Shown here: piece by piece, positions 1-64,000 of the stretch
Layout: every line of letters starts with the position of its first letter
Position numbering within the stretch: position 1 is the stretch's first letter
Assembly (NCBI GenBank): GCA_963707865.1
Contig: OY970175.1
Coordinates: forward strand, 16,748 to 80,747
Reading direction: 5' to 3'
Length of the DNA stretch: 64,000 bases
Source of the DNA: an uncultured bacterium
GTDB taxonomy: Bacteria; Patescibacteriota; Minisyncoccia; UBA6257; 2-01-FULL-56-20
Made by a program: the position numbers and the translations under genes
The notes under the pieces: model-generated
Seen by the model: the letters and a program-made list of their open reading frames with translations, nothing else
Told to the model about the DNA's origin: nothing
The model's database searches: none

Positions 1-111
1 CGGAAGATCGCGGAAAAGAAGCTGCCGGACTTAAACACCGACAATCTGGACGCGGCGGAAAAAATCATCCGCGGCACCGCGCGGAACATGGGGATAGAGG
101 TGACGGACTAA
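1..111 (+). CDS. 3' end of unidentified upstream gene (partial; ...[22 protein letters not shown])
   Basis: Open frame running to TAA at 109-111; 5' end outside window; product not recognised. Confidence 0.25.
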
Positions 112-160
112 GAGCGGTCAGTTTAGAAGAATCCGAGATGTGACATGCCGTAAGAAGTTT

Positions 161-634
161 TCAACGAGCAGGTTTCCGTGCGGTTGCTTGCAGTATTCTG
201 TGCCAGTGGTTATGCCCTGTCTCGTCGTCGTAATCGTCAATGATTTCGGTTGCGATCTCGGCGAAGCCACTATTATTTAGGAGATCGTGGATTTTGTGGA
301 TGGTCAAATCCGAGGTGCTCTGTTTGTCGGAGATGTCAAAGGTGCGCAGGAAGAGACATCCGCCCGGCTTCAAGTTGTCGTACGCAGTACGGATCAACTG
401 CGCACGATTTTCGAGTTTGTGCAGGACATAATTGGAATATACGAGGTCAAACGGAGCCGCATCGGATAAAAATGGCTTCTCCAAATCCGTGTCCATTTTT
501 ATGTCAACCCCCACCGCCTTCCATCCGAGCTGTTTAAGATCGTTCGCGTCAACGAGTTCGCCGGCTCCTAGGTCTAACGCCTTACCAGGAACATTAAAGT
601 TCTTCTTTATAAATTTTTCCAAAAACGGATTCAT
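161..634 (-). CDS. class I SAM-dependent methyltransferase
   Basis: 157 aa; glycine-rich motif I LDLGAGEL and acidic motif II GVDI typical of Rossmann-fold methyltransferases. Confidence 0.55.
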   Translation of the reverse strand: MNPFLEKFIKKNFNVPGKALDLGAGELVDANDLKQLGWKAVGVDIKMDTDLEKPFLSDAAPFDLVYSNYVLHKLENRAQLIRTAYDNLKPGGCLFLRTFDISDKQSTSDLTIHKIHDLLNNSGFAEIATEIIDDYDDETGHNHWHRILQATARKPAR

Positions 635-713
635 GGTATCTTTAAAATCAATGATGGGGAATTTGACCTAAAAGTCAAATATCGTTTAATGAAGTTTTAA
701 GGTTTATAATGAG

Positions 714-1406
714 ATGAATCCTATGCCTACGCAAGGCAAGTTCATCGTGATAGAGGGAACGGACGGATCGGGGAAGACCGTGCAATTTGAGCGGCTGGTG
801 CTCGCGTTGCCCGAAGGCACGAAGCTGGGGACGCTGGACTTCCCGCAGTACGGGGAGCCGTCGTCGTATTTCGTGGAGAAATATCTTACCGGGAAATACG
901 GTGGCGAGCTCGGACCATATGCGGCATCTGTCCTTTTCGCCGTGGATCGCTTTGACGTCAAATTGAAAATCCTTCAGTGGTTGGGAGAGGAAAGGATCGT
1001 TCTCGCGAACCGGTATGTTGCGTCCAATATGGCGTATCAGGGAGCAAAGATTGCTCACAGAGGAGAGCGCGAAGAATTTTATCGCTGGCTCCATGAGCTG
1101 GAATTCGGAACCCTCGGTGTTCCAAAACCGTACATAAATATCGTGCTGCATGTTCCCGCAGAAATTTCCTACAAGCTTGCGGGAAAAAGTCATGCGCGGG
1201 AGCACCATGGAGGTGGGAACGAAGCACGCGATCTCCACGAGGCGGACTTTGCGTACCAGAAGTGTGCGGAGGAAGTATACCTGGAAATCGCCGCGCTTTT
1301 TCCCAAGGAATTTGAAGTGATTGAATGCGCGCCGGAAGGCGTCCTTCTTTCGACGGACGAGATCCATGCCCTTGTGTGGCAAGTCGTCCAAAATGTTTTG
1401 GGTTGA
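714..1406 (+). CDS. tmk: thymidylate kinase
   Basis: P-loop FIVIEGTDGSGKTVQ plus LID and dTMP-binding regions (NRYVASNMAYQ); 230 aa. Confidence 0.85.
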   Translation: MNPMPTQGKFIVIEGTDGSGKTVQFERLVLALPEGTKLGTLDFPQYGEPSSYFVEKYLTGKYGGELGPYAASVLFAVDRFDVKLKILQWLGEERIVLANRYVASNMAYQGAKIAHRGEREEFYRWLHELEFGTLGVPKPYINIVLHVPAEISYKLAGKSHAREHHGGGNEARDLHEADFAYQKCAEEVYLEIAALFPKEFEVIECAPEGVLLSTDEIHALVWQVVQNVLG

Positions 1407-1462
1407 TATGCAGTAGCCGCGCAACCTTTACTTTGTGCCGCGAATCGCGAATAATCAAACCA

Positions 1463-2896
1463 ATGGCGACTGCGAAAAAATATAAGCCGACCATCGGCTT
1501 GGAAATCCACGCGGAATTGAAAACGCGGACGAAGATGTTCTGTGATTCGCTGAATGATCCGGGGGAAAGGCGTCCAAATGTGAACGTCTGCCCGGTGTGT
1601 CTCGGGCATCCGGGGACATTGCCTGTTCCAAACAAGCGGGCGATAGAATACGTGCTGAAAACCGGACTCGCGCTCGGCGGACACGCGAACGCGGTCACCA
1701 AATTTGACCGCAAAAATTATTTCTATCCCGACCTCCCGAAGGGCTATCAGATTTCGCAGTACGACAAGCCGCTCATCCACGGCGGCGAATTAATGGGCGT
1801 CCGTATCCGGCGGGTCCACCTGGAAGAAGACACGGGGACACTCGTGCACGCGGGGGATGCCTCGCTCGTGGATTACAACCGTTCCGGCGTGCCTTTGATG
1901 GAACTTGTGACGGAGCCGGACTTACATAGTGCGGGCGACACTACCGCCTTCGCGCGTGAGCTCCAGCTCATATTGCGCTACCTCGGCGTTTCGGACGCCA
2001 ACATGGAAAAAGGGGAGATGCGCATTGAGGCAAACGTGAGCTTGGACATGGGCACAAAGGTGGAGCTCAAAAATATCAATTCGTTCAAGGCGGTGCACGA
2101 TGCGGTGGAATATGAACTCACGCGGCAGGAAGAGGCGCTTGCGCGCGGGGAGAAATTGACGCAAGAAACGCGGGGCTGGGACGAGGCGAAACAAAAAACC
2201 GTGTCACAGCGCTCAAAGGAGGAGGCGCACGATTATCGCTATTTTCCCGAACCGGACATCCCGCCGTTTGAAGCGATTGCGTTTGAGCCCGAAAGGCTGC
2301 GCGAGACGCTGCCCGAACTTCCTGCACAAAAGCGCACGCGGTTCGCGCGGGAATACGGCTTGGACGCGAGACAGGTGGAAATTTTGGTCTCCGACCGTTT
2401 CGCTGCCGATTATTTTGAAGAAGCGTCGTCGGAACTTTGCGAGCAATTGTCGGGTGAGCGTTTGTCCGCCACCGCCGTTGCGACGCTCTATAATTATCTT
2501 ACGAGCGATCTGCGGGGTTTGATGAATGAGGGCGATGTGGCATTCTCGGAATTGAAAGTGACGCCCGAACACCTCGCGCACCTTGCAGCGCTCGTTGAAG
2601 AAAAGAAAATAACGAGTCGCCAGGCGAAGGACATGCTCGCGAGAATGTTCGCAACCGGCGACGATCCAGGAGAGATCACAGCGAGCGAGGGTATTGGCGT
2701 GGTTTCTGATATGGGCGAGATAGAAACGGTCGTGCGCGCGGTCGTTGCGGAAAATCCAACCGCGGTTGCCGATTATAAAAAGGGTAAGACCGCGAGCCTG
2801 CAATTCCTGATCGGCAAGGCGATGGGCAAGCTGAAGGGCCGCGCGCAGCCCACGACGCTCAAAGAACTTTTTGAACGCAATCTGAATGGCGCTTGA
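1463..2896 (+). CDS. gatB: Asp-tRNA(Asn)/Glu-tRNA(Gln) amidotransferase subunit B
   Basis: N-terminal YKPTIGLEIHAEL and C-terminal GatB/YqeY domain; ATG at 1463 chosen inside the 1325 ORF because homology begins at MATAKKYKPT. Confidence 0.9.
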   Translation: MATAKKYKPTIGLEIHAELKTRTKMFCDSLNDPGERRPNVNVCPVCLGHPGTLPVPNKRAIEYVLKTGLALGGHANAVTKFDRKNYFYPDLPKGYQISQYDKPLIHGGELMGVRIRRVHLEEDTGTLVHAGDASLVDYNRSGVPLMELVTEPDLHSAGDTTAFARELQLILRYLGVSDANMEKGEMRIEANVSLDMGTKVELKNINSFKAVHDAVEYELTRQEEALARGEKLTQETRGWDEAKQKTVSQRSKEEAHDYRYFPEPDIPPFEAIAFEPERLRETLPELPAQKRTRFAREYGLDARQVEILVSDRFAADYFEEASSELCEQLSGERLSATAVATLYNYLTSDLRGLMNEGDVAFSELKVTPEHLAHLAALVEEKKITSRQAKDMLARMFATGDDPGEITASEGIGVVSDMGEIETVVRAVVAENPTAVADYKKGKTASLQFLIGKAMGKLKGRAQPTTLKELFERNLNGA

Positions 2897-3788
2897 AGGA
2901 CGCTATGGCCTCGCGAGATTGCCGGATCCAGCGAAGGTCTTTATCTTTCCTGAACCACGAGAGCTGGCGTTTGGCGTAGCGCCACGTGTTGGTTTTGATG
3001 CGCGCCACCGCATCTTCGAGGGAGGTCTTTCCTTGGAGGTGGTTTACAAGCTCGCGGTAGCCGATGGCATTCAGCGCCTCGCAATCGGCACCATATTTTT
3101 TTAAGAGCCATCTGACTTCCTTGAGGAGCCCGGCGCACATCATCTGGTCCGCGCGGGCGTTAATGCGTTTTCGGAGCTCGCCCAAAGGGGGATTAAGTCC
3201 GATTCTCAACGTATCAAAAAGCGGCGCGCGCGTTTTGCGCTGAGCGGTGAATGGTTTCCCGGTTGCGAGCGCGACCTCAAGCGCCCGCACGACGCGCCGC
3301 GGATTTTTCAGATCTACGATGTCCGCCGCTTCGGGATCAAGCACCACAAGTTTTTTCGCGACCGCGGCGAGCCCTTTTTTCTTGATCTCGCATTCAATTG
3401 CAGCGCGTAGCGTTGGATCCGCGCTTACTTTTGGGATGTCAAGGTTGTCCAGTACCGCCCTTACGTACAGTCCCGTGCCGCCGACAAGAATAGGCAGTTT
3501 TTTTCTCCGCAAAATGTTTTTGATCGCAGCAATGGCATCCGCCTTGTACTCTGCGACCGTATAATGTTCGTCAGGATTTTTTATATCAATAAGATGATGG
3601 GGGACGGCGCGCCGTTCCGCCAAAGTCGGCTTTGCCGTACCGATGTCCATCCCACGATAAACCTGCCGCGAATCTGCGGAGACGATTTCGCCATTGAACT
3701 TTTTGGCCATGGCGGCCGCAAGCGCGGTTTTTCCGCTTGCCGTTGGGCCGACGACAGCCACTATCTTTTTATAGCTTCTTTCTCTCAA
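2859..3788 (-). CDS. miaA: tRNA dimethylallyltransferase
   Basis: P-loop VVGPTASGKT and SADSRQVYRGMDIGTAKP motif; 309 aa; 3' end overlaps the convergent gatB by 38 nt. Confidence 0.9.
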   Translation of the reverse strand: MRERSYKKIVAVVGPTASGKTALAAAMAKKFNGEIVSADSRQVYRGMDIGTAKPTLAERRAVPHHLIDIKNPDEHYTVAEYKADAIAAIKNILRRKKLPILVGGTGLYVRAVLDNLDIPKVSADPTLRAAIECEIKKKGLAAVAKKLVVLDPEAADIVDLKNPRRVVRALEVALATGKPFTAQRKTRAPLFDTLRIGLNPPLGELRKRINARADQMMCAGLLKEVRWLLKKYGADCEALNAIGYRELVNHLQGKTSLEDAVARIKTNTWRYAKRQLSWFRKDKDLRWIRQSREAIASFKRHSDCVQKVL

Positions 3789-5520
3789 TATTTTCTCTGA
3801 TGTTTTTCAGAAAATCATCTAAATTTTGCGAGCCCTCGTCTCCTTTTTTTGTCCGGACGGCCACCGCGCCGTTTTTTTGTTCTTTTTCGCCGACCACGAG
3901 TATAGAGGGGATTTTCATGAGCTCCGCTTCGCGGATGCGCTTGCCGAGCGACTCGTTCGCCTCCGAAAGTTCCGCGCGGACACCAGCGGTTGCAAGTTTT
4001 TCATAAACCTCGCGCGCATATTCGGAAAATTTTTCGCTTACGGGGAGCACGCATACTTGCGTGGGCGCGAGCCAGAGAGGGAAGGCACCCGCAAAATGTT
4101 CAATAAGGACGCCAAGGAACCGTTCAATGGAACCCATGATGGCGGCGTGGATCATGACGATCCGCTCATGTTCGCCTTTCTCGTTTACGCAGAAAAGATC
4201 AAAACGCTCCGGCATATTCATATCTAGTTGGATGGTCGCCACTTGGTGTTCGCGGCCGAGCGCGTCTTTTGCCATAAAGTCCAGCTTCGGGCCATAGAAT
4301 GCCGCTTCACCGACGCCTTCAAACGTTTCCGTCGTTTTCTCCGCTGCGATCTCGCGGAGCATGTTCTCCGCTTGCTTCCAGTGTTTCGCGTCGCCCAAGT
4401 ATTTTTCGGGATGTACTGGGTCGTGGAGCGAGAGCCGTACGCGGAGCGGAAAGCCGAACACGCCGTAGAACTCGTGCACAATGTCCCAAATTTTCACGAA
4501 CTCCTCTTTGGTTTGCGATTGCCGGCAGAAGACGTGCGCATCGTCCTGTGTGATCGCGAGGACACGCGTGATCCCCGCGAGCTCGCCCGATTGTTCATCA
4601 CGATATACTTTAGTGGTCGTTGCATACCGCTGCGGGAGTTCGCGGTAGCTCCATTGCCGGCGCGCGTAGATCTGCGCGTGGTGCGGGCAGTTCATCGGCT
4701 TCATGACGAAGAGGTGCCCCTCGCGCGTCGTTATTTTAAAAAGATCGTCTTTGAATTTTTCCCAATGGCCGCTTGTCTCGTAGAGCTCTTTTTTGGCAAG
4801 ATGGGGGATATCCACCTGCACATAGCCACGTTCCTCGCGGAGTTCCCAGACGAAATCGTCAAGGAGATTGCGGAGGAGCGTACCTTTCGGGGTCCAAAGG
4901 GGAAGTCCCGGTCCCACAAGGTCAGAAAACGTAAAAAGATCCAGCCGCTCACCAAGCTTTTTGTGATCGCGTTTCTCGGCCTCTTCGCGGAGCGTGAGGA
5001 AGTCACCCAATTCTTTTTTGCTCCCGAATGCGAGGCCATAGATGCGCTGGAGCATCGGATTTTTCTCGTTGCCGCGCCAGTAGGCGCCCGCGATCTTGTC
5101 CAATTTGAACGCGTCGCCGGGAATTTCTTTTGTGTTTTCCACATGCCCGCCGCGGCAAAGGTCCATAAAGACCTCGCCCGTGCGGTAGACGGTCAGCTTT
5201 TCACCGCCCTCCGAGAATTCTTTGACGAGTTCCAATTTGAACGGCTGGTTCTTGAAAAGTTTTTTTGCTTCGGCCACGGTCACGGGTTCGCCCGCGAACG
5301 GCATATTTTTGTTGACGAGACTCCGCATCGTTTTTTCAAATGTCTTCAGATCGTCGGGCGTGAGCGAGCGCGGCAGAAGAAAATCATAATAAAACCCGCT
5401 CTCAATCGTGGGGCCGATGCCGAGTTTCGCGTCCGGGAATTCCTTCAAGACCGCCGCGGCGAGCAAGTGGGCGAGCGAGTGGCGGATGGCATCCAACGAA
5501 GCAGGTTCCGATTTCGGCAT
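3769..5520 (-). CDS. thrS: threonyl-tRNA synthetase (compact, no N1/TGS domain)
   Basis: Starts at the editing domain (RHSLAHLLAAAV, HxxxH); RDHKKLG motif; class II catalytic core and C-terminal anticodon-binding domain; 583 aa. Confidence 0.88.
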   Translation of the reverse strand: MPKSEPASLDAIRHSLAHLLAAAVLKEFPDAKLGIGPTIESGFYYDFLLPRSLTPDDLKTFEKTMRSLVNKNMPFAGEPVTVAEAKKLFKNQPFKLELVKEFSEGGEKLTVYRTGEVFMDLCRGGHVENTKEIPGDAFKLDKIAGAYWRGNEKNPMLQRIYGLAFGSKKELGDFLTLREEAEKRDHKKLGERLDLFTFSDLVGPGLPLWTPKGTLLRNLLDDFVWELREERGYVQVDIPHLAKKELYETSGHWEKFKDDLFKITTREGHLFVMKPMNCPHHAQIYARRQWSYRELPQRYATTTKVYRDEQSGELAGITRVLAITQDDAHVFCRQSQTKEEFVKIWDIVHEFYGVFGFPLRVRLSLHDPVHPEKYLGDAKHWKQAENMLREIAAEKTTETFEGVGEAAFYGPKLDFMAKDALGREHQVATIQLDMNMPERFDLFCVNEKGEHERIVMIHAAIMGSIERFLGVLIEHFAGAFPLWLAPTQVCVLPVSEKFSEYAREVYEKLATAGVRAELSEANESLGKRIREAELMKIPSILVVGEKEQKNGAVAVRTKKGDEGSQNLDDFLKNIRENIERKKL

Positions 5521-5591
5521 GATATAGCCATTGTAAAACAGAAGTTGGGCATCTTCAAGCTTAACTTTTTGCGTTGAATGATATAGAATGA

Positions 5592-6875
5592 ATGAACATG
5601 CTGGATATTAAGATACTTCGCGAAGATTCTGAACGGATAAAAAAAGCGACCGTTGCAAAGAACGGCGACCCGAAGCTGGTGGACGAGTTTTTGAAATTGG
5701 ACGAGGAGTGGCGGAAGCTCACACAAGAGGTTGATGCGAAGCGTGCAGAGCAGAAGAAATTGAGCGAGAAGCGCGATGTTGAGGGCGGGAAGAAGAATAA
5801 AGAGGAGATTAAACTGCTCGCGGAAAAAATCGCGACAATTGAGAAAAAACGGCAGACAATTTGGGAAAAAATTCCGAATCTGCCGTCCGAAGACACGCCG
5901 GTCGGTAAGGACGAATTGGCGAACAAGGTGTTGCGCAAGAACGGCGAGCCCAAAAAGTTTGATTTTGAACCGAAGGACCACGTGGCGCTCGGCGAGGCGC
6001 TCGGGATTATTGATATTGAATCCGCTGGGAAGGTGGCGGGCAGTCGTTTTGCATATTTGAAAGGCGACCTCGCGCGCATGGAGTTCGCGCTCATTCAATA
6101 TGTGATGGAGGTGCTTACGGACGTTAAGATCATTGAATCAATAGCAGACGGCGTGAAGCCGGGATATTCCGCAAAGCCCTTCATGCCGGTCGTGCCGCCG
6201 GTCATGATCCGCCCGGAAGTGTTCCAGCGCATGGGGCGGCTTGAGCCAAAGGAAGAGCGGTATTACATGCCCGCCGACGATCTTTATTTGATCGGCTCCG
6301 CGGAACATACGCTGGGACCGCTGCATATGGATGAGACAATTCCCGAAGAAAAATTGCCGATCCGCTACCTCGGTTTCTCCACCGCCTTCCGGCGCGAGGC
6401 GGGTTCGTACGGAAAGGATGTGCGCGGCATCCTTCGCGTACACCAGTTTGATAAGCTGGAGCTGGAGAGTTTCACCGTGCCGGAGGACGGGATCACGGAA
6501 CAGGATTTTTTCGTGGCGGTGCAGGAATATTTGATGTGGTCGCTTGAGCTGCCGTATCAGGTGATCATTTGTTCCACGGGCGATCAGGGCGATCCGGATG
6601 CGCGGCACTTGGATATTGAAACGTGGCTGCCATCAGAGAAAAGATACCGCGAGACGCATTCGGCGGATTACATGACGGATTACCAGGCGCGGCGCCTCGG
6701 CACGCGCGTGCGTCGCAAGGATGGGAAGAGCGAAGTGGCGCACATGAACGATGCCACGGCGCTCGCAATCGGCCGCACGCTCATCGCGATCATGGAAAAT
6801 TATCAGACGAAAGAGGGGAAGATCGGCGTTCCGAAAGTGCTTCAGAAATACGTTGGGAAGGAGGTTATTGGTTGA
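5592..6875 (+). CDS. serS: seryl-tRNA synthetase
   Basis: N-terminal MLDIKILRED, coiled-coil arm, class II motifs; 427 aa. Confidence 0.9.
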   Translation: MNMLDIKILREDSERIKKATVAKNGDPKLVDEFLKLDEEWRKLTQEVDAKRAEQKKLSEKRDVEGGKKNKEEIKLLAEKIATIEKKRQTIWEKIPNLPSEDTPVGKDELANKVLRKNGEPKKFDFEPKDHVALGEALGIIDIESAGKVAGSRFAYLKGDLARMEFALIQYVMEVLTDVKIIESIADGVKPGYSAKPFMPVVPPVMIRPEVFQRMGRLEPKEERYYMPADDLYLIGSAEHTLGPLHMDETIPEEKLPIRYLGFSTAFRREAGSYGKDVRGILRVHQFDKLELESFTVPEDGITEQDFFVAVQEYLMWSLELPYQVIICSTGDQGDPDARHLDIETWLPSEKRYRETHSADYMTDYQARRLGTRVRRKDGKSEVAHMNDATALAIGRTLIAIMENYQTKEGKIGVPKVLQKYVGKEVIG

Positions 6876-6882
6876 TGCGCGC

Positions 6883-7704
6883 ATGAAAATCGGGGTCTTT
6901 GACTCTGGTTTGGGCGGGCTGTTTATCATGCGGGCTTTGGCGCGCGAACTTCCTCAATACGACTATGTATATCTTGGCGACACGCAACGGGTGCCGTATG
7001 GCAATCGCTCGCCGGAGACGATATATCAATTTTTGGAAGAAGCCGTTTATTTTTTGTTCAAGAGAAATTGCAACCTTATTATCGTCGCGTGCAATACGGC
7101 GTCCGCGGAAGCGCTCCGTAAGATCCAACGGCAGTATCTTCCGCGGCATTATCCAAAACGGCGAGTCCTCGGCGTAATAATCCCCACAGTGGAAGAGGCC
7201 CTCGCAACTGTCAGCGAGAGCAATACTGGAAGGGTTTCAGCACTAAGGCGGCTCGGTGTGCTCGCCACCACGGGTACTGTTCGATCGGGAACTTATGTGC
7301 GGGAGGTGCGTAAACTGAATCCGCGTGCGAAGGTTTTCCAAAATGCCGCACCGCTACTTGTTCCTTTGATTGAAAACGACGGGCTGCAATGGGCGGACCC
7401 GATTGTACGCGTATATCTCGCGCCGCTCACGCGGAAAAAAGTAGAAAAGATCGTTTTAGGATGTACGCATTATCCCGCTCTTAAAAAAACGATTCAAAAG
7501 GCAGCCGGCGTCCCCGTGATTTCCCAGGATGAGATCATTCCGCGCAAATTAAAAGATTATTTAAAGCGCCACCCGGAGATAGATTCGCGGTTGGACAAGA
7601 AGCGCAGAAGGGAACTCCTCGTTACGGACATCACGCCGGCGTATGTGAGATTATCTCGGAAGTGGTTCGGGAAAACTGCAAAACTGAAAAGCGTTGTGTT
7701 GTGA
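6883..7704 (+). CDS. murI: glutamate racemase
   Basis: MKIGVFDSGLGGL and CNTAS active-site regions; start set at the internal ATG just after the serS stop. Confidence 0.85.
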   Translation: MKIGVFDSGLGGLFIMRALARELPQYDYVYLGDTQRVPYGNRSPETIYQFLEEAVYFLFKRNCNLIIVACNTASAEALRKIQRQYLPRHYPKRRVLGVIIPTVEEALATVSESNTGRVSALRRLGVLATTGTVRSGTYVREVRKLNPRAKVFQNAAPLLVPLIENDGLQWADPIVRVYLAPLTRKKVEKIVLGCTHYPALKKTIQKAAGVPVISQDEIIPRKLKDYLKRHPEIDSRLDKKRRRELLVTDITPAYVRLSRKWFGKTAKLKSVVL

Positions 7705-7722
7705 ACTAAAAGCTGGCCACCA

Positions 7723-8043
7723 TTATTCTCGAGTTTCTAGCGGATAAAGATCATAAGCTATTTCCTCATAAGGATGGACTCTTTTCAGGGCAGCCAATAC
7801 TTCAGTAACTAATTCAGAATCACATTGGCACTCAATTCTTTCTTCTTCTACTTCTTCAAACTTTCCTACTTCACCTATTGCTGGTTTCGCGCCTTGTTCG
7901 GGCTTGAATCGGCCAACGCCCCTAACGCTAAAACTACAGAAGGAATAAGCTCCGAGCTTCCCAGCTCCGGCTTGGCCAATAGCTTTTCTCGCTTGTTCTG
8001 CATAAGGTACAGGAATCGTGAAAACGAGTTTGTATTTGGACAT
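7723..8043 (-). CDS. small conserved hypothetical protein (possibly CutA/PII-like fold)
   Basis: ~106 aa from MSKYKLVFTIPVPYAEQARKA...HPYEEIAYDLYPL; resembles the CutA1/Nif3-insert pattern; weak assignment. Confidence 0.3.
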   Translation of the reverse strand: MSKYKLVFTIPVPYAEQARKAIGQAGAGKLGAYSFCSFSVRGVGRFKPEQGAKPAIGEVGKFEEVEEERIECQCDSELVTEVLAALKRVHPYEEIAYDLYPLETRE

Positions 8044-8087
8044 GAATATATTATAACAACCCAGAAATCTTCTGCGAAATATACCCG

Positions 8088-9239
8088 CTATGGACAAACA
8101 ATCCGCCGGATCTGCGCAGGCAGTCTGATGAACAGCTCGTACGGAATCGTCCCGCAGAGCTTCGCCATGTTTTCTACGGAGTTCGGCGCGCCGCGCTCGG
8201 CGCTCACGACGAGTACTTCGTCGTCAATCTGCGGATGGGGAACTCGCGAGACATCAAGGGAGGTCATGTTCATATTGATGCGGCCGACATAGGGGCAGGA
8301 GACGCCGGCCACGGTGGCCGTGCCGCAATTTGAAAGCCGGCGGTCAATGCCTTCCGCGTAGCCGACGGGGATCGTGGCAATAGTCACTTCTTTTTTGGCT
8401 TTGAATGTCCCGTGGTAGCCGACACTTTCTCCGGGCTTCACGGTTCGCACCGAAGTGATGCGCGTTTTCATCTCAAGTACGGGCTTGAGATCAAGATCCT
8501 GGTTTTGGCTCGTGTTCACACCATAAAGGCCGATGCCAAGGCGCATAAGATTGGCGTCAATCTCGCGGGAATAGTGGCTCCCCGCCGTGTTGCTCAAATG
8601 AAAAAAACGCACGTTTGAATTTCCTGGGGGATGTTTTTCTCTCACTACGCGTACTGCGGCATTCCACCGTTCAATTTGTGTTTTTGTATGCGCGGATGCG
8701 GGGGTATCGGCGTCTGCAAGATGGGAATATACCCCTTCAAGCGCGATCTGCTTGTTCTGGGCGATGACGTGAAGCGCCTCCCCCAGCTCTTCTAGGAGGA
8801 TACCCTGCCGGTGCATGCCGGTGTCAATTTTAAGATGGATTACGACGGGACGCCGCCGCGCAAGAGAAAGCCGCTGCAGTTCCGCGAGGCTCGTGATGCC
8901 GAACGACATGTTTTTCAACGTGCTTCGCAGAATGTTCGGGAGCGGTGTGTAGCCGAGAATAAGCAGCGGCGTGCGCACCCCCTCGTTTCTTAAGATGAGT
9001 GCTTCCACATACGAATCTATGCACAGGAAGTGGAGCGATTGATCGTCAAGAATTTTTGCGACTTGGACGAGGCCGTGGCCATACGCGTTGCTTTTGAGCA
9101 CGGGGGCGATCACGACGCCCGGATTCACCACCTGAAATTGCCGGAGGTTGTGGAGGATCCGGTCGCGATGGATGACGATGATAATGAGCGGCTCATAGCG
9201 GAACCGCAGGCTCCTGATTTTGCGGAATAAAATCCTCAT
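8088..9239 (-). CDS. alr: alanine racemase
   Basis: PLP-lysine motif APVLKSNAYGHG; the 8088-9548 ORF trimmed to the internal ATG (MRILFRK) where homology begins. Confidence 0.8.
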   Translation of the reverse strand: MRILFRKIRSLRFRYEPLIIIVIHRDRILHNLRQFQVVNPGVVIAPVLKSNAYGHGLVQVAKILDDQSLHFLCIDSYVEALILRNEGVRTPLLILGYTPLPNILRSTLKNMSFGITSLAELQRLSLARRRPVVIHLKIDTGMHRQGILLEELGEALHVIAQNKQIALEGVYSHLADADTPASAHTKTQIERWNAAVRVVREKHPPGNSNVRFFHLSNTAGSHYSREIDANLMRLGIGLYGVNTSQNQDLDLKPVLEMKTRITSVRTVKPGESVGYHGTFKAKKEVTIATIPVGYAEGIDRRLSNCGTATVAGVSCPYVGRINMNMTSLDVSRVPHPQIDDEVLVVSAERGAPNSVENMAKLCGTIPYELFIRLPAQIRRIVCP

Positions 9240-9264
9240 AGTGTTATTATCATTATATAGGTAT

Positions 9265-10125
9265 ATGGAACTTGACGCATACCTCTCCGATAAACAAAAA
9301 AAGCGTAAAAGGAAGCGGCGGTACGGATACGCCATCCTTGTGTGTGCATTCATTTTTTTTCTTGTGCTCGGCGCCGCATGGGTTGCATTCCGCTCGCCGT
9401 GGCTTCGTATAAAAAACATCACGGTGGAGGGAAATAGCGCGGTATCTTCCGACAGCGTGACGACGTTGCTCCAATCAAGCGTGCTCCGCGACCATAATTT
9501 CTTGAAATCACTCCTCGGCATCAACAATATGCTCATCTGGCCGAGCACGCTCGCGACGAGCGACCTAGTGTTTGTCCCGCAGCTTGCATCGGTCGCGATC
9601 GCAAAGGACTATGTTTCGCGTACGGTTGCTATAGAGGTGACGGAGCGCGCGCCGTTCGGAATATGGTGCTTTGTCTCCAGCATTTCCGGACCACTCGCGC
9701 CCGCGGCGGTCGCATCCGACACCGCGTCATCGGAAGACGAGAACTGTTATTGGTTTGATAACCAGGGGGTTCTTTTTAGCAGGACGTTTGATACGCAGGG
9801 GAGCTTGATGTTCGCCATCCACGATTATTCCCAAAACGGCCGCGGTCTCAACAACAGGGCCTTGCCGGATGAGTTCGTGCCGAATCTCATTTCCATCGTG
9901 AACGTGATCCGGGCGAGCGGCGTTCATGTAGACGATGTGGCGCTCAGAGACATCGGTCTCCAAGAAATTGACGTCACGACCTACGACGGCCCGTCGCTTT
10001 ATTTCAGTTTGCGCTTTCCAGCGGACGAGGATTTGTCTGTTCTCCAAAATCTAATGGCCAAGCCCGGCTTTAATAAGCTACAATATGTTGACTTCCGGGT
10101 AGAGAACCGCGCGTATTACAAATAA
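9265..10125 (+). CDS. FtsQ/DivIB-like cell division protein (POTRA domain)
   Basis: Lys/Arg-rich N-terminus, one TM helix, IKNITVEGN POTRA signature; start codon 25 nt from the divergent alr start. Confidence 0.55.
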   Translation: MELDAYLSDKQKKRKRKRRYGYAILVCAFIFFLVLGAAWVAFRSPWLRIKNITVEGNSAVSSDSVTTLLQSSVLRDHNFLKSLLGINNMLIWPSTLATSDLVFVPQLASVAIAKDYVSRTVAIEVTERAPFGIWCFVSSISGPLAPAAVASDTASSEDENCYWFDNQGVLFSRTFDTQGSLMFAIHDYSQNGRGLNNRALPDEFVPNLISIVNVIRASGVHVDDVALRDIGLQEIDVTTYDGPSLYFSLRFPADEDLSVLQNLMAKPGFNKLQYVDFRVENRAYYK

Positions 10126-10416
10126 GCTGAACCCTTCTTTTGTCTTTGCCGCTCACGCTGCGAACTTGAGAAATCTAGCTCGCTCATATACGAAAATCAG
10201 CCACCCTGGTCGCTGCTCCCGGGTACCCGGCGGAGTTTCTATTCGCTCGCTGATTTCTACCTCATTCTCCGCTACGAGCGGAAAATACAAAAGAAGGGCT
10301 CCATGTTTTTGGTTGGAATCGAGCATGCTTTTAAAAGTTGTTCGGATCCTCTCCCGTGCACTAAATAAAATTCTAGGCTCCGAGATCTTGCGGGATCGGA
10401 GCCTGCGAACGGGGTG

Positions 10417-10629
10417 TCATAGGAAACCCCCGCAAACGCAAAACGCATAGCAGAGAATTGCAATTTGGAATGCAACCCCTGCGAAAGCGAAGATTGCGAG
10501 AACGAGGTATGCCTTCGCCTCGCGTGCGAACCTTTTCTCATATTTCTCAAGGACCGCTACCATGCCCGACGTGGTATCCTGCTCGCCGAGCTTCCTCCAC
10601 AAACCCTGAAAATCAGGTAGGAAGAACAT
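10417..10629 (-). CDS. small hypothetical membrane protein
   Basis: 70 aa with C-terminal hydrophobic helix; no homology recognised; may be spurious. Confidence 0.2.
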   Translation of the reverse strand: MFFLPDFQGLWRKLGEQDTTSGMVAVLEKYEKRFAREAKAYLVLAIFAFAGVAFQIAILCYAFCVCGGFL

Positions 10630-10781
10630 ACGTCACCTCCTCCAAAGAACTTAATTACGACTTAATTGTAGCATATAAATCGATATATTGTCAAGTACAC
10701 GTAAAACAGGCTTGTTTTTGGCTAAAAGCCAAAGTTGTTTGAAGATCGTCCAGGCCTGTGCGTCAAGAATCTTTTAGTAAG

Positions 10782-10809
10782 TTTTTAATGTGTATTGTGG
10801 TAGTATATT
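10782..10809 (+). promoter_or_regulatory. promoter-like box TTTTTAATG-N13-TATATT (cassette promoter family, copy A)
   Basis: AGTTTTTAATGTGTATTGTGGTAGTATATTC ~22 nt upstream of the ATG at 10831; same box upstream of three other accessory units. Confidence 0.45.
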
Positions 10810-10830
10810 CGCACGGAACCGTTAGGCTTA

Positions 10831-11418
10831 ATGACCAAAATCATGGATGCGATAATTTCAATCCTCGTCTTTTTTGGAATCACTGCGGATAAATATCCGT
10901 TCGTGGCGTTGTTTGTGCTCTTGGGAACTTTGACTGTGGCGATAGGGTTCTGGCAAAACCAGAAAATAGATGGACTCGAGGTTAAGTTTGGGGCTGTGTT
11001 AGACGACGTGAGAGCCAGTGCGGGCAAAATTAAGAATAACATTATCGCTATAAAGACCTTTCTTGCTACAAAATGGCCGGAGGATTTCAATTTGTCGCTG
11101 ATGGAATCTATGAGTCCGTTGCGGATCAAGCCAAAGGGATTGGAAATCTTACAGCAAAGTGGATTCGTGAGCGTTATGGAGAATGCGGAATACCGCCGGA
11201 AGATATTATCTTATATTTCCGATCAGGAGCCGAAGACAAAATTAGACGTGGAAAGAAATGCTATTATTTATTTCCCTATGCTGCTGGAAGAAACATTCAC
11301 GCGGCCGATAAGCTCATATCTGTACAAGTTTCCCACAAAAAGAGAGGCATGCATGACGCTCGCGGCGCTCTATGTCCGCGACGAATACCTCAAAGAACAC
11401 CCAGAGATTACGGAATAA
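10831..11418 (+). CDS. hypothetical protein (N-terminal TM helix), AT-rich accessory gene
   Basis: 195 aa; visibly lower GC than flanks; no recognised domain. Confidence 0.4.
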   Translation: MTKIMDAIISILVFFGITADKYPFVALFVLLGTLTVAIGFWQNQKIDGLEVKFGAVLDDVRASAGKIKNNIIAIKTFLATKWPEDFNLSLMESMSPLRIKPKGLEILQQSGFVSVMENAEYRRKILSYISDQEPKTKLDVERNAIIYFPMLLEETFTRPISSYLYKFPTKREACMTLAALYVRDEYLKEHPEITE

Positions 11419-11421
11419 CGG

Positions 11422-13401
11422 TTACAGGTGATAGATGAAGATTGAGGTGCCGGCGCGGTAGTCGGGCGAGGGGACGCTGCCCATGCCCGGGGCGGGCGGC
11501 CTCAAAACCGTGAGCCACGAATAGGTGTCGGAGGCGTTGCGGACTTGGCCGGGAGCGAGCGGCTGGATCGCGCCCTCAAGCGTGTTTACGGAAACAGCGA
11601 GCCAGTGGATGCCGTGGTCTACGGGATTGCCTTTGGAGGAAGACCAGTCAACTTCTTTGTTCCCTAGATAATAGTGCGGATTTCCGCCGCCGAAATAATC
11701 CACGGCGATCTTGTCCACATCGGGATGCGTGGCGACCCACGCCTGGAGTCGCAGGAGGTCTTGCCCCCAGTCGTAGTTGGAATCGGTCACATAGTGATAT
11801 CCGTTCCAAATGCCGCCGCCGAGTTCATTGAAGTACGACAGGAAATATGGAGCGGCGAAGAGGGTTTCCAAAAGGAGCCAGATAAGCAGGACGACGAGAA
11901 AAAAATATTTGATGCTCGCGCGCACGAAAGATTTCGCCGCGGCGCTTAGGGAAGCAGCGATGGATGTGCCGAGCGAAGCCATGGTGGCGCCGCCCGGGGG
12001 CGAAATGCGGAAAGAGATATTTACAATCCATTTTTTCCAGACGCCTGCGGCAAGGATATAAATGAAAGGAAGCGTGGGCATGAGGTGGCGAAGCCCGATG
12101 TTCAACGGACTTTGCATGCTGTAGCCCCAATAGAGCACGATGAACGACGCCATGGAGAATTCCGGAAGGTTCACGCCGATGTAATCCAAAATGCGTTGCC
12201 CCCGGCGCCGGCCGAGGTACCTATCGCGTCGGATCATCCACCATGCGGCGAGCACGAGCGCCGTGAGCACGATGACGAGCGTGGGGATGGGTTCTTTGAG
12301 GAGGAAGAGGAGCGGGAAATAGGTCCAACCGCCGGCACCGCGCACTTCGCCCCAGAAATAGATGGTGTTGCCGCCGGCGGACCGCTGGAAGACCATAAGG
12401 ATGCCGAGCATGTATTGTGCGACTGGCCGCAGCACTGGATTTTTTGCCATCCAGAGGTCAATGTCGGCGAGGCAGCGCATGCCCGTGCAGTGCGCGCCCG
12501 CGGGCGCCGGGCCGTTTGCGAAAGAACCCAGAATGAACTGCGTATCGGAGGCCTGTTTTGTGATGGGATAATTGACAGTGAAAAGGAAATAGATCGGGTA
12601 GACGATACACACATAGCCGATCGCAAAGATGAGAATAAGGCGCCAGAGCCAACGCAGTCCGCGCATAAGAAACGTTTTGAAACGCCGCGATTGCTCCATT
12701 GTGCCGCGTTCGGCGATGACGTTGCGGAGCCAGAGTACGAAAGCAAGAAAGATGAAAAGCGGCACGAGGAACGGCGTGGAAAATTTTGTGATCTGCGCAA
12801 CACCAAAAGAAAGTCCCGCATACCAAAGGTGTTTTGTGGATGGCGATTCAACGAACTTCAGAAAGAAATAGGTGGCGAAGATGACGCCGAAGGCGGCACC
12901 CACATCCGTCGTCACATAATGACCATGGGCGAGCACGGTGGGATCAAGCGCGAAAAGTGCGGCGGGCAGGAGCGCCCACCAGTTGCCCATAAGTCCCCGT
13001 GCGAGGAGATAAATAAAGAGAACGACAAGGAGCGTGATCAAGATCGGGAAGATGCGCGCGGTTTGGATGATTGCGTTCGCGTCATTGCCCGATTGATAGA
13101 GGAATTGCGCGCCGACGTCCCACTGCGCGTTCACTTGGTTCTTCCATGCGTCGCTTTGAACGGGGAACGTGGGATTTAGAAAAAGCACCGGCAGCATTGC
13201 AAGCGCTTTTATAAGCGGCGGGTGCTCGGGATTCAGCCGGTAGTCAAGATTGTGCACATAGCCGTAGCCCGCCGGAATATGCGCAAGCTCGTCCATAATG
13301 GCCGAGTCGGTGCGCGAGGCCCAGAGCATGAGCGAGAAAGAGGCAAGACAGACGAGGGCGAGCGTCCACCACGCAAGACAAGAAGAAGTTTTCTTGAACA
13401 T
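11422..13401 (-). CDS. GT-C fold glycosyltransferase, PMT/ArnT (GT39/GT83-like) family
   Basis: 659 aa polytopic membrane protein; conserved DELAHIPAGYGY loop-1 motif of dolichyl/undecaprenyl-phosphate sugar transferases. Confidence 0.7.
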   Translation of the reverse strand: MFKKTSSCLAWWTLALVCLASFSLMLWASRTDSAIMDELAHIPAGYGYVHNLDYRLNPEHPPLIKALAMLPVLFLNPTFPVQSDAWKNQVNAQWDVGAQFLYQSGNDANAIIQTARIFPILITLLVVLFIYLLARGLMGNWWALLPAALFALDPTVLAHGHYVTTDVGAAFGVIFATYFFLKFVESPSTKHLWYAGLSFGVAQITKFSTPFLVPLFIFLAFVLWLRNVIAERGTMEQSRRFKTFLMRGLRWLWRLILIFAIGYVCIVYPIYFLFTVNYPITKQASDTQFILGSFANGPAPAGAHCTGMRCLADIDLWMAKNPVLRPVAQYMLGILMVFQRSAGGNTIYFWGEVRGAGGWTYFPLLFLLKEPIPTLVIVLTALVLAAWWMIRRDRYLGRRRGQRILDYIGVNLPEFSMASFIVLYWGYSMQSPLNIGLRHLMPTLPFIYILAAGVWKKWIVNISFRISPPGGATMASLGTSIAASLSAAAKSFVRASIKYFFLVVLLIWLLLETLFAAPYFLSYFNELGGGIWNGYHYVTDSNYDWGQDLLRLQAWVATHPDVDKIAVDYFGGGNPHYYLGNKEVDWSSSKGNPVDHGIHWLAVSVNTLEGAIQPLAPGQVRNASDTYSWLTVLRPPAPGMGSVPSPDYRAGTSIFIYHL

Positions 13402-13412
13402 TGCTTTTATTA

Positions 13413-13447
13413 TAGCGTAGAACCCATCCTATATGTGAGATGGGTTC
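13413..13447. promoter_or_regulatory. conserved 16-nt motif TAGCGTAGAACCCATC plus palindrome (GAACCCATC-N10-GATGGGTTC), copy 1
   Basis: Begins 12 nt after the divergent start codon at 13401; same motif and geometry at 21670. Confidence 0.5.
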
Positions 13448-13473
13448 TAAAGAGATGATGGTACAATACAACT

Positions 13474-15504
13474 ATGCAAGGTACTGTTCCGCCGCCGCGC
13501 AAAGACGAGGAGGTTCGTCCCAGCGACCTCGTGAAAGTTATCAAACAGGAACCTAAGGACGAGGCGTTGGAGAAAAAAAGATCGTTGCCCCGCAAGCCTC
13601 GCTTCCCGAAAGGTATTGCATGGGGGATTGCGGGGCTTGTCGTGCTTTTCGTCGGCGGCTCAATTGCCTCTCTTTACCTCATCCGCGCCAAGGTGGCATC
13701 TTCATTCTCAACGAGCCTCGGGACGCTTCGCTTGGGTGTGGAAGACCTTCAAAATTTTGATCCCCAGTCTGCCGCGCAGAAATTTTCTTCTTTGCAGGAT
13801 CTTTCCTCGGGGGATCTTGGCACTGCCGTGAAAACATTCGGGTCTCTTTTGGGGGGAGGGGGCGGTGCCATCACGTCGCTCGTCGACATTTCCAAACAAC
13901 TCACGCTTTTTGCGCAAGAAGTGAGCGACGTGGCGTCAAGCTCGTACGGGTTTTTTACAAACGGACAGGGAGGGCCTTTCATTGCTGACCTCGGCCGTAT
14001 ACGCGACACGCTAGGTACGATTGATGCCGCAAGCGATCAACTAACGGGCACGGCATCGCTGTTCGGAGGGCTTTCTTCGTTCGGGGGCAACGATTTTTAT
14101 CTTTCGCTCAAAACGCAGATTAAGAGCACGAAGAATATGCTGGACGTTCTTTTGCCCTGGTTCTCCGATCCGCATCCCCATCACTTCCTTGTGCTTTTGG
14201 AAAATCCTTCGGAGATGCGTCCCGCGGGAGGATTTCTCGGAAGCTATGCGGATGTTACGATGACGAGCGGTACCATAACCGACGTCGCCGTGCATGATAT
14301 TGCGGACGTTGACGCGGCATTCAATCGCAACATCATCCCCCCGAAGCCGTTGCAGCTTGAGGTGACAAGATGGCGGCCGGCAGATGCGAACTGGTTTTTT
14401 GATTTTCCGACCTCTGCTTCAAAAACCATCGCTTTTTTTGAGGAATCGGCCCTTTACGCAAATGCTTCCACGACGTTTGACGGCGCCGTTGCGATTTCGC
14501 CGAAGGTAATCGGGGATCTCTTGGCCATCACGGGCCCGATTTCCGTAGGGAGGTCAACGACGACCTTCACGGTGGATAACTTCCTCGTTCAGATTCAAAA
14601 GATCGTCCAAAGCGGCCAGTCATTGTCCGCCACCTATCCCAAGCAGGTCATCGGCGATCTTTCAAAAGCGATTTTCGCGGCGCTTGCCTCTTCTACTACT
14701 ACAGACGGGCATGGCGCACTGCTTGCCATGGTGCTTAATTGGATAACCAATAAAGACGTGATGGTATATTTCAAAGATCCGGCGATGGAAGCCGTTGCGG
14801 ACGCGAACGGCGCTTCGGGCGCGGTCTATGCGTTGCCGCAGAAATTCAACGGCGATTACCTCGCAGTCGTGGATGCGAACGTAAACGGCGGGAAATCGGA
14901 CTTATATGTCTCAAGCACGATCGCCTATACCGCACAAATCAATCCGGACGGTACGATGACAGGGCACCTTGTCGTAGCGCGGAAGCACAATGGCAACAAA
15001 AGCCCGTATTCGTGGTATCGGGCGACGAATCAGGATTACGTGCAGATCTTCGTTCCAGAGGGCACGACGCTCGCGAATGTTTCCGGTACCGTTTTGAAAA
15101 AAATTACGCCGCCGATCAACTATGCAAAAAAGGGCTACATAACCGACCCCGCTGTTTCTACAATTGAGTCAACGGAGCAGACCCTCTTCGCGTATCCGGG
15201 CATCGCGTGGCACGAAGAGTCCGGGAAGCAGGTGTTTACGACGTGGTCTGTCGTGAAGGCAGGGGCTTCCACGCAATTCTCACTTGACTACACGCACCCC
15301 ATGTCCGTTCCTCCCGCGGAGGGCGTGACATACCAGTTTGTTTTTGAAAAACAGGCGGGCACGCATCGGTCATATGAATATGACATTGACGCGCCGCTTG
15401 GCTATGTCTTTGTTGAAAACGGCGGCCTCGCGACATATTTGTATCAGTCCGACGATCCGCCCGGGCGGCTCATCTTCAATTTGACGTTGCAGAAACTTCA
15501 GTAG
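13474..15504 (+). CDS. membrane-anchored extracytoplasmic protein (DUF4012-like)
   Basis: 676 aa; basic N-terminus, one TM helix, large Gly/Ser/Thr-rich ectodomain; divergent from the GT39 gene. Confidence 0.45.
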   Translation: MQGTVPPPRKDEEVRPSDLVKVIKQEPKDEALEKKRSLPRKPRFPKGIAWGIAGLVVLFVGGSIASLYLIRAKVASSFSTSLGTLRLGVEDLQNFDPQSAAQKFSSLQDLSSGDLGTAVKTFGSLLGGGGGAITSLVDISKQLTLFAQEVSDVASSSYGFFTNGQGGPFIADLGRIRDTLGTIDAASDQLTGTASLFGGLSSFGGNDFYLSLKTQIKSTKNMLDVLLPWFSDPHPHHFLVLLENPSEMRPAGGFLGSYADVTMTSGTITDVAVHDIADVDAAFNRNIIPPKPLQLEVTRWRPADANWFFDFPTSASKTIAFFEESALYANASTTFDGAVAISPKVIGDLLAITGPISVGRSTTTFTVDNFLVQIQKIVQSGQSLSATYPKQVIGDLSKAIFAALASSTTTDGHGALLAMVLNWITNKDVMVYFKDPAMEAVADANGASGAVYALPQKFNGDYLAVVDANVNGGKSDLYVSSTIAYTAQINPDGTMTGHLVVARKHNGNKSPYSWYRATNQDYVQIFVPEGTTLANVSGTVLKKITPPINYAKKGYITDPAVSTIESTEQTLFAYPGIAWHEESGKQVFTTWSVVKAGASTQFSLDYTHPMSVPPAEGVTYQFVFEKQAGTHRSYEYDIDAPLGYVFVENGGLATYLYQSDDPPGRLIFNLTLQKLQ

Positions 15505-15514
15505 GAAAACCGCG

Positions 15515-15595
15515 ATGGAGAATCTCACGCGCACAAGAAATTTCGTCATTATCGCCCATATTGATATCGCACGTTGCGACAACGCAACGGCATGA
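15515..15595 (+). other. remnant or duplicated 5' fragment of lepA (MENLTRTRNFVIIAHIDI...) with CGTTGCG-ACAA-CGCAACG hairpin
   Basis: 26-codon ORF whose codons 9-18 repeat the authentic lepA N-terminus (RNFVIIAHID) with synonymous changes; ends at the lepA start. Confidence 0.5.
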
Positions 15596-15599
15596 ATCT

Positions 15600-17429
15600 A
15601 TGAATAATATTCGAAACTTTGTTATCATCGCCCACATTGATTCGGGGAAGTCCACGCTTGCAGATCGTTTTTTGGAGATCACGGGAACGGTGCCCATGCG
15701 CTCTATGCGCGCGCAGTATTTGGACCGCCTGCCCTTGGAGCGCGAGCGGGGGATCACGATCAAGATGGCGCCGGTGCGGATGGCATATAGCGTGGACGGC
15801 AAGGAATATATTTTGAATCTGATCGACACGCCGGGACACTCGGATTTTTCGTATGAGGTTTCTCGCGCGCTCGCGGCGGTGGAGGGGGCGATACTTTTGA
15901 TTGACGGCACAAGAGGGATCCAGGCGCAGACGCTGTCCAATTTGCGCGCGGCGCAGAAAGCGGGGCTCACGATTATCCCCGCCGTGAACAAGATTGATCT
16001 CGCACTGCCGCAGATTGAAAGGGTGGTGGAATCGGTCGTCGAACTTTTGCACATGCCGAAGGAGAGCGTGCACCGAGTTTCCGCAAAGACCGGCGAAGGC
16101 GTGAGGGAATTATTGGACACGGTAGTGCGGGAAGTGCCGCCCCCTCGCGACGTTCCCGCGGATGCAAAATCCTCTCTGAACGCAAATCGCGGCGGTGGTG
16201 CCCATGACGCCGGAAAAGCTCTTATCTTTGATTCGCTCTATGATGATCACAAGGGCATCATTGCTTTCATACGCGTGTTCGGCGGCGAGTTCAAAACCGA
16301 GAACATGCGGTTTATGGCAACGGGCGTTGCGTTCAAACCGAAGGAAGTGGGCTATTTCACGCCGGACCCCGTGGCGTCGCCTGCGATCGTAAACGGCGAG
16401 ATCGGCTATCTTGCGACAGGACTCAAGGAACCGTCGCGCGTGAAAATCGGAGATACGGTGCTTGCGACCCACCACGGAGGAGGAGAAGTCGGCGCGGATG
16501 CGTTGCCCGGCTATCGGGAACCGGCACCAGTCGTATTCATTTCGTTCTACCCCGACCACGATACGAAGTTTGACGACCTCAAACGCGCGTTTGAGAAGCT
16601 GCGCTTGAATGACGCAGCGTTTTCCTTTGAGCCTGACGCGAACGAGGCGCTCGGCCGCGGCCTTAAAGTCGGTTTTCTTGGACAGCTTCACTTTGAGATC
16701 ACCGCGAGCCGCTTGGAACGGGAATATAACCTGCAATTTTTAACGAGTTTTCCTACGATTGCGTACCGCGTACAGGATCGCGGCGTGGTGCGCGTGATCA
16801 AGCAACCGCAGGATTTTCCGGACAAGCCGGAGAAAGTGTGGGAACCCTTTGTTCGTTTGGAAATCCTCACGCCGCAGAAATATTTAAGTGCGGTCGTCAA
16901 CTTGCAGACCGTATTTGATATTGAGATCGCGCAAGTAAAGAACATCGGCGAAAATCTTTTGATAGAAGCGAAGATGCCTTTGCGTGAGTTGATCCGCGAT
17001 TTTGATGACCGGTTAAAATCGTCATCGCAAGGATATGCATCGTTCACCTACGAGCTTGCCGGGGAGCAGGAAGCAGAGGTGGAAAAATTGGAAATTTTAG
17101 TTGTGGACGAAGTGGTGCCCGCGCTCACGCGCATCGTTCCCAAAAAAGATCTTGAGCGCGAGGGGAGGCAGACCGTGGAGCGGCTGAAGGAACTTTTGCC
17201 GAAGGAGCAGTTTGCGCAGGCGATCCAAGCAAAGGCACTTGGCCGCATCATCGCGCGCGAAACGATCCCGGCAATGAAAAAGTTGTTGGGCAATTTCGGG
17301 AAGACCGGCGGCGACCGCACGCGGAAGATGAAGCTATGGAAAAAGCAGAAACGCGGGAAGGAGAAACTCGCCGGCATGGCCCGGGTGGAGCTCACGCCGG
17401 AGGTGTTTCGCGAGATACTGAAAAAGTAG
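15600..17429 (+). CDS. lepA: elongation factor 4 (LepA)
   Basis: G1 motif AHIDSGKST, DTPGHSDF, C-terminal LepA domain; start trimmed to MNNIRNF. Confidence 0.9.
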   Translation: MNNIRNFVIIAHIDSGKSTLADRFLEITGTVPMRSMRAQYLDRLPLERERGITIKMAPVRMAYSVDGKEYILNLIDTPGHSDFSYEVSRALAAVEGAILLIDGTRGIQAQTLSNLRAAQKAGLTIIPAVNKIDLALPQIERVVESVVELLHMPKESVHRVSAKTGEGVRELLDTVVREVPPPRDVPADAKSSLNANRGGGAHDAGKALIFDSLYDDHKGIIAFIRVFGGEFKTENMRFMATGVAFKPKEVGYFTPDPVASPAIVNGEIGYLATGLKEPSRVKIGDTVLATHHGGGEVGADALPGYREPAPVVFISFYPDHDTKFDDLKRAFEKLRLNDAAFSFEPDANEALGRGLKVGFLGQLHFEITASRLEREYNLQFLTSFPTIAYRVQDRGVVRVIKQPQDFPDKPEKVWEPFVRLEILTPQKYLSAVVNLQTVFDIEIAQVKNIGENLLIEAKMPLRELIRDFDDRLKSSSQGYASFTYELAGEQEAEVEKLEILVVDEVVPALTRIVPKKDLEREGRQTVERLKELLPKEQFAQAIQAKALGRIIARETIPAMKKLLGNFGKTGGDRTRKMKLWKKQKRGKEKLAGMARVELTPEVFREILKK

Positions 17430-17483
17430 CACAAGACGGCACGCCGTCTTGTGCGTTTCTTTTTGAGAATCTAAACTGAAGCT

Positions 17484-17774
17484 ATGAAGATTGTAGGAGC
17501 AGCTATTCTCTTTGTTATTCTTGTTTTGGTGGGAGCGCGAGTGTATTCGTTTTTCGCGCAGGAAAAGCAATTAAGCGCGGACCTTGCGGACATTCAGGCA
17601 CGGCTTACAAAGGCGCAATACGACGAGGTAAGTTTGCAATCGGAGGTGCAATACCTCGCAAATCCGCTCAACTTGGAGAAAGAGCTCCGCGCGCGGTTCA
17701 ACTACAAAAAACCCGGCGAGACGATGATTATTATCGTACCCGCGCAAAGTTCCACGGCGACGACCACAGATTAA
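17484..17774 (+). CDS. FtsB/DivIC-like septum formation initiator
   Basis: N-terminal TM helix, coiled coil, C-terminal NYKKPGETMIIIV matching the FtsB/DivIC family. Confidence 0.55.
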   Translation: MKIVGAAILFVILVLVGARVYSFFAQEKQLSADLADIQARLTKAQYDEVSLQSEVQYLANPLNLEKELRARFNYKKPGETMIIIVPAQSSTATTTD

Positions 17775-17800
17775 AAAAAGATTAAAGAACCTTTGACGAA

Positions 17801-18169
17801 ATGATTGCGACGGCTACCATAAATTCCATGGGGCACATGACACTTGAAAAGCTGGCGCTCATGATGGGAGCCGAATTCAAAAATATTGATCAGCGTTTTG
17901 AGGGGGTGTACGAGGAAATCGGCCGCTTGGGCCGCCGCATGGAGGCAGGTTTTCAAACCATGCGGGCGGAGATGAGCGATATAAGAAGCGATATTTTCGC
18001 ACTGAAGGAAGATATGAAAGAAGTTAAGGAGGATATTGGGATGATGAAGAAGGATATCGAGACGATGAAGGAGGATACAGACGTTCTCAAAAAAGAATCG
18101 CAGATTCACCATGCGGAACTTGCCGGTCTCGATGGCCGGGTGGTGCGTCTTGAAAAAGGAGTTATATGA
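17801..18169 (+). CDS. coiled-coil hypothetical protein
   Basis: 122 aa, heptad-rich EDMKEVKEDIGMMKKDIETMKED; 4-nt overlap with pcm start. Confidence 0.35.
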   Translation: MIATATINSMGHMTLEKLALMMGAEFKNIDQRFEGVYEEIGRLGRRMEAGFQTMRAEMSDIRSDIFALKEDMKEVKEDIGMMKKDIETMKEDTDVLKKESQIHHAELAGLDGRVVRLEKGVI

Positions 18170-18807
18170 AGGTTGATGCCGAAGAACTTATACGCGATTT
18201 GATCGCGGAAGGATATTTGAAAACGTCCACGCTCGTGAGCGCGTTCCGGGCGATCGACCGCAAGGATTTCGTGTTGCCGGAATACGCCGGGGAGGCGTAC
18301 GGGAATTATCCGTTGCCGATCGGGTTCGGACAGACGATTTCCCAGCCGCTTACGGTCGCATTCATGCTGGAGCTCCTCGCTCCGCGCGCAGGAGAAAAAA
18401 TTTTGGACATCGGCTCGGGCTCTGGGTGGCAAACCGCCCTTTTGGCGCATGTGGTGAGCGGGGGAGGAAATGCGCATGGCCGCGTGACGGCGATGGAGCG
18501 GATTTCCGAACTCAAAGCGATGACCGAGCGCAACGTGGAGAAATACGGTTTCGTAACGCGCGGCATCGTGCGGGCGGTACTTGGCGACGGTTCAAAAGGA
18601 TATGCCGCGGGCGCGCCGTACGACAAGATCATTGCCGCGGCGGCGGGGGGAGAAATTCCTGCTGCGTGGAGAGAACAACTCCGGCCGGGCGGGAGGATCG
18701 TAGCGCCAGTAAGGGAGAGTGTCGTTGCTATGGATAAAACCAAAAAAGGAGATTTCAAAATACGGGAATATCACGGTTTCAGCTTTGTGCCGCTCGTGGA
18801 AGATTAA
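18166..18807 (+). CDS. pcm: protein-L-isoaspartate O-methyltransferase
   Basis: GQTISQP substrate motif and LDIGSGSGWQTA SAM-binding motif. Confidence 0.85.
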   Translation: MKVDAEELIRDLIAEGYLKTSTLVSAFRAIDRKDFVLPEYAGEAYGNYPLPIGFGQTISQPLTVAFMLELLAPRAGEKILDIGSGSGWQTALLAHVVSGGGNAHGRVTAMERISELKAMTERNVEKYGFVTRGIVRAVLGDGSKGYAAGAPYDKIIAAAAGGEIPAAWREQLRPGGRIVAPVRESVVAMDKTKKGDFKIREYHGFSFVPLVED

Positions 18808-18858
18808 TTTGCGCTGACCGTTGAACCCCGCCGAGCGCGGTGGTACAATGCCTGTGTC

Positions 18859-18929
18859 GCGGGTGTAGTACAGTGGCAGTACGGTAGCTTCCCAAGCTAT
18901 AGACGAGGGTTCGATTCCCTTCACCCGCT
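18859..18929 (+). tRNA. tRNA-Gly (anticodon CCC)
   Basis: Hand-folded cloverleaf: acceptor GCGGGTG/CACCCGC, D arm GTAC-AGTGGCA-GTAC, anticodon loop TTCCCAA, T arm GAGGG-TTCGATT-CCCTT; CCA not encoded. Confidence 0.8.
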
Positions 18930-18991
18930 CAATAAGAATGGAAAGGTGTTACCATTAAAGTAAGCTGCGTGATATCCCGAGGAAACAAACA

Positions 18992-20080
18992 ATGAGCGAG
19001 AGACCAGAAATTTATGTTCCCAGCGTTGCTCGCTTTCCTGACGATCTCAGAGCAAGGTACGATTTGTTGGAGCCCGCGCGGGAAAAGGGATACAAAACGG
19101 GCCTTATGTTGGTGTTGCGGCAGGGCGATTTTTCTGCAGAAGAAACGAAAAAACAGTTGGGTAATCTAGATCCTTATGTTAAGCTCGGCGGCGCAGAACG
19201 ACCAGCCGTCTTTGCTATGCATCCTAACATGCCATTGGAAGGGAAAGAGCGATTGAATCTGCTCGATAATCCCGGCTTTTCTCGGGAATATATCGAGCAA
19301 GGGATAGAACTAGCCGCTCGCATACCCGACGAGCTATCTTCCGAACAGGGTCGCGCGATCAGTTTTCACCTCAATACGTTGATAAAGCCCCAACAGTGGA
19401 CATCAGATAAAGAATATTGGGCAGAGGCCTTTGCGGGGGTGCTGGACACCGTAAGGAAGATAACAACATTCGGTAAAGAGCACGGCGTGAAGGTGGCCAT
19501 TGAAACGGTCCCAATTCCAGAATTTGGCGACATTAAAAAGAGTCCAAAATCGCTTCTGGGCGATGGTCATACTTACTGGGCCGATCTGGGCAATCCCTGG
19601 CCGCTGTTATTTTGGCGAGATGAAATTGCCAAGGTGAGGGCTGCCGGTTCCGGATTGGCCATAGATATTTGTCACTCGTTTGTCGCTTTACGGGCGGTGC
19701 ACGAGATCGGCCGTCTGATCAAATCGGGCAAGAAAAATGATGCTTTATCAACGTATATGGTACATGAGGACGATGTAAGCAAGGCCCCGCCTATTGGACA
19801 ATTTGGTGAGACGGTGATAGGCAATACTCAGCGTGGCGATATTTGGCATATGAATGATGCAAAAAGCGCTTATGCTACGCCACGACTCCATGGTGATGAG
19901 AAATACTTCGAAGAAGGTATCGCTTTGTTCGACGGAGACATTCCGGCGGATATTTTAAGGAAATTAATACGAGCTGGCTTGGAAAAGCAAATTAAATTTG
20001 TGTTAGAGATTAATGAAAAAGATTTTAAAAACAATCCGAGTACCAAAAAATCGTTGGATTTTGTTCTGCGAGAAAGTTAA
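18992..20080 (+). CDS. xylose-isomerase-like TIM-barrel protein (sugar phosphate isomerase/epimerase family)
   Basis: 362 aa with VAIETVP and AIDICHSF strand motifs; AT-richer than neighbours; directly downstream of tRNA-Gly. Confidence 0.4.
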   Translation: MSERPEIYVPSVARFPDDLRARYDLLEPAREKGYKTGLMLVLRQGDFSAEETKKQLGNLDPYVKLGGAERPAVFAMHPNMPLEGKERLNLLDNPGFSREYIEQGIELAARIPDELSSEQGRAISFHLNTLIKPQQWTSDKEYWAEAFAGVLDTVRKITTFGKEHGVKVAIETVPIPEFGDIKKSPKSLLGDGHTYWADLGNPWPLLFWRDEIAKVRAAGSGLAIDICHSFVALRAVHEIGRLIKSGKKNDALSTYMVHEDDVSKAPPIGQFGETVIGNTQRGDIWHMNDAKSAYATPRLHGDEKYFEEGIALFDGDIPADILRKLIRAGLEKQIKFVLEINEKDFKNNPSTKKSLDFVLRES

Positions 20081-20151
20081 AAAACGGTGAGTTCCGTTTT
20101 GGGTTCAAGCGAAGAGCGTTGCGGATAGAGTAGAAAATATTCCGCGATAGA

Positions 20152-20961
20152 CTATTCTTTTTTCTTGAACAAGCTCAATAAAAAGAGCGCGGCGGCCGTG
20201 ACGACGATCGTGGGGCCTTGTTCCAGCGCGTAGTGCGCGGAGAGGTAAAACCCGACGAGCATTGCGGCGATGGAAAGCGCTATGGAGGTTATGAGGAACA
20301 TGCCGAGCGAATGGGTGAACTGGCGCGCGGCGGAGGCGGGAATGATGATGAGGGAACCCACAAGCAATGCGCCGAGGAAGCGCAACGAAACAAGGATAGC
20401 GAGGCCAAAGACGAGCAAAAACCAAAGGTTCACGGTGTTCACGTTGATACCGGCGGAGGCAGCGAGTTCTGGGGAAAAGAGGGCAATGATCAATTTGTTG
20501 CGCAGCACCCAGAGCGCTGCAATGACGATTATACTCACCGCCATCCCGAAGATGAATCCGCCGGCAGAGAGATTTCCAAATCCGCCGAAGAGTGCATCAA
20601 CAAGATCTTCGGTGGAATGAATAAGAAGTGCGCCCAGTGCCACGGAACTTGCAAAGATGACGCCGATCGCAGCCTCGGCGGAAAGTTCGGTGGATTTTTG
20701 AAGATGCCAAATAAGAAGAATACCGATGAGGAGAGTGAGCCCGCCGCCCGCGAGGGGATTGATCTTCCAGACGATGGCGAGGCCCAACCCAGGGATTGCG
20801 ATGTGCGACATTACGTCGCCTGCGAGCACCGTCCGTTTCATCAGTGCGAAGGCACCGACGAGGCCTGCGGCTGCGGCGGCAAAAATAGCGAGCGTGATGG
20901 AATAAATATCAGTGAGGGTCATGGAGATGGTGGAAGTGGTGGAAATATTTGTGCGGTCCAT
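20152..20961 (-). CDS. metal (Zn/Mn) ABC transporter permease, ABC-3 family
   Basis: Eight hydrophobic segments; ZnuB/MntB/TroCD-like; a start at MTLTDIYS (20922) would remove most of the 53-nt overlap with the ATPase gene. Confidence 0.8.
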   Translation of the reverse strand: MDRTNISTTSTISMTLTDIYSITLAIFAAAAAGLVGAFALMKRTVLAGDVMSHIAIPGLGLAIVWKINPLAGGGLTLLIGILLIWHLQKSTELSAEAAIGVIFASSVALGALLIHSTEDLVDALFGGFGNLSAGGFIFGMAVSIIVIAALWVLRNKLIIALFSPELAASAGINVNTVNLWFLLVFGLAILVSLRFLGALLVGSLIIIPASAARQFTHSLGMFLITSIALSIAAMLVGFYLSAHYALEQGPTIVVTAAALFLLSLFKKKE

Positions 20962-21658
20962 AAAGTTTTTCCAATACGTCTTTGGTGAGAGCTTCGTCGG
21001 GTGGGCCGAAGCAGAGCTCAGACGTGTGGAGACAAAGCACTTTCGTAGCGTACTGGTACACGACGTTAAGGTCGTGCGAGACGAGGATGGTTGTCATGTC
21101 GTATTGGTCCTGAAGGCGGTGGACGAGTTCATAAACCTGCTCTTCGCCGGACTCGTCAATGCTCGCAGTCGGTTCGTCAAGCAGCAGCACGCTCGGCTTG
21201 CCCAGCCGCGCTTCGTCGTGCGAAGTGGTGCTCGGCAAGCCAAGGAGTGCGAATGCAATAAGCGCGCGCTGGAACTGTCCGCCCGAAAGGTGCCCCACGG
21301 GCGTTTCAAGTATTTTTTTTGTGAGACCGACGGCATCCGCGACGGCGCTCGCTTCGGCTTTCGCGAGACGGAGCGTCGCCGATTTAGCCGCGAGAAGATT
21401 GTGGAAGTTGATGGGGAGGTGGCGGTCGGCGTCTATTTTTTGCGGCACATAGCCGATCCGCGTGCCGGGGGCCCACGCAACCGTGCCGCGGTAGGGAATC
21501 ATGCCGAGGAGCGCGCGCAAAAGGACGCTCTTACCCGCGCCATTGGGACCGATAACCGCAAGCGCATCCCCCTTGTCAAGTGTAAAATTGATACTCTGCA
21601 ACGCGGTTCTTCCGCCCAATACTACGTTCAGATCGGAAACGGTAAGCGCATCTGCCAT
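20909..21658 (-). CDS. metal ABC transporter ATP-binding protein with His-rich C-terminal tail
   Basis: Walker A GPNGAGKS, signature LSGGQFQRA, Walker B LLLDEP; tail HKYFHHFHHLHDPH. Confidence 0.85.
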   Translation of the reverse strand: MADALTVSDLNVVLGGRTALQSINFTLDKGDALAVIGPNGAGKSVLLRALLGMIPYRGTVAWAPGTRIGYVPQKIDADRHLPINFHNLLAAKSATLRLAKAEASAVADAVGLTKKILETPVGHLSGGQFQRALIAFALLGLPSTTSHDEARLGKPSVLLLDEPTASIDESGEEQVYELVHRLQDQYDMTTILVSHDLNVVYQYATKVLCLHTSELCFGPPDEALTKDVLEKLYGPHKYFHHFHHLHDPH

Positions 21659-21669
21659 TGTGAATATTG

Positions 21670-21732
21670 TAGCGTAGAACCCATCTTAAAAATAGGGCAT
21701 AAGAGCCATGCGGCCTATTTTTAAGATGGGTT
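21670..21732. promoter_or_regulatory. conserved 16-nt motif TAGCGTAGAACCCATC plus 20-bp-arm palindrome (GAACCCATCTTAAAAATAGG-N16-CCTATTTTTAAGATGGGTTC), copy 2
   Basis: Begins 12 nt after the divergent start codon at 21658; between the ABC ATPase gene and the histidine kinase gene. Confidence 0.5.
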
Positions 21733-21780
21733 CCGGCGGCGGATGGGAAAGGGAGGAGACCAGAATGATAGAATGAAGGT

Positions 21781-23571
21781 ATGCAGAAGCCGTCTAAAAG
21801 AAAACTTCGGAATCGGATCTTTCTCGTGATTCTCGTCGGGCTTGTCCCTATCGCGGTTGCGGTGGGGCTTGGTATCTACACCGTGAACAGCTCACACCGC
21901 GAGGATGTGGCACGGCTTGAATCGGCGGTGCTTACAGAGAAGGCGCAGGAAGTAGAGACCTATGTGAACGAAAACATCTTAAGCCACCCCCGGATCGTAT
22001 CGCCCCAAGGGACAAGCATTGCACAATCAACTTCGGCGCAGAAATTTGCCCTCAGCCAAACAATGAATGTGCTCACCTTTCTTAATGTGGAATCTTTTGT
22101 CAATTTGAGCGGAGAAGAATTGGTGCGCCTTGATCGCGCGTATCCCGACGGCTATCCCGCGGATGCCTTGCGCGACATGAGCGCCACGCCGGCGTTTCAG
22201 ATCGCCCGTGCGGGCAACTATTATATCGGTCCCATTTCTTACATTTCTTCCACGCCCTCGGTCACCTTTTCGTCTCCCGTGGAGGATGATGCAAAAAACG
22301 TGATAGGGGTGATCGTGGGCGAGGCGAATCTGGCGGAGCTCCAAGCGATTGTTACGGAAGCGAAGATCGGCACCACCGGGTACCTGTATCTTGTGGATGG
22401 ACAGGGGAACACGATTGGCGGTGGAGGGCCGATGAAGGGGACTACGGGACAAACGGCTACGGTGAATGGGGTTAACCTGTCGACGGTACAGGCGGCACTC
22501 GCTGGGGAAGATCTTCTTACCGCCGACACGCAAGAGACCTATAAAAACATCGTAGGGGAAACGGTGGTCGCTGCGGAAAAATATATTCCGGAATTTGGTT
22601 GGGGACTCGTCGTGGAATGGCCGACAAGCGAGGCGAACGCCGTGATCAATACGCTTTTCTTGCGCAACGCTATCACATTTGCCATTGTGTTGCTCATCGC
22701 GTTCGCCGCGTCGCTCTTCCTCGCCGCATATGTGGTGCGCCCGGTGCGGAAGTTGCAGGAGGGCGTGGCGCGGGTGGCGCAGGGAAAGTTTGACGAGGGG
22801 GTTTACATCGCAACTGGCGACGAATTGGAAGCCCTCGGCGACTCGTTCAATAACATGGTGCAGGGGTTGAAGCAGTTGGAACAGCTGAAAGACGAGTTCG
22901 TCTTTATCGCGGCGCACGAGCTGCGGACCCCCGTGGCTGCGATGAAGGGATATCTTTCTCTTGTTCTTGACGGTACGACGGGCGCCATCACTGATGGGAC
23001 AAGAGCGTACGTGGAGAAGGTAATCGCGTCGGATAACCGTCTTGTCCAACTGGTGAACGACCTTCTTGAGGTCGCCCGCTCAGAGGCGGGACGGCTTACG
23101 ATTAAGGTGTCGCCGATTGACATGGCGCCGCTCGTCTGTGCAGTGCTTGACGAACTCAAAGCGCTCGCCGACGAGAAGTCGGTAAAAATGGTCTACGAAC
23201 CGTCTGTAGATTTGCCGAAGGTAGTGGGCGACGCGGATCACGTGAAGGAAGTTATGGTCAATCTTGTGGGCAATGCGATCAAGTATATGGGTGGCGCGGG
23301 GACGGTGACCATTTTGCACGAAGTGAAAGACGGCGCGCTCCTGACGCACGTCGCAGATACTGGGATCGGCATTGCAAAGGAAGCACAGGAAAAATTGTTT
23401 CAAAAATTCTACCGCGTGCAGACGGAGAAGACGCGCGACATCACGGGCACCGGCCTTGGCCTTTTTATCGTGCGGGAGATTATGGAAAAGATGGGTGGAA
23501 AAATCTTGGTTGAGTCCGAGGAAGGAAAAGGGTCCATGTTCAGCATTAGCCTCCCCCTCGCAAAAACGTAA
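21781..23571 (+). CDS. sensor histidine kinase (TM - extracytoplasmic Cache-like domain - TM - HAMP - HisKA - HATPase_c)
   Basis: H-box FIAAHELRTPVAAMKGY; N, G1 and G2 boxes (NLVGNAIKY, DTGIGI, GTGLGL); no response regulator gene in window. Confidence 0.8.
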   Translation: MQKPSKRKLRNRIFLVILVGLVPIAVAVGLGIYTVNSSHREDVARLESAVLTEKAQEVETYVNENILSHPRIVSPQGTSIAQSTSAQKFALSQTMNVLTFLNVESFVNLSGEELVRLDRAYPDGYPADALRDMSATPAFQIARAGNYYIGPISYISSTPSVTFSSPVEDDAKNVIGVIVGEANLAELQAIVTEAKIGTTGYLYLVDGQGNTIGGGGPMKGTTGQTATVNGVNLSTVQAALAGEDLLTADTQETYKNIVGETVVAAEKYIPEFGWGLVVEWPTSEANAVINTLFLRNAITFAIVLLIAFAASLFLAAYVVRPVRKLQEGVARVAQGKFDEGVYIATGDELEALGDSFNNMVQGLKQLEQLKDEFVFIAAHELRTPVAAMKGYLSLVLDGTTGAITDGTRAYVEKVIASDNRLVQLVNDLLEVARSEAGRLTIKVSPIDMAPLVCAVLDELKALADEKSVKMVYEPSVDLPKVVGDADHVKEVMVNLVGNAIKYMGGAGTVTILHEVKDGALLTHVADTGIGIAKEAQEKLFQKFYRVQTEKTRDITGTGLGLFIVREIMEKMGGKILVESEEGKGSMFSISLPLAKT

Positions 23572-23728
23572 AAACCTTCTTTTGCTGAACTCGTCTTCAC
23601 GCCGAAGGCAGCGCTTGCTTTTATTGTTTTTTGTTGTATAATAGGCGGGCTCTTTGAAATAGATGTTTTTGCGGCTCTTTTTAAATTTAATAACTTAAAG
23701 AGTCGAAAAAACTAATATACAGACAGAA

Positions 23729-25225
23729 ATGAATAGAATAAACAGATTGAAGAAGATTACGGTGATTGGATTGGGGATTCTCTTGATGGGGAGCGCTTTA
23801 GTTCCGGCAATGATCGGTTCCGAAGGGTTCACCGTCGCGCGCGCCGACAGTGTTGCAACAAGTACGGCGAGCACTACCACGAGTTCTAGCGCGAGTACGA
23901 GCGCAAGCGGAAGTGCTGATGCGAGCAGTACCGCGAGTGCGGGAGGCATAGATACGACCGCAAGCACAACCGCGAACGCAAGTTCTAGTACGAGCGCGAG
24001 CGGGGGAAGTGCGAGCGCCAGTGCAAGCGCAGACGCGACGGCAGGGTCGGGCACGAACGAGAGTACCTGTAAGGTGACGACCGGCTCGATCACCATTTGC
24101 AAAGTGATCGAGAACGCAAGCGGTACAATCGTGAACGGTGCGGCATTCCCTGGGCAGGTCTTTACAGTCCCGGGGATAGCCACGGTGCCTTCAACGACCG
24201 CAGGTGCGGCAGGACTGTTGCCGACCTCGGTCTTTACGACGCCGGTTCCCTGGAACGAAGAACTTTTCGGTTCTCGCGCGGACAATGCGAAGTGCCTTAC
24301 GTACGACCATCTTGCCCTCGGCGATTACTACTACGGGCAAGAGCAAATTGCGACCTCAACGTATCAGTGGGCAACCCCGCGCTACAATGACCAAAATACG
24401 GTTACTGCAGCGACGCCGGCGAACACATTCCCATACAGCGGCGAGCTGTTTGACAACGATCCCTCCAATGACAGCCAGCGGAACCAGAACGCTGATGGGG
24501 ACATCACCCTCACGCGCGCACGTCCAAACCGCGAACTCATCGTTCTCAACCAATTCTTGGGGAGCGGTACGACGACGCCTCAGAGCGCAGGCCTCACCAT
24601 TGTGAAGACTGCCGATGTGACCTCTACAGTTCCCGGCGGCACCGTGCACTATATGCTCACGGTGGATGCCTTGGGTCCTGTGACGTCAACGGGAGTGGTC
24701 GCGACGGATACGCTTCCTTCGGAGCTTACGTTTGAGAACGCCACCGCTTCGGTGGGTTCTTACGCCAGCTCCACGGGTACGTGGACCATCGGCGACCTGA
24801 GTCCGAGTTCCACGGCGACGCTTGCAATCCAAGCGACCGTGAACCCGAGCACGCCCACGGGCACGACGATCGTGAATACCGCGATCGTAGGGGAGAATGC
24901 CAGCACGACGAATCCGAATCCGAACACGTCCTCAACCATACCGGTTATTGTGACAAGTACCAGTACTTGCACATCTAACTGCGGTGGCGGCGGAGGTGGC
25001 GGCGGCGGAGGCGTGAGCTCAAGCACCTGCACCATAGTGAGCGACACGAACAACTTGGTGTACGGCAGCGGTCCGGTTGCGATTAATAACCCTTACGTGG
25101 CCTCATGGCTTGATACCACGGGCCTCGCGAATGGCGGGAACGCCGCGCTTGTTGCGACTCCGTACAACACTCGTTGGACGGCGTCAATTCCGGGCGGTAC
25201 TCTGCACATACATATGGCCCCTTGA
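23729..25225 (+). CDS. secreted Ser/Thr-rich surface protein with DUF11 (conserved repeat) domain and (Gly)10 tract; 3' end runs into the IS element
   Basis: Signal peptide, S/T/A low-complexity region, DUF11-like block LTIVKTADVTSTVPGGTVHYMLTV...; stop codon lies inside the IS left terminus. Confidence 0.6.
   Translation: MNRINRLKKITVIGLGILLMGSALVPAMIGSEGFTVARADSVATSTASTTTSSSASTSASGSADASSTASAGGIDTTASTTANASSSTSASGGSASASASADATAGSGTNESTCKVTTGSITICKVIENASGTIVNGAAFPGQVFTVPGIATVPSTTAGAAGLLPTSVFTTPVPWNEELFGSRADNAKCLTYDHLALGDYYYGQEQIATSTYQWATPRYNDQNTVTAATPANTFPYSGELFDNDPSNDSQRNQNADGDITLTRARPNRELIVLNQFLGSGTTTPQSAGLTIVKTADVTSTVPGGTVHYMLTVDALGPVTSTGVVATDTLPSELTFENATASVGSYASSTGTWTIGDLSPSSTATLAIQATVNPSTPTGTTIVNTAIVGENASTTNPNPNTSSTIPVIVTSTSTCTSNCGGGGGGGGGGVSSSTCTIVSDTNNLVYGSGPVAINNPYVASWLDTTGLANGGNAALVATPYNTRWTASIPGGTLHIHMAP
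24587..25012 (+). repeat. ~425-bp direct repeat copy 1 (DUF11-coding block, ~98% identical to copy at 26999)
   Basis: Same encoded peptide QSAGLTIVKTADV...TSTSTCTSNCGGGG in both genes; identical reverse-frame ORFs 24356-24649 and 26685-27062 in the ORF track. Confidence 0.8.
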
Positions 25226-26192
25226 AGTGTAAGCTGGGGAATATGCCACAAACACTCGCAAAAGACGCAGCAGAGGAACGGATGCGGTGGATCACCCCGC
25301 ATCTTGAGAAAGAGATGAGTATCAAGGACATTGCTGCCCACGCGCCGTTTTCATATCGCACGCTCAAGCGGTGGGTGGCGGCATATCGCAGGGGCGGGAT
25401 CGATGCGCTCGTGTCGCACTCGCGCAGGCCGCACACGCATCCGAAACAATTCTCACAGACCATCGTGAATCGGATCAGATCGTTGCGAACAGCAACGGAT
25501 CTGGGTCCTGATGTCCTCATGTATCTCCTCGCCCGCGAGGGCCTGAAGCTCTCCGTGCGGGGTATTGCCAAAGTCCTGAAACGTGAGGGGCTCTCAAGAA
25601 CCAAAAAACGGTTGGTGCCCAAAGCAAAGTGGAAACCGACCGCCACGTTTCCCGGAGAGATCATCGAGATTGATGTCGTTTATGTGCGGAGATTCAAGGG
25701 GCAATGGCTCTACCAGTTCACCGCGATTGATTGCTGCACGCGGTGGCGGCATCTCTGGGTGACCCAAGAACAATCCACGCGGACCGCGATCTTGTTTCTC
25801 GAGAAAGTCATTGCTACGGCACCCTTCCGCATCCGTGCGGTGAAGACCGATAACGGATCAATCTTCACGAACCGGTACGTGGGATATCCGAAGTCAGCAG
25901 ATCCCCTGAAGCCGCGGTTGCATCCTTTTGATGTTACTTGTGAAAAACAAAAAATGACGCACTATCTCATCGCCCCGGGGCATCCTGCGCAGAACGGCAA
26001 GGTGGAGCGGTCGCATCGCAATGACCGCGAACGGTTCTGGAACAAGATATCATTCCGCACGGTGGCCGAAGCGAAACAAAAACAGGCCGCGTACTGCGCC
26101 TGGTACAACACGGTCTGTCCTCATCTTGCCCTTGCGGGAAAGACGCCGGTTGAATATCTTCAAGCTATCGAGGGGACAAATGTGCGGACATG
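25200..26192 (+). mobile_element. IS481-family insertion sequence (~1 kb)
   Basis: Single DDE transposase ORF; imperfect terminal inverted repeats (left CTGCACATACATATGGCCCCTT; right reverse complement TCCGCACATTTGTCCCCTCG); boundaries approximate. Confidence 0.55.
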
Positions 26193-26193
26193 A
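25243..26193 (+). CDS. IS481-family DDE transposase
   Basis: N-terminal HTH, rve integrase core with AIDCCTRW / VKTDNGSIFT / HPAQNGKVERSHR (D-D-E) motifs; ATG 25243 preferred over the TTG at 25174. Confidence 0.8.
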   Translation: MPQTLAKDAAEERMRWITPHLEKEMSIKDIAAHAPFSYRTLKRWVAAYRRGGIDALVSHSRRPHTHPKQFSQTIVNRIRSLRTATDLGPDVLMYLLAREGLKLSVRGIAKVLKREGLSRTKKRLVPKAKWKPTATFPGEIIEIDVVYVRRFKGQWLYQFTAIDCCTRWRHLWVTQEQSTRTAILFLEKVIATAPFRIRAVKTDNGSIFTNRYVGYPKSADPLKPRLHPFDVTCEKQKMTHYLIAPGHPAQNGKVERSHRNDRERFWNKISFRTVAEAKQKQAAYCAWYNTVCPHLALAGKTPVEYLQAIEGTNVRT

Positions 26194-28130
26194 AACAGGG
26201 CGCGAGCTGGATCTGGGCGACACCGACGATTGATAACCCGCTCGTGAACGAGGCATACACGTTCAAGAAAACCTTCACGGTTTCGGGAACTCCGGCTTCG
26301 GCGACGTTGGACATCAACGCTGACAACTCCTACGGCGTCGTACTGAATGGCGCCACGGTTGCTTCAAACTCAAACGAGCTTAACTACTTCATTCAGAATG
26401 AGGGACAGTTCAATGTTGCTTCCGCGTTGCACAACGGTACGAACACCATTGCGGTGACGGTTGCGAATTTCGGCATGCCGAGTAGCACGCCGCAATCCAA
26501 CCCGGCTGGCCTGCTTTATAAGCTCGCCATCCAGGGTGCGACCTGTACGACTCCCACTTCTACCCCGACCTCCACGATCCCGTCCGCGGACATCGCCATT
26601 GCGAAGACCGCGGATGTAACGTCAACGGTTGCGGGTGGCACGGTGAACTATACACTTACCGTAACCGGTCTTGGCCCCACAACCTCAACGATTGTGGTTG
26701 CCAATGATCGATTGCCTGCCGGCGTGAGTTTGATCTCTGCGACATCTTCGCAGGGGACTTACAACATGACGACGGGTGATTGGAACATCAACACGGTGGC
26801 GCCGAACGCGACGGCTACCCTGATTATCGCAGCCATGGTTGATCCGCGTGAAGCGGGCGAGAGCATTACGAACACCGCGACCGTTTCCGAGTTGAGTTCG
26901 CTCATTGATCCGAATCCGGCGAACAATTCTTCCTCGGTTACGATCATGGTCCAGCCCACGAGCACGTGCACTTCCAACTGTGGCGGAGAAATTCCTCAAG
27001 CAGGCCTCACCATTGTGAAGACTGCCGATGTGACCTCTACAGTTCCCGGCGGCACCGTGCACTATATGCTCACGGTGGATGCCTTGGGTCCTGTGACGTC
27101 AACGGGAGTGGTCGCGACGGATACGCTTCCTTCGGAGCTTACGTTTGAGAACGCCACCGCTTCGGTGGGTTCTTACGCCAGCTCCACGGGTACGTGGACC
27201 ATCGGTGACCTGAGTCCGAGTTCCACGGCGACGCTTGCAATCCAAGCGACTGTGAACCCGAGCACGCCCACGGGCACGACGATCCTCAATACGGCAATCG
27301 TAGGGGAGAATGCCAGCACGACGAATCCGAATCCGAACACGTCCTCAACCATACCGGTTATTGTGACAAGTACCAGTACTTGCACATCTGACTGCGGTGG
27401 TGGCGGAGGTGGCGGTGGCGGAGGCGGCGGAGGCGGCGGAGGTGGAGGTGGTATCTCGGTGTCCGTTGGCGGCGGTGGCACGGCGTATTCCATAGCCATC
27501 AATAATGGCGCGACGTCCACGCCGACCACGAATGCGACACTTTCGCTCTACGGAACGGGAGCCTACGCGATGGCGATCGCGAACGAGCCCTTCCCGAGTT
27601 CCATTGCGACGTCAACCGCGAGTTCAACTGTGGGCGACACCGGATGGATTCCGTACACGACTTCTATGCCGTGGACACTTACACCCGGCGCGGGATTGAA
27701 AACCGTTTACGTGCGATACCGTGACGTGAACGGCAACATTCTTGCGACCGTGAACGCTTCCATTGAACTCCTGGGCGGGCAGGTGCTTGGCGCTTCCGCA
27801 AGCTGCGGCACCTATCTGAACGATTACATCCGCCTCGGATGGAACAACAATCCCAATGAGGTGGCGAAGCTCCAGACATTCCTGAACAAAAATCTGGGAC
27901 TGAATCTGCCGATCACGGGCGTCTATGACCAAAAGGGTTTCAACGCCGTGGAGCAATTCCAGCTCAAGTACAACGATCAAGTGCTTGCGCCATGGGTGCC
28001 CCTCGGTTTGCTGAACAAGATGACGCCGACCGGTTTCGTTTATCAGACGACGAAATGGGAGATTAATATGCTGCAGTGCGCAGCGCTCAATCTTCCGCTC
28101 CCAGCTTTACAGGTCTATGGGACACCGTAA
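26190..28130 (+). CDS. surface protein: N-terminal beta-sandwich-like domain, two DUF11 blocks, (Gly)20 tract, C-terminal peptidoglycan-binding-like domain; no signal peptide, start codon formed at the IS right end
   Basis: DUF11 blocks at aa ~130-260 and 265-395; C-terminal IRLGWNNNPNEVAKLQTFLNKNLGL...GFNAVEQFQ resembles PG_binding_1. Confidence 0.6.
   Translation: MKQGASWIWATPTIDNPLVNEAYTFKKTFTVSGTPASATLDINADNSYGVVLNGATVASNSNELNYFIQNEGQFNVASALHNGTNTIAVTVANFGMPSSTPQSNPAGLLYKLAIQGATCTTPTSTPTSTIPSADIAIAKTADVTSTVAGGTVNYTLTVTGLGPTTSTIVVANDRLPAGVSLISATSSQGTYNMTTGDWNINTVAPNATATLIIAAMVDPREAGESITNTATVSELSSLIDPNPANNSSSVTIMVQPTSTCTSNCGGEIPQAGLTIVKTADVTSTVPGGTVHYMLTVDALGPVTSTGVVATDTLPSELTFENATASVGSYASSTGTWTIGDLSPSSTATLAIQATVNPSTPTGTTILNTAIVGENASTTNPNPNTSSTIPVIVTSTSTCTSDCGGGGGGGGGGGGGGGGGGGISVSVGGGGTAYSIAINNGATSTPTTNATLSLYGTGAYAMAIANEPFPSSIATSTASSTVGDTGWIPYTTSMPWTLTPGAGLKTVYVRYRDVNGNILATVNASIELLGGQVLGASASCGTYLNDYIRLGWNNNPNEVAKLQTFLNKNLGLNLPITGVYDQKGFNAVEQFQLKYNDQVLAPWVPLGLLNKMTPTGFVYQTTKWEINMLQCAALNLPLPALQVYGTP
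26999..27424 (+). repeat. ~425-bp direct repeat copy 2, followed by expanded (GGN)20 tract
   Basis: See copy 1; Gly tract at ~27395-27455 is twice the length of the one at ~24985-25015. Confidence 0.8.
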
Positions 28131-28149
28131 TCACGCGAATGCCCAAAAA

Positions 28150-28192
28150 CAGTCCAGCACCATCCTAAAAAGTGGTGCTGGATTGTTTTTTG
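28150..28192 (+). terminator. rho-independent terminator (CCAGCACCA-loop-TGGTGCTGG + T6)
   Basis: GC-rich hairpin followed by TTTTTT, 20 nt after the surface-protein stop. Confidence 0.6.
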
Positions 28193-28222
28193 GACAGCTT
28201 TGTGATATAATATGACCAATGC

Positions 28223-28285
28223 TGCCTGTCTGCGCCCCTCCGGCCTCCTTTGAAGCCAGAGTCGGCCGGAGGGGCGCAGACAGGC
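28223..28285 (+). promoter_or_regulatory. 22-bp perfect inverted repeat (GCCTGTCTGCGCCCCTCCGGCC ... GGCCGGAGGGGCGCAGACAGGC) in the 5' UTR of the CAP-domain gene
   Basis: Lies between a TATAAT box (28206-28211) and the ATG at 28296; ends 10 nt before the start codon. Confidence 0.6.
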
Positions 28286-28295
28286 GACCATTTCA

Positions 28296-29360
28296 ATGTT
28301 CAAGAAACTAAAGTATTATTTTATTCCGCACGAGGGGAACGATCACAAGCCGCACATCCTGCGGCCGAAGGCGGTTGCTTTTGTGTGCCTCGTCGCGATC
28401 GTTGTGGAGGGTGTTTTTCTCCTCGGTTCGTCATTCGTGATTCCGCGCGTGAAGCTTTTTGGACTGATCATCGCGAACGCGCTCGTTGACGGCACGAACC
28501 AGGCGCGCGCTACCGCCGATCTGCCCGCGCTTCGCGAAAGCGGGCTTTTGGACGCGGCGGCGCAAAAGAAGGCGAACGACATGGTGACGAACAATTACTT
28601 TGCGCACACGAGCCCGTCGGGTCTCACGCCGTGGTATTGGTTTCAGAATGTAGGCTATCAGTTTGCCGTTGCAGGGGAGAATCTTGCGGTGAATTTTGCC
28701 GATTCGGCAGACGTGACGAATGCATGGCTCAACTCCCCCGATCACCGCGCGAATATCATGAATGCCGGTTTCTCCGAGATCGGCATGGCGACGGCGCAAG
28801 GTGAGTTCCAAGGGCACCCCGCCGTTTATGCGGTGGAGCTTTTCGGCACGCCGGCAGTTTCGGCTATGCCGTTCGTGGCGACCGCGGCAGCTGCATCGCC
28901 TACGGAAAGCGCTACGACTACGAAGACAACTGCGCGCGTCCCGGTGACAAAACCCATTGCCGTGGTACCGCTCCTTATTGCGACAAACTCAGCAAATTCC
29001 ACTTCGCAGCAGAATTTTGTGATGGTGAAGGGTGCGCAAACAGAAACGGCTTCCGCGACAACGGCCGGCGCGACGACGACCGCGGGAGGAGCGCTCGCCT
29101 CGGCACAAGCGCCCGCCCAGTCCCCGCCGCCGCAAACCAACCTCGTCCAGAGCGCCTTCGCCGATCCGCGCCGAACCGTGGATTACTTCTACTTCGGCAT
29201 TGCGATCCTTTTTGCCATTGCGCTCTCTCTGAATATTTTTGTCAGAATCCACGTCCAGCACCCGCAGCTCATTCTCGGAGGAATGTTGGTTATCCTCCTC
29301 GCCGGACTTTTCATCGTCCTCAACCAGCACTTCGGTGCCTCTGGAGTCGTTATTTTGTAA
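28296..29360 (+). CDS. CAP/SCP/PR-1 (YkwD-like) domain protein with N- and C-terminal TM helices and Ser/Thr/Ala-rich linker
   Basis: CAP motifs NNYFAHTSPSG, GENLA, WLNSPDHRANIM; 354 aa. Confidence 0.65.
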   Translation: MFKKLKYYFIPHEGNDHKPHILRPKAVAFVCLVAIVVEGVFLLGSSFVIPRVKLFGLIIANALVDGTNQARATADLPALRESGLLDAAAQKKANDMVTNNYFAHTSPSGLTPWYWFQNVGYQFAVAGENLAVNFADSADVTNAWLNSPDHRANIMNAGFSEIGMATAQGEFQGHPAVYAVELFGTPAVSAMPFVATAAAASPTESATTTKTTARVPVTKPIAVVPLLIATNSANSTSQQNFVMVKGAQTETASATTAGATTTAGGALASAQAPAQSPPPQTNLVQSAFADPRRTVDYFYFGIAILFAIALSLNIFVRIHVQHPQLILGGMLVILLAGLFIVLNQHFGASGVVIL

Positions 29361-29547
29361 TTTATCAGATTCGCCTCCCGGCAAGTTGAGAAGCCTCCCG
29401 CGCCTTATTCCGGCGTTTCACCCTAAATAAAATCCGTGTTGAATGTGAGAAATTTTCCTTCGCTGGAATTCTCCGTTTTCGCTCGAAAATCCGTCGCGAT
29501 ATGCAATTGCCAATTTTTGAGATAGGTTCTAAGCTCATAGCATAGCG

Positions 29548-31278
29548 ATGCCGTCGCCGACAACCGAACGTATCAAAAGCAAGCTGGACATCGTGGATTT
29601 CCTCCGCGGCTATTTGACGCTCACGCCCGCGGGGAAAAATTTCAGGGCGCTCTGTCCGTTCCATAAGGAGAAGACACCTTCGTTCATGGTGTCGCCTGAG
29701 CGGCAGTCGTGGCACTGCTTTGGGTGCGGCGTTGGCGGCGATATCTTTGCCTTCGTGATGCGTTACGAGAACATGGAATTTGGCGAAGCGCTCCGCCTGC
29801 TCGCGGAAAAAGCGGGCGTGGAACTGCGCCGCGAGAACCCCGCCGAGTACCGCTACACCGGCTTGCTCTACGACCTGAACGAGACAGCAAAAAATTATTT
29901 CAAGAAAGCGCTCGCGGCGGCGCCCGTTGCCAAACAATATCTCGCCGAACGCAGCTTGAAACCAGAAACGATTGAAGAGTTTGAACTCGGCTGGGCGCCG
30001 AATGAACCGGAGGCGCTCTCCATGTACCTTCTGAATTCCGGCAGCGCGCCGCAGGATCTTGTCCAGGCGGGGCTTTCCATAAAGACCGAGCGCGGCCTCA
30101 TGCTTGACCGCTTCCGCGGGCGCATCATGTTCCCGATCCATAATCATCAGGGCAAAGTGGTCGGCTTCACCGGCCGCATTCTTCCGCAGATAGAAAAAAT
30201 GCTCGCCGCGAATAAGGGACAGGAAGCTGCAAAATATGTGAACAGCCCCGAGACACCAATCTTTCAAAAATCACGCCTTCTCTACGGATTTTGGAAAAGC
30301 AAAGACGCCATCCGCGATGCAAAGTCGGCGTTCCTTGTAGAAGGCCAAATGGATTTTTTGATGAGCTGGCAATCCGGGGTGAAAAACGTAATCGCGAGTT
30401 CGGGCACCGCTTTGACTGCCGACCATCTGCGGTCGCTTCACCGCCTCGCCGATGAATTGATAGTGAGCTTTGATAATGACGTCGCCGGTTCCGACGCTGC
30501 GGAGCGGGCGATTGACCTTGCCGAGGCAAACGACTTTGCGGTGAAAGTGGCCATCATGAAAGATTTTAAAGATGCGGCCGATGCCGTGCAGGCAGACCCT
30601 TTGAATGTGCAAAAAGCGGTGAGCGGCGCCGTGGCTGCCCCTATCTTCTATTTTGATAAATACCTTCCGGAAGATCCTGAAAAATTGAAAACGCGCGAAG
30701 GTCTGTGGCAGCTCCGCGCCGTGCTCGGAAAACTGAAGAACATCGCGAGTCCCGTGGAGCGCGGCTTTTGGCTGAAGGACCTTTCCGTGCGCTCGGGCAT
30801 TGCGGAAAAAACACTGGAGGAGGAGATGGCGAGGGCGAACGCCGCGGGCATTCCGGCCGCCGCGCCGAAAGAAGAAATGGCGCCAAAGCGCGAGGTGGGG
30901 CGCGCCGAGCTCATCGTTGAAGCATTGCTCGCCGCCGCGCTCGCAAAAAATGATTTCGCAATATTTGATGACTGCGCGACATTTTTGGATCCCATCCAAA
31001 AGGAGATTCTCCGTATACTGAAGAGCGGAAAGACAAAGAGCGAAGACCCATCGCTGGACGAAACGATCGGTCTCATTGTCCTCCGCGCCCCGGGCGACAT
31101 CGCGCTCGAAGAAATTGAGGCGCTCAAAGCCGAGCTCTCAAAGGAATATTATAAAGAGCGTCGCAAAATCCTCGCGCAGGCGATAAAGAACGCCGAGGCC
31201 CGCGGCAATGAGACGGAGCTCAAAGCGGCATTGGAGGAATTGAAAAACTTACCGGTGATCATGGGAGGGGAGTCCTAG
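29548..31278 (+). CDS. dnaG: DNA primase
   Basis: CHC2 zinc finger (CPFHKEKTPSF...HCFGCG), RNA polymerase domain, TOPRIM (EGQMDFL). Confidence 0.9.
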   Translation: MPSPTTERIKSKLDIVDFLRGYLTLTPAGKNFRALCPFHKEKTPSFMVSPERQSWHCFGCGVGGDIFAFVMRYENMEFGEALRLLAEKAGVELRRENPAEYRYTGLLYDLNETAKNYFKKALAAAPVAKQYLAERSLKPETIEEFELGWAPNEPEALSMYLLNSGSAPQDLVQAGLSIKTERGLMLDRFRGRIMFPIHNHQGKVVGFTGRILPQIEKMLAANKGQEAAKYVNSPETPIFQKSRLLYGFWKSKDAIRDAKSAFLVEGQMDFLMSWQSGVKNVIASSGTALTADHLRSLHRLADELIVSFDNDVAGSDAAERAIDLAEANDFAVKVAIMKDFKDAADAVQADPLNVQKAVSGAVAAPIFYFDKYLPEDPEKLKTREGLWQLRAVLGKLKNIASPVERGFWLKDLSVRSGIAEKTLEEEMARANAAGIPAAAPKEEMAPKREVGRAELIVEALLAAALAKNDFAIFDDCATFLDPIQKEILRILKSGKTKSEDPSLDETIGLIVLRAPGDIALEEIEALKAELSKEYYKERRKILAQAIKNAEARGNETELKAALEELKNLPVIMGGES

Positions 31279-31452
31279 TTCGTTTCTTAATTGGTATCAA
31301 TGCCCCAGGCGCCGTATGCGCTATATATTTTCTGCAGAGGTCGCGGACGATTGACATGGCGCATTCACCATAGCGCAGGGGTCATTAAAAGAAGCTAAAA
31401 TACAGCGCGCTTGCTAAACGGCGAAAAATAATCAATAATAAAGCATTCTCTG

Positions 31453-32673
31453 ATGCCCACCCGCCACAAGAAGCCCAAGAAGAGGCCGCAAAAAAAGGGC
31501 GGTGCGAAAAAGCGCACCCTCAAACGAAAGGCGGCGAAAACGAAGGCCGCAAAAGGAAAAAAGAAAAAGCCACTTTCAAAGCTTGAGAAAGCCGTCAAGG
31601 CAAACGCGGCGGAGATTGAGGAGCTCATTGAGCGCGGCCGGCCGCGCGGATTCGTGACGGACAACGAGATTCTTTACTATTTCCCGAAGATAGAGGACAG
31701 CGTGGAATTGCTTGACGAGATCTACAATCGGCTGGAAAAAGCCGGGATTAAAGTGATTGAAACGAGCGCGCTTATAGATTTCTCAAAGGACGAAGGAGAA
31801 AAAAACATTGACGAATCCCTGGCGTTTGAAGGCGACGTGCCGGACGCCGTGCAGATGTATTTGAAGGAGATAGGGAAGACGCCGCTCCTCACAAAAGACG
31901 AAGAACGCGAGCTCGCGAAGCACGCGGAGAAAGGAGACGAGGATGCGCGCCAGAAATTGATGAAGGCCAATTTACGTTTGGTGGTTTCCATTGCAAAGCG
32001 TTACGTGAACCGCACGCCACACTTGAGCATTCTTGATCTCATCCAAGAGGGGAACATCGGTCTCTCGCGCGCGGTGGAAAAATTTGACTATCGGCGCGGA
32101 TTCAAATTCTCTACGTACGCAACGTGGTGGATCCGCCAGGCGATCACGCGTGCACTTGCCGACCAATCGCGTACCGTCCGCATTCCGGTACACATGGTGG
32201 AGACGATTTCCAAATATACGCAGGTGCGCCGGCAGCTCATTCAGGAGCTAGGTCGCGATCCCTTGGCAGAAGAGATCGCCGCGGAGATGGGAATAGACGT
32301 GGATAGGGTGCGCCACATCCAGAAAATTTCGCAGGAAGTACTTTCCATTGAAACGCCGATTGGCGACGAGGAAGATTCCACGCTTTCCGATTTCATCCCC
32401 GACGAACGAAATGCAACGCCATCCCAGCTCACCGCGCGCGCGATGCTCCGCGACCTCATCCGCGAGATCATGATTGACCTCACGGAACGCGAACAGCAGA
32501 TTTTGAAGATGCGGTTCGGCCTTGATGATGGCATCAGCCACACGCTTGAGGAAGTGGGGAGGGCTTTCGGCGTCACGCGCGAACGCATCCGGCAGATTGA
32601 GGCGAAGGCGCTGGAGAAGATCCGCGAGCACGGCAAGGCACCGGCGCTCGAAGGATTTGAGAACCTCCCGTAG
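31453..32673 (+). CDS. rpoD: RNA polymerase sigma-70 factor with Lys-rich N-terminal extension
   Basis: Region 2 ([14 protein letters not shown]), region 3 and region 4 ([11 protein letters not shown]) motifs; classic dnaG-rpoD arrangement. Confidence 0.9.
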
Positions 32674-32831
32674 CCCGCACTGCAACTCACTGCATCCGAA
32701 AGTTTGATATACTCGACTAGCTGGGTTTATCGTCCGACCGCCTGGGCGATAATAATAACCCCGGGAAGTTGAAGCTTCGGCGCCTTATATAGAAAAAGTG
32801 ACTGGAATTCGGTAGGAAATCTTTTAATAAC

Positions 32832-32855
32832 TTTTTAATGTCCTCTGAGTATAAT
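32832..32855 (+). promoter_or_regulatory. promoter-like box TTTTTAATG-N9-TATAAT (copy B); -10 overlaps the first in-frame ATG, implying a leaderless transcript
   Basis: AACTTTTTAATGTCCTCTGAGTATAATGCTCATGATG; almost identical to copy C 337 bp downstream. Confidence 0.5.
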
Positions 32856-32859
32856 GCTC

Positions 32860-33153
32860 ATGATGGACATCGTTGAAATTCTGAATTATCTCGGCATAAC
32901 GCATGACAGGGCGCTTCCTTTCGCCATACTTATAGTGGCGATGGTTTATATTAGCTATGCTTTTACCGCGCCGATAAAACGATCTGTCTCAAAAATATCC
33001 AATGCGATATTGGAAATACAGACGATATTTCACCAGGATGGCGTGGACTTGAAATGCCATCTTGCAGAAAGAACGGGCAGCCCGTTGCGGCCCACCCGAT
33101 ACGGTAAGCAGCTCATCATGGAAAGCGGCCTGGAAACCATCTTGAATGAATAG
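32860..33153 (+). CDS. small hypothetical protein (one TM helix), accessory cassette gene
   Basis: ORF track 32854-33153; the ATG at 32854 lies inside the -10 box so 32860/32863 is the more likely start; no homology recognised. Confidence 0.35.
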   Translation: MMDIVEILNYLGITHDRALPFAILIVAMVYISYAFTAPIKRSVSKISNAILEIQTIFHQDGVDLKCHLAERTGSPLRPTRYGKQLIMESGLETILNE

Positions 33154-33167
33154 GACGGTTTTATAAT

Positions 33168-33191
33168 TTTTTAATGCGCGGTGAGTATAAT
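33168..33191 (+). promoter_or_regulatory. promoter-like box TTTTTTAATG-N9-TATAAT (copy C) upstream of hicB
   Basis: ATTTTTTAATGCGCGGTGAGTATAATGCTT; a GGAG ribosome-binding site lies 8 nt before the hicB ATG. Confidence 0.5.
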
Positions 33192-33243
33192 GCTTTGCAA
33201 AGGTCGCAAAGCAGGCGTTGTTATTTTTATGGAGATGCATACA

Positions 33244-33480
33244 ATGGAATCTGTGAAGACAAAATATAAATTCCCGTACATCATTGAGGAGGACGAGGAT
33301 GGATTTTATGCTACCTGTCCGGCCCTCAAGGGGTGTTCCACGCAGGGCGATACTTGCGAGGAGGCATTGGCCAACATCAAAGACGCAATTTGGTTATGCC
33401 TTAAGGTCATGGAAGATGATGGCGAAAAGATTTCGGAACCGAAGGCATCCGACTTGCCTACAGTAGAAGTCACTATATAG
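33244..33480 (+). CDS. hicB: HicB-family antitoxin (UPF0150)
   Basis: YIIEEDEDGFYATCPALKGCSTQGDTCEEALANIKDAI matches the HicB RNase-H-like fold consensus; 79 aa from the GGAG-preceded ATG. Confidence 0.6.
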   Translation: MESVKTKYKFPYIIEEDEDGFYATCPALKGCSTQGDTCEEALANIKDAIWLCLKVMEDDGEKISEPKASDLPTVEVTI

Positions 33481-33484
33481 TATC

Positions 33485-33721
33485 GTGTCGAAACTTCCTC
33501 GTATTACCGCTCGCGAAGCGGCGGCTCGGTTAACATTGCTTGGCTTTCGACCGGTATGTCAGAAAGGAAGCCATAAGCGTTATCAAGATGTAAATGGGAG
33601 GGGCGTAGCGATCCCATTCCACGGATCAAAAATTCTTCATCCCAAGATCCTGAAAGATATCATGCGTCAGGCGGGGATTGCGGAGTGGCGACGCGTTGCA
33701 ATTCCGCCGATTTTATCTTAA
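33485..33721 (+). CDS. hicA: HicA-family mRNA interferase toxin
   Basis: LLGFRPVCQKGSHKRYQ...GVAIPFHGSKILHPKILKDIMRQAGI matches the HicA/YcfA consensus (GSH, basic dsRBD-like fold); 5-nt gap after hicB. Confidence 0.65.
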   Translation: MSKLPRITAREAAARLTLLGFRPVCQKGSHKRYQDVNGRGVAIPFHGSKILHPKILKDIMRQAGIAEWRRVAIPPILS

Positions 33722-33732
33722 CTTTTAGATAC

Positions 33733-35514
33733 ATGGAATCAGCCGAAATCCGCAAAAAATTTCTTGAGTTCTTCAAAACGCGCGGACACGTGATCGTGCC
33801 CTCGTCGTCGCTCGTGCCGGACGATCCGTCGGTGCTTCTCACGACCGCCGGCATGCAGCAGTTCAAGCGTTATTACACGGGTGAGCTTGATGCGCGCAAG
33901 GATTTTCACTTGCCCGACGGCGCACCGGCGAAAGGCGTCGTTTCCATCCAGAAATGTTTCCGCACCTCAGATATTGACGAAGTAGGGGATGAATCACATC
34001 TCACGTTCTTTGAAATGCTCGGCAATTTCAGTTTCGGCGGCTACGGGAAAGAAGAGGCGGTCCAATATGCGCATGAATTTATCACTAAAGAAATGGGACT
34101 TGCTATTGATTATGTGTCGGTCTTTGAGGGAGATCGCGATGTGCCCGCCGACGAGGGATCGGAGAAGATATGGAAGTCACTTGATTCAAAGATCAAGATT
34201 GAACGGCACGGTCGTGAGGATAACTTCTGGGGTCCGACTGGTCCGGAGGGTCCCTGCGGCCCTACGGTGGAGATTTATGTAAAAAATGGTGCAGGAAAGA
34301 GCGTAGAGGTTTGGAACCTTGTTTTCAATCAATACTACCGGCACGCGGATGGACGGCTCGCGCCGCTCAAGATGCTGGGCATTGACACCGGCATGGGCTT
34401 TGAGCGCCTCGCGATGGTATCGCAAAAAACGCCCACCATTTTTGAGACAGATTTGTTTGTGCCGATTATCGATCTTCTCCCCAAAGGGGTCGATGATCTT
34501 GAGAAACGGATCCTCGTCGACCACGTGCGGAGCATTGCCTTCTTGGTCTCCGATGGCGTGCGTCCTTCAAATAAGGAAGCGGGGTACGTACTTCGTCGTT
34601 TGATGCGGCGAGCGATTGTGCACGCAGGGCAACTTGCGCCGGGTATCGGTGAGAATACCGATTACCGCATTGTCGCAAGAGAAACCATGGAAAAACTGAT
34701 TGGGAAAGTTGCAGAGATGTACGGGTCCGCGTATCAGGAATTGGACCCCAAAATAGTAACTAGTGTCTTTGGAGAAGAGAATGGCAAATTTCAAAAAACG
34801 TTAGATGCAGGTTTGAGAGAGCTTCATAAATTGAAAACGGTTGATGTTCCTGCCGTATTTAAATTGTATGAGAGTTACGGGTTGCCCTACGATATTATAA
34901 AAGATATTGCGCCAGAGAGAACAAAAAATCTGAGTCGAGAAGATTTTGATAAGGAGTTCAAAAAACACCAGGAACTTTCCCGCGCCGGAGCCAAGAAAAA
35001 ATTCGGCGGGCACGGGCTGGTCTTGGATACAGGCGAGCTTAAAGCGGGGAACGAAGAGGAAATGAAGAAAGTGTTGCGCCTCCACACAGCGACGCATTTG
35101 CTCCAGCAGGCGCTCCGCGAGGTTTTGGGCCCTGACGTGCGTCAGACGGGATCCGATATCACGCCCGAACGCACGCGCTTTGACTTTTCCTTCCCGCGAA
35201 AGTTGACGTCCGAGGAAATTAAAAAAACGGAAGAGATTGTGAACCAAAAGATCAAAGAAGACCTGCCGGTAAGCTTCAAAGAAATGCCAAGAAATGAGGC
35301 GGAGGGCGTGGGTGCACTCCACTTTTTCAAAGAGAAATATCCCGAGAAGGTGAAGGTGTATTACGTGGGCCGCGACTTGGCACACGCGTGGAGCAAGGAG
35401 TTCTGCGGCGGGCCGCATGTTGCGCATACTGGGGAGATCGGCCACTTCAGAATTGTGAAGGAAGAAGCGGTGGGCGCCGGCATTCGCCGCGTGCGCGGGA
35501 TGTTGGATAATTGA
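33733..35514 (+). CDS. alaS: alanyl-tRNA synthetase (compact, no C-Ala domain)
   Basis: Class II catalytic core (FFEMLGNFSFG, WGPTGPEGPCGP), editing domain HTATHLL and CGGPHV (HxxxH/CxxxH); start trimmed to MESAEIRKKF after the hicA stop. Confidence 0.85.
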   Translation: MESAEIRKKFLEFFKTRGHVIVPSSSLVPDDPSVLLTTAGMQQFKRYYTGELDARKDFHLPDGAPAKGVVSIQKCFRTSDIDEVGDESHLTFFEMLGNFSFGGYGKEEAVQYAHEFITKEMGLAIDYVSVFEGDRDVPADEGSEKIWKSLDSKIKIERHGREDNFWGPTGPEGPCGPTVEIYVKNGAGKSVEVWNLVFNQYYRHADGRLAPLKMLGIDTGMGFERLAMVSQKTPTIFETDLFVPIIDLLPKGVDDLEKRILVDHVRSIAFLVSDGVRPSNKEAGYVLRRLMRRAIVHAGQLAPGIGENTDYRIVARETMEKLIGKVAEMYGSAYQELDPKIVTSVFGEENGKFQKTLDAGLRELHKLKTVDVPAVFKLYESYGLPYDIIKDIAPERTKNLSREDFDKEFKKHQELSRAGAKKKFGGHGLVLDTGELKAGNEEEMKKVLRLHTATHLLQQALREVLGPDVRQTGSDITPERTRFDFSFPRKLTSEEIKKTEEIVNQKIKEDLPVSFKEMPRNEAEGVGALHFFKEKYPEKVKVYYVGRDLAHAWSKEFCGGPHVAHTGEIGHFRIVKEEAVGAGIRRVRGMLDN

Positions 35515-35567
35515 GATCATAGGAAGCGGTGCTTAACAAGTTCTCACTTGGGCGCTAAAATGAAATT

Positions 35568-36761
35568 GTGAACCTGGATTTCTTCCGGTCGCGGGAAAAG
35601 TTTTTGATATTGGAGATCACGCCCAAAGGCACGAACGGACTATTCTTAAGCGTGGACGAGGGCCGGAATATCGTGGTGGAAAAATTTGTGAGGCAGGACA
35701 ATCTCAAAAAATTTCTGAGGACGCCCGCGCGGCGCGTTTCCGAAACAACATGGGAGGGGAAACGCCTCTTCCATTCGCGGCGGCGCGTGGTCGCAGTGGC
35801 GGATGCAGCACTCGCGACTACGATCCCTATCCCCCTTGTGCTTTCCCGCGAACGCGCGAATGCGAAGACGAAAATCACGATCGCGGAACTTGAGAATCTG
35901 ATTGCGCAGGCGATGGCGAAGATTTTCAACGGATGCCGGAGCGAGGCGGCGAAGCGGTTCGGGGTGGACGAATTAGATGCGGTCCTCGTCGGCGCGCATG
36001 CAAAGCATTTCAAGGTGGATCGCAAGGCGCATGCGAGCCCCGTGGGCGGAACAGGGAAGAAAATTTCGCTGCTTTTGGAATTTACCTTTACGACGCGCGC
36101 GATTTTTGGAGACCTCAGGCCGTTCTTCAACTCCCCGGAAGGACTCTTCTTTAGAGAAGCTCCACAGGCGCGCCTCCGCGCGCTCGCGCGCATGCGCCCG
36201 CTGCCGCTCAACGTAATTGCGGCGGACAGCGAAGGCGCCTCGCTCTATGTGTTGGAAAGACCGAAGGGGAACTATGCGGTGCTCTATCGCGAGAGGCTGG
36301 ATTGGTCCTTTTCGTCGCTCATCAAAAAAGTGGTGGAAGCCCTTGCGGTGACGGAAACAGCCGCGCAAGAGCTCTATTGCCGTTATCATCAAAAAGAAAT
36401 GTCGGCACATGCGGCGCGCGCGTTCAAGCCCATCGTGGAATCCCCGCTGCGCGATTTTCTGGAAACGATAGAAAAGAAAAAGATCAAAGGACCGACGTAT
36501 GTGGACATGCCGCATGCACTGCCGTTCGCATTACCCCACAAACACGGCAAGGCGACACTCGCGGAGTATCCCGTAGAAGAGTTGATGGGAAAATTCGGGT
36601 TCAATCTTTCTCTGGCGGTGCGGGAGAAGGTGCGGGGAGAGGGCGAAGGCGAACGTGCCGTCCTCCGGTCACTCTTCTACTTTATAGAAGCTTATATTGA
36701 CGAGGATCGATCTCTCATCAACCAAAAGCTCCGCCGCCGGCTTCATTGGCTTGCGGAGTGA
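35568..36761 (+). CDS. hypothetical protein, possibly actin-like ATPase (PilM/FtsA-like)
   Basis: 397 aa; N-terminal FLILEITPKGTNGLFLSVDEG resembles a sugar-kinase/actin-fold phosphate-1 region; weak. Confidence 0.3.
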   Translation: MNLDFFRSREKFLILEITPKGTNGLFLSVDEGRNIVVEKFVRQDNLKKFLRTPARRVSETTWEGKRLFHSRRRVVAVADAALATTIPIPLVLSRERANAKTKITIAELENLIAQAMAKIFNGCRSEAAKRFGVDELDAVLVGAHAKHFKVDRKAHASPVGGTGKKISLLLEFTFTTRAIFGDLRPFFNSPEGLFFREAPQARLRALARMRPLPLNVIAADSEGASLYVLERPKGNYAVLYRERLDWSFSSLIKKVVEALAVTETAAQELYCRYHQKEMSAHAARAFKPIVESPLRDFLETIEKKKIKGPTYVDMPHALPFALPHKHGKATLAEYPVEELMGKFGFNLSLAVREKVRGEGEGERAVLRSLFYFIEAYIDEDRSLINQKLRRRLHWLAE

Positions 36762-36812
36762 CGCGACACGGCCTGTCGGAAATGTGGTATACTTTTTATA
36801 ACTTGTGTCCAA

Positions 36813-38504
36813 ATGAAAAAAATAACCGTTCTTAAAGAGGAAGGTGTTGCGGAGGTCATTGACCGCATTCTTAACGAACCGGACGAAGAGATCGTGCTTG
36901 TCATCACGACCGGATCCGCGCTCGGGCATTCGGTGCGCAATTTTCACCTTTTGAAGCGCGAGGCCTCCGCGGAAGGAAAGACGGTGGTCATAGAATCCGT
37001 GGACGAGACAATTCTCGCCTTTGCGAAAGAAAGCGGTCTTGAAGGAAGCCATCCGCTCTGGCGCGGCGTGCGTGGCGCAGGCGGCGTTTCGGATATTGTT
37101 CCCGTAAGCGAGGAAGCAGAAGAGACGCAACCGCCGAAGAAGCGCGGCAGGAAAAAGACGGAGGGGACAAGGCTCGTCGTGCACGAGGAGCCGCCCGTGG
37201 GCGGGGATGAATCCGATGAGGGCGAGATCGCAGAGGAAGCGGTCGCCATTGAGGAAGCGGAGCACAGGTTTTTCAGAAGAAGAAACCCCGCGGAACTTGC
37301 GGAACGGTCCGGCCGAGAAGAAGGGGAAGAGGAAGAAGCGGAAAAAAGGACCCGCCGCTCGATACCCCGCAAGTTTGTTATTTGGGTTCCGGGCGTGGTT
37401 GTCCTTATACTCATCATTCTTGGCGTGATGACGTGGTATTTCGGGCATGCGACCATCGCCATTGATTTCCAAAAAACGCCGTGGACCTATAGCGGTACTC
37501 TCGTAGCGGATAAGTCCTTTGCGACAACGATGCAGAAAGCGGGCGCGATCACGATTCCGGCGCAGATATTCTCCGCGCAAAAGAACACCACCCAACTTTT
37601 CCCGGCATCCGGCAATGCGAACGTGTCAATCAAGGCGCAGGGAACCATCACGATTTACAACGCCTACAGTTCTTCAAAGCAGGACCTTGTGGCTGCCACG
37701 CGTTTTGTGACGCCGGACGGAAAACTGTTCCGGCTCGCGAGCGGCGTCACCGTGCCGGGCGCGCAGGTGACGAATGGTGCGATTGTACCGTCTTCCATTG
37801 ACGCGCAGGTCGTTGCCGACCAGCCAGGGGCAGATTATAACGTGGGTCCCGTAGATAAATTGACCATCCCCGGTTTCCAAGGTTCTCCCAAGTATAATGC
37901 GTTCTATGGTCAGTTGAAGAACGGAACAAGCGGTGGCTTTGTGGGGGCAAAAGCAGTGCCGACCACAGCGGACGTCGCGAGTGCAAAAACAAAGGTGACG
38001 AGTCTCCTGCAGGCGAATCTTGTGAGCAACATCACGGCGAGTTACCCCAGCAACTTCAAGATTTTGGATGGCGCAACGAACATTAGTGTGACAAAACTCA
38101 CCGCGAACACCTCAACGGACAGCAACGGCAACTTCAGCGTCTTCGGGGAGGCTTCGCTCCAGGCGATCGGTTTCAACGAGGCAGCACTTAAGGCATATCT
38201 CCTTGCACAAGCGCAGGCGCAAGAAGCGAACTCAACCTTCAGTTCGTCCACGCTAGAATACAGTGGAGTAAAGGCGGATTTTACAAAAGGAACAGTAAGC
38301 TTCTCGGTCACGGGCGAGGGGACGCTTGAACCTGTTTTTGATGCGGATGCGTTCAAGGCAAGTATCGCGGGAAAGAGCATCAATGATGCCCGCCAAGCGA
38401 TTGCGGCGCTCCCTGAGCTTGCGGACGGCAAGATTTCCGCGTGGCCCGTATGGCTCTGGAACATCCCTTCCAACCTCAATAAGATCTGGTTAGCCGTAAA
38501 TTGA
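36813..38504 (+). CDS. hypothetical membrane protein (cytoplasmic N-domain, Glu-rich linker, one TM helix, large extracytoplasmic domain)
   Basis: 563 aa; TM helix FVIWVPGVVVLILIILGVMTWYF; no recognised domain. Confidence 0.4.
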   Translation: MKKITVLKEEGVAEVIDRILNEPDEEIVLVITTGSALGHSVRNFHLLKREASAEGKTVVIESVDETILAFAKESGLEGSHPLWRGVRGAGGVSDIVPVSEEAEETQPPKKRGRKKTEGTRLVVHEEPPVGGDESDEGEIAEEAVAIEEAEHRFFRRRNPAELAERSGREEGEEEEAEKRTRRSIPRKFVIWVPGVVVLILIILGVMTWYFGHATIAIDFQKTPWTYSGTLVADKSFATTMQKAGAITIPAQIFSAQKNTTQLFPASGNANVSIKAQGTITIYNAYSSSKQDLVAATRFVTPDGKLFRLASGVTVPGAQVTNGAIVPSSIDAQVVADQPGADYNVGPVDKLTIPGFQGSPKYNAFYGQLKNGTSGGFVGAKAVPTTADVASAKTKVTSLLQANLVSNITASYPSNFKILDGATNISVTKLTANTSTDSNGNFSVFGEASLQAIGFNEAALKAYLLAQAQAQEANSTFSSSTLEYSGVKADFTKGTVSFSVTGEGTLEPVFDADAFKASIAGKSINDARQAIAALPELADGKISAWPVWLWNIPSNLNKIWLAVN

Positions 38505-38579
38505 ATGTTTGACAAACAATGGAAAGGAGCGCTATAATCGTTCCGTTGCTTCCACTATGAGCATGAGCTCGGTTTTTAT

Positions 38580-38792
38580 TTGGGAATGACGGAAGGCGCG
38601 AAGGAAGGAAAAGTCCTGGAAGCCTTGCCGAGCTTGACGTTCCGGGTACAGCTCCCGGGAAGCGAGGCGCCTGTTCTCGCGCACCTCGCGGGGAAGATGA
38701 AGATGCACAATATCCGGGTCCTTCCCGGCGATCGGGTGCTCGTCATACTTTCCCCCGATGGCACGCGAGGGCGTATCGTACGCCGGCTCTAG
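38580..38792 (+). CDS. infA: translation initiation factor IF-1
   Basis: S1-like OB fold; [20 protein letters not shown]...GRIVRR conserved. Confidence 0.85.
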
Positions 38793-38823
38793 ACGGAGCA
38801 TAGTACAAACGTGCACGCTATCC

Positions 38824-38937
38824 ATGAAAGTGCGAAGTTCGGTAAAAAAAATGTGTGCGAGTTGCCAGGTTGTCAAACGCCGCGGCAAAATTTATATTGT
38901 GTGCAAAAATCCAAAACATAAACAGCGGCAGGGTTAG
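38824..38937 (+). CDS. rpmJ: 50S ribosomal protein L36
   Basis: Hand translation: [37 protein letters not shown] (37 aa, C-x2-C...C-x4-H zinc ribbon); absent from ORF track because it is under 60 aa. Confidence 0.8.
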
Positions 38938-38953
38938 TCCCTGCATTTTCCCT

Positions 38954-39337
38954 ATGCGCATTCTTGGCGTTAACATTCCAGACAATAAAAGAACGGAAAT
39001 CGCACTCACGTATCTATATGGCATTGGGCGGTCTTTGAGTGAGAAAACGCTTGCGGCGGCGAAAATAGACGGAGGAAAACGCGCGAAGGATCTTACTGCC
39101 GACGAGGTCGCGCGCATTCAGGGCTTTATAGAAAAGAATTTTGCGGTGGAAGGCGTACTTCGCCAGCGGATAAAGGGTAATATCAACCGCTTGAAGGAAT
39201 TACAGACCTATCGCGGCATGCGGCACCTTCGCCGCCTGCCTGTCCGCGGTCAGCGCACGCGCACGAATTCCCGCACTGTCCGTGGGAACGTAAGAAAGAC
39301 CGCCGGCAGCGGCAAGAGAAAGGTTGAACTCAAGTAA
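38954..39337 (+). CDS. rpsM: 30S ribosomal protein S13
   Basis: MRILGVNIPDNKR; start trimmed from ORF 38855 to the conserved N-terminus. Confidence 0.9.
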   Translation: MRILGVNIPDNKRTEIALTYLYGIGRSLSEKTLAAAKIDGGKRAKDLTADEVARIQGFIEKNFAVEGVLRQRIKGNINRLKELQTYRGMRHLRRLPVRGQRTRTNSRTVRGNVRKTAGSGKRKVELK

Positions 39338-39342
39338 CATCC

Positions 39343-39798
39343 ATGGGAAAGAAAAAGATCACGACGCCGTCGGCGGAGGGAGCCCAGAAGACGCCCGAAG
39401 GGGTGAGTTCGGCTGCGGCAAAGGCGGCGCCTCCCGCGAAGCGCGCGAAGAAGGTCACGCAGGGGAGGGTGTACATCAATGCTTCCTATAACAACACGAC
39501 GATTACGGTAACCGACGAGCGGGGCGACGTACTCACGTGGGCGTCGGCGGGTTCGCTTGGTTTCTCGGGACCGAAAAAGGCGACGCCGTTCGCTTCGTCA
39601 AAGGTGATCGCTGCGATCGCCGAGAAGATCCAAGCAACGGGCCCTGCGGACATCCATGTGATCGTAAAAGGCATCGGCTCCGGCCGCGATTCGGCCATTC
39701 GATCGCTCATCAATCAAGGATTCAATATTCTCTCCATAAAAGATGCTACGCCGATCCCGCACAATGGGCCTCGTCCGCCCAAAGTCCGCCGCGTTTAG
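39343..39798 (+). CDS. rpsK: 30S ribosomal protein S11
   Basis: GRVYINASYNNTTITVTD and KGIGSGRDSAIRSL motifs. Confidence 0.9.
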   Translation: MGKKKITTPSAEGAQKTPEGVSSAAAKAAPPAKRAKKVTQGRVYINASYNNTTITVTDERGDVLTWASAGSLGFSGPKKATPFASSKVIAAIAEKIQATGPADIHVIVKGIGSGRDSAIRSLINQGFNILSIKDATPIPHNGPRPPKVRRV

Positions 39799-39834
39799 TC
39801 ATTAGAAATTGGACATTAGAAATTAGAAATTTTC

Positions 39835-40452
39835 ATGATCGGTCCCAAAGAAAAAAGAGAACGGGCGCTTGGCACTCACCTTGGATTGAAGGGCGAACGC
39901 GGCATGTCGCCGAAATCAGCCGTTTTGCGGAAGCCGTACCGGCCGGGCGTGCACGGTCCGAGGTCGCGACAACGTCCGCTTTCGGAGTTTGGCCTCCAGC
40001 TCCGTGAGAAGCGGAAGTTCAAGTTGAGCTACGGCGTTGACGAACGTGGCTTGAAGCGGCTCTTCAAGATGGCAGTGGCGGCCAAGGGCGCTTCCGGTGC
40101 AAAGATGCTGGAGTTCCTTGAGAGCCGGTTGGACAACGTGATATATCGCCTTGGCTTCGCCCCCACGCGGCTCGCCGCGCGGCAGCTCGTCGTCCATGGC
40201 CATATCGCCGTGAACAAAAAAAAGGTGCAGTCGCCGGGTTTCATGGTGAAAAAAGGGGACGTCATCGCCGTGCGCGAAGGTTCTGAGAAGAACATGGCAA
40301 TCGCAAAGCGGATGGAATTGCTTAAAAAATTTGATCCGCCTTCCTGGCTTTCGCTCCATCCGGAGAAGATGGAAGGTATGGTACTTTCCCCGCCGGCGGA
40401 TTCCGACATTCCTTTTGAAATAAACCTTTTGGTCGAATCATTCTCAAAATAA
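39835..40452 (+). CDS. rpsD: 30S ribosomal protein S4
   Basis: S4 N-terminal domain plus S4 RNA-binding domain (LESRLDNVIYRLGFA). Confidence 0.9.
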   Translation: MIGPKEKRERALGTHLGLKGERGMSPKSAVLRKPYRPGVHGPRSRQRPLSEFGLQLREKRKFKLSYGVDERGLKRLFKMAVAAKGASGAKMLEFLESRLDNVIYRLGFAPTRLAARQLVVHGHIAVNKKKVQSPGFMVKKGDVIAVREGSEKNMAIAKRMELLKKFDPPSWLSLHPEKMEGMVLSPPADSDIPFEINLLVESFSK

Positions 40453-40457
40453 AAACT

Positions 40458-41240
40458 ATGGAATACGCATACTTAAGCTCAACAGTTTCTGTAAAAACCG
40501 TCTCCGAAGACGCGAAGAACGGTGTGTTTGAGGTAGAGGGCCTTTTCGCCGGTTATGGGCTTACCATGGGGAACGCGTTGCGGCGGGTGCTTCTCTCCTC
40601 TCTTCCCGGCGCCGCGGTGACGGAGGTCAAAATCAAGGGCGTGCCCCACGAATTCTCCACCCTGCCCGGCGTTAAGGAAGATATAGTGGAACTCATGCTT
40701 AACTTTAAAAAGCTTCGTTTTCGCCTGCACGTGGATGAGCCCCAGACGCTTGCCTTAAAGGTAAAAGGCGAGCGGACGGTTACCGGAGGCGACATTGTGC
40801 TGAATTCCAGCGTGGAATTGATGAATCCGGACGAGGTGCTTGCGATGCTCACTGCGGGGGATGCGGAGCTTGATATGGAAATAAAAGTGGAACGCGGTCT
40901 CGGCTATGTGCCCGTGGAGGCTCGAAAAACCGAGGGACGCCTTGCAATCGGCACGATCGCGATAGATGCGATCTTCACGCCCGTCACGCGCGTGAACTAC
41001 ACGGTGGAAGATATGCGCGTGGGAGATCAGACGGACTACAACCGCCTGCGCCTTGAGATTGAAACCGACGGTACCATAAGTCCTTCTTCGGCGCTCCACA
41101 AAGCGGCGAATGTCTTGAAAGACCACTCTGAAAAAGTGGCGGCGGTCGCCGTCGCGGAATTTGAGACGCCGAAGGCCGTATCTGCATCGCATGCCGAGCC
41201 CAAAAAGAAAAGTCGTGCAAAGAAAGCGAACGGAAAATAG
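40458..41240 (+). CDS. rpoA: DNA-directed RNA polymerase alpha subunit, N-terminal domain only, with Lys-rich tail
   Basis: Alpha-NTD dimerisation/assembly domain recognised; protein ends after ~225 aa of NTD with a 35-aa basic tail (AEPKKKSRAKKANGK); no alpha-CTD helix-hairpin-helix fold. Confidence 0.85.
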   Translation: MEYAYLSSTVSVKTVSEDAKNGVFEVEGLFAGYGLTMGNALRRVLLSSLPGAAVTEVKIKGVPHEFSTLPGVKEDIVELMLNFKKLRFRLHVDEPQTLALKVKGERTVTGGDIVLNSSVELMNPDEVLAMLTAGDAELDMEIKVERGLGYVPVEARKTEGRLAIGTIAIDAIFTPVTRVNYTVEDMRVGDQTDYNRLRLEIETDGTISPSSALHKAANVLKDHSEKVAAVAVAEFETPKAVSASHAEPKKKSRAKKANGK

Positions 41241-41252
41241 CCGACGGATCCC

Positions 41253-41606
41253 ATGCGTCATTTGAAGAAAGGCAAAAAGTTTGGTCGCTTGCGCGGCGCG
41301 CGGATCTCTTTCCTGCGCAATTTGGCGAACGACCTCGTTCGCGCGGGCCGCGTCACAACGACGGAGGCGCGCGCGAAGGCGATCCGCCCGCAGGTGGAGC
41401 GCTTGGTCACGTTTGCAAAGAAACAGACGCTTGCCGCCCGTCGCGAACTTTTGAGCCGCGTGCACAACGAAAAGATCGTGAATAAGCTTTATCACGATCT
41501 CGGGCCGCGGTATGCGGAACGTGCCGGCGGGTATCTCCGCATCACAAAGCTTGCAAAGAGCCGCAAACGGGATGGCACGCGGATGGCGCGAATTGAATTT
41601 GTATAA
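41253..41606 (+). CDS. rplQ: 50S ribosomal protein L17
   Basis: MRHLKKGKKFGR...GGYLRITKL. Confidence 0.9.
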   Translation: MRHLKKGKKFGRLRGARISFLRNLANDLVRAGRVTTTEARAKAIRPQVERLVTFAKKQTLAARRELLSRVHNEKIVNKLYHDLGPRYAERAGGYLRITKLAKSRKRDGTRMARIEFV

Positions 41607-41617
41607 TAGACACCCCT

Positions 41618-41965
41618 ATGGATTATCACATTGACGCAAAAAACAAAATACTGGGTCGCGTGGCATCGGAGATTGCGCTTATTTTGCAGGGCAAGAAAAG
41701 CGCTTCGTACGCGCGGAACCGCGTTTCGGGCGACAAAGTGTACGTGAAGAACTATAAAGATATCGTCGTAACCGGCGAGAAGCGCACGCAAAAGATATAT
41801 CGCCACCACACGGGTTACGTGGGACATCTGAAGGAGCTCACGTTTGAACAGAAATTCGCGAAGGATCCGAAGTCGGTTCTCCGGCGCGCGGTCCGCAAAA
41901 TGCTCCCGAGGAACTTTTTGAACCAGAAAAGATTGAACAATTTGACGTTCGTGGATTCCGAATAA
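41618..41965 (+). CDS. rplM: 50S ribosomal protein L13
   Basis: IDAKNKILGRVASEIALILQGK. Confidence 0.9.
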   Translation: MDYHIDAKNKILGRVASEIALILQGKKSASYARNRVSGDKVYVKNYKDIVVTGEKRTQKIYRHHTGYVGHLKELTFEQKFAKDPKSVLRRAVRKMLPRNFLNQKRLNNLTFVDSE

Positions 41966-42519
41966 TGGATCTTAAACCCATGCCTAGCGAAAAAGAAACC
42001 AAACATACTGCATCGCACGCCGCGCCGCGCGCGCATCGGGCGCCTGCGGCGGCGGCGCGTGTGATTGCTCCGCACGCGGCACACGCCGTTGCTGCCACCG
42101 CGCATAGCCCCCGCCCCACACATGCCGCTCCAGAAGAGCGCTACAGCGAGGCCATTGGCCGCCGCAAGACCGCTGTTGCGCGCGTGCGGATCATGGCTGG
42201 CAAAGGAAAAGTGACCGTGAACGGCCAAGAGCCAAAACAGTATTTCGTGTTGCCGCGGCTTCTTGCGATCGCGCTCGCCCCGCTTCGCGAACTGAAGCTT
42301 GATGACGTTGACGTGAGCGTGAAAATCGGGGGCGGCGGCATAAGCGCCCAGGCCGAAGCCGTGCGTCACGGCATCTCCCGCGCGATCGTTGTCCGGACAG
42401 CCGAATGGAAGCCGCGCCTTCGCGCGTTGGGCTACCTCACCCGCGACTCCCGCATGGTGGAGCGCAAGAAATACGGTTTGAAGAAAGCGCGCAGAGCTCC
42501 GCAGTGGGCGAAGCGCTAG
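41965..42519 (+). CDS. rpsI: 30S ribosomal protein S9 with ~55-aa His/Ala/Pro-rich N-terminal extension
   Basis: Conserved core from GRRKTAVARVRI to RMVERKKYGLKKARRAPQWAKR; extension HAAPRAHRAPAAAARVIAPHAAHAV precedes it. Confidence 0.85.
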   Translation: MDLKPMPSEKETKHTASHAAPRAHRAPAAAARVIAPHAAHAVAATAHSPRPTHAAPEERYSEAIGRRKTAVARVRIMAGKGKVTVNGQEPKQYFVLPRLLAIALAPLRELKLDDVDVSVKIGGGGISAQAEAVRHGISRAIVVRTAEWKPRLRALGYLTRDSRMVERKKYGLKKARRAPQWAKR

Positions 42520-42722
42520 GGGAGCACCGCAGAGCGGTAGACGTACGGAGAGTCGGACTCCGCGAACCCCGATTACCAAGTCGGGATTGGCACCGTGCTA
42601 CGCCCACCGCGCGAACGATTGTATCAGACAGAGATTATTTTGTTTAAAAGAAACTTGACTAACGCATTGGACCTCCTATACGGTCTGTATTACCAGGTCG
42701 GGATAGGCTCGTGTTCGAACCC

Positions 42723-42752
42723 TGCAAAAGACCCAGCGATGGGTCTTTTGCT
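42723..42752 (+). terminator. rho-independent terminator after the ribosomal protein cluster
   Basis: AAAGACCCA-GCGA-TGGGTCTTT hairpin followed by a T-rich tail. Confidence 0.5.
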
Positions 42753-42849
42753 ATACTGAAGTAACAATGATGGATATTGAAAAAGAAATTGCGGCCATCA
42801 AATGTTAGGCCTTGGCTTTTTAGCCGGATAAACCTATAATCTTTGCATT

Positions 42850-43737
42850 GTGGAAAAATTAGAAAACGAAAGCGGCTATGAAAAGATTGGCCCTACGGCG
42901 TGGGGCGTAGCGCATTTCCGAACATTTTCGGATATTAAATATGCCGAGGAGATCTTTGAAGAACTTGATAGTGTAGTGAAACCAGCCGATCCGGTTCAAT
43001 TGGAATATATGGGAAGCATAAGGCGGTCCGAACTCGCTCTCGCGCCGCAATTTGAAGCCCGTTACAAACTTATCAACTGGCTGCTGAAGGAGAACAAGAC
43101 AAACCAAATTTTGGAACTCGCTACGGGCCTTGCGGGACGGGGGCTCGCGACGGCAGAAGCAGATCCGTCGTTGCAATACGTGGAGGTTGATCTTCCGGCA
43201 ATGGCGGCGCACAAGAGGGAGATGCTCCAAAATCTGTTTGCGAAGGGCAAGGCGAAACCGCAAAGCAATCTCCACGTGGAGGATGGGAACGCCCTGGATG
43301 AGGGCTCCCTTTTTGCCGCCGCTCGTTATTTCAAAGACGAGCCCATCTCGGTGGTGAATGAGGGGTTGCTGCGATATTTGACCCCCGACGAGAAAAAGAT
43401 CGTGGCGGAGAATGTCCGCGCCCTGCTTCGGAAATTCGGCGGCGCATGGATTACTTCCGACATCAGCACAAAAAGGGTATTGGCGTATGAGGAGGAGAGA
43501 ACGGACAATCACGCGAGGGTGAAGGCGATGTCGGGAATTGACGTTAAAACAAACAGTTTTGAGGATCAAGACGCAGCGCAGAAGTTCTTTGAAGACCTTG
43601 GGTTTAGCGTTGAACGGCACAGTTTCCTTGAGGTCGCGGGCGAATTAGTTTCGCCTAAAAAACTAGGACTTTCGGATCAAGAAGTGGAAAACATGATTCA
43701 ACATGCCACGGTTTTTGTGATGAGGCTACGGCAGTAA
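42850..43737 (+). CDS. class I SAM-dependent O-methyltransferase (LCM/TcmP-like family)
   Basis: YEKIGPTAWGVAHFRT N-terminal signature and LELATGLAGRGL SAM-binding motif; AT-richer than flanks. Confidence 0.5.
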   Translation: MEKLENESGYEKIGPTAWGVAHFRTFSDIKYAEEIFEELDSVVKPADPVQLEYMGSIRRSELALAPQFEARYKLINWLLKENKTNQILELATGLAGRGLATAEADPSLQYVEVDLPAMAAHKREMLQNLFAKGKAKPQSNLHVEDGNALDEGSLFAAARYFKDEPISVVNEGLLRYLTPDEKKIVAENVRALLRKFGGAWITSDISTKRVLAYEEERTDNHARVKAMSGIDVKTNSFEDQDAAQKFFEDLGFSVERHSFLEVAGELVSPKKLGLSDQEVENMIQHATVFVMRLRQ

Positions 43738-43777
43738 CCATATGTTCAAAATGTGAATAGGGGTATATAATGGTCAT

Positions 43778-44542
43778 ATGGAGTGGCTCACCTACATAGT
43801 TATCGTCATCGTCATCATTCTCCTCGCGGGGATCAAGGTGATAAAGGAATATCAGCGGGCGGTTGTATTCCGCTTGGGCCGCCTCGTGGGCGCGCGCGGC
43901 CCTGGCCTGATCTACGTCCTCCCGATTTTTGAGAAGATGGTGCGCGTCGGCCTTCGCACTGTCACCATGAACATCCCGTCGCAGAAGATCATCACGAAGG
44001 ACAACGTTTCCATTGACATCGCGGCGGTGGCGTACTACCACGTGGTGGACGCTCAAAAATCCGTGGTCGCGATTGAAAATGTCCACGACGCGGTGAACCA
44101 GATCAGCCAAACGACGGTCAGGAATGTCGTGGGCCAATTTATGCTCGACCAATTTTTATCACAGACGGTTGATATCAATGAAAAGATAAAGAACGTGATC
44201 GACGTCCATACGGAGCCGTGGGGCATCCAGGTAACCGCGGTTGAGATCAAGGATGTTATCCTGCCTGACAACATGCAGCGGGCGATGGCGAAGGAGGCGG
44301 AGGCCGAACGCGAGCGGCGGGCAAAGATCGTTGCCGCACAAGGCGAATTTCAAGCGGCTGAAAAATTAGGGCAAGCAGCCGAGATCATTGCCGCGCATCC
44401 CGTCGCCCTCCAGCTTCGTACGCTCCAAACGATGGCGGAAATCGCCACCGAAAAGAACTCCACGATCATTTTCCCGGCACAGTTCATGACGACGGTCAAA
44501 GAAGCTCTTGAGACGCTTCAGCAGGATAAGAAGAATAAGTGA
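43778..44542 (+). CDS. SPFH/band-7 (stomatin-like) membrane protein
   Basis: N-terminal TM helix, SPFH domain (VVFRLGRLVGARGPGL), C-terminal coiled coil (KEAEAERERRAK). Confidence 0.8.
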   Translation: MEWLTYIVIVIVIILLAGIKVIKEYQRAVVFRLGRLVGARGPGLIYVLPIFEKMVRVGLRTVTMNIPSQKIITKDNVSIDIAAVAYYHVVDAQKSVVAIENVHDAVNQISQTTVRNVVGQFMLDQFLSQTVDINEKIKNVIDVHTEPWGIQVTAVEIKDVILPDNMQRAMAKEAEAERERRAKIVAAQGEFQAAEKLGQAAEIIAAHPVALQLRTLQTMAEIATEKNSTIIFPAQFMTTVKEALETLQQDKKNK

Positions 44543-44575
44543 ACAGATTAAGAAGGGTAGTGGTACTGCCGCGCG

Positions 44576-45097
44576 CTACGAGTGCTTCTCCAGGCTAAGG
44601 TTTGAAAGTGCCAAGAGCAGGGCGGGCATCATAAGGTCCTTCCTTGTGAGCGTTTTCCCGGAAAAGTATATGACGGGGTCTTCCTCTCCCGCGAGGCTCT
44701 GGGTGAGGGCGTCAATTTTGATGTGACCATCCTGTATTTCTTTGATCATCCACAGCGGTACGCGTATGCCGGGGGTGAAGCTTTCCGCGGTCTTGCCTTC
44801 TTTGGTCTTCACGGCGGCGCAGATCACGTAATACCATTCGTTCGCGTTGAAGATAAAAACAAGCGAATTTTCTATTCCCACGCCCACGTCTATACCTTCG
44901 CGGTTGACCGCTTCCGCTGCGCAGGACCTTGCCCTTTTGAAAAGCTCTTCAAACCCGAATGTCTGCGAGGGAAGGGATGGACGGAAGGTGTTGTCGGCGG
45001 CGACGGTCGCTTCAATGCCGAGCCGCTTCGCGGCCTCCTCCACCGCCGCTTTCTTGAGATCGAAATAGCGCTTGGAAGTGTAGAAACCAATAGTCAT
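44576..45097 (-). CDS. non-canonical purine NTP phosphatase (DUF84 / YjjX-like inosine/xanthosine triphosphatase)
   Basis: 173 aa; overall pattern of the DUF84 family (GVGIENSL...WYYVICAAV); moderate. Confidence 0.45.
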   Translation of the reverse strand: MTIGFYTSKRYFDLKKAAVEEAAKRLGIEATVAADNTFRPSLPSQTFGFEELFKRARSCAAEAVNREGIDVGVGIENSLVFIFNANEWYYVICAAVKTKEGKTAESFTPGIRVPLWMIKEIQDGHIKIDALTQSLAGEEDPVIYFSGKTLTRKDLMMPALLLALSNLSLEKHS

Positions 45098-45140
45098 CCT
45101 TACCAGTATAGCACTTTGAAAATTGTTATAATGAGAACAT

Positions 45141-45587
45141 ATGCAATTCCTTACGAAGCTGGAACGGGCGATACGCCGGAGGTTAAAGCGCCATCCGTTG
45201 CTCTATGCATTCGTGGCCGGAGTCGGCGTCGTTCTCTTTTGGCGCGGCGTGTGGCATTTTGCCGACTTCCTCGCGCTCAACTTCATATCGGCGAACGACA
45301 CGACGACGAGCATTGACTGGGCGTCGGGTCTTGACAGCGCTTTGTCGCTCGTTGTCGGCGGACTCCTTCTGCTCTCCACGGGACTTTTTGTGTCCGAGCT
45401 TTTGAGCGGGGAGGTTTTGATCACGCGTACGGAGAAGGAAGAGGAAATTACGGGAAAAACCGAAAAGGGCGTGGAAAGGGAATCGGCGGAATTGCCCCAC
45501 ATTGAGGAGGAGATCCATCACATTGCGAAGGAGATAGAGGATATTGAGAAAGATCTCCACGCGAGAGGCGGGGAAAGAATGGAATGA
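45141..45587 (+). CDS. hypothetical membrane protein with acidic coiled-coil C-terminus
   Basis: Two predicted TM helices; no homology recognised. Confidence 0.3.
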   Translation: MQFLTKLERAIRRRLKRHPLLYAFVAGVGVVLFWRGVWHFADFLALNFISANDTTTSIDWASGLDSALSLVVGGLLLLSTGLFVSELLSGEVLITRTEKEEEITGKTEKGVERESAELPHIEEEIHHIAKEIEDIEKDLHARGGERME

Positions 45588-45647
45588 AGGGAACGATCGT
45601 CGCGAGCGGGAAAGTTGTGCTGCGTCCGATCGCGCTCGGCGATGCGC

Positions 45648-47936
45648 CTACGCCTTCACGGTTATTTCCGCCGGAACATCTTCAATTTCACAAATGCCGC
45701 CTACGCATGCGAGCTCCTTCTTCACATCGGTCGTATCTTCCCGTTCGTAAAGAAGGATCTGCGAGAAGTCAATTTCGGGCATTTTGGCGAGCACCTCTTC
45801 ATAACGTTCTTTTGTGATTTCTTCGTAAGGCGCCAAGAGATATGCGTGGTCTTCGCGCGGGAGGAAGGAAAGTCCGCCGATCATATCCCAGTTCTTGTAG
45901 ACCCAATCCGCAACGTCCACCCACTCGTTCTCGCCGACGGAGACCGTGATGGAAGGATTGTGTTCGGTGTAATTCGCTTTTACCTTCTTCCAGTGTTCAA
46001 GTTGGTCAAGCGCGGTAAGATCGTTCTTCGTAAGCCCACCCTCGGGAGCCCTCACTGGGAATTCCACTACGTATGTATTTGCGGAGGAAAGCGACTGACC
46101 AACTTCGGGGGAGTAAGTGACCTTCTGGTCCTTCATCATTTGGAATAGCGCGTCGGTCGCGGCGATGCGTACGCGGCGGATGTAATACTTCGCGTGGCGC
46201 GGGTGGAGGCCGGAGGACGAATCAACCGTCTGCGAGAGATTGCCTGACGGTTTTACGCATGTGATCGCCATTGAAGCACTGATGCCGAAGCGGTCCGCAT
46301 ACTCCGCGTTAATCTTCACCGCGTGGTCACGGAGCTTGCGAAGGACATTTTCGTCGCGGACCGCGGCGCAATCCCACTGGCCGGTGATGGAAACGCCCAA
46401 AAGCCGCTCGCGGTCGCAATTTTGCTTCCACTCTTTAGAGAGATAGGGGAAATTGGTGAGTGCGGATTGGTAGGTGCCAAGGATCGTCGCGAGCCGCATC
46501 TTCCTTGTGAGTGTTGCTTCGGTATCCTCCGCGCGGGCCACGACCTCGGAGAGATTACAGAACTCCTTCGGTTGGAGGATGATCTCACCGCAGGGGTTCG
46601 TGCCCAGGCGGTTGATCTCTTCCTTCAGGAATTTCTTGCGGCGTTCGGGGAGTTGGTAGACAAGGCCTCCGCGGTTGAAGATGCCGCGTTCGCCCGTGCC
46701 GCTCTTCGCGAGCGAGATCCATTCCTCAAGGAACTGCGTGGAATTGGGCTTTTCCGTGTATACCGCGGAATTGTTCGCCATGGAACGCTGGGGTTCCGTC
46801 ATCCAGAACTGGCCATTCTTTGCATTCCGCATTTCTTGGTCATCAAGGTCGGAAAGCGAAATTGTGGCGCTCCGGCGTACGCCGCCCGCGACGACGATCT
46901 CGCCGATCTTGCAGCAGATGTCGTGCACGTCAATATTTGAAAGACGACGCCCTTGTTTCGCGAGGATCTTCCTCCGTGCGAAGGAGAGGAGTGCGCGGAG
47001 CGGTTCCGGTCCGGAGCTTTTTCCACCCATCGTGTAAAGGCGCGCGCCTGCGGGACGCAATTGCGAAAAATCAAAATCAATGTCCTTTCCGTCGAACCAT
47101 GTTTTCAAACCGATTGTAAGAGCGTCGCACCATCCCTCCTTGCTGTCCGCAATCACGTGCGCATCCAGTTTTTTCCCGGTCTGCCGTTTGATCTGGGGGA
47201 GCTTCTGTACGTTCTGGCTTTCCACGGAGAAGCCGACGCCCGTGCCGCACATGGAGATGTACATCATCTCGGCGAAGTCCTCCGGCTTCTGTGGCGCGAG
47301 GTATGAACAGTTAAACGCGGCGACATTCGTAGAGCGCGCCGCTTTTCCGGCAAATTGCAAAAGCCGCATGGAGGGCATCGCTTCCTGTTTTAAAATTCCC
47401 TCCCGCACTTCTGCGTACTCGGCGTCGGTAAGTTTCTCGCCGAGATTTTCTTTCATGAAATCCATGTAGCGGTCAACCGTTTCTATCCACGTTTCGCGCC
47501 GGCCCTCTTCGGGGATCCATTTTGAGTACGTCCGGTAGTACACGAATTCGGCAAGCTGGTTCCTGAAATATTTTTTGCTTTCTTCGGCGAGTTGCCGCAC
47601 ACGCTCCGGGATCTCGCGCTTCATCTCGCGGATCTGCGCACGGTCGGCACGGTACAAAATGTATGCCTTCGCCGTTTTCGCGTAGTCCATGAGGATAAGC
47701 TGGGTCTCTGTGATATCCTGGACCTCTTCTATCGTGGGGATATGGTCCTTTGGGAACTTTTTTTCAAGCGTAGCTACCACTTGCTCCGAAACTTTCTCCG
47801 CATCCTCCTTTGATTTGGCCTCTCCGGTCACGTTCATCGCCTTCGCAACGGCGTTCGTGATCTTCGCTTGATCGAACGGCACTATGCGCCCATCCCTTTT
47901 TCTTACTTCTGTGAAATGATGCTTCCCAAAAATCAT
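45648..47936 (-). CDS. nrdJ: class II (adenosylcobalamin-dependent) ribonucleotide reductase with N-terminal ATP-cone
   Basis: ATP-cone VRKRDGRIVPFDQAKITNAV; RNR barrel motifs (FNCSY, radical-site region CGEIILQP); 762 aa. Confidence 0.85.
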   Translation of the reverse strand: MIFGKHHFTEVRKRDGRIVPFDQAKITNAVAKAMNVTGEAKSKEDAEKVSEQVVATLEKKFPKDHIPTIEEVQDITETQLILMDYAKTAKAYILYRADRAQIREMKREIPERVRQLAEESKKYFRNQLAEFVYYRTYSKWIPEEGRRETWIETVDRYMDFMKENLGEKLTDAEYAEVREGILKQEAMPSMRLLQFAGKAARSTNVAAFNCSYLAPQKPEDFAEMMYISMCGTGVGFSVESQNVQKLPQIKRQTGKKLDAHVIADSKEGWCDALTIGLKTWFDGKDIDFDFSQLRPAGARLYTMGGKSSGPEPLRALLSFARRKILAKQGRRLSNIDVHDICCKIGEIVVAGGVRRSATISLSDLDDQEMRNAKNGQFWMTEPQRSMANNSAVYTEKPNSTQFLEEWISLAKSGTGERGIFNRGGLVYQLPERRKKFLKEEINRLGTNPCGEIILQPKEFCNLSEVVARAEDTEATLTRKMRLATILGTYQSALTNFPYLSKEWKQNCDRERLLGVSITGQWDCAAVRDENVLRKLRDHAVKINAEYADRFGISASMAITCVKPSGNLSQTVDSSSGLHPRHAKYYIRRVRIAATDALFQMMKDQKVTYSPEVGQSLSSANTYVVEFPVRAPEGGLTKNDLTALDQLEHWKKVKANYTEHNPSITVSVGENEWVDVADWVYKNWDMIGGLSFLPREDHAYLLAPYEEITKERYEEVLAKMPEIDFSQILLYEREDTTDVKKELACVGGICEIEDVPAEITVKA

Positions 47937-48033
47937 TTATGAAAAATTAATTGATATTTAATGTCGACGTAGAACCATTCTACCACCATGCCCTGTCAAA
48001 GGGGAGGTGTGGATAGCAATTCTTTCATCAACT

Positions 48034-49344
48034 TTACGATGGGAAGTCAAATTGCGCGAGTTTACTGGAAGAATTTATGAGATAGAAAATATTTTCCTGC
48101 GGTTTGTAAAGGGGCAATGTCCCTTTTGCGACGGTGACAAAGTTGCGGAGGCCAAGATCGTCAATATCCAGGAAGGAAACGGAATCGGGATACACGACGA
48201 AAAGATGATTCATATCCTTATACCAGATTGTACGGACGGCGTTCTTTACGTCGGGGAGGTTAAACCGGTGGTAGGTTTGCGCATCTGTGAGCGGGAGCAC
48301 TTCCAAACTCCTCTCTTCCAAGGCCGCGATCGCCGAACCGTCGTCCGCGACCGAAAACGTTTTCACGGAGTCCGCTAATTTTTGGAATGTTGCGGCGTTA
48401 ATGTCGTAAAGGTACAGTGCGCCGTCATTTTGAAGGACGGCGAGAAGGTTGGGGGTTGCCCACGCGAGCGCGAGGGTCTCTCCCGGAACGGCCAACGCAC
48501 TTTTCGTCGTCGTTTTTGTGAATTTGTCGTAGAGAACGACGGTGGTGCCGGAAGCGTTTCTGAATCTTGTCCAAGCGATGAAAGCGGGGGAGAGCGCCGG
48601 CGGTGCGGTTCCCAAAACGGTGCCGGCGGGTACCTGCTCAATCATGGAAGACGACGCGAGTGCCGCGTCAACGATCCACACCCGCCGGTCGCCCGCGGCG
48701 ACAACCTTGGTTGCGTCGGACGGATCAATCGCGATGCTTGTGATATTGCCCGTGAACAACGCCGAAAGATTGGTGGAGGTACCATTGTCAAAGTCATAGA
48801 GGAGATATGCACCGCCCCCCCCGCTTTTTAAAATAATATTTTTGAAATTGCTGCTTTCGCTCGTGAGGTCTCCATGGCCGATCGTATTACCGCGCCAGAC
48901 GATGGCGTCGCTCGCCGTCTGCGAAATGAATTCCCCCGACGCGACGAAAAAATTTTTGAAGGAGACCGCCGAAGTGGTCGCGGGCGCATCAGGAACAAGG
49001 ACCGCGTACTTGAGTGCAGCGACGAGCGAAGGAAGCACTTCGGCATTCTCGTGCCAGTCGAGGTAGCCGCCCTTTTTGAGTGTTAAAGAATAGTTGTGCG
49101 GGAAGAGTTCGGAAATGAGTGTGCCGCGGGAAAGAAATCCCGACTGGTTCGGGATTGGCTTGTCGTTCAAAAAAATACTGGCATCTCGCGGAAAGGATTG
49201 CACGTAAATCGCCCCGACCTTTTCCGCGCGCCATAGGGCGAAATCAAATCGCCATCCTTGGGCATAGAGCACTACGCCCACGCCAAGGACGACAAAGACC
49301 GCGACGAGCGTATAAAAGATGGCCCTTCTTGCTCTTTTCGTCAT
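48034..49344 (-). CDS. membrane-anchored PEGA-domain protein with beta-rich ectodomain
   Basis: TM helix, PEGA-like segment (AIYVQSFPRDASIFLNDKPIP...YSLTLKKGGY); ORF trimmed to the MTKRARR start. Confidence 0.5.
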   Translation of the reverse strand: MTKRARRAIFYTLVAVFVVLGVGVVLYAQGWRFDFALWRAEKVGAIYVQSFPRDASIFLNDKPIPNQSGFLSRGTLISELFPHNYSLTLKKGGYLDWHENAEVLPSLVAALKYAVLVPDAPATTSAVSFKNFFVASGEFISQTASDAIVWRGNTIGHGDLTSESSNFKNIILKSGGGGAYLLYDFDNGTSTNLSALFTGNITSIAIDPSDATKVVAAGDRRVWIVDAALASSSMIEQVPAGTVLGTAPPALSPAFIAWTRFRNASGTTVVLYDKFTKTTTKSALAVPGETLALAWATPNLLAVLQNDGALYLYDINAATFQKLADSVKTFSVADDGSAIAALEERSLEVLPLTDAQTYHRFNLPDVKNAVRTIWYKDMNHLFVVYPDSVSFLDIDDLGLRNFVTVAKGTLPLYKPQENIFYLINSSSKLAQFDFPS

Positions 49345-49446
49345 GGGTGAGGTACGAGGTAGATTGTAACACACGGGGGTTTGCACCAAGCCGTTCGCGG
49401 ATGGGGTATATACGCTGCGCGTATATACCTGGTTCGCTCGGTTAAA

Positions 49447-49640
49447 AGGAAAGCTTGCTTTCCTTTTTCCCTCGCTGCCAGGTATAATAATGGTGTCCCG
49501 CCACAGATCTCGGATCAAATAATTATAAAAGGGAGGACAAATCGCTGCGGTCCGTGGATTGCAGCTGAGCCCACCCACTTGGCGGAAAGCCAGAGATCAG
49601 GCGGGATAAGCAAGGGGCCGGCGCGATGCCGGCTTTTTGC
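49447..49640 (+). ncRNA. candidate small RNA unit: palindromic operator (AGGAAAGCTTGCTTTCCT), TATAAT at 49483-49488, ~140-nt transcript, terminator GCCGGC-GCGAT-GCCGGC-T5
   Basis: Promoter-like and terminator-like elements in the same orientation with no ORF between; RNA class not recognised. Confidence 0.35.
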
Positions 49641-49644
49641 TATC

Positions 49645-49816
49645 CTGCGGGTAATTTTGTTGTTCGAACCCGCTTCGGCTCGGGCACTGCGCTCGTTCGC
49701 TTACGAAAATTTGACACCCTCCGCGGCAAGCACGGGGGTCCCGTCAAATTTTCTGCTCACTCGCACGGTGCTGTTTCCTCGCCTCCGCTAGGTTCTCACA
49801 ACAAAATTACCCGCAG
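49645..49816. repeat. 172-nt nested palindromic element (19-bp perfect terminal arms CTGCGGGTAATTTTGTTGT / ACAACAAAATTACCCGCAG; inner 11-bp stem GAAAATTTGAC...GTCAAATTTTC)
   Basis: Seen directly in sequence; between the PEGA gene start and the 3' end of the pterin dehydratase gene; MITE-like or structured RNA. Confidence 0.6.
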
Positions 49817-49830
49817 AACAACAAATGTCG

Positions 49831-50160
49831 TTATTGCGCGGCAAGTTGATTGATCTTTGCGGCGAGGATGAAATCGTTCTCGGAGAGACCGCCGATGGCG
49901 TGCGTCGTGAGTTCAAAACGGACAAGATTGTAGAAGATGTAAATATCAGGATGGTGCCCCTCCGATTCTGCGAGGTCCGCTACCTTATTAACGAAAGCCA
50001 TCGCTTCTTTGAAATCTTTGAACTTGAATTCTTTCGTGATCTTTTTTCCATCGGGAGACGTCCAGCCGGGCGCGTACTTCAAATAGTTCGGCACGCGTTC
50101 GGGGTCCAGGGGCGGCATGCCGCCTTCGCACGGGATGCAATGTTTTTTCGTGAGGTCCAT
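49831..50160 (-). CDS. pterin-4a-carbinolamine dehydratase (PCD/DCoH)
   Basis: 109 aa; conserved EGHHPDI and C-terminal motifs of PCD. Confidence 0.75.
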   Translation of the reverse strand: MDLTKKHCIPCEGGMPPLDPERVPNYLKYAPGWTSPDGKKITKEFKFKDFKEAMAFVNKVADLAESEGHHPDIYIFYNLVRFELTTHAIGGLSENDFILAAKINQLAAQ

Positions 50161-50174
50161 AGAAGTAGGATATG

Positions 50175-51062
50175 TTAAAAACTTGAGGCGTTCACGTGGG
50201 CTGCGGCACTGACGATTTTGCCTAAGAGGTATGTCGCGAGTGCGGTGCCGAGCATTAAAGAGACCGATTCGCTAAACTCGCGCGTGAACTTCCTGTCAAA
50301 GATAACCGCGCCGTAGAATGTGAACGCGGCGAGGAGAATGATGCCGACCGAGGCGGAGGTGACGAATGCCATAAGCATCGTGCGGATGAGGAAATAGGGG
50401 AGCGCGAGGCAAATCACGGAGACCATGTAGGAGATGCCGGTGATGAACGCGGAAAGGACCGGTGACTTGCCCGGGTCTTGCTTCGCTTGGAGGTATGCCG
50501 CCGAGCCCATGGAAATCGCGGCGGCGAATCCGACGATGACGCCGGAGATACCGGCAATGAGCGTGGAACCCGTGACGCCGAGGAATCCCGCGTGCACGCC
50601 CGTGATCTCTACGATCGCGTCAGCGAGTCCGAGGGCCACAAACCCGACGTAAGCGACGCGTTTTTCCCTCAACTGTCCGATGAACGACTGCTCGTGCGAT
50701 TGTTCATCTTCAATGATTTTTTGTAAACGCTCTTTGTGTAAAGAGGGGAGAACGGGGAGCATTGCTTGGTACGTCGCGGTTGAATTCTTTTCGTGCGATT
50801 CCATCCACTTTGCCGTAAAAGTGACACCGAAGACGCTTGCAAGAAGCGGAGTAGCCCAGCGGCCGAACCAATAGGGCTTCGGATCAATGCCCGGCAGAAG
50901 CGTCTTCCAGAATTCGTAATGCGTTTTTTCGTGCGCGGAAAGCTTTTGGAGAAGTGCCTTGTTTTCCGGTTTTTTCTCGCGGCGCGCAAGCGCATGATAC
51001 ACGTAATGTTCCGTGATCTCATTCCGCGCGTGGGAGAGGTATTGTTCTTCGTTATGGTTCAT
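50175..51062 (-). CDS. VIT1/CCC1-family iron/manganese transporter with N-terminal ferritin-like domain
   Basis: Ferritin-like/rubrerythrin half (EHYVYHALARRE...EQSHEQSF) fused to a 5-TM VIT1 domain. Confidence 0.7.
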   Translation of the reverse strand: MNHNEEQYLSHARNEITEHYVYHALARREKKPENKALLQKLSAHEKTHYEFWKTLLPGIDPKPYWFGRWATPLLASVFGVTFTAKWMESHEKNSTATYQAMLPVLPSLHKERLQKIIEDEQSHEQSFIGQLREKRVAYVGFVALGLADAIVEITGVHAGFLGVTGSTLIAGISGVIVGFAAAISMGSAAYLQAKQDPGKSPVLSAFITGISYMVSVICLALPYFLIRTMLMAFVTSASVGIILLAAFTFYGAVIFDRKFTREFSESVSLMLGTALATYLLGKIVSAAAHVNASSF

Positions 51063-51064
51063 CG

Positions 51065-51135
51065 TCGGGCCGCCGGGAATCGAACCCGGTCTAAACGCAC
51101 CCCATGCGCTTGTACTACCGGTATACTACGGCCCG
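51065..51135 (-). tRNA. tRNA-Pro (anticodon GGG)
   Basis: Hand-folded: acceptor CGGGCCG/CGGCCCG, D arm GTAT-ACCGGTA-GTAC, anticodon stem AGCGC/GCGTT, loop ATGGGGT, T arm CCGGG-TTCGATT-CCCGG. Confidence 0.75.
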
Positions 51136-51140
51136 TCCTT

Positions 51141-51953
51141 CTATTTTCTTTTTCTTAATAACTCTACCACTTTTTTGAAGTTTTGCAGTTTTCGATTTAA
51201 ATCGGGGTGCAACCTCCCGCTGCGTAACTCTAGGGCGCTTACTTGCAATGCGATGGCATCGATGAAATATTTGAATAATTTTCTTTCAAAGTCGGGGTGT
51301 TCGTTCGGAGAAGGAGAAAATTCGTTTATTCCTTTTTCAACCAGATCGCTCGGAAATGCAAAATAAAAGAGAGGAACGTGGGCAACGCTGTCTAGGGCTA
51401 TGCCCTTCTTCCCATCCTCATCGCCGAGCCGAAAACCGTATTTCAAGGTCGCGCCGCCGCCGTTGATGTTGCGGTCCTGTACCAGCGCCTTCTTATTTTC
51501 AAAAGCATCGCCTTCCATTGCGCCGACCTCGTCGAAGGCGCAGACAAGATTTCCGGTCACCTTTTCAAAAATAATCGTATCAACCCCGTGTATCATGTCG
51601 TCGTGGGGCGATGATCGGGCAATGATGAAACCAGATCCGAAATATTTGTGGAAGAGGGCGTAGGCAAGCATTTCTAGTTTTTCGCCGCCAGTCATCAGCC
51701 GCTCTTTGTGAAGCATCTCGGCGTTCAGTTGGCCTTCCCTTGTATGCGCAAGATCTTGTCCGGCTTCGGGGTAGATTGCCTTATAGGCAAGCATGTCGAT
51801 GCGCCCATCTGGCCGCAGGGGGACACCCTGCATTCGGGCTTCCGCCGCCGCTGTTTCAATAAATGCCTCAAGACGCTTTAATCCTGAGCGGCCTTCTGCG
51901 ACGGGGGGTTGTACTTCAAGAGGTTTCACTTTGTGACTATGCGGTTTTAGCAC
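51141..51953 (-). CDS. hypothetical protein
   Basis: 270 aa, no recognised domain. Confidence 0.35.
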   Translation of the reverse strand: MLKPHSHKVKPLEVQPPVAEGRSGLKRLEAFIETAAAEARMQGVPLRPDGRIDMLAYKAIYPEAGQDLAHTREGQLNAEMLHKERLMTGGEKLEMLAYALFHKYFGSGFIIARSSPHDDMIHGVDTIIFEKVTGNLVCAFDEVGAMEGDAFENKKALVQDRNINGGGATLKYGFRLGDEDGKKGIALDSVAHVPLFYFAFPSDLVEKGINEFSPSPNEHPDFERKLFKYFIDAIALQVSALELRSGRLHPDLNRKLQNFKKVVELLRKRK

Positions 51954-52137
51954 CCGCTGGCTTTTTTGCGAGTGTCTTCAGGCAATTCGTGCAGATGAGC
52001 TTCCGCACGCCGTTTACTTTGGCGTACTGCAAATTGGGATACTTGCGGCTCCAGTTCACGGGGTTATAGTGGCCGCGAAGCAGGCGGCGCGCGCCGCCCA
52101 TTTGTGAGCCCTTATGGCAGAGAGCACATTGTCTCAT
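51937..52137 (-). CDS. rpmB: 50S ribosomal protein L28 (zinc-ribbon type)
   Basis: MRQCALCHKG...KYPNLQ...LICTNCLK fits the L28 C-x2-C...C-x2-C pattern; internal ATG chosen. Confidence 0.55.
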   Translation of the reverse strand: MRQCALCHKGSQMGGARRLLRGHYNPVNWSRKYPNLQYAKVNGVRKLICTNCLKTLAKKPAGAKTA

Positions 52138-52252
52138 GGCGATTATGATATGCGAAAACGGAACTTTTTGCAACTCCGCACGGTTACTGGTTGGGCATTG
52201 CGCCGGGCACGGGGCGCGCGGCGCAGGGGGTCCCGGTCAGCGTCGTCCCGCG

Positions 52253-52738
52253 CTACTCCGCCTTCACGTTCAGCTTCTTCGATTTCCTTTTGTTCGCTTT
52301 TGGCAAATGCACCGTGAGGATGCCGTTCTTGAAGGTCACGCTCGCGCCCTCGGGATCAACTTCTTGGGGAAGGATGATGGAGCGTGCGAACCGGCCCCAG
52401 TAGCATTCCTGATACAGATAATCCTCGCTCTCGGCGCTCCGTACGCGCTCACGCGCGCCGCGGATCACGATGGAATCAGGCGTCACATTCACGTCAATAT
52501 CCTCCGGCTTCACGCCCGCGATCGCGGATTCCACGACGATTTCCGAAGGCGTCTGGTATACGTCTACAGTGAGCTGCCCCTCCGGTTCGTTCACAGGCTC
52601 TAGTTTCTGGCGCGTCGCTTTCGGCCGCGCGGCGAGTACGCTCGCGTCGGCTTTTGCGAGTTCAACTTCGTAATGTGCACCGGCATCCGACTTCGCACCC
52701 GCCAATGATTCAAAAAATTTTTCGTCTTGCGTGTCCAT
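52253..52738 (-). CDS. Hsp20/alpha-crystallin family small heat-shock protein
   Basis: Alpha-crystallin domain (VDVYQTPSEIVVESAIAGVKPEDIDV...GILTVHLPK). Confidence 0.8.
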   Translation of the reverse strand: MDTQDEKFFESLAGAKSDAGAHYEVELAKADASVLAARPKATRQKLEPVNEPEGQLTVDVYQTPSEIVVESAIAGVKPEDIDVNVTPDSIVIRGARERVRSAESEDYLYQECYWGRFARSIILPQEVDPEGASVTFKNGILTVHLPKANKRKSKKLNVKAE

Positions 52739-52740
52739 AA

Positions 52741-53430
52741 TTATGCAGGGGATACTTTCAATTTCTCAAAGTCGTTCAGTACGAAGAAGCCGACGATGAG
52801 AAGGAATACGACCACATACGTCGCATCCCCGTAATTCAGTATAAGATAGTTGAAAAATGCGTGCAAGGCAGTAGCGATTACAAGGCCAATCACAAGATTT
52901 TGCCCTATTTTCTTCCGCGCAATGCCGAGTGCCCAGTGGTATCCCACGATGCCCGACGTGAGCGCATGGAGTAGGGTGGCGCCCACGAACCGGAGCGAGG
53001 CGGTCGCGAAGAACATGCCAACCAGTGCCGTCTGCGAAACTCCGAGAGAGATATTAGAAACGGCACCGATATTCTCCAACGTCGCGAATCCCATCGCGGC
53101 CACGATCATGTAAAGCATGCGTTCCACCGGCTCATCAAGCAGCGGGCTTTTGCCGACCGCGAAATACGCCGCGCCGAATTTCATCACTTCTTCAATGAGC
53201 GCGAGTCCCGCGAGCGAAATAAGGGAAAATTCCTGGATACCCCATTGGTTCTCCGCATGGCCAAATATCTGTTCAATAACAATCGTGAAGAACCCGAACG
53301 CAACGCCCACGAAGAATGTGAGCACGATCAGGCGCTTCGGCTCGGGATGCGGTTCTTCGGTGAAATAAAACACGAGCCAGGCGAATCCGGGCAGGAGGCC
53401 GAACACGAGCGTGACAACAACCAAGGGCAT
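52741..53430 (-). CDS. PrsW-family intramembrane glutamic protease
   Basis: Polytopic; conserved EExxK (IEEVMKF), FATLEN and HALTSG motifs. Confidence 0.7.
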   Translation of the reverse strand: MPLVVVTLVFGLLPGFAWLVFYFTEEPHPEPKRLIVLTFFVGVAFGFFTIVIEQIFGHAENQWGIQEFSLISLAGLALIEEVMKFGAAYFAVGKSPLLDEPVERMLYMIVAAMGFATLENIGAVSNISLGVSQTALVGMFFATASLRFVGATLLHALTSGIVGYHWALGIARKKIGQNLVIGLVIATALHAFFNYLILNYGDATYVVVFLLIVGFFVLNDFEKLKVSPA

Positions 53431-53450
53431 TGTTTTATTGTATCATCTCG

Positions 53451-55607
53451 CTACCACCTCTCTACCATGAGCATTTTCCCCGGGCGGAAAATATCGTATA
53501 TCTCTTCCGTGAGGAATGGCATGAACGGATGGAGCATTTTGAGCGACTCCAAGAGCAGGTGTTCAAGGAGCGCGTAGCTTTCCGCTTTTTCTGCCGCGGT
53601 GCCGTCGCGGAGCTTATTTTTTTTGGCCTCCACAATCTTGTCGGCAACCGTATGCCAGACATAATGATAAAGTTTTTCCGCCGCGAGATGGAAATCAAAA
53701 CTTTCAAGGTGTGCCGTCACTTCTTTTTTGAGCGCGGCGAGCTCTTTTACTTCTTCGTGCTTTGCGAGCGCCGGCTCGTCCGCACGCGCGGCGTTCGCGG
53801 TGGCGGTCGTGGCGTCAGCGGCGTCCATTTCCACGGGTTTGTTCATCTGGATAAACCGCGCGATGTTCCAGAGCTTCGTGGAGAAGTTGCGATAGCCGCG
53901 GATACGGTTCTCGCTGAGCGCGAGCGATGTGCCGGGGGTGTTGCCAATAATCAGTCCGATTCGGAAAGCGTCGGTGCCGTACTTTACGGTAAGATCAAGC
54001 GGGTTGATAACGTTATTACGGCTCTTACTCATTTTTTTCCCCTTGGCATCAAGGACAAGACCATGGAGATAGACAGTCTTGAAGGGGACCGTGCCGGTAA
54101 CATAAAGGCCGAACATGATCATGCGCGCGACCCAGAAAAAGATGATTTCCCCGGCAGTTTCCATGACGCTCGTGGGATAAAAAGTTTTGAAATCCTTTGA
54201 ATCGGGATAGCCCAAGCTGGCGTATGGCCACTGGCCTGACGAGAACCATGTGTCAAAGGTATCGGTTTCCTGCCGCACGTCGCTTTTGCAGTCGGGGCAT
54301 TTTATAACGGTATTTTCAATGTCTACGACGCCTTTGCCGCATCGTTCGCAAATCTTCGCGGGGATAGGGATTCCCCATACGATCTGTCGCGAGATGTTCC
54401 AGTCGATGATGTTCTCAAGCCAGTGGAGAGATATCTTTTTATAGTGCTCCGGCAGGAACGTGACGTCACCACGCTCAATAGCTTTGATAGCCGGCGCTGC
54501 AAGCGGCTTCATTTTCACGAACCATTGGTCTTTGATCTGGGGTTCGATGAGCGTTCCGCACTTGTAGCATTTTTTCACCACATGGGCATAATGCTCGTCT
54601 ATCTTTTCAACGAGTCCTTTGGCTTTCAGTTTCTCAATGATTTTCGGCCGTGCGTCCAATATTTTCATGCCGGCAAATTCTCCCGCGATGGGGAGAAGCC
54701 GCCCGTTGAAGTCAATGATCTGTTCCCGGTCCAGCCCGTGCCGTTCGGCGATTTCAAAATCCACGGGATCGTGCCAGGGAGTTATTGTCATGACGCCAGT
54801 CCCAAAGCCCATGTCAATGGCGGTATCCTTGATTATCGTCGCCGTGATGGGGCCATTGATCCACTCCAATTCTATTTTTTGACCATCTTTGTACTTTGTG
54901 TACCGTTTGTCGTCAGGGTGCATGACGACATATTTGTCTCCGAACTTTGTTTCGGGCCGCGCCGTGGCGATCGTGAACGGCCCGTATCTCAGATAATAAA
55001 ATTTGTCGGTTTGCTCCTCATCGCTGGTTTCGAGGTCCGAGAGCGATGTTTGATGCTTGGGGCACCAGTTTACGATTTTTCTCCCGCGATATACCAAACC
55101 GTCATTCGCCAGCTTCTTGAAGGTATGATACACAGTTTTCACGACATCGGGGTCAAGCGTGAATTTTTCGCGCGACCAGTCGCACGATGCTCCCATACTC
55201 CTCGTTTGGTCCTCTATATTTTTCTTGTTGTTGAGCGTGAATTCCGATATCTCTTTATAAAGCTGGTCGTGGTCCATGCCAAAACGGGAACGTCCTTCTT
55301 TCTCCAATTGCCGTTCGTACACAACTTGCGTTTCAAATCCGGCGTGGTCCAATCCCGGCAACCATAAGGTTTTGTGACCGCGCATCCTATGATAACGCGT
55401 CATGATGTCTTCCACGGTGAGCACAAGGCCGTGGCCCGCATGAAGATTGCCGTTCGCGTTCGTTGGCGGCATGATAATCGTGAACGGTTTGGCGTCCGGC
55501 TCAGCCACTCCTTTTTCGACGCAAACGTCGGGATTGAAAAATCCGGATTTTTCCCAGCGCTCGTAAATTCTGGACTCAACTTCTTTTATGTCGTAGCGCG
55601 GTTCCAT
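53451..55607 (-). CDS. valS: valyl-tRNA synthetase (compact, 718 aa)
   Basis: HIGH-type motif PPTNANGNLHAGHG, LWLPGLDHAGFETQ, KMSKS (KMSKSRNN); no long C-terminal coiled coil. Confidence 0.85.
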   Translation of the reverse strand: MEPRYDIKEVESRIYERWEKSGFFNPDVCVEKGVAEPDAKPFTIIMPPTNANGNLHAGHGLVLTVEDIMTRYHRMRGHKTLWLPGLDHAGFETQVVYERQLEKEGRSRFGMDHDQLYKEISEFTLNNKKNIEDQTRSMGASCDWSREKFTLDPDVVKTVYHTFKKLANDGLVYRGRKIVNWCPKHQTSLSDLETSDEEQTDKFYYLRYGPFTIATARPETKFGDKYVVMHPDDKRYTKYKDGQKIELEWINGPITATIIKDTAIDMGFGTGVMTITPWHDPVDFEIAERHGLDREQIIDFNGRLLPIAGEFAGMKILDARPKIIEKLKAKGLVEKIDEHYAHVVKKCYKCGTLIEPQIKDQWFVKMKPLAAPAIKAIERGDVTFLPEHYKKISLHWLENIIDWNISRQIVWGIPIPAKICERCGKGVVDIENTVIKCPDCKSDVRQETDTFDTWFSSGQWPYASLGYPDSKDFKTFYPTSVMETAGEIIFFWVARMIMFGLYVTGTVPFKTVYLHGLVLDAKGKKMSKSRNNVINPLDLTVKYGTDAFRIGLIIGNTPGTSLALSENRIRGYRNFSTKLWNIARFIQMNKPVEMDAADATTATANAARADEPALAKHEEVKELAALKKEVTAHLESFDFHLAAEKLYHYVWHTVADKIVEAKKNKLRDGTAAEKAESYALLEHLLLESLKMLHPFMPFLTEEIYDIFRPGKMLMVERW

Positions 55608-55693
55608 GACGTAATAAGCCCATCATACGCGTTTTTCGCACGTTTTTAAAGATATAAAAAAGAAGGCAAAAAAGTGTGACCGCCCGGTTCTTT

Positions 55694-56143
55694 CTACGAA
55701 GAATCCGGGCGGCGGATGAGTCTCACGATGGAGATACCGATAGACACTCCCATCGTTACCCCAGACGAAACGTTACCTGTCAGGGCACCGTAGGAGTATG
55801 TCCAAAAGCAAGTAAAGAGGAGGCAGGAATTACAGATGGTGCGTTCCAGTCCCTCCGCTGTGAGGCGTTCCCAAAACAACGCCGCTCCGCCAACCAACAT
55901 GGCCACCCAAGGAGCGACACATTTTGGTTGAATTATCGATCCTATTATAACAGCGAAGAGGGCGACGCTCCCAAGGGCCAAGAGAAATCCAATAATTACG
56001 TCCTCAATGAAGTAAGGTCCCTTTTCGTGCCACCACTGTTTCGGCGATTGTGGGAATAATCGTTTCAGCAGTCGTTTCGCGCGCAGATACCCGATTAACA
56101 AAGAGCGTCGGATGCGCCATCCTATTCTAATCATTTGGTGCAT
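55694..56143 (-). CDS. hypothetical membrane protein
   Basis: 149 aa with 3-4 hydrophobic helices. Confidence 0.3.
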   Translation of the reverse strand: MHQMIRIGWRIRRSLLIGYLRAKRLLKRLFPQSPKQWWHEKGPYFIEDVIIGFLLALGSVALFAVIIGSIIQPKCVAPWVAMLVGGAALFWERLTAEGLERTICNSCLLFTCFWTYSYGALTGNVSSGVTMGVSIGISIVRLIRRPDSS

Positions 56144-56203
56144 TGTGCACCTCCCGCTAATTGTTGTAATGCTCGGTCAGCGTTTTGTCAACCTGCCGCC
56201 GGT

Positions 56204-57319
56204 CTATCGTACCGCTTGGAGATAGGCAATGAGTGAATTCCACGCGTCGTGAACGGCGGGGAAGAGTGCGATTGTGGTGTAAATAAAGAGGATGAGGAGG
56301 ATCAGCGTAAGGAACCCGCTTTCGTGATGGTGATAGTAGTAGCCGTTGCGGGAATAGCAGTGGGCGTTGTGGATGAGATGCCGGAAGGGGAGCGAGACAA
56401 GCCAGAAGAGGGCGATGATAAATACGATGGAAACCCAGAGTGGATGGCCAACGCCTAAAGCATGTCCGAAGACCGTGCCGTGGAAAACGAGCGACCAGAG
56501 CGCGATGACAAAGAGTACGAAGAGTGCAACGCTCACGATCGTTCCGACGAGCGCGCCGAACCAGCCGCACGCGCCGCATCCGCGATGCTCCGCGCGTGCT
56601 TCCTCGCGCCGCATGTCCCGGTCCCTTCGCCGTTCCTTCCGCCACGCGTGCCGCTTCGCGCGCATCTCGTACTTCCACGCGCGCATTTTTTGTTTCCATT
56701 CCTGCTTGCTTTTGCTCGGATCGGGTTGGTATTTTTCGTATTCCACCCGCGCTCGGTCAATGAAATCCTGCGCGGTGAGCGGCGGTTCGCCATGTGCCTG
56801 CGCGATCTCATCTTCCGTGTGCGCGATGGGCATCACGAGCGTGAGGACAATATATGCGACGATCCAACCCCCGCCTGTAAATATAGTGAGCAGCACAAAA
56901 AGCACGCGGACGAGCGTAACGTCAATATTGAAATACGCCGCAAGGCCGGTGCAGACACCCTTCAACATCGATCCTTCAAAGATGCGATAGAGCCGCTTCG
57001 GCGCTGCGGATTTTTTTTGAGCGCCGGATGCAGCTGCACCTGCGTCCGTATCCGCGCCCGCCCGCGCTCCCTCCACGGGCCCCATCTTCGCGATGATCTC
57101 TTCCACCTCTTTTTCCGTGACTACGTTTTTCCCGCCGCGCAAATAGCTGTCGCACTTGTCCGCGATCGCCTGTTCAAAGTCCGCCATGATCTCGTCCTTG
57201 TCCGGATTATCTCTGAGTGTCGTAGCGGCGTGATCCAAATATTTTCGCAAGGCATCGTAGCCCGCTTCCTCCAACTGGTACGCCCTGCCGTTCAGATTGA
57301 TGGTGATAACTTTATTCAT
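56204..57319 (-). CDS. PspC-domain stress-response membrane protein
   Basis: PspC domain RLYRIFEGSMLKGVCTGLAAYFNIDVTLVRVLFVLL; basic cytoplasmic loop; additional TM helices; start trimmed to MNKVITINL. Confidence 0.7.
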   Translation of the reverse strand: MNKVITINLNGRAYQLEEAGYDALRKYLDHAATTLRDNPDKDEIMADFEQAIADKCDSYLRGGKNVVTEKEVEEIIAKMGPVEGARAGADTDAGAAASGAQKKSAAPKRLYRIFEGSMLKGVCTGLAAYFNIDVTLVRVLFVLLTIFTGGGWIVAYIVLTLVMPIAHTEDEIAQAHGEPPLTAQDFIDRARVEYEKYQPDPSKSKQEWKQKMRAWKYEMRAKRHAWRKERRRDRDMRREEARAEHRGCGACGWFGALVGTIVSVALFVLFVIALWSLVFHGTVFGHALGVGHPLWVSIVFIIALFWLVSLPFRHLIHNAHCYSRNGYYYHHHESGFLTLILLILFIYTTIALFPAVHDAWNSLIAYLQAVR

Positions 57320-57678
57320 ATTCTTGTTTTGATTTGTTTTGTTCCGACTTTTTTGATGAATTTGTCCAGGATTTCCCAATATGCTTCCAATTCCTCAAGC
57401 TGCTCCTTGCCTCCGTCCGTGAGGCGATAATATTTCCGCGGCGGGCCTGCGGCGGACTCCACCCATTCATAGTCCACGCTCCCCTCACGCCGGAGCTCGC
57501 TCAAAAGGGGATAGAGCGTGCCCTCCTGCGTTTCAAATTCGGTGTCCACGAGGATCTGCAGAATATCCGCGGCGTAGACCTTGTGCGCCCCGATGATCTT
57601 TAAAACCACGAGCTCAAGAAGGCCCTTCCGTATCGGGGTGAATTTGTCCTTTGCTTTAGGCGCCTTTTCTGTGGGCAT
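57316..57678 (-). CDS. PadR-family transcriptional regulator
   Basis: Winged-helix motif LVVLKIIGAHKVYAADILQ...GTLYPLLSELRREG; stop overlaps the pspC start. Confidence 0.8.
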   Translation of the reverse strand: MPTEKAPKAKDKFTPIRKGLLELVVLKIIGAHKVYAADILQILVDTEFETQEGTLYPLLSELRREGSVDYEWVESAAGPPRKYYRLTDGGKEQLEELEAYWEILDKFIKKVGTKQIKTRI

Positions 57679-57683
57679 AGTCC

Positions 57684-57712
57684 CATTATAGCAAGCTACC
57701 TTGCTGTGTCAA
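57684..57712 (-). promoter_or_regulatory. canonical sigma-70-type promoter (TTGACA-N16-TATAAT) with palindrome AGCAAG-GTAG-CTTGCT in the spacer; -10 ends 6 nt before the padR ATG
   Basis: Minus strand reads TTGACACAGCAAGGTAGCTTGCTATAATGGGACTATG. Confidence 0.55.
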
Positions 57713-57764
57713 GGTACCGCCTGTGGATAACAAAATATGTTATACTCAACCCTACAACTAAACA

Positions 57765-57918
57765 GTTTATCTTGAGCGTGGCGAGGGAACTGGCCCAATG
57801 ACCCACCGACAACCCCCGGCAAGGCGCAATTGCGCGGCGACGAAAGGGTGTCACATCCAGCCCGCAAGGGAAAGATAAAGGTCGCAATGCTTTTCTTTGG
57901 GGAAGGGCATTTTTTATT
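57765..57918 (+). promoter_or_regulatory. SAM-I (S-box) riboswitch with terminator-type expression platform
   Basis: TTATCTTGAGCGTGGCGAGGGAACTGGCCCAATGACCCACCGACAACC ... GAAAGATAAAGG matches the S-box P1/P2/kink-turn/P3 consensus; followed by hairpin and T7 run; upstream of metK. Confidence 0.8.
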
Positions 57919-57999
57919 CTGTTCGGTTGGGAAATTGTTTGCGGGAGGTTTTCCTGAAGGCGCCGGAAAATAAATTAAATAGAAATAAATTAATTAAAA

Positions 58000-58998
58000 A
58001 TGAGCACAATTATAAAAACCGCGGAGTTCGTTTCGCCGAAGCATCCGGACAAGGCCTGCGACCAGATTGCGGACGCGCTTCTTGACGCTTATCTTGCGGG
58101 CGACAAAGCGGGGGGGCCGCGAAGCCGCGTGGCGGTGGAGGTGATGGGCGGGCACGGACACATCACGATCTCGGGCGAGGTCACGAGCGCGACCGAGGTG
58201 GACATTCCCATGGTGGTGAAGAGAATCGTGGGTCAGGAATACGAAGTTCATCCGTACCTTACGAGGCAAAGCCCGCAGATCGCGCAGGGCGTGGACACGG
58301 GTGGCGCAGGAGACCAGGGGATCATGATGGGCTATGCCACGCGCGAAACGGAAAATTTCATGCCGGTTGAATACGAACTCGCGCGGAAACTGTGCCGCGC
58401 GATCTACGAAAAATATCCGTACGACGGGAAAACGCAGGTGACGGTGGAATGGCCGAGCGGTACGGGGAACGGAACGCCAAAAGTGCGCACGGTCGTCGCA
58501 AGTTTCCAGAACACAAAGAATGCGGAACTCCTCGCGCTTGCACAGAAGGCGATGCAGGAATTCGGGTACGACGCCCAAGAATATCTGATAAATCCGGCAG
58601 GCGAGTGGACGCTTGGGAGCTTTGATGCGGATTCGGGACTCTCCGGCAGGAAGATCGTGATAGACAACTATGGCCCGGAGGTCGGCGTGGGCGGCGGCTC
58701 ATTTTCGGGAAAAGATTACACAAAAGTGGACCGGTCGGGCGCGTACATGACGCGGCGGATCGCAGTGGATTATTTGAAGAACCATCCGGAGGCAAAGACC
58801 GCGCGCGCGAAGCTCGCCTACGCGATCGGGAAAGCGGAACCCGTGATGGCGGTCATAGAAGTGAATGGCGAAGAGTTCCCGATAGAAGGATACGACCTCA
58901 CGCCAAAAGGAATTTTCACGTTTCTGAAATTGAGCGAGGTGAAATGGTTAGAGACGGCCGCGTGGGGCCACTTCGGAAGGGAGTTCAGCTGGGGATAG
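58000..58998 (+). CDS. metK: S-adenosylmethionine synthetase (compact, 332 aa)
   Basis: GHPDK, GAGDQG, GGGSFSGKD, DRSGAY and AWGHFGR motifs. Confidence 0.85.
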   Translation: MSTIIKTAEFVSPKHPDKACDQIADALLDAYLAGDKAGGPRSRVAVEVMGGHGHITISGEVTSATEVDIPMVVKRIVGQEYEVHPYLTRQSPQIAQGVDTGGAGDQGIMMGYATRETENFMPVEYELARKLCRAIYEKYPYDGKTQVTVEWPSGTGNGTPKVRTVVASFQNTKNAELLALAQKAMQEFGYDAQEYLINPAGEWTLGSFDADSGLSGRKIVIDNYGPEVGVGGGSFSGKDYTKVDRSGAYMTRRIAVDYLKNHPEAKTARAKLAYAIGKAEPVMAVIEVNGEEFPIEGYDLTPKGIFTFLKLSEVKWLETAAWGHFGREFSWG

Positions 58999-59019
58999 GA
59001 ACGCACCAGGCGTTGTTTG

Positions 59020-59481
59020 CTAGTTCAGCGTCCAGACGGCGTAGTTTAAATACCCGGCGAAGCTGACCCAGAGGATATAGGGCAGAAGAAGATATGCGGC
59101 CACGGGAGAGATTTTATAGAACGTAAGAATAGTGGCGAGGATCGCGAGCCAGAGAAGAACGATGTCCGCGAATGCGCCCGCGGGGTTGTGCGCGCCGAAA
59201 AATATCGCCGACCACGCCATGTTCAAGAGCAATTGAACGCCGAATATGATGAGCGCGGTCCGGACCTCGGTGCGTTCAAATCCTTTTTGCCACACAAGAA
59301 ACGCCGCGATGCCCATCAAAAGATAAAGCGTTGTCCAGACGGGGCCGAAGATCCAGTTTGGAGGATTCAGAGCGGGCTTTATAAGCCCCGCGTACCAGCC
59401 AGAAATGGCAGGGACGGTAAATATGGAACCCACGGCGCCAGCGAGTTCGCAGATAACGACGGCAACGACGAGCTGGACCAT
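59020..59481 (-). CDS. TspO/MBR tryptophan-rich sensory protein
   Basis: Five TM helices; PPNWIFGPVWTTLYLLMG signature; start trimmed to MVQLVV. Confidence 0.75.
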   Translation of the reverse strand: MVQLVVAVVICELAGAVGSIFTVPAISGWYAGLIKPALNPPNWIFGPVWTTLYLLMGIAAFLVWQKGFERTEVRTALIIFGVQLLLNMAWSAIFFGAHNPAGAFADIVLLWLAILATILTFYKISPVAAYLLLPYILWVSFAGYLNYAVWTLN

Positions 59482-59565
59482 AAGAAAAGTATAACAGGTT
59501 CTAAAATGAAGAGCGCCGTTCCCTGGTGGAACGGCGCCGTCTTGCCGTGTAGACAAGACGAAATA

Positions 59566-60957
59566 TCAGAAAACGTAATTCAGACCGAATCGGGGCGTGA
59601 GGACACCGCCGGAGATATTTGTGTTCAGGCCGAGCCGTAGATGTTTCCACGACCTGTGCCTGAGCCAAACCTCCGGTTCGCCTGCATCGGGACGATGGCC
59701 GCCACGTGCACGGTAATAACCGGCTCCGGACAGAAACATCCCGTGGCCGAGAGGCAACTCCTTGGTTCCCCAAACAATGAGTGTCTCTTGTGGAACGCGC
59801 ACGCCGGCGACTCGGGAAAACTGGCCGACGGTAAGGTTTTTGAATACCTTGCTCAGCAGCCCCCCGATTAGAGGAGCTTCGGTCAGCCGGACTTTTCCTC
59901 CCAATTGCATGAAGGGGTGTTTTGAGGTTCCCCCTTGTTCTGAGGTGAAGGAGAGGAATTGCAGGCGCTTCAAGGGTGCCGTGTAGTTAACTGCATTGTT
60001 CGTGAGAAACGGCACCTTCCCGATTTCCGCGAACCCGGAGCCAGAGATTTTTCCGTACGGCGTCTGGACCGCCTAAGTGTAATTTGGTTCCACCATATCG
60101 CCAGCGAAGCCATTAGGCGTGAACGGCAGAACTTCTACATTTAGGCTGCCAGTGGTCTTGGCTATCTGCGCAGAACTGTCTGTGTTGCGCCTTTTTCCGC
60201 CCGCGCCGGTTTGCGCTTTCGCGATCCCACCCATACTTCCGAAAGAAAGCACGGTTGTGATTACGAATGACGCGAACCGCAGTGCCGCTATCAGTTGTTT
60301 CCGCGGATCGATTTTGGACGGGTATAGGAATATCGAGATTGGCCATCCAATGGTCGCCAACGCCATGCGCCAGGTCTCAATCGGGATTTTCAGCCCTTTC
60401 CCTCGGAGCCGTAGCAGGAAGAAAACGAGCGCCAGCGGTAATGACTGAAAGTACGCTAAGCGGAGTATCGGCCACAGGCTTCCGTAATCCGGACCGTTGT
60501 GCTCTCCGGGTTTCGGATTACCCGCGCCGAAATACGCAAGGCTCGCCTTCTGCATCGCTTCCTCGGGGTAACGCTTGTCGTACTTCTGCTTGAGCTCCTC
60601 GAGGTGACTGCTTCGGAGAGCGCTTGTTCGAATTCTCAAGATCACTACCATTCTCGGGTCTTTCTCTCGCTCCCTGCGATCTTCGTACTTTTGGAGTAAA
60701 AGCTCCGCACGTCTCGCGCGTCCCTGGAGTTTGAAATATTCCTGGGGATCGTCACTCGCAGGTTTTTGGAACTCCCCCTTTAGCGAATCGAGCTCGCTCA
60801 TGATCTCCTCGGCTTTCAGAGATGGTATGTCCTTCAGGGTCAGCCATTCCGACACAGTGTCGAGCCGGCTGATTTCCAAAACCACCGGAAGGACGACCAG
60901 AGCGAACAGAACAACAACAGCGAAGTAGAACCACCCCCACTTAATCTCCAATCGCAT
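59566..60957 (-). pseudogene. membrane/secreted protein gene interrupted by a single in-frame TAG (ORFs 60073-60957 and 59566-60015 share one reading frame)
   Basis: Codon 60075-60073 is TAG in the same frame as both ORFs; read through, the product would be ~463 aa (TM helix, coiled coil, TM helices, Gly-rich beta region ending ...GLNYVF). Confidence 0.45.
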
Positions 60958-61099
60958 GCTATCCCCCTATCCTTCTTTTTTTGTGATTTAACAAGCCTAG
61001 TAAAGCAAGTTAAAGGCCGACCATATTTTAGTATATTTATTAATTAATGTCAATCAGTTCGTCGTAATATCTTCATTGGGCGGGTGTATACTGAACCTA

Positions 61100-61825
61100 A
61101 TGTCTCGCAAATCCGGGCGCAAAAAGAAGCTCGCTATTTTTGACATTGACGGGACGATCTTCCGGTCCAGCCTGCTCATTGAACTTGTGGACGCGCTGAT
61201 CCACGAGGGGATCTTCAAGCCGAGCGCGATGCGGATCTACGAGCGGGATAAACGCGCATGGCTTGACCGGAAGGGGGACTACGACGCCTATATTAAAAGT
61301 GTCGTGAGGGCGTTCCTCAAAAATATCAAAGGCGTGCCGTATGTCCGCTTCGCGCGCGTGGCAAAAAAGGTGGTCGCGCTCCACAAGAACCGCGTGTACC
61401 GTTATACGCGCGATCTCGTTCACGCTTTGCGGCGCAAGGGATATTGGCTCGTCGCAATTTCGCACTCGCCGCGCGGGATCGTGGGGCCGTTCGCCGCACA
61501 GATGGGATTTCATAAAGTGTACGGGTTGCTGTACGAGCTTAGCCCCACGGGGCGGTTCAACGGGAAGGTGATGTTTGAGGATCTTATTTTTGACAAGGCG
61601 AAGATCGTGGCACGCGTGCTTGCAAAAGAAGATGTCACGCTTCGCGGGTCCGTGGGCGTGGGGGATACGGAGGGCGACATTCCTTTTTTAAAGCTCGTCA
61701 CCCGGGCGATCTGCTTCAATCCGAACGGGAAGCTCTACCGCGCGGCGCGCCGCCGCGGCTGGGAGGTCATCGTGGAGCGGAAGGATGTGGTGTACCGGAT
61801 TCAACAATCTTATGGAAAAGCTTGA
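61100..61825 (+). CDS. HAD-superfamily hydrolase (HAD-IB, phosphoserine-phosphatase-like)
   Basis: Motif I LAIFDIDGTI, motif II and motif III (GDTEGDIPFL). Confidence 0.65.
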   Translation: MSRKSGRKKKLAIFDIDGTIFRSSLLIELVDALIHEGIFKPSAMRIYERDKRAWLDRKGDYDAYIKSVVRAFLKNIKGVPYVRFARVAKKVVALHKNRVYRYTRDLVHALRRKGYWLVAISHSPRGIVGPFAAQMGFHKVYGLLYELSPTGRFNGKVMFEDLIFDKAKIVARVLAKEDVTLRGSVGVGDTEGDIPFLKLVTRAICFNPNGKLYRAARRRGWEVIVERKDVVYRIQQSYGKA

Positions 61826-62972
61826 AGCAAAAGACCGCGTCTTCACGATCGGCGAATATATAGAGATCCTGAACACGTTCTTCAAGGCGCAGGCGGCGAG
61901 GATCACGGGGGAGGTCTCGGAACTGAAACGCGCGGCATCGGGCCACGTGTATTTCACGATCAAAGGCAAGGGTGACGGCGGCGTGAACGACGGCGGCGTT
62001 TTGGATTGCATCATCTGGAACCGCAACTACGACCTTTGCGGGGTCACGCTTGAAGTGGGCATGGAAGTGATCCTTTCGGGGCACCCGAACATTTACGCGC
62101 CGAACGGACGATTGTCGTTTATCGCGGACACGGTGGAGCTCGTGGGCGAAGGGGCGCTTAAAAAGGCATACGACGCGCTCCGCAAAAAATTGGAAGCCGA
62201 GGGGGTATTCGCGCCAGAGCGGAAACGGCCGCTTCCGGAATATCCGACGAAGATCGGCGTCGTCACGTCCATGAAGGGCGCCGTTATCCATGATTTTCTG
62301 AACAACCTCGGGAAGTTCGGGTTCAAGGTGCGCGCGGCGGATTCGCGCGTGGAGGGCCAGGCAGCGGTCGTGCCTCTTTTGAAAGCGCTTGCCGTTATGC
62401 GGAAGGAAGCGCTCGCGGGGCGGCTTGACGTGCTCGTCCTGATCCGCGGCGGCGGCTCGCTTGAATCGTTGCAGGCGTTCAATAATGAAAAGCTTGTGCG
62501 CGAGATCGTGGATTTCCCGGTGCCGGTCATCGCAGGGATCGGGCATGACAAAGACGTGCCCTTGGCCGCGCTTGCGGCGGACTTTATGGCATCCACCCCG
62601 ACCGCGACGGCGCATCTTTTGAGCGCGCCGTGGGAAGAGGCGTACGCGAAGGTGAGGGAAGTCGCGTATCTTTTTTCCCGGATAGAATCGCGGTTTGAAC
62701 GGATCCGCGCGGACATGGATACCGCCTGGAGCACTGTTTTGGACCGCACGGCGCAGGGGATTGAACACGTGAGGGAAACGCTCACGAACGCGGAGCGATT
62801 ACTGCGGCTCCACGATCCGCGCAGGCCCTTGCGACTCGGCTATGCGATCGTGCGGAAGGATGATGTGGGACGGACGGGGAAATTGGTGCGGAGCGTGCGG
62901 GACGTCACCGCCGGAGATGTTTTGAACACGGAACTTGCGGACGGGGTGGTGAGGTCAAGGGTGGAGGAGTGA
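61812..62972 (+). CDS. xseA: exodeoxyribonuclease VII large subunit
   Basis: N-terminal OB fold (VSELKRAASGHVYFTIKG), catalytic region GIGHDKDVPLAALAADFMASTPTA. Confidence 0.8.
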   Translation: MEKLEAKDRVFTIGEYIEILNTFFKAQAARITGEVSELKRAASGHVYFTIKGKGDGGVNDGGVLDCIIWNRNYDLCGVTLEVGMEVILSGHPNIYAPNGRLSFIADTVELVGEGALKKAYDALRKKLEAEGVFAPERKRPLPEYPTKIGVVTSMKGAVIHDFLNNLGKFGFKVRAADSRVEGQAAVVPLLKALAVMRKEALAGRLDVLVLIRGGGSLESLQAFNNEKLVREIVDFPVPVIAGIGHDKDVPLAALAADFMASTPTATAHLLSAPWEEAYAKVREVAYLFSRIESRFERIRADMDTAWSTVLDRTAQGIEHVRETLTNAERLLRLHDPRRPLRLGYAIVRKDDVGRTGKLVRSVRDVTAGDVLNTELADGVVRSRVEE

Positions 62973-63196
62973 TGATTTTTTAGACGTTTACTTAAATAAA
63001 AACGGACCCCTTGCGGGGTCCTCGGGTGCCTAATGGCAATAGTACTGTCATTATAGTTGAGGACTTTGAATATCGTTTGAGCATGGAAAAAGTTCATTAA
63101 AATCAGAAATCCGCCCGTGAGGGCGGATTTCGATCAAAAACGAGTAAGCCAAATGCTTACTTGGTTATTGTAGCAAAACAGTTGGCTTCGTCAGGT

Positions 63197-63234
63197 GTTT
63201 TTTAATGATTTTTTAATCTCTGTCATGCTATAAT
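63197..63234 (+). promoter_or_regulatory. promoter-like box TTTTTTAATG ... TTTTTTAATC-N10-TATAAT (copy D)
   Basis: GTGTTTTTTAATGATTTTTTAATCTCTGTCATGCTATAATAATCG; drives no ORF. Confidence 0.45.
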
Positions 63235-63240
63235 AATCGT

Positions 63241-63316
63241 GTGCTTGGGGGACTAACGTCCCGTTCGGCAAAGCTGAGCCCAAGCACGCTAAAGACACCG
63301 CGCGAGCGGCGTTTTT
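63241..63316 (+). ncRNA. candidate small structured RNA (10-bp stem GTGCTTGGGG...CCCAAGCAC enclosing GGAC-TAAC-GTCC, then weak hairpin + T5)
   Basis: Promoter, hairpins and T-run in series with no ORF; T-run abuts the stop codon of the convergent BrnT-like gene. Confidence 0.3.
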
Positions 63317-63746
63317 AGTTCTGAGGTTTTGATCCGAATAATTTTTCATCGCGCTTGGGGCTGGTTTGGAAGTCAGGGATAATGCTCCAAAAATGTGTCA
63401 TGCCATTTTCGCCCATCTTTCTTATTACGACCTTGATCTTTTCGCCGCGTAAAATCGCGATAATCCCCCAGTAGCGAACCATTTTATTCTTCCTGCGGTG
63501 CATTTCCACCGTCATTTCAAATTCCTGGTGGGTGGTAGAAAGTCCAATGAGCTCAACTGCCAAGGGAAGCAGGGAAAAGCGTCTGATCTGCTGGTTTCTT
63601 GCGCGCCCCTTGCGGCCTCGTTTGAAAAGGATATGCCGGAAACCGTGATTGGAAAAATATATCAGTTCCCGTAGGGCCGGAGAAAAAACAGCACCGATCG
63701 TTTGGTAATATTTCCCGGCTTCGGCACGAACGAGCCCGTAGTCCAT
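63315..63746 (-). CDS. BrnT-like (DUF497, RelE/ParE superfamily) ribonuclease-toxin-like protein; no adjacent antitoxin ORF
   Basis: C-terminal VRYWGIIAILRGEKIKVVIRKMGE resembles the BrnT R-F/Y-W...RGEKIRIISARKA signature; N-terminal SNHGF resembles the KHG region; assignment by recall only. Confidence 0.35.
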   Translation of the reverse strand: MDYGLVRAEAGKYYQTIGAVFSPALRELIYFSNHGFRHILFKRGRKGRARNQQIRRFSLLPLAVELIGLSTTHQEFEMTVEMHRRKNKMVRYWGIIAILRGEKIKVVIRKMGENGMTHFWSIIPDFQTSPKRDEKLFGSKPQN

Positions 63747-63840
63747 GAACCCATTGTGCTCCGCAAGCCATTAAATCATTCTAAAATTGGGATTGGCCCT
63801 CACGTGCCGAATTTTTTCCGAACGCGGTATAATAAAACCA

Positions 63841-64000
63841 ATGGCTGCGAAACCCGCGAAAGAAGATTTCAAACATCAGTTGGAGGAGATCGGAAAGATC
63901 CTTGCGTGGTTTGACGCGCAGGAGGAACTGGATGTGGAAGCGGCGCTCGGGAAGATAAAGAAAGCGGCGGAGCTTATCAAGGCGAGCCGGAAGAGGTTGG
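63841..64000 (+). CDS. xseB: exodeoxyribonuclease VII small subunit (5' partial in window)
   Basis: MAAKPAKEDFKHQLEEIGKILAWFDAQEELDVEAALGKIKKAAELIKASRKRL matches the XseB helical hairpin; TATAAT at ~63824. Confidence 0.65.
   Translation, partial: MAAKPAKEDFKHQLEEIGKILAWFDAQEELDVEAALGKIKKAAELIKASRKRL

Follow-up and report, generated by a model that had tools for sequence, protein, structure and literature searches.

The UP element, which lies between -38 and -59 in E. coli, is a binding site of the alpha-CTD. The pho box of E. coli consists of paired 7-bp repeats (period 11 bp) that stand 10 bp upstream of the -10 element. Phage T4 middle promoters combine a MotA box at -30 with a sigma-70 -10 element; MotA and AsiA are required and the -35 element is dispensable. 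Patescibacteria (CPR) are uncultured, with tiny genomes and few regulators, and to our knowledge almost nothing is known experimentally about their promoters and regulation; a text search of the literature for work on promoters or transcription starts returned nothing naming Patescibacteria. In PMC3847290, the sigma-70 promoters of Campylobacter jejuni are described as having no -35 element, a periodic signal at -17, -27 and -38, and a -10 element of the form gnTAnaAT; the source cited there for the periodic AT-rich signal of Campylobacter jejuni and Helicobacter RpoD promoters is Petersen (2003).

The window analysed here is a 64-kb stretch of patescibacterial DNA, ~7% of its own ~0.9-Mb (899-kb) genome, and specificity was judged within that share. 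Four copies of a promoter-like box, reported in a preliminary description of the window, were all found exactly where it had placed them (modules A to D in the table). At each site the box is a tandem direct repeat, TTTTAAT-N4-TTTTAAT, with an 11-bp period. GTCAA-N6 often stands upstream of the repeat pair, giving a module consensus of ~30 bp, (GTCAA-N6)-TTTTAAT-AAtT-TTTTAAT-(G/C). With the -10 hexamer set at -12 to -7, the repeats occupy -29 to -23 and -40 to -34 and GTCAA occupies -51 to -47; the repeat centres (two or three per site) fall near -26, -37 and -49, all on one face of the helix. The information content of the second repeat is 1.7-2.0 bits per position over 16 non-orthologous promoters, and conservation reaches the spacer letters too (AAtT, aTTTC). 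At A the tandem pair spans 10772-10789 (nhmmer E 3.5e-4). Since this one module is re-used before most small accessory genes of the clade, the box is real and marks, as judged from sequence, a distinct promoter class of this clade.

Table. Modules and associated features in the window (coordinates are window positions).
Feature	Position	Strand	Elements and matches
Module F, degenerate	673..712	+	GTCAA; GTTTAAT; TTTTAAG; TATAAT 3 nt on; nhmmer E 0.23
Module A	10762..10809	+	GTCAA 10762-10766; TTTTAGT 10772-10778; TTTTAAT 10783-10789; G; 10 nt; TGgTAGTAT 10798-10806
ORF195	10831..11418	+	membrane-anchored helical protein; GC 0.44
Module G, inverted	17770..17825	-	minus strand reads GTCAA-aggtt-CTTTAAT-CTTT-TTTTAAT (17770-17799)
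Module B	32822..32855	+	TTTTAAT 32822-32828; AACT; TTTTAAT 32833-32839; G; tcctctgag; TATAAT 32850-32855
ORF99	32854..33153	+	truncated ortholog, 92% identical to a 176-179-aa gene of relatives L036 and L037
Module C	33158..33191	+	GTTTTAT 33158-33164; AATT; TTTTAAT 33169-33175; G; cgcggtgag; TATAAT 33186-33191
hicB	33245-33480	+	Pfam HicB_lk_antitox PF15919, 1.6e-9; longest ORF from 33181
hicA	33485-33721	+	Pfam HicA_toxin PF07927, 1.2e-13
Leftward face of module D	63167..63194	-	CTGACG (complement 63189-63194); 16 nt; TGcTACAAT (hexamer complement 63167-63172)
Module D	63190..63234	+	GTCAG 63190-63194; TTTTAAT 63200-63206; GATT; TTTTAAT 63211-63217; C; 10 nt; TGcTATAAT 63226-63234
Y-shaped small RNA	63239..63318	+	P1 around P2 (GGGAC-UAAC-GUCCC) and P3; linker; intrinsic terminator
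143-aa protein	63315..63746	-	BLASTP vs L040_117 1e-14, vs L040_141 7e-12
Module E, degenerate	63753..63787	-	ATTTTAG 63781-63787; AATG; ATTTAAT 63770-63776; 11 nt; CACAAT 63753-63758; 6 nt; ATG 63744-63746

The second repeat is separated from the -10 hexamer by 10-11 nt at A, B, C and D, which at A presumes that the -10 element is TGgTAGTAT and not the alternative TATATT at 10804-10809. The same gap to a TAnnnT hexamer was found in 14 of the 18 instances first tabulated and in both later additions; the exceptions have 17 nt (L040 xseB), 28 nt (L039 HIT-xseB) and 8 nt (L040_141), and the NucS copy of L040 has no clear -10 element downstream of the box. This spacing had been described as too short for a standard promoter pair, and the -35 element is indeed missing: by hand inspection no recognisable form stands 16-18 nt upstream at the four sites, the hexamer 17 nt upstream being ATAACT at B (3 of 6 positions as in TTGACA) and ATAATT at C and in the consensus (2 of 6), and a sigma-70 scan of window positions 1-20000, which covered A, did not list that site. 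The hexamer is preceded by TGn at A (gTGgTAGTAT), at D (aTGcTATAAT) and in at least six copies of relatives (the L040 ortholog of D, L040 PBECR2, L039_113, L039_99, L040 Gp49 and L099 PBECR3); B and C have GAG in place of TGn (GAGTATAAT). At B, E, L037-B and L040_117 the start codon follows the hexamer by 5-8 nt, a distance expected of leaderless mRNAs, and many of the module-driven transcripts would be leaderless; at B, translation would start from ATG 32860 or 32863.

Two explanations of the short spacing had been put forward, an extended -10 promoter and an alternative sigma factor. The former agrees with many copies and nothing points to the latter. A bipartite motif with fixed spacing before a subset of genes is what an alternative-sigma recognition sequence with an unusually short spacer would look like; however, the -10 element is a perfect housekeeping TATAAT, often TGnTATAAT, the module also occurs at 17 and 28 nt and inverted, and no second sigma gene was found in ~260 kb of clade and outgroup sequence, the one zf-HC2 anti-sigma-like ORF being in L038, where no box was found. 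No sigma-70-family -35/-10 spacing that we know of is as short as the 10-11-nt gap, which also counts against this reading, and we regard it as very improbable.

The box is strongly over-represented. TTTTTAATG occurs five times in the window (0.86 expected), four of these on the + strand at 10782, 32832, 33168 and 63199, and TTTTAAT-N8-24-TATAAT matches five times (0.01 expected). TTTTAAT-N4-TTTTAAT with at most one mismatch was found 22 times in 171,258 bp of the clade, drawn from the source genome and from five or six near relatives, where dinucleotide shuffles gave 0.1, and 0 times in 91,713 bp of outgroup loci from more distant genomes; a search of 2.9 million viral contigs yielded no related module. 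The module precedes at least eight gene families or RNAs that are unrelated to one another. A chance AT-rich likeness of ordinary promoters could have been inflated by relatedness between sites: the genes behind A and B are paralogs, B and C, with 336 bp between them, might have arisen by local duplication, and AT-rich upstream regions are common at promoters. The clade counts, the absence from the outgroups, the variety of downstream units and the retention of the box at orthologous sites while the flanks diverge all stand against such a likeness, which may be taken as refuted as far as sequence statistics allow and to which we give almost no credence.

The preliminary description had also considered that the box might be merely the generic promoter form of the genome, and this was not borne out. 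In the same window, the classical form TTGACA-17/18-TAcAAT was found at tRNA-Gly, at a 70-aa ORF, at 38580 and at 55694-56143; other controls use a different, GATGGGTTCT-type motif, and at the SAM riboswitch and tRNA-Pro the -10 element is extended and the box is lacking. The repeats are absent from most of the ~45 upstream regions inspected. The box is limited to about 10-15% of promoters, mostly of accessory genes, and in several relatives, each examined over ~20 kb of core genes, it was found only at orthologous accessory promoters.

The downstream units are those listed previously, namely a hypothetical gene (ORF195), a small ORF (ORF99), hicB/hicA and a hairpin small RNA with a terminator, and their description as accessory and of lower GC holds (three cassette regions of 42-46%, against 53.7% for the window). 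The ORF195 family is rare (8 clusters in 5.8 billion), with one homolog on a phage-like contig. ORF99 has been truncated by a 227-nt 3' deletion in the source genome; the 176-179-aa gene of L036 and L037 is a paralog of ORF195, so that A and B precede paralogous genes, and the similarity of their boxes is partly due to this. Orthologs of module B were found in L036 (12289-12306) and L037 (8141-8158), with a different 6-nt spacer, and of module C in L036 (12866), L037 (8718) and L003 (3934). The box and GAGTATAAT are invariant at B and C in the window, L036 and L037 (C also in L003) and the intervening 6 nt differ; in this comparison the L037 sequence upstream of the box also diverges. The close similarity of B and C in the window was reproduced at a slightly lower level than the ~90% over 30 nt given earlier: 23 of 27 positions (85%) are identical from TTTTTAATG to GCT, and 30 of 37 over the whole module. 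Directly 3' of module C is a conserved 5'UTR hairpin, CTTTGCaaaggtcGCAAAG, and the 5'UTR palindrome CTTTGC-N7-GCAAAG may be a HicB operator. Module C is followed by adjacent antitoxin and toxin domains, with the antitoxin gene first (33245..33721).

Relatives retain modules B, C and D at the corresponding junctions. In line with the earlier account of cassettes inserted between conserved genes, the junctions vary: rpoD|alaS holds 0, 1, 2 or 3 cassettes among relatives, and xseA|xseB is uninterrupted in L099. Genes with the box upstream in relatives include PBECR2/PBECR3 nuclease-like genes, a Gp49/HTH pair and a NucS-like gene. The notion that the cassettes are mobile was not sustained, as nothing shows present mobility. 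The rpoD|alaS set has been passed on vertically, being stable in four genomes, and is decaying in the source genome, where ORF99 is truncated and only a remnant is left of a lost 276-aa gene. Nor is the module confined to selfish cassettes: the 122-aa/PCMT operon, tmk and xseB are predicted to use copies that are inverted or degenerate. The sole transposase gene of the window, IS481-like (25174-26193), has no box.

The module might also be a scar left by a cassette-mobilising recombination system, or the site that such a system recognises, be it integron-like, Xer-like or a transposon end that carries an outward promoter; its likeness to a promoter would then be secondary. The same 29-30 bp, spacers included, stand at the 5' edge of unrelated small genes arrayed downstream of xseA, Y-shaped small RNAs lie at the 3' ends of some cassettes, and cassette content varies between close relatives. 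However, none of the arrays is accompanied by an integrase, Xer-type or transposase gene, the module has neither dyad symmetry nor attC-like R/L cores, and the rpoD|alaS cassettes are stable, as stated above. The constant 10-11 nt to the -10 element and the constant distance to leaderless starts are explained by transcription, not by recombination, and we hold a recombination site to be highly doubtful. Integron cassettes with attC sites were considered and rejected: no integrase was found in the window or in the loci of relatives, and the cassettes bear their own promoters. By inspection, GACTAAC and GTTCGGC of the small RNA do not fit the attC core RYYYAAC...GTTRRRY.

Module D has an ortholog straight after xseA in L040 (11162-11179). 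The small RNA that follows it in the window is predicted to be Y-shaped (fold z = -6.7), and its body is 100% identical in L040. Five members of the family were found, with covariance-model matches of 69-90 bits; 13 of 26 pairs covary and 0 of 500 shuffles reach the observed score. Rfam 15 gave no match for the D small RNA at the gathering threshold, the best being Atu_C8, whose 17.9 bits fall short of the cutoff of 50. The Y-shaped small RNAs are a predicted structured family, previously undescribed and supported by covariation. The leftward face of D would point to a small hairpin and U-run at ~63100-63160 on the minus strand; an RNAI-like Rfam match at 63102-63182(-) is weak and below threshold (E 0.04).

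Module E is a putative leaderless promoter of the gene for the 143-aa protein. Its nhmmer match is weak (E 30); strong boxes precede L040_141 and L040_117, homologs of the 143-aa gene, and support the assignment. Members of this family are box-driven and convergent with Y-shaped small RNAs. A relative of the protein has a weak match to Pfam LPD3, below the cutoff (E 5.5e-4), and three convergent pairs of an LPD3-like 117-143-aa protein and a Y-shaped small RNA were seen.

Three copies are missing from the preliminary description, at 63770-63787(-) (in module E), 17770-17799(-) (in G, inverted) and 673-701(+) (in F, degenerate). On the + strand, module G has A-tracts, TTGACG at 17794-17799 and, 16 nt on, TACCAT at 17816-17821, and this face is the predicted canonical promoter of the 122-aa/PCMT operon. 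Module F lies between a methyltransferase gene (-) and tmk (+), with TTGACT-16-CATCAT on the opposite face. The reverse complement of the module gives TTGAC-N16-18-TAnnnT in L040 (9876, 11815 and 19025), L039 (12295), L003 (9944) and, in the window, at D and at 17770; three such leftward promoters directly precede Y-shaped small RNA genes detected with the covariance model. In the reverse reading of the module an A-tract precedes a TTGAC -35 element, so that the module can act as a back-to-back bidirectional promoter; by these predicted elements it can fire both ways, and either face can be used.

We infer promoter activity for the module. The reading favoured here, to which we commit about half of our confidence, is that of a portable sigma-70 promoter module, specific to the clade and used mainly by accessory cassettes, whose phased T-tracts stand in for the -35 element. 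The ordinary RpoD holoenzyme would open these promoters via the -10 or extended -10 element; the T-tracts would make up for the -35 contact through DNA curvature, alpha-CTD-type contacts in the minor groove, or both, and on the opposite face an A-tract UP-like element with a TTGAC -35 would allow firing both ways. The module would thereby drive the ORF195-type paralogs (A, B), hicBA (C), the Y-shaped small RNA (D) and the LPD3-like 143-aa gene (E). Against this mechanism, the UP position of E. coli is -38 to -59 and the repeats are at -23 to -40, and part of the A/B and B/C similarity reflects common descent (paralogs; adjacent units). The 7-mer (TTTTAAT followed by G/C) is also tighter than curvature or the alpha-CTD would demand and so fits a sequence-specific protein.

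The repeats may accordingly be imagined as the site of one dedicated DNA-binding protein, bound head-to-tail on one helix face, with the accessory genes as its regulon, a reading that we consider possible but less probable. Such a putative repeat-recognising protein might be an activator of class II type in contact with sigma region 4 (PhoB-like), or a repressor or xenogeneic silencer over the core promoter. Two or three 7-bp repeats with a 10-11-bp period, 10-11 bp from a -10 element and without a -35, have pho-box geometry, and the 7-mer is near-invariant in 16 unrelated promoters. The gene set is coherent (TA pairs, nuclease-like toxins, phage-linked proteins, the small RNA family), and the tolerance of other distances (17 and 28 nt) and of inversion is common for activator or silencer sites. 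However, no candidate regulator was found: an orphan histidine kinase (21781-23571) is the sole two-component gene in the examined sequence, and no response regulator or conserved transcription factor adjoins the boxes. Spacer letters such as those conserved here are usually unread by direct-repeat binders, and a like architecture functions factor-free in Epsilonproteobacteria. More speculatively, and in our view rather unlikely, the module would be the operator of a putative clade-specific regulator switching the accessory set (TA pairs, PBECR toxins, ORF195 proteins), and the LPD3-like proteins with their convergent Y-shaped small RNAs would be a new RNA-protein conflict or defence module.

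As a 30-bp, orientation-flexible promoter module lacking a -35 element, the box offers a practical basis for the prediction of transcription units in this clade, among them leaderless mRNAs and small RNAs, and its study has already led to the covariation-supported small RNA family. Should these organisms or their polymerases become tractable, the module could also be used as a portable promoter part. The accessory, conflict-type genes of a reduced genome would have a promoter class of their own, distinct from that of core genes, which is relevant to the expression or silencing of horizontally acquired or selfish genes.

Among known systems, HicAB type II toxin-antitoxin loci resemble unit C only, in domains, gene order and adjacency; here the promoter is the shared module and not just a private operator. 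The pho box, or PhoB class II (OmpR-family) site, is alike in its two 7-bp repeats of 11-bp period, ~10 bp from the -10 element and replacing the -35, and the direct repeats here have the same form with a gap of 10-11 nt. It differs in its half-site (CTGTCAT against TTTTAAT), and the module is sometimes inverted or displaced, with no response regulator seen in the examined sequence. T4 middle promoters likewise have a box near -30 to -26, ~11-13 bp upstream of a housekeeping -10 element, whereas the sites here are chromosomal and inherited. The UP element fits in position only the A-rich face, where ATTAAAAAATTATTAAAAgaaa upstream of the TTGAC -35 agrees with 12 of the 16 specified positions of what we take to be the UP consensus; an A/T-tract lies directly upstream of the -35 in the window at 17770-17825 and leftward of D, in L003 (9944) and in L040 (9876, 11815 and 19025), whereas the T-rich face at A to D covers -23 to -40, in the -35/spacer region. 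Extended -10 promoters of E. coli and Gram-positives share the independence from a -35 element and the TGn of A, D and at least six relatives' copies, but in their classical form they are without a conserved direct-repeat module between -23 and -51. The RpoD promoters of Campylobacter and Helicobacter are alike in the absent -35, the strong, often TG-extended -10 and a 10-11-bp T-rich period near -27 and -38 (here -26 and -37). Their lineage is unrelated to Patescibacteria, and there the periodic form is generic in an AT-rich genome, whereas here, at 54% GC, the 7-mer is sharp and classical promoters coexist with it.

All four boxes listed in the preliminary description lie exactly where it placed them, and their recurrence is real and highly non-random. 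The motif TTTTTAATG was found five times in the window (0.86 expected), including four plus-strand copies at the places reported, and TTTTAAT-N8-24-TATAAT had five matches against 0.01 expected. At each of the four sites (A, before ORF195; B, before ORF99; C, before hicBA; D, before a small RNA) the box is a tandem direct repeat, TTTTAAT-N4-TTTTAAT, with a period of 11 bp, and the -10 hexamer follows the end of the second repeat by 10-11 nt, if that of A is taken as TGgTAGTAT. Boxes B and C are similar, as had been described, at 23/27 positions from TTTTTAATG to GCT rather than at about 90% over 30 nt. The consensus of 16 non-orthologous promoters was [GTCAA-N6]-TTTTAAT-AAtT-TTTTAAT-G/C, with 1.7-2.0 bits per position in the second repeat.

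Coordinates of the box modules, small-RNA genes and other recurrent elements (L039 and L040, loci of related genomes)
Feature	Sequence	Position	Strand	Remark
Tandem repeat A	window	10772-10789	+	GTCAA six bases upstream
Tandem repeat B	window	32822-32839	+	
Tandem repeat C	window	33158-33175	+	
Tandem repeat D	window	63200-63217	+	GTCAG six bases upstream
Inverted module	window	17770-17799		TTGACG-16-TACCAT for 122-aa/PCMT operon
Degenerate module copy	window	673-701		between methyltransferase gene and tmk
Small-RNA family member	window	63239-63318	+	site D
Small-RNA family member	L040	11200-11282	+	
Small-RNA family member	L040	11686-11775	-	
Small-RNA family member	L040	9755-9838	-	
Small-RNA family member	L039	12163-12256	-	
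GATGGGTTCTA(CGC) motif	window	13402-13473; 21659-21780; ~29500-29545; 47937-48033		third place upstream of 29548
Genes with TAnAAT near ATG	window	11422-13401; 20909-21658; 57316-57678	-	
Genes with TAnAAT near ATG	window	13474; 21781; 63841	+	63841, xseB

Loci of relatives were retrieved via homologs of RpoD, XseA and ORF195. The close clade comprised L036 and L039, which belong to one 888-kb genome (RpoD 96%, XseA 80%), L037 (RpoD 96%), L040 (XseA 83%), L099 (XseA 79%) and L003, a GTDB MAG with the same rpoD-hicB-alaS layout; the distant loci were L038 (RpoD 90%), L098 (XseA 68%) and other Patescibacteria (L004-L006). With at most one mismatch, the tandem repeat occurred 22 times in the close clade (171 kb) versus 0.1 in dinucleotide shuffles, and 0 copies were present in 92 kb of the more distant loci. 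A metagenome scan with an off-by-one spacer, TTTTAATG-N7-GAGTATAATG (true spacer N6), returned 29 unrelated matches (GC 0.26-0.59) and serves as a chance control only, and the 0 matches of this pattern in viral contigs are uninformative; that the boxes are alike merely by chance is unlikely. GTCAA-N6-TTTTAAT-N4-TTTTAAT had 56 single matches in viral contigs, mostly in AT-rich phages, none of which scored against a profile HMM of the box, and the site-D RNA had 0 matches there; nothing in the viral contigs scanned indicates an origin of the module or of the RNA in known phages. An identical 29-mer, GTCAAGCATTATTTTAATTATTTTTTAAT, is intergenic in three otherwise dissimilar phage contigs (L057 1172-1200, L063 5481-5509 and L050 1632-1660; GC 0.53, 0.42 and 0.33), and several more viral contigs have near-identical variants; it is not significant with the box profile.

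The box is not the generic promoter form, since the controls within the window (tRNAs, riboswitch, ORFs and core operons) use other arrangements. The tRNA-Gly promoter is TTGAAC-17-TGgTACAAT, a 70-aa ORF (10417-10629, minus strand) has a TTGACA-18-TACAAT promoter and a strong Shine-Dalgarno sequence, the genes at 38580 and 55694-56143 (minus strand) have TTGACA-17/18, the extended -10 boxes of tRNA-Pro and the SAM riboswitch are not accompanied by the repeats, and GATGGGTTCT, a quite different motif, is found at several core operons. RNA polymerase thus reads canonical promoters in the window, and the box marks a subset. An alternative sigma factor dedicated to the boxes, as suggested earlier, is unlikely, and that proposal was wrong or is unproven. 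The 70-aa ORF is hydrophobic, has a perfect promoter (10694-10665) and the ribosome-binding site GGAGGAGG, matches no family, and is divergent from ORF195, with which it fills the gap between ftsQ and the GT39 gene.

Another recurrent motif, GATGGGTTCTA(CGC), lies directly 5' of TAYAAT -10 boxes of core genes. Between divergent genes it is often paired with an inverted copy (AGAACCCATC...GATGGGTTCT), as between the PMT-like GT39 and DUF4012 genes and between the ABC-3 transporter and histidine kinase genes; the motif possibly acts as an operator or defines a further class of promoter. In many genes a TAnAAT hexamer precedes the ATG by 6-7 nt and there is no Shine-Dalgarno sequence, which suggests that leaderless mRNAs are widespread; contrasting genes (for example 10417-10629 and 55694-56143, both on the minus strand) have long leaders and strong GGAGG sites.

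The window belongs to a genome of the Paceibacterota/Minisyncoccia group of Patescibacteria, as judged from the names given to near-identical RpoD and XseA proteins. By Pfam, the genes of the window (53.7% GC) are mostly core: gatB, miaA, thrS, serS, murI, alr, lepA, dnaG, rpoD (31453-32673) and alaS, besides the ribosomal protein/rpoA block, nrd, valS, metK and xseA. A SAM-I riboswitch (57764-57881, 53.5 bits) precedes metK (58000-58998) and is kept in L039 and L040. The three cassette regions behind the boxes have 42-46% GC, in keeping with the small low-GC units first described. An IS481-family transposase (rve, HTH_28, LZ_Tnp_IS481) lies at 25174-26193 between DUF11 ORFs (23729-25225 and 26190-28130); L036 has in the corresponding place one 1435-aa gene with no Pfam match and L038 a 1156-aa CLIPPER(PF01345)/PA14 protein. 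If these are orthologous, the insertion may have split a large surface-protein gene.

L036 and L037 have boxes B and C at orthologous positions, and L003 has C. Across these orthologs both the box and GAGTATAAT are unchanged, and the six bases between them vary (B, tcctct/tccggc/tcccgc; C, cgcggt/tgccgt/cacggt/tgcggc); in L037 the sequence 5' of the box has diverged as well. The pattern is a textbook phylogenetic footprint, that of a bipartite element. Box C is predicted to drive hicB-hicA. A palindrome, CTTTGCaaaggtcGCAAAG, at the start of the predicted hicBA transcript (33192-33215), is kept in L036 and L037 and is possibly a HicB operator or a 5' stem-loop.

ORF195 and ORF99 are paralogs (BLASTP 1e-6). 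ORF99 matches the first 99 residues of a 176-179-aa gene of L036/L037 at 92% identity, and 227 nt of its 3' part are gone; just 5' of box B lies a 3'-terminal remnant of a 276-aa gene still present in L036. The rpoD-alaS junction therefore holds an eroded inherited cassette set and not a fresh insertion; that the cassettes are currently mobile is wrong or unproven. Integron/attC, Xer-site and IS-end readings of the module were rejected, and a recombination site is unlikely. The rpoD-alaS gap of L038 holds an 81-aa zf-HC2 (anti-sigma-like) ORF on the opposite strand (11297-11542, minus) in place of the hicBA/ORF195 cassettes. The ORF195 family is rare (8 clusters), and its confidently predicted C-terminal domain had no structural neighbour. 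One member, on a phage-like contig (L002), has a TGTGATATAAT promoter that lacks the box, which thus does not accompany the gene family everywhere.

Around xseA/xseB, a variable region, L039, L040 and L099 have many more copies, before genes for small hypothetical, HicB-like, PBECR2 and PBECR3 nuclease-like and NucS-like proteins, a Gp49/HTH pair, HIT-xseB and xseB. In the window, a fifth, degenerate box on the minus strand (63770-63787) is followed by 11 nt, CACAAT, 6 nt and the ATG of a 143-aa gene convergent with the site-D RNA; strong boxes precede its homologs L040_141 and L040_117. One L040 homolog of the protein has a weak Pfam match to LPD3, a domain of 'polyvalent proteins' of phages and conjugative elements. 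A 286-nt non-coding element (L039 11135-11420, L040 9002-9284) is 95% identical between these loci, versus only about 80-83% for XseA (each compared with that of the window). It lies on opposite sides of xseA in the two, with a box module immediately after it, and a long-range stem (CGCTGGAAG...CTTCCAGCG) closes it. Rfam gave nothing for the element even at E = 1, and the window lacks it.

GTCAA reads TTGAC on the other strand, and in the leftward direction the module presents A-tracts and then a -35. Beyond this, at a distance of 16-18 nt, lies a TAnnnT hexamer (in many cases preceded by TGn) at L040 9876, 11815 and 19025, at L039 12295 and at site D, and the ORF195 homolog of L003 is served by this face (ATTAAAAAAGCATTAAAAAGCTTTTGACT-16-TACCCT-6-ATG). 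The two faces, and the copies at the 122-aa/PCMT operon and tmk, point to a compact back-to-back promoter block that is not strictly confined to selfish genes.

Three leftward promoters lie directly before RNAs of the site-D architecture. The site-D RNA, for which box D is the predicted promoter, is 75-80 nt long and folds in silico into a three-way junction with a terminator (z = -6.7). It is also found with box D directly 3' of xseA in L040, its body 100% identical although XseA is only 83% identical. In the family, P1 encloses P2 (GGGAC-N4-GUCCC) and P3; next come an AUCAAAG-like linker and the terminator. The five-member alignment has compensatory changes in 13/26 pairs; 93.8% of cells are paired, versus 30-41% with partners slid, and 0/500 shuffles reached the observed covariation score. 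A covariance model scored the members at 69-90 bits and found no others in the clade and outgroup loci examined, and none close to sites A, B or C. Of the five members, three are convergent with genes of the 143-aa family. Rfam gave no match for the site-D RNA, and the family is previously undescribed. The preliminary account, of a special promoter on accessory, junction-variable cassettes, was largely right outside the sigma factor and current mobility, and was incomplete on the tandem repeat, bidirectionality, extra copies, paralogy and RNA family.

With the -10 set at -12 to -7, the midpoints of the repeats fall at about -26 and -37 and GTCAA near -49, all on the same side of the helix, with the -35 position inside the 4-nt spacer between the repeats; this geometry agrees with the remark that the box is too close to the -10 for a -35/-10 pair. 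We infer transcription from the modules from their sequence. The best-supported reading, given about an even chance, is an RpoD promoter independent of a -35, whose -10 is extended or perfect and whose upstream contacts would come from phased T-tracts in place of the -35. Tentatively, a dedicated regulator might instead bind the direct repeats, in a pho-box-like geometry or as a silencer; a specific 7-mer so tightly conserved, the coherence of the genes concerned and a module that tolerates other distances and orientations fit this almost as well as they fit the -35-independent promoter. A literature search for promoter studies on Patescibacteria gave nothing relevant. The module is a variation on known promoter architectures, found here, beside a new small-RNA family, in a lineage whose promoters are essentially uncharacterised. 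Its closest precedent is the Campylobacter sigma-70 promoter, which likewise lacks a -35 and whose periodic signal falls at -17, -27 and -38 (PMC3847290).

Follow-up and report, generated by a model that had tools for sequence, protein, structure and literature searches.

A 16-mer shared by two leaderless promoters in a Minisyncoccia genome is very probably the tip of a MITE joined to native −10 boxes

An identical 16-mer, followed by a palindrome, stands next to the start codons of two unrelated genes in a 64-kb window (the whole stretch of DNA analysed here) of a Patescibacteria genome. We are highly confident that this motif consists of the tip of a MITE with IS5-family ends, the TA scar of its insertion and a native −10 box, and that it is not the site of a regulator. 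The evidence observed directly comprises the repeat family, its TA flanks, empty sites in relatives, progressive decay in length, a match to insertion sequence (IS) ends and a target TA that was already present. The features are collected in Table 1.

Results

The shared 16-mer and the promoters beside it

A search of the window placed TAGCGTAGAACCCATC exactly at 13413–13428 and 21670–21685 of the plus strand, beginning in each case 12 nt past the A of a minus-strand ATG (13401 at site 1 and 21658 at site 2), as the preliminary description had reported. With up to three mismatches, the window contained four matches versus 0.31 expected, a number reached in 0 of 100 shuffles. A three-mismatch match at 29521–29536 (GATAGGTTCTAAGCTC) has the same 12-nt offset, here from the ATG of dnaG at 29548; another, at 33298, sits within a HicB-like open reading frame and was set aside as a chance match. 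Site 1 lies between a PMT/PMT_2 glycosyltransferase gene and a divergent DUF4012 gene, and site 2 between an ABC ATPase gene and a divergent Cache/HAMP histidine kinase gene. The palindrome arms measure 11 nt at site 1 (13418–13428 and 13439–13449) and 20 nt at site 2 (21677–21696 and 21714–21733, 100% complementary), and both the arm lengths and the gene pairs agree with those first described. Read on the gene strand, the two sites share the form GATGGGTTCTACGCTA(T/C)AAT-N7-ATG.

Three parts make up the 16-mer: 9 nt from a terminal inverted repeat (GATGGGTTC), the TA of a target-site duplication, and CGCTA, in which the three bases preceding the −10 box run into the first letters of the TAYAAT hexamer. 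It is shared by the two genes because element tip, TA scar and host-promoter CGCTA coincide at both. The earlier suggestion that the −10 box is positioned for leaderless initiation is supported, as a genome-wide trait not specific to the genes with the motif: of 141 genes from the lineage, 28 have a TATAAT-like hexamer at the peak position, 6–8 nt ahead of the ATG. Many genes of the lineage are leaderless, with a −10 box at that distance and no −35 consensus.

Table 1. Coordinates of the elements, their target sites and the adjoining promoters in the window
Feature	Position	Strand	Basis
MITE remnant copy 1, 28 bp	13420..13447	.	Sequence and orthologous copies
TA target-site duplication of copy 1	left 13418..13419, right 13448–13449	.	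TA/TA flanks as in the family
Native leaderless promoter, PMT-type glycosyltransferase: CGC, TATAAT (13409–13414), 7 nt, ATG 13401	13402..13417	-	
−10 box TACAAT, divergent DUF4012 gene, 6 nt upstream of ATG 13474	13462..13467	+	
MITE remnant copy 2 (57 bp), with a 17-nt loop between two perfect 20-nt inverted repeats, GAACCCATCTTAAAAATAGG	21677..21733	.	
TA used as copy-2 insertion target	21675..21676	.	Already in relatives' empty sites (CCGCCGCCGC-TA-CGCTACAAT)
Native leaderless promoter, ABC ATPase: CGC, TACAAT (21666–21671), 7 nt, ATG 21658	21659..21674	-	
MITE copy 3, ~150 bp, 161-bp subfamily	29380..29529	.	~150-nt alignment to the 161-bp L159 element
TA target of copy 3, 16 nt before dnaG ATG 29548	29530..29531	.	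Pre-exists in relatives (ggcaTAAGCTCATAGCATAGCG-ATG)
nrdJ 'palindrome' CGTAGAACCATTCTACC, outside the element family	47968..47984	-	Orthologous nrdJ promoters

Elements and empty sites in relatives

Copy 1 has lost its interior by deletion and consists of one full 20-nt inverted repeat (GAACCCATCTCACATATAGG, minus strand) and the final 8 nt of its partner. The element at this site forms a size series, from 161 bp in the relative L001 (9822–9982, with arms of ~48 nt) through ~60 bp in L002 (9071–9130) to 28 bp in the window. It was not found at the glycosyltransferase promoters of L003 and L045, and GCTATAAT-N6/7-ATG is retained upstream of the element-free orthologues in L003, L004, L009 and L016.

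The repeat of copy 2 agrees at 18 of 20 positions with that of a 280-bp copy in L055. Only one side of copy 2 carries a TA; the second TA and 1 nt more (3 nt together) are missing at the 21734 junction. L001, L002 and L003 lack this copy in the orthologous intergenic region. In L001 and L002 the empty site reads CCGCCGCCGC-TA-CGCTACAAT-N7-ATG, with no palindrome, and its single TA between the two −10 boxes is the one used for insertion. The promoter TACGCTACAAT-ACTCACA-ATG is unchanged in both of these relatives.

Copy 3, upstream of dnaG, keeps its proximal repeat CCAATTTTTGAGATAGGTTC (29510–29529) intact at 18 of 20 positions, and its distal repeat has been deleted along with the tail of the upstream terminator. 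It is absent upstream of dnaG in L192, L193, L194 and L195, where the element-free regions still carry TAAGCTCATAGCATAGCG-ATG. Nucleotide identity is 87.9% between the window and L002, 86.0% between the window and L001, 86.4% between L001 and L002, and ~74% for L003. Because the close relatives have empty sites, the parsimonious reading is that a single insertion would have taken place in the window lineage at each of site 2 and the dnaG site.

A family of elements with IS5-type ends

In a scan of metagenomes whose pattern was the repeat consensus alone, with the inverted partner and the flanks left out of it, the 20-nt repeat GAACCCATCTYAMAWRTAGG was found in at least 120 contigs. The consensus of the terminal inverted repeat is GAACCCATCT(C/T)A(A/C)A(A/T)(A/G)TAGG (20 nt). 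Most of the metagenome matches listed have an inverted partner at 133–305 bp, and among these matches are at least 33 near-identical copies of 142 bp as well as 36–53-bp miniatures resembling the window copies. TA/TA flanks were present in 52 of 87 metagenome copies, most of the others being one base off, and the third outward flank position was A or G in 84% of the 87, which indicates a Y-TA-R target. The same TA...TA arrangement flanks copy 1 and the 280-bp copy of L055. When 96 extracted MITEs were compared with the window by BLAST, significant matches fell only at 13410–13450, 21660–21740 and 29479–29530, giving three copies within 64 kb of a source contig of 898,885 bp. All are non-coding. 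The window copies measure 28, 57 and ~150 bp, those of L001 and L055 measure 161 and 280 bp, respectively, and metagenome copies range from 36 to 305 bp.

The ends of these elements point to a parent type. Plasmids of Leptospira weilii carry a TA-flanked element of ~866 bp bounded by the family repeat (GAACCCATCTCAAAAA), and the first 16 nt of that repeat are identical to the ends of this Leptospira IS5-family element, which encodes an 'IS5 family transposase' (DUF4096 plus DDE_Tnp_1) read across an A-run frameshift. Elements of the IS427 group are 832–865 bp long, with 2-bp direct repeats and two ORFs joined by frameshifting (PMC3281130). It is the Leptospira element alone that shows the size, 2-bp duplication, frameshift and DDE domain of this group, an assignment made from size, duplication length and frameshift rather than an ISfinder classification. 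No matching transposase was found in the window or in 1.83 Mb of the relatives' loci, in a search whose positive control worked, and no transposase homologue was found within the elements. Rfam returned only two tRNAs and a SAM riboswitch at gathering score in the window, with no match to the elements, and no match in four MITE-bearing loci. The copies are thus short and non-coding, share inverted repeats, show TA duplication and insertion polymorphism, and end as a known IS does, by which they are MITEs.

A palindrome preceded immediately by GTAG, as in GCGTAGAACCCATC at both sites, together with the lack of an obvious duplication at site 2 on first look, could also suggest REP/REPIN sequences mobilized by a RAYT (Y1) transposase, or palindrome-associated elements of the IS200/IS605 type. 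However, the TA within GTAG comes from the target duplication, and the G ahead of it belongs to the host, being seen in empty sites; the TA/TA flanks and 20-nt terminal inverted repeats match a DDE-type IS; and the copies are situated upstream of genes, not at their 3′ ends. We consider an origin of this kind extremely unlikely.

The regulon reading and the nrdJ promoter

The preliminary description had also proposed that one dimeric regulator controls genes for envelope glycosylation, metal uptake and ribonucleotide reduction, with a related palindrome upstream of nrdJ as a further site. That palindrome exists, about 2 nt away from where it had been placed, but its kinship to the motif does not hold, as orthologous nrdJ promoters do not retain the arms. 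Its GTAGAA arm corresponds, on the nrdJ strand, to TGG-TAGAAT (plus-strand coordinates 47985–47977), a conserved extended −10 element, as seen in the orthologous promoters of L187 (TGGTACAAT), L190 (TGTTAAAAT) and L191 (TGGTAGAAT). TTCTAC, the second arm, is peculiar to the window; in relatives the conserved leader of which it is a variant reads TTTAC, TTGTTAC or TTTTAC. Moreover, GTAGAACC occurs exactly four times in the window versus ~2 expected for any 8-mer in 128 kb, and 32 times with one mismatch versus 28.7 expected.

An operator co-regulating the glycosyltransferase, the metal ABC transporter and nrdJ would fit the location of the palindromes, which span about −48 to −17 of two −10-only promoters, a repressor-type position, and present identical half-sites (GATGGGTTC) to both genes of each divergent pair. 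Yet the spacing between the arms varies (10 and 39 nt at sites 1 and 2, respectively, and ~120 nt in L001), and the arms are lengthened by sequence that is complementary yet non-homologous. The same arms bound hundreds of TA-flanked elements in unrelated contigs, and at nrdJ only a −10 box with a non-conserved partner arm is present. The element is missing from the orthologous site-2 and dnaG promoters, although the closest relatives are 86–88% identical and keep the promoters, and from the GT39 glycosyltransferase promoters of L003 and L045. Absence of the motif from orthologous intergenic regions had been named at the outset as grounds for rejecting the regulon; comparison of these regions found no conservation of the motif, and the regulon therefore fails, leaving a common operator very unlikely. 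The alternative that had been offered beside it, a small dispersed palindromic element family, proved right, in the form of a TA-duplicating mobile repeat family.

Proposed insertion mechanism and placement

For a MITE of this type, a DDE transposase supplied in trans would bind both repeats and then excise or copy the element, which would insert at a TA, preferably within Y-TA-R, and duplicate it. The long hairpin-forming interior would subsequently be lost by deletion, reducing the element to a mini-palindrome (28 and 57 bp in the two cases here) or to a copy decayed at one end.

Besides the one-sided TA of copy 2 and the lack of a matching transposase in the sequences searched, two regularities count against the MITE explanation. 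Each of the three window copies stands exactly 18 nt away from an ATG, and sites 1 and 2 have the same CGC separating the TA from the −10 box, a C at that flank position being rare in the family (6%). The shared offset may reflect tolerance or selection, the TA at −18/−17 being the nearest target that would spare the core promoter; insertions there would be tolerated because the core promoter stays intact. An identical offset in three of three copies is more regular than can be proved to be chance, and we infer that tolerance is its cause.

Alternatively, placement might be non-random in a stronger sense. Integration could be directed to −18/−17, the upstream core-promoter edge of −10-only promoters, possibly because bound RNA polymerase distorts the DNA or because the duplex is destabilized, or the MITE ends could have been exapted, so that the repeat at −19 serves promoter function or regulation as a module linking unrelated genes. 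Each window copy does present the same succession of repeat end, TA, 16 nt and ATG; site 1 has been kept in three diverged genomes with a decayed interior and intact ends; and in E. coli IS5 is known to switch genes on by inserting upstream of their promoters. Counter-evidence comes from 156 metagenome element ends, from which the next outward ORF start lay 2–141 nt away, with one case at 18 nt. The TTGAGA of the repeat is just 12 nt from the −10 box, too close for a −35 element, and the window sample is three copies only. The element is also dispensable, because the same promoters persist in relatives with empty sites. We therefore regard directed integration or co-option as improbable, and favour tolerated insertion beside intact native promoters.

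Discussion

The element belongs to a MITE family with IS5 ends of a known type and is ordinary mobile-DNA debris in a small Patescibacteria genome. Its recognition removes a false regulon, in that the motif does not connect glycosylation, metal uptake and ribonucleotide reduction with one another, and it shows motif hunters that an operator can be mimicked when a transposon tip and its TA scar stand beside a promoter consensus. The position of the −10 box, 6–8 nt before the ATG, is in itself a useful fact for annotation of this clade. The literature searched yielded no description of MITEs for a Patescibacteria genome such as this host's (~0.9 Mb). This 0.9-Mb Parcubacteria/Minisyncoccia genome appears to have gained at least two MITE insertions since its split from ~88%-identical relatives, which bears on the persistence of mobile DNA in streamlined, probably symbiotic genomes, and the terminal repeat is common to insertion sequences and MITEs of very different bacteria and habitats.

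Several known systems resemble these elements in part. In having an inverted repeat whose centre lies near −32 of a −10-only promoter, they resemble the promoter-overlapping operator of a dimeric repressor, but they are variably spaced, lack orthologous conservation and form part of a mobile family. With REP, BIME and REPIN sequences they share short dispersed palindromes, a stem-adjacent GTAG and inverted doublets; here, by contrast, the GTAG is host sequence plus duplication, true terminal inverted repeats with TA flanks are present and the position is upstream. The Correia elements (CREE) found in Neisseria are likewise small, with inverted repeats that form hairpins; they duplicate TA, are often adjacent to genes and can affect promoters, and their ends bear promoter elements of their own and an IHF site. 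Repeat and host are unrelated to those described here, where the −10 box is owned by the host and present in empty sites. MITEs derived from IS5/IS427 agree in their repeat ends, TA duplication, Y-TA-R target, small size, lack of coding capacity, the many copies seen across metagenome contigs, and insertions that differ between close relatives; the present family differs in that its parent IS was not found in this genome fragment or the relatives' loci, and in that the window copies, at 28 and 57 bp, are extreme deletion derivatives.

The motif and its sites

The 16-mer TAGCGTAGAACCCATC was confirmed on the plus strand at positions 13413 and 21670 of the window, and each exact copy starts 12 nt past the A of an ATG on the minus strand. 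The accompanying palindromes have the arms claimed in the preliminary description, 11 nt in the glycosyltransferase–DUF4012 intergenic region (site 1) and 20 nt, perfect, in the ABC ATPase–histidine kinase intergenic region (site 2), and its gene calls agree with Pfam. Four matches to TAGCGTAGAACCCATC with three or fewer mismatches were found, where shuffled sequence gives an expectation of 0.31. Two of them have three mismatches; the one at 29521–29536, GATAGGTTCTAAGCTC, also lies 12 nt from an ATG, here that of dnaG. The other was rejected as a member of the family, being a chance 13/16 match that sits within a small HicB-like antitoxin ORF; relatives carry a HicB_lk_antitox gene in the equivalent position. 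The relatives of the glycosyltransferase are metagenome-assembled Patescibacteria throughout (Parcubacteria, Minisyncoccia, Paceibacterota, Liptonbacteria), the nearest with 90% amino-acid identity and one of these a complete chromosome of 887,956 bp.

Features in the window and in related loci (L numbers), with their positions
Feature	Position	Strand	Basis
PMT/PMT_2 glycosyltransferase	11422–13401	−	Pfam
DUF4012 protein	13474–15504	+	Pfam
ABC ATPase, then ABC-3 permease	20909–21658	−	Pfam
Cache/HAMP/HisKA histidine kinase	21781–23571	+	Pfam
Terminator of the CAP-domain gene	29361–29400; L192 3773–3831; L194 9942–10000		
HicB-like antitoxin ORF	33181–33480		
nrdJ leader	47937–47985	−	
Second hairpin family	10129–10301, 49636–49825; L002 ~11950–12150; L187 ~8100–8260; L190 ~8150–8300; L192 7973–8117		
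SAM riboswitch	57764–57881	+	RF00162, 53.5 bits
ORF downstream of the riboswitch	58000–58998		
Site-1 insertion of L001	L001 9822–9982		
280-bp MITE copy of L055	L055 4779–5058		

Empty and filled insertion sites

Orthologous intergenic regions of close relatives reveal the origin of the palindromes. At site 2, loci L001 and L002 read ...CCGCCGCCGC-TA-CGCTACAAT-ACTCACA-ATG, and the window reads ...CCGCCGCCG-[GAACCCATCTTAAAAATAGG...CCTATTTTTAAGATGGGTTC]-TA-CGCTACAAT-ATTCACA-ATG, with the element in brackets, so that TACGCTACAAT was there before the insertion and GATGGGTTC alone was gained. This site is empty in L003 too. Upstream of dnaG, three further related loci (L192, L193 and L194) read terminator-ggca-TA-AGCTCATAGCATAGCG-ATG, and the window has approximately 150 bp inserted at the TA that they have. 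The window, L001 and L002 are mutually 86–88% identical, versus approximately 74% to L003, so parsimony favours a single insertion at each site, in the lineage of the window. The preliminary description had suggested that the 16-mer and palindrome are the operator of one regulon that included nrdJ; the motif is not conserved in orthologous intergenic regions, and that reading fails.

In L001 the site-1 insertion spans 161 bp and forms a long hairpin with arms of approximately 48 nt, which folds as DNA at −60 kcal/mol (z-score −15); it measures approximately 60 bp in L002 and 28 bp in the window. The ends are retained in all three members of this series and the interior is lost. When the window was searched by BLAST with 96 extracted MITEs, significant matches were obtained at three sites only. 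The third copy, at dnaG, aligns over approximately 150 nt with a 161-bp element of L159, which shares a subfamily with the site-1 copy of L001. The dnaG copy has lost its distal repeat to a deletion that also took the 3′ half of the upstream gene's terminator and its T-run. This terminator is the intrinsic one of a CAP-domain gene, and with the loss of its end, read-through into dnaG–rpoD may therefore differ from that in relatives. No canonical terminator was reported at the three sites by a scanner.

A family with TA flanks and IS5-like ends

Metagenomes were scanned with a consensus of the terminal repeat, GAACCCRTCTYAMAWRTAGG, which was built on the copies of the window and L001 together with the 280-bp L055 copy. 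At least 120 contigs have a match; they come from sediments, soils and groundwater, and among the matches listed, most contigs carry an inverted partner 133–305 bp away. Nearly identical 142-bp copies number at least 33 in the metagenome contigs, in which 36–53-bp minis built like the window copies are also present. TA-flanked mini-palindromes of 36–53 bp that consist of the two inverted repeats only were seen in five unrelated contigs (L122, L172, L078, L145 and L170), which suggests that members of this MITE family commonly end up as remnants of nothing but their repeats. TA stands on both sides of window copy 1 and of the L055 copy and, among the matches listed, of 52 of the 87 copies for which both flanks are available, most of the others being one base off; the next base outward is A or G in 84% of the family flanks listed. 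Together, these flanks indicate a Y-TA-R target with a 2-bp duplication. The dispersed palindromic element family that the preliminary description had offered as its fallback is thus correct, in the form of an inverted-repeat family with TA flanks. A scan of viral contigs yielded three single matches only, unrelated-looking and without a partner.

The L055 copy, with TA on both sides, lies in frame within the 5′ end of an ORF, accounts for 282 bp, or 94 codons, and leaves the ORF without a stop through the element. Were the insert absent, the protein would start MKIL-CVGAAGSGMG, a sequence that resembles a Rossmann GxGxxG motif.

The TA duplication had first suggested an IS630/Tc1-mariner parent. 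When plasmids were searched by BLAST with a 142-bp copy, however, it matched the ends of an approximately 866-bp element of the IS5 family in Leptospira weilii plasmids. This element starts tta-GAACCCATCTCAAAAA and ends TTTTTGAGATGGGTTC-tag, and its product is annotated 'IS5 family transposase'; read across an A-run frameshift, the transposase has DUF4096 and DDE_Tnp_1 domains. Such a size, a 2-bp duplication and a two-ORF frameshift have been described for the IS427 group within the IS5 family (PMC3281130). The element is assigned to this group by size, duplication and frameshift only. An IS200/IS605 or REP–RAYT origin, raised by GTAG and by the apparent missing duplication at site 2, was rejected in view of the TA/TA flanks and the match to a DDE-type IS. 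A structured RNA was also rejected: at the gathering score, Rfam gave no match for the MITE loci and, for the window, only two tRNAs and a SAM riboswitch. No homologue of the Leptospira transposase was detected by tblastn in the window or 193 loci (1.83 Mb of loci; the positive control worked), and 10 metagenome loci with a solo repeat, inspected by eye for an autonomous copy, held only ordinary housekeeping-type ORFs.

Leaderless promoters and the fixed offset

Glycosyltransferase orthologues without GATGGGTTC (L003, L004, L009, L016 and others) have upstream GCTATAAT, then 6–7 nt, then ATG. Sequence comparison assigns the promoter half of the 16-mer to the host. Among 141 ATG-initiated ORFs taken from the window and from the loci closest to it, 15, 8 and 5 have a TATAAT-like hexamer 6, 7 and 8 nt before the ATG, respectively (28/141, counts slightly inflated as some loci overlap), against approximately one per position elsewhere. 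A consensus promoter scanner returned no −35/−10 pair at any of the three sites, which are therefore read as −10-only leaderless promoters. This architecture is common in the window and close relatives, with no −35 consensus at the promoters examined. The proposal of a −10 box placed for leaderless initiation was right as a reading, although it describes the whole genome rather than the motif.

All three window copies show the same order: repeat end, TA, 16 nt, ATG. The TA at −18/−17 pre-exists at site 2 and at dnaG, as the empty sites of relatives show; the one used at site 2 is the sole TA between two −10 boxes, and the one used at dnaG is one of four in the intergenic region. Locus L045 reads TACGGTATAAT at site 1. 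An insertion any closer to the start codon would destroy the −10 region, and in a −10-only promoter there would be no −35 to damage; the nearest target that is tolerated may thus simply be the TA at −18/−17. Target preference was considered as the cause of the common CGCTA and rejected: the family flanks show Y-TA-R only, with C at the third position in 6%, and the common CGCTA is therefore ascribed to promoter sequence and coincidence. Nor is there a general fixed distance between MITE end and start codon, as 156 metagenome ends spread from 2 to 141 nt, with one at 18. Given these family-wide flanks and distances, we attribute the identical CGC, and the offset common to all three copies, to the promoter consensus together with coincidence; promoter-directed integration or exaptation of the element, for which there are three copies only, is improbable.

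The nrdJ site and other hairpins

The preliminary description had also related a palindrome upstream of nrdJ to the motif. The window reads TTGACAgggcatggTGgTAGAATggttctacgtcgacattaaatat...ATG there, and the aligned orthologous regions read TGgTACAATtggtttacgtcgaaattaaatat (L187), TGtTAAAATgttgttacgtcgagattaaac (L190) and TGgTAGAATggttttacgtccaaattaaatat (L191). The GTAGAA arm belongs to an extended −10 box that is conserved and precedes a conserved leader of approximately 45 nt, the TTCTAC arm is a variant of TTTTAC found in one genome only, and the 8-mer common to this site and the motif occurs at about chance frequency; the palindrome is accordingly excluded from the family. The extended −10 TGgTAGAAT and a segment of the leader, TTACGTCGAaATTAAATAT, are conserved in four lineages, which could reflect regulation, for instance by NrdR, or an RNA element.

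Another family of long hairpins (approximately 130–190 nt), distinct from the MITEs above, has the core ...ACGAAAAT-NNN-GCCACCC-loop-GGGNNCCCGGC-NNN-ATTTTCT.... L002 carries the 10129 copy, which is missing from the orthologous L001 site, and the orthologous position of the copy at 49636 is kept in L187 and L190. The outer stems vary between loci yet remain complementary, and RNAalifold on six copies gave 38 pairs, 17 with compensatory double changes. No Rfam match was obtained for this family, and two Rfam E-value searches of the hairpin regions 10080–10350 and 49580–49870 returned only noise. The family may represent a further hairpin MITE or, alternatively, a structured RNA present in multiple copies. 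The window also contains a SAM riboswitch.

Comparison with known elements

The family in the window can be named: its members are remnants of MITEs inserted at TA beside −10-only leaderless promoters, and their ends resemble those of IS5-family elements of the IS427 group. MITEs are a well-known kind of element; no description of them in Patescibacteria was found in the literature searched.

Follow-up and report, generated by a model that had tools for sequence, protein, structure and literature searches.

Insertion sequences (IS) of the IS481 family, represented by IS481 and IS1002 of Bordetella, are about 0.95–1.3 kb in length and contain a single ORF, which encodes an rve-type DDE transposase with an HTH and a leucine zipper; their terminal inverted repeats are imperfect and the ends follow a TGT...ACA rule. 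Ty3, Ty1 and Tf1 use enzymes of the rve/retroviral-integrase superfamily and integrate at a defined position ahead of the regions where transcription starts, tethered by transcription factors, so that coding sequence is spared. Target duplications in the IS481 family range from 2 to 15 bp, with 6 bp in most members, and the IS1202 family has been placed within the IS481 tree (PMC10045372). IS1202-family elements target dif/pdif sites, inserting at a distance of 5 bp on the XerC side (PMC10132070).

We analyzed a 64,000-nt stretch of bacterial DNA (the window), in which positions 23729–28130 very probably represent one large surface-protein gene split by an IS481-family element. Excision of positions 25197–26202 (1,006 bp) yielded a single 1,131-aa ORF with zero internal stops, placing the IS directly after codon 489 of a gene that had 1,131 codons before the insertion. 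The two parts of this gene, 5′ (23729–25195; codons 1–489) and 3′ (26202–28130; codons 490–1131 and the stop), both lie on the plus strand, and the break between them splits the motif WTASIPGASWIW between G and A. This motif was unbroken in 11 aligned homologues (P0001, P0004–P0019), where all but two positions of WTASIPGA[ST]W[IV]W were invariant (W55, T56, A57, S58, I59, P60, A62, W64 and W66). Among homologues of the junction domain that extend across the break, the best was 53% identical; P0002 (72%) and P0003 (68%) were closer but covered only about half of the query each. In P0002, the DUF11 domain continues directly through RWTASIPGASWIW, and the domain order is the same as in the window. 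The search for an uninterrupted allele gave no match of the 31-nt empty-site sequence in metagenome contigs.

Mechanical ORF listing gave products of 498 aa upstream and 646 aa downstream of the IS. The upstream ORF enters the element, as the preliminary description had noticed, and reads nine IS codons (GTLHIHMAP) before a stop at 25223–25225 on the plus strand. The same description had the downstream start codon formed at the right end of the IS, and this ATG (26190–26192) was indeed located within the last 8 bp of the element, overlapping the transposase stop codon (ATGA).

Analysis of the encoded protein with Pfam revealed three DUF11 domains flanking the IS, one upstream (aa 289–402) and two downstream, with PF01345 scores of 79.4 bits for the upstream domain and 171.7 bits for the two downstream stretches (cut-off 24.6) and TIGR01451 scores of 39.8 and 64.7 bits. 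The 5′ part contains, in order, a signal-peptide-like N-terminus, a Ser/Thr/Ala-rich stretch, a domain without assignment, DUF11 module a, a Cys-rich linker, a Gly10 tract and the opening ~60 residues of a beta-sandwich domain; a candidate signal peptide was recognized by eye from the sequence (MNRINRLKKITVIGLGILLMGSALVPAMIG...ARA/DS). The 3′ part consists of the remainder of the beta-sandwich, DUF11 module b (26589–26945, plus strand; ~54% protein identity to modules a and c), module c, a Gly19 tract, a second domain without assignment and a PG_binding_1-like C-terminus (27855–27974, plus strand). The presence of a C-terminal peptidoglycan-binding-like domain had been proposed earlier, and this assignment held for the homologues of the C-terminal region, 16 of 18 of which matched PG_binding_1 (PF01471; best E 1.4e-8), whereas the copy in the window scored 22.8–22.9 bits, just under the Pfam gathering cut-off of 23. 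PDB entry 5tv7 matched this region weakly (E 0.4).

The structure model of the interrupted domain had a mean pLDDT of 64. Residues 70–178, with values of 66–92 in 10-residue blocks, resembled the beta-sandwich found at the N-terminus of rhamnosidases and GH2 enzymes (Foldseek against PDB, E 4e-5; matches 3w5n, 6d8k and 6gsz, with TM-scores of just 0.4–0.5), and weak, below-cut-off Pfam matches indicated the same galactose-binding-like beta-sandwich fold. Because the model upstream of the break is of low confidence (pLDDT <50 at residues 9–52), continuity of the fold across the break is drawn mainly from the sequence alignment. With its three DUF11 modules, the reconstructed protein is similar to multi-repeat DUF11 (PF01345, 'B_ant_repeat') surface proteins with a PG_binding_1 anchor, and the combination of DUF11 with a PG_binding_1-type C-terminus is also found in the Parcubacteria proteins P0147 and P0161. 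In contrast to those multi-repeat proteins, the copy in the window is interrupted, and carries a galactose-binding-like beta-sandwich between DUF11 modules as well as poly-Gly linkers.

The IS spans 25196–26197 on the plus strand (1,002 bp) and occurs once in the window. The closest relative (L081; 71% aa identity) has exactly the same ends, GGTACTCT...ATGAAACA, which also agree with the clade consensus GGTAATGT...TAAAACA. The right end (...AAACA) fits the family rule, whereas the left end begins with GGTAC in place of the usual TGT. The terminal inverted repeats, identified from the sequence and comparison with relatives, are located at 25196–25221 (plus strand, ~26 bp) and 26172–26197 (minus strand) and agree at 15 of 26 positions, best over the inner 12 bp; the outward-facing ATG and the stop codon of the transposase gene both fall within the right repeat. 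Direct copies of GGGC at 25192–25195 and 26198–26201 constitute the target-site duplication, whose 4-bp length is within the IS481 range but differs from the 6 bp of most members (PMC10045372). Exact 4-bp duplications were found in 19 of 47 relatives, compared with ~0.2 expected, and a clean one was missing in L081 and L083.

The single ORF of the element (25243–26193, plus strand) encodes a 316-aa transposase with an N-terminal HTH and leucine-zipper region and an rve catalytic core, matching the Pfam families rve, rve_3, HTH_28/32 and LZ_Tnp_IS481 (26.1 bits against a cut-off of 22.2). NCBIfam NF033577 was matched at 233.7 bits (cut-off 224) over profile positions 2–283 of 284, which bears out the initial placement in the IS481 family. 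The absence of intact DDE residues had been named as an observation that would speak against such an element; the triad was intact, with D144, D203 and E255 invariant across 19 aligned sequences. The element is a new member of the known IS481 family, and the event an ordinary gene disruption that appears recent from the sequence, since both halves of the gene remain open throughout and the two copies of the target duplication match exactly.

We compared the position of the IS with those of its relatives. The pentamer TTGAC, present as GTCAA on the plus strand at 25183–25187, lies 8 bp from the left end of the element, and TTGAC at exactly this distance was detected in 31 of 50 distinct sites of related IS, against 0.06 expected. 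In the closest clade, all six of six sites, including that in the window, contained it at the fixed offset. The majority of these TTGAC sites in relatives were promoters directed away from the IS, and the relatives were located mostly outside genes. The pentamer probably guided the insertion in the window, as suggested by one event here together with the pattern in relatives. This clade differs from typical IS481 elements in preferring, with a set orientation, a site 8 bp from TTGAC, and no description of such a preference was found in the literature on IS481. The IS1202 family is similar in that its elements face one way and keep a constant short spacing to a particular DNA site bound by protein, but differs in its target (dif sites rather than a −35-like TTGAC), its size (~1.5 kb) and its duplication lengths. 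Unlike the tethered integration of Ty3, Ty1 and Tf1, the rule of the present clade is known from the DNA motif alone. We tentatively suggest, as a reading with rather less in its favor than against it, that these IS481 elements form a clade, found mainly in Patescibacteria and not described before, whose integrase-type transposase inserts them in one orientation exactly 8 bp upstream of the −35 hexamer (TTGAC) of sigma-70-type promoters, with the IS facing away; that such placement is a "safe-site" strategy for gene-dense genomes of ~1 Mb; and that the copy in the window is an off-target hit in coding sequence.

The window also contains two direct repeats of 427 bp, at 24587–25013 (DUF11 module a, the linker TSTCTSNCGG and the start of its Gly tract) and 27000–27426 (DUF11 module c, the linker and the start of its Gly tract), both on the plus strand in codon phase 0. 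The two copies, the only ones in the window, align without gaps with nine mismatches (97.9% identity). The ~425-bp, ~98%-identical repeats of the preliminary description were thus real, although its coordinates were 1–2 bp off; they do stand one on each side of the IS, as it had said, but 182 bp before and 802 bp after it rather than abutting it. The repeats are the gene's own internal duplication of DUF11 modules, without a link to the IS. None of the mismatches fell in the first 206 bp and all nine were in the last 221 bp, a clustering (P ~0.003 if evenly spread, in a post-hoc test) that recent gene conversion between the two repeats could have produced. The Gly tracts, at 24983–25012 and 27396–27452 (plus strand), encode 10 and 19 residues, respectively, the shorter as reported initially and the longer one residue below the 20 then counted, so that they differ by 27 nt (9 codons). 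Both are imperfect at the DNA level, the first consisting of mixed GGT/GGC/GGA codons and the second of mixed GGN codons that include sub-repeats of 9 and 15 nt, and the longest pure repeat run was ~9 nt.

The initial reading of the locus, two separate DUF11 surface-protein genes with the IS in the gap between them, perhaps re-assorting them, draws on the mechanically listed ORFs of 498 and 646 aa, the former of which public protein collections list as a called gene. However, the ORFs fuse in frame once the IS is removed, the junction falls inside a motif intact in 11 homologues, the domain order is that of P0002, and the upstream ORF end and downstream ATG are both IS sequence; two genes are therefore very improbable, and the listed ORFs are halves of one. 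The accompanying suggestion that the IS disrupted an adhesin-like gene is borne out by the same restored frame and split motif. A misassembly, in which a multi-copy IS was threaded into an intact gene, might be considered because IS relatives often assemble as stand-alone ~1-kb contigs and because a second copy, 88% identical at the aa level, exists elsewhere in the same genome. That copy is too divergent for assembly collapse, and the flawless 4-bp duplication, the exactly restored frame and the target motif at the right offset are marks of real transposition, which makes an artefact highly improbable.

Surface variation could also be produced by a reversible switch, through precise excision of the IS or recombination between the 427-bp repeats. 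Since the repeats share codon phase, a crossover between them would give an in-frame, IS-free protein of 662 aa (N-terminus, one DUF11, Gly tract and wall anchor) in which neither the signal peptide nor the PG-binding end is lost, and the identity of the first 206 bp fits recent gene conversion. The repeats could thus mediate deletion, as proposed earlier, but not inversion, which is not expected between direct repeats. Such a deletion is irreversible and therefore not a switch; moreover, exact-sequence scans of public data found no variant structure, the IS and the repeats have no link, and the insertion looks like an accidental hit because IS relatives are mostly outside genes. We consider a switch improbable. 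Slippage at the Gly tracts is a further proposed source of variation, with the tracts acting as contingency repeats for phase variation of the surface protein. Their difference of 27 nt after near-identical repeats and the 9- and 15-nt sub-repeats in the longer one mean that length changed by slippage or unequal exchange at least once. Phase-variable contingency loci carry a repeat that shifts the frame or alters the promoter, whereas here the unit consists of whole GGN codons, a multiple of 3 nt, in a mixed succession, so that neither a frameshift nor on/off switching can result; Gly-rich linkers are also common among the homologues. Phase variation from these tracts is thus exceedingly improbable, and of the original proposal there remains in-frame size variation, which is plausible, if on balance unlikely.

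For a single gene interrupted by the IS, we propose the following course of events. The ancestral product would have been a secreted, wall-associated, multi-domain protein comprising, in order, a signal peptide, Ser/Thr-rich stalk, domain without assignment, DUF11 a, Gly10 linker, galactose-binding-like beta-sandwich, DUF11 b, DUF11 c, Gly19 linker, domain without assignment and peptidoglycan-binding C-terminus. The 427-bp repeats, DUF11 modules that were duplicated within the gene or paired by gene conversion, are in this reading older than and independent of the IS. The 1,002-bp element then entered between codons 489 and 490, duplicating the 4 bp GGGC, at a site probably chosen because a chance −35-like TTGAC in the coding sequence was 8 bp away, the offset at which the clade normally adjoins real promoters. 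This insertion truncates the exported N-terminal part after nine IS-encoded residues. The C-terminal part, to which the wall anchor belongs, is left with no signal peptide and could be translated only from the ATG that the IS supplies over the stop codon of its transposase gene. Judging from this arrangement, the full-length protein has likely lost its function, although both gene fragments may still be produced and useful, and the insertion may be confined to part of the population.

For annotation, the two apparent genes are to be merged as one IS-interrupted gene, and the exact IS ends can be assigned. Knockout of a surface protein by an IS in a small Patescibacteria-type genome (contig of ~0.9 Mb) is routine, and the target rule in the IS relatives is more noteworthy than the gene disruption. 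If the rule is true, these would be bacterial integrase-family elements homing to a fixed position beside promoters, which would explain the persistence of IS in very compact genomes and would provide, for uncultivated Patescibacteria, many promoters that are marked independently and are probably real. The nearest sequences to the transposase were metagenomic proteins, comparison with 185,579 species genomes gave 54% aa identity at best, and the IS clade was distributed mainly in Patescibacteria.

The mechanical ORF list for the interrupted region contained three open reading frames on the + strand: an upstream ORF of 498 aa (23729–25225) with one DUF11 domain in Pfam, a middle ORF in the transposase frame (25174–26193), and a downstream ORF of 646 aa (26190–28130) with two DUF11 domains and a near-threshold match to PG_binding_1. 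The preliminary description took the outer ORFs for two DUF11 genes with an IS between them. Removal of positions 25197–26202 (1,006 bp), however, fused the two in frame into a 1,131-aa ORF with zero internal stops, in which ...TCAATTCCGGGC is joined directly to GCGAGCTGG, the predicted junction of an uninterrupted allele. When 5.8 billion proteins were searched with the rebuilt junction region (178 aa), 22 homologues emerged, most with 74–97% query cover. In an alignment of 11 homologues, the motif WTASIPGA[ST]W[IV]W, whose G and A flank the IS point, was unbroken, and W55, T56, A57, S58, I59, P60, A62, W64 and W66 were invariant. In P0002, a surface-protein homologue with 72% identity, DUF11 runs on through RWTASIPGASWIW and the domain order is that of the rebuilt gene. 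Frame restoration, motif continuity and the P0002 domain order show the two ORFs to be halves of one gene. An exact scan of metagenome contigs with the empty-site 31-mer gave no match, which has no bearing on polymorphism either way.

The earlier assignment of the element to the IS481 family was confirmed: the middle ORF matched the NCBIfam IS481 equivalog NF033577 with 233.7 bits over positions 2–283 of 284 (cut-off, 224 bits), and its Pfam domains were rve, rve_3, HTH_28/32 and LZ_Tnp_IS481. The real coding region of the transposase opens with the ATG at 25243, yielding a 316-aa protein that is present in identical form in public collections (P0023). Loss of the DDE residues, previously named as a point against the reading, was not found; D144, D203 and E255 were all invariant when the window transposase was aligned with 18 relatives and, judged from these residues, the enzyme looks intact. 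No further copy of the IS was found elsewhere within the window, and an exact scan of metagenome contigs with the 24-mer of its left end returned no match. The transposase and proteins encoded near it are recorded on one 898,885-bp contig (NCBI/ENA), on which a further transposase copy (P0143; 316 aa, 88% identical) lies outside the window. Homologues of the transposase occur on roughly 1,400 contigs. Many public contigs with transposase relatives among P0025–P0142 were only ~1.0 kb long and consisted of the IS alone. Stand-alone contigs of this kind are what multi-copy repeats usually leave when they break up a short-read assembly, and they suggest that the IS clade is abundant and multi-copy across many samples. 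Copies of another relative, P0060, shared a common left flank but had two different right flanks (L084 and L089 versus L086), suggesting rearrangement or recombination at this IS in different samples.

A search for the best inverted repeat alone yielded a spurious pair in the window, and the IS ends were fixed only through comparison with relatives. The transposase scan of the genome collection detected 80 loci, nearly all in Patescibacteria MAGs, with a top identity of 54%. The relatives' elements were 995–1,030 bp long with ends GGTAATGT...[CT]TAAAACA, and the 4-bp duplication adjoining these ends was exact in 19 of 47, when ~0.2 would be expected. Outside the source genome, the nearest relative is P0024 (71% aa identity; locus L081), with the ends GGTACTCTGCACATACAT... 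and ...ATGAAACA. Both agree fully with the window IS ends (GGTACTCT...ATGAAACA), and the boundaries coincide with those required to restore the frame; the window IS was thus placed at 25196–26197 (1,002 bp), with the duplication GGGC at 25192–25195 and 26198–26201. The G at 25196 is formally assignable to the duplication (GGGCG), but the conserved GG start of the relatives argues for 4 bp rather than 5. The terminal inverted repeats match imperfectly, at 15 of 26 positions, and the GC content of the IS is 0.55, compared with 0.57–0.59 for the gene. Members of the IS481 family have TGT..ACA ends and duplications of 2–15 bp, mostly 6 (PMC10045372); the right end of the window IS (...ACA) is typical, whereas the left end is GGT, not TGT. 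The window IS adds a new member to a known IS family, and its insertion is an ordinary event.

The element of wider interest here, and the only one, is a target preference of the clade beside promoters. The left flank of the relatives was conserved beyond the duplication, and the right flank showed no conservation. The tallies among 43 sites, from position −13 to position −9 relative to the IS, were G 29, T 36, C 33, A 39 and A 40, and a TATAGCA-like block lay ~17 nt farther out. Read on the other strand, the flank is TTGAC(A), 16–18 nt, TAnnnT; by this consensus it is a predicted sigma-70-type promoter directed away from the IS, the end of which lies 8 bp upstream of the −35 hexamer. Of 50 distinct sites, 31 carried TTGAC at the exact offset, where the background of the loci themselves predicts 0.06; 24 of the 31 also had a −10-like hexamer, and the relatives (L001–L093) had a single orientation relative to TTGAC. 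The ORFs downstream of the flank promoter differed from locus to locus. Each of the six distinct sites of the closest clade (the window, L081, L083, L090, L091 and L092) read GTCAA[GT], 7 nt, then GGTA, and four of them had clean 4-bp duplications (GGGC, TGAT, GTAT and AAAA). The window GTCAA (25183–25187) lies within Ala-Ser-Ile codons of the conserved protein motif, with no −10 after it; the window IS keeps the TTGAC offset despite this coding location.

Other origins of the conserved flank were weighed. That the promoter is part of the IS itself was rejected, because it is located outside the duplication, every locus has a different spacer and its counterpart in the window is conserved coding sequence. 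tRNA genes as the relatives' common target fared no better, as tRNA genes were missing from 23 of 30 scanned loci and, where present, never adjoined the IS. Survivorship as the sole cause could not produce the fixed 8-bp spacing together with one orientation, and we infer from the flanks that target choice is directed by sequence. A literature search for IS targeting of −35 boxes found no description of it. For the fixed-offset targeting of this clade, the nearest precedent comes from the IS1202 family, a relative of IS481, whose insertions fall 5 bp from the XerC side of dif/pdif sites (PMC10132070).

At the junctions, the upstream protein ends in ...NTRWTASIPG followed by IS-derived GTLHIHMAP and a stop, in agreement with the earlier statement that this gene reads into the IS. 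The downstream protein begins with MKQG followed by ASWIWATP..., and its ATG is formed at the IS right end, as described previously. Since the last 8 bp of the IS in the closest clade (L081, L090, L091 and L092) are ATGAAACA or ATGATTCA, the transposase stop TGA (26191–26193) within the right end overlaps an outward ATG (ATGA), which in the window opens the downstream fragment. By chance, the window ATG in this overlap (26190–26193) shares the frame of the interrupted gene; relatives at a greater distance end in CTAAAACA, without the ATG. The insertion would deprive the exported N-terminal fragment of the greater part of the beta-sandwich, of two DUF11 modules and of the wall anchor. As had been noted, the C-terminal fragment lacks a signal peptide, and it could be translated only through coupling at the stop/start overlap. 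A consensus scan of the + strand found no outward promoter in the IS, and the fragment has no promoter-like site of its own. The insertion seems recent, as suggested by halves that remain open over 489 and 642 codons and by the perfect duplication. Public collections list the 498-aa product as a protein of its own and contain no entry for the 646-aa product that starts at the IS-supplied ATG.

The structure model of the rebuilt junction domain was only moderate in quality (mean pLDDT 64), with confident beta strands at residues 70–178 and a poor region at 9–52. The confident part resembled the N-terminal beta-sandwich of alpha-L-rhamnosidases and GH2 glycosidases (Foldseek E 4e-5, TM-scores 0.4–0.5), and sub-threshold Pfam matches pointed to the same fold. 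The C-terminal 216 aa had 23 homologues, and the best hit of a PDB sequence search with the C-terminus reached only E 0.4. PG_binding_1 matched 16 of 18 aligned C-terminal family members (best E 1.4e-8), three of them also with DUF11, so that the peptidoglycan-binding-like domain proposed earlier, near-threshold in the window, is by domain matches real as a wall-binding end at family level. In the junction and C-terminal searches, every surface-protein homologue with a source name belonged to bacteria of the Parcubacteria or Patescibacteria group.

A self-comparison of the gene by BLAST detected a single repeat pair (24587–25013 and 27000–27426; 427 bp, 9 mismatches, 97.9%, gapless), and there was no third copy within the window. 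The ~98%-identical 425-bp repeats said to bracket the IS are therefore real, but they comprise the first and third DUF11 modules with a Cys-rich linker (the second module is only ~54% identical), end 182 bp before and begin 802 bp after the IS, and, judged from this layout, are unconnected with its ends. Both copies begin in codon phase 0; six of the nine mismatches are synonymous third-position changes, and the other three fall in two codons (V to L, N to D). The copies are identical over the first 206 bp (24587–24792; 27000–27205), and the mismatches are confined to the last 221 bp (24793–25013; 27206–27426), an uneven spread (post-hoc P ~0.003) that hints at gene conversion and would fit a recent conversion tract. 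Since the repeats are direct and in the same phase, a possible crossover would irreversibly delete 2,413 bp, comprising the IS, the sandwich and module b, with a predicted open frame of 662 aa that keeps the signal peptide and anchor; inversion, which had also been suggested, is not expected from direct repeats. The Gly runs after the repeats number 10 (24983–25012) and 19 residues (27396–27452), the second having been reported as 20, and consist of mixed GGT/GGC/GGA codons with 9-, 12- and 15-nt sub-periods. Phase variation through these tracts was excluded, because they change only in frame; size variation appears plausible. The preliminary description was thus largely right as observation, with one major correction to its interpretation (one gene) and two minor ones (Gly19; no phase variation).

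Directly past the stop codon of the gene lie two strong hairpins (28142–28193 and 28224–28285), one with a T run behind its 21-nt arms (90% complementary) and the other with 29-nt arms (90% complementary), which are probably transcription terminators. A perfect 20-nt inverted repeat with a 17-nt loop (21677–21733), located between a divergent ABC-ATPase-like gene (20909–21658, − strand) and a histidine-kinase-like gene (21781–23571), could serve as an operator or as a bidirectional terminator.
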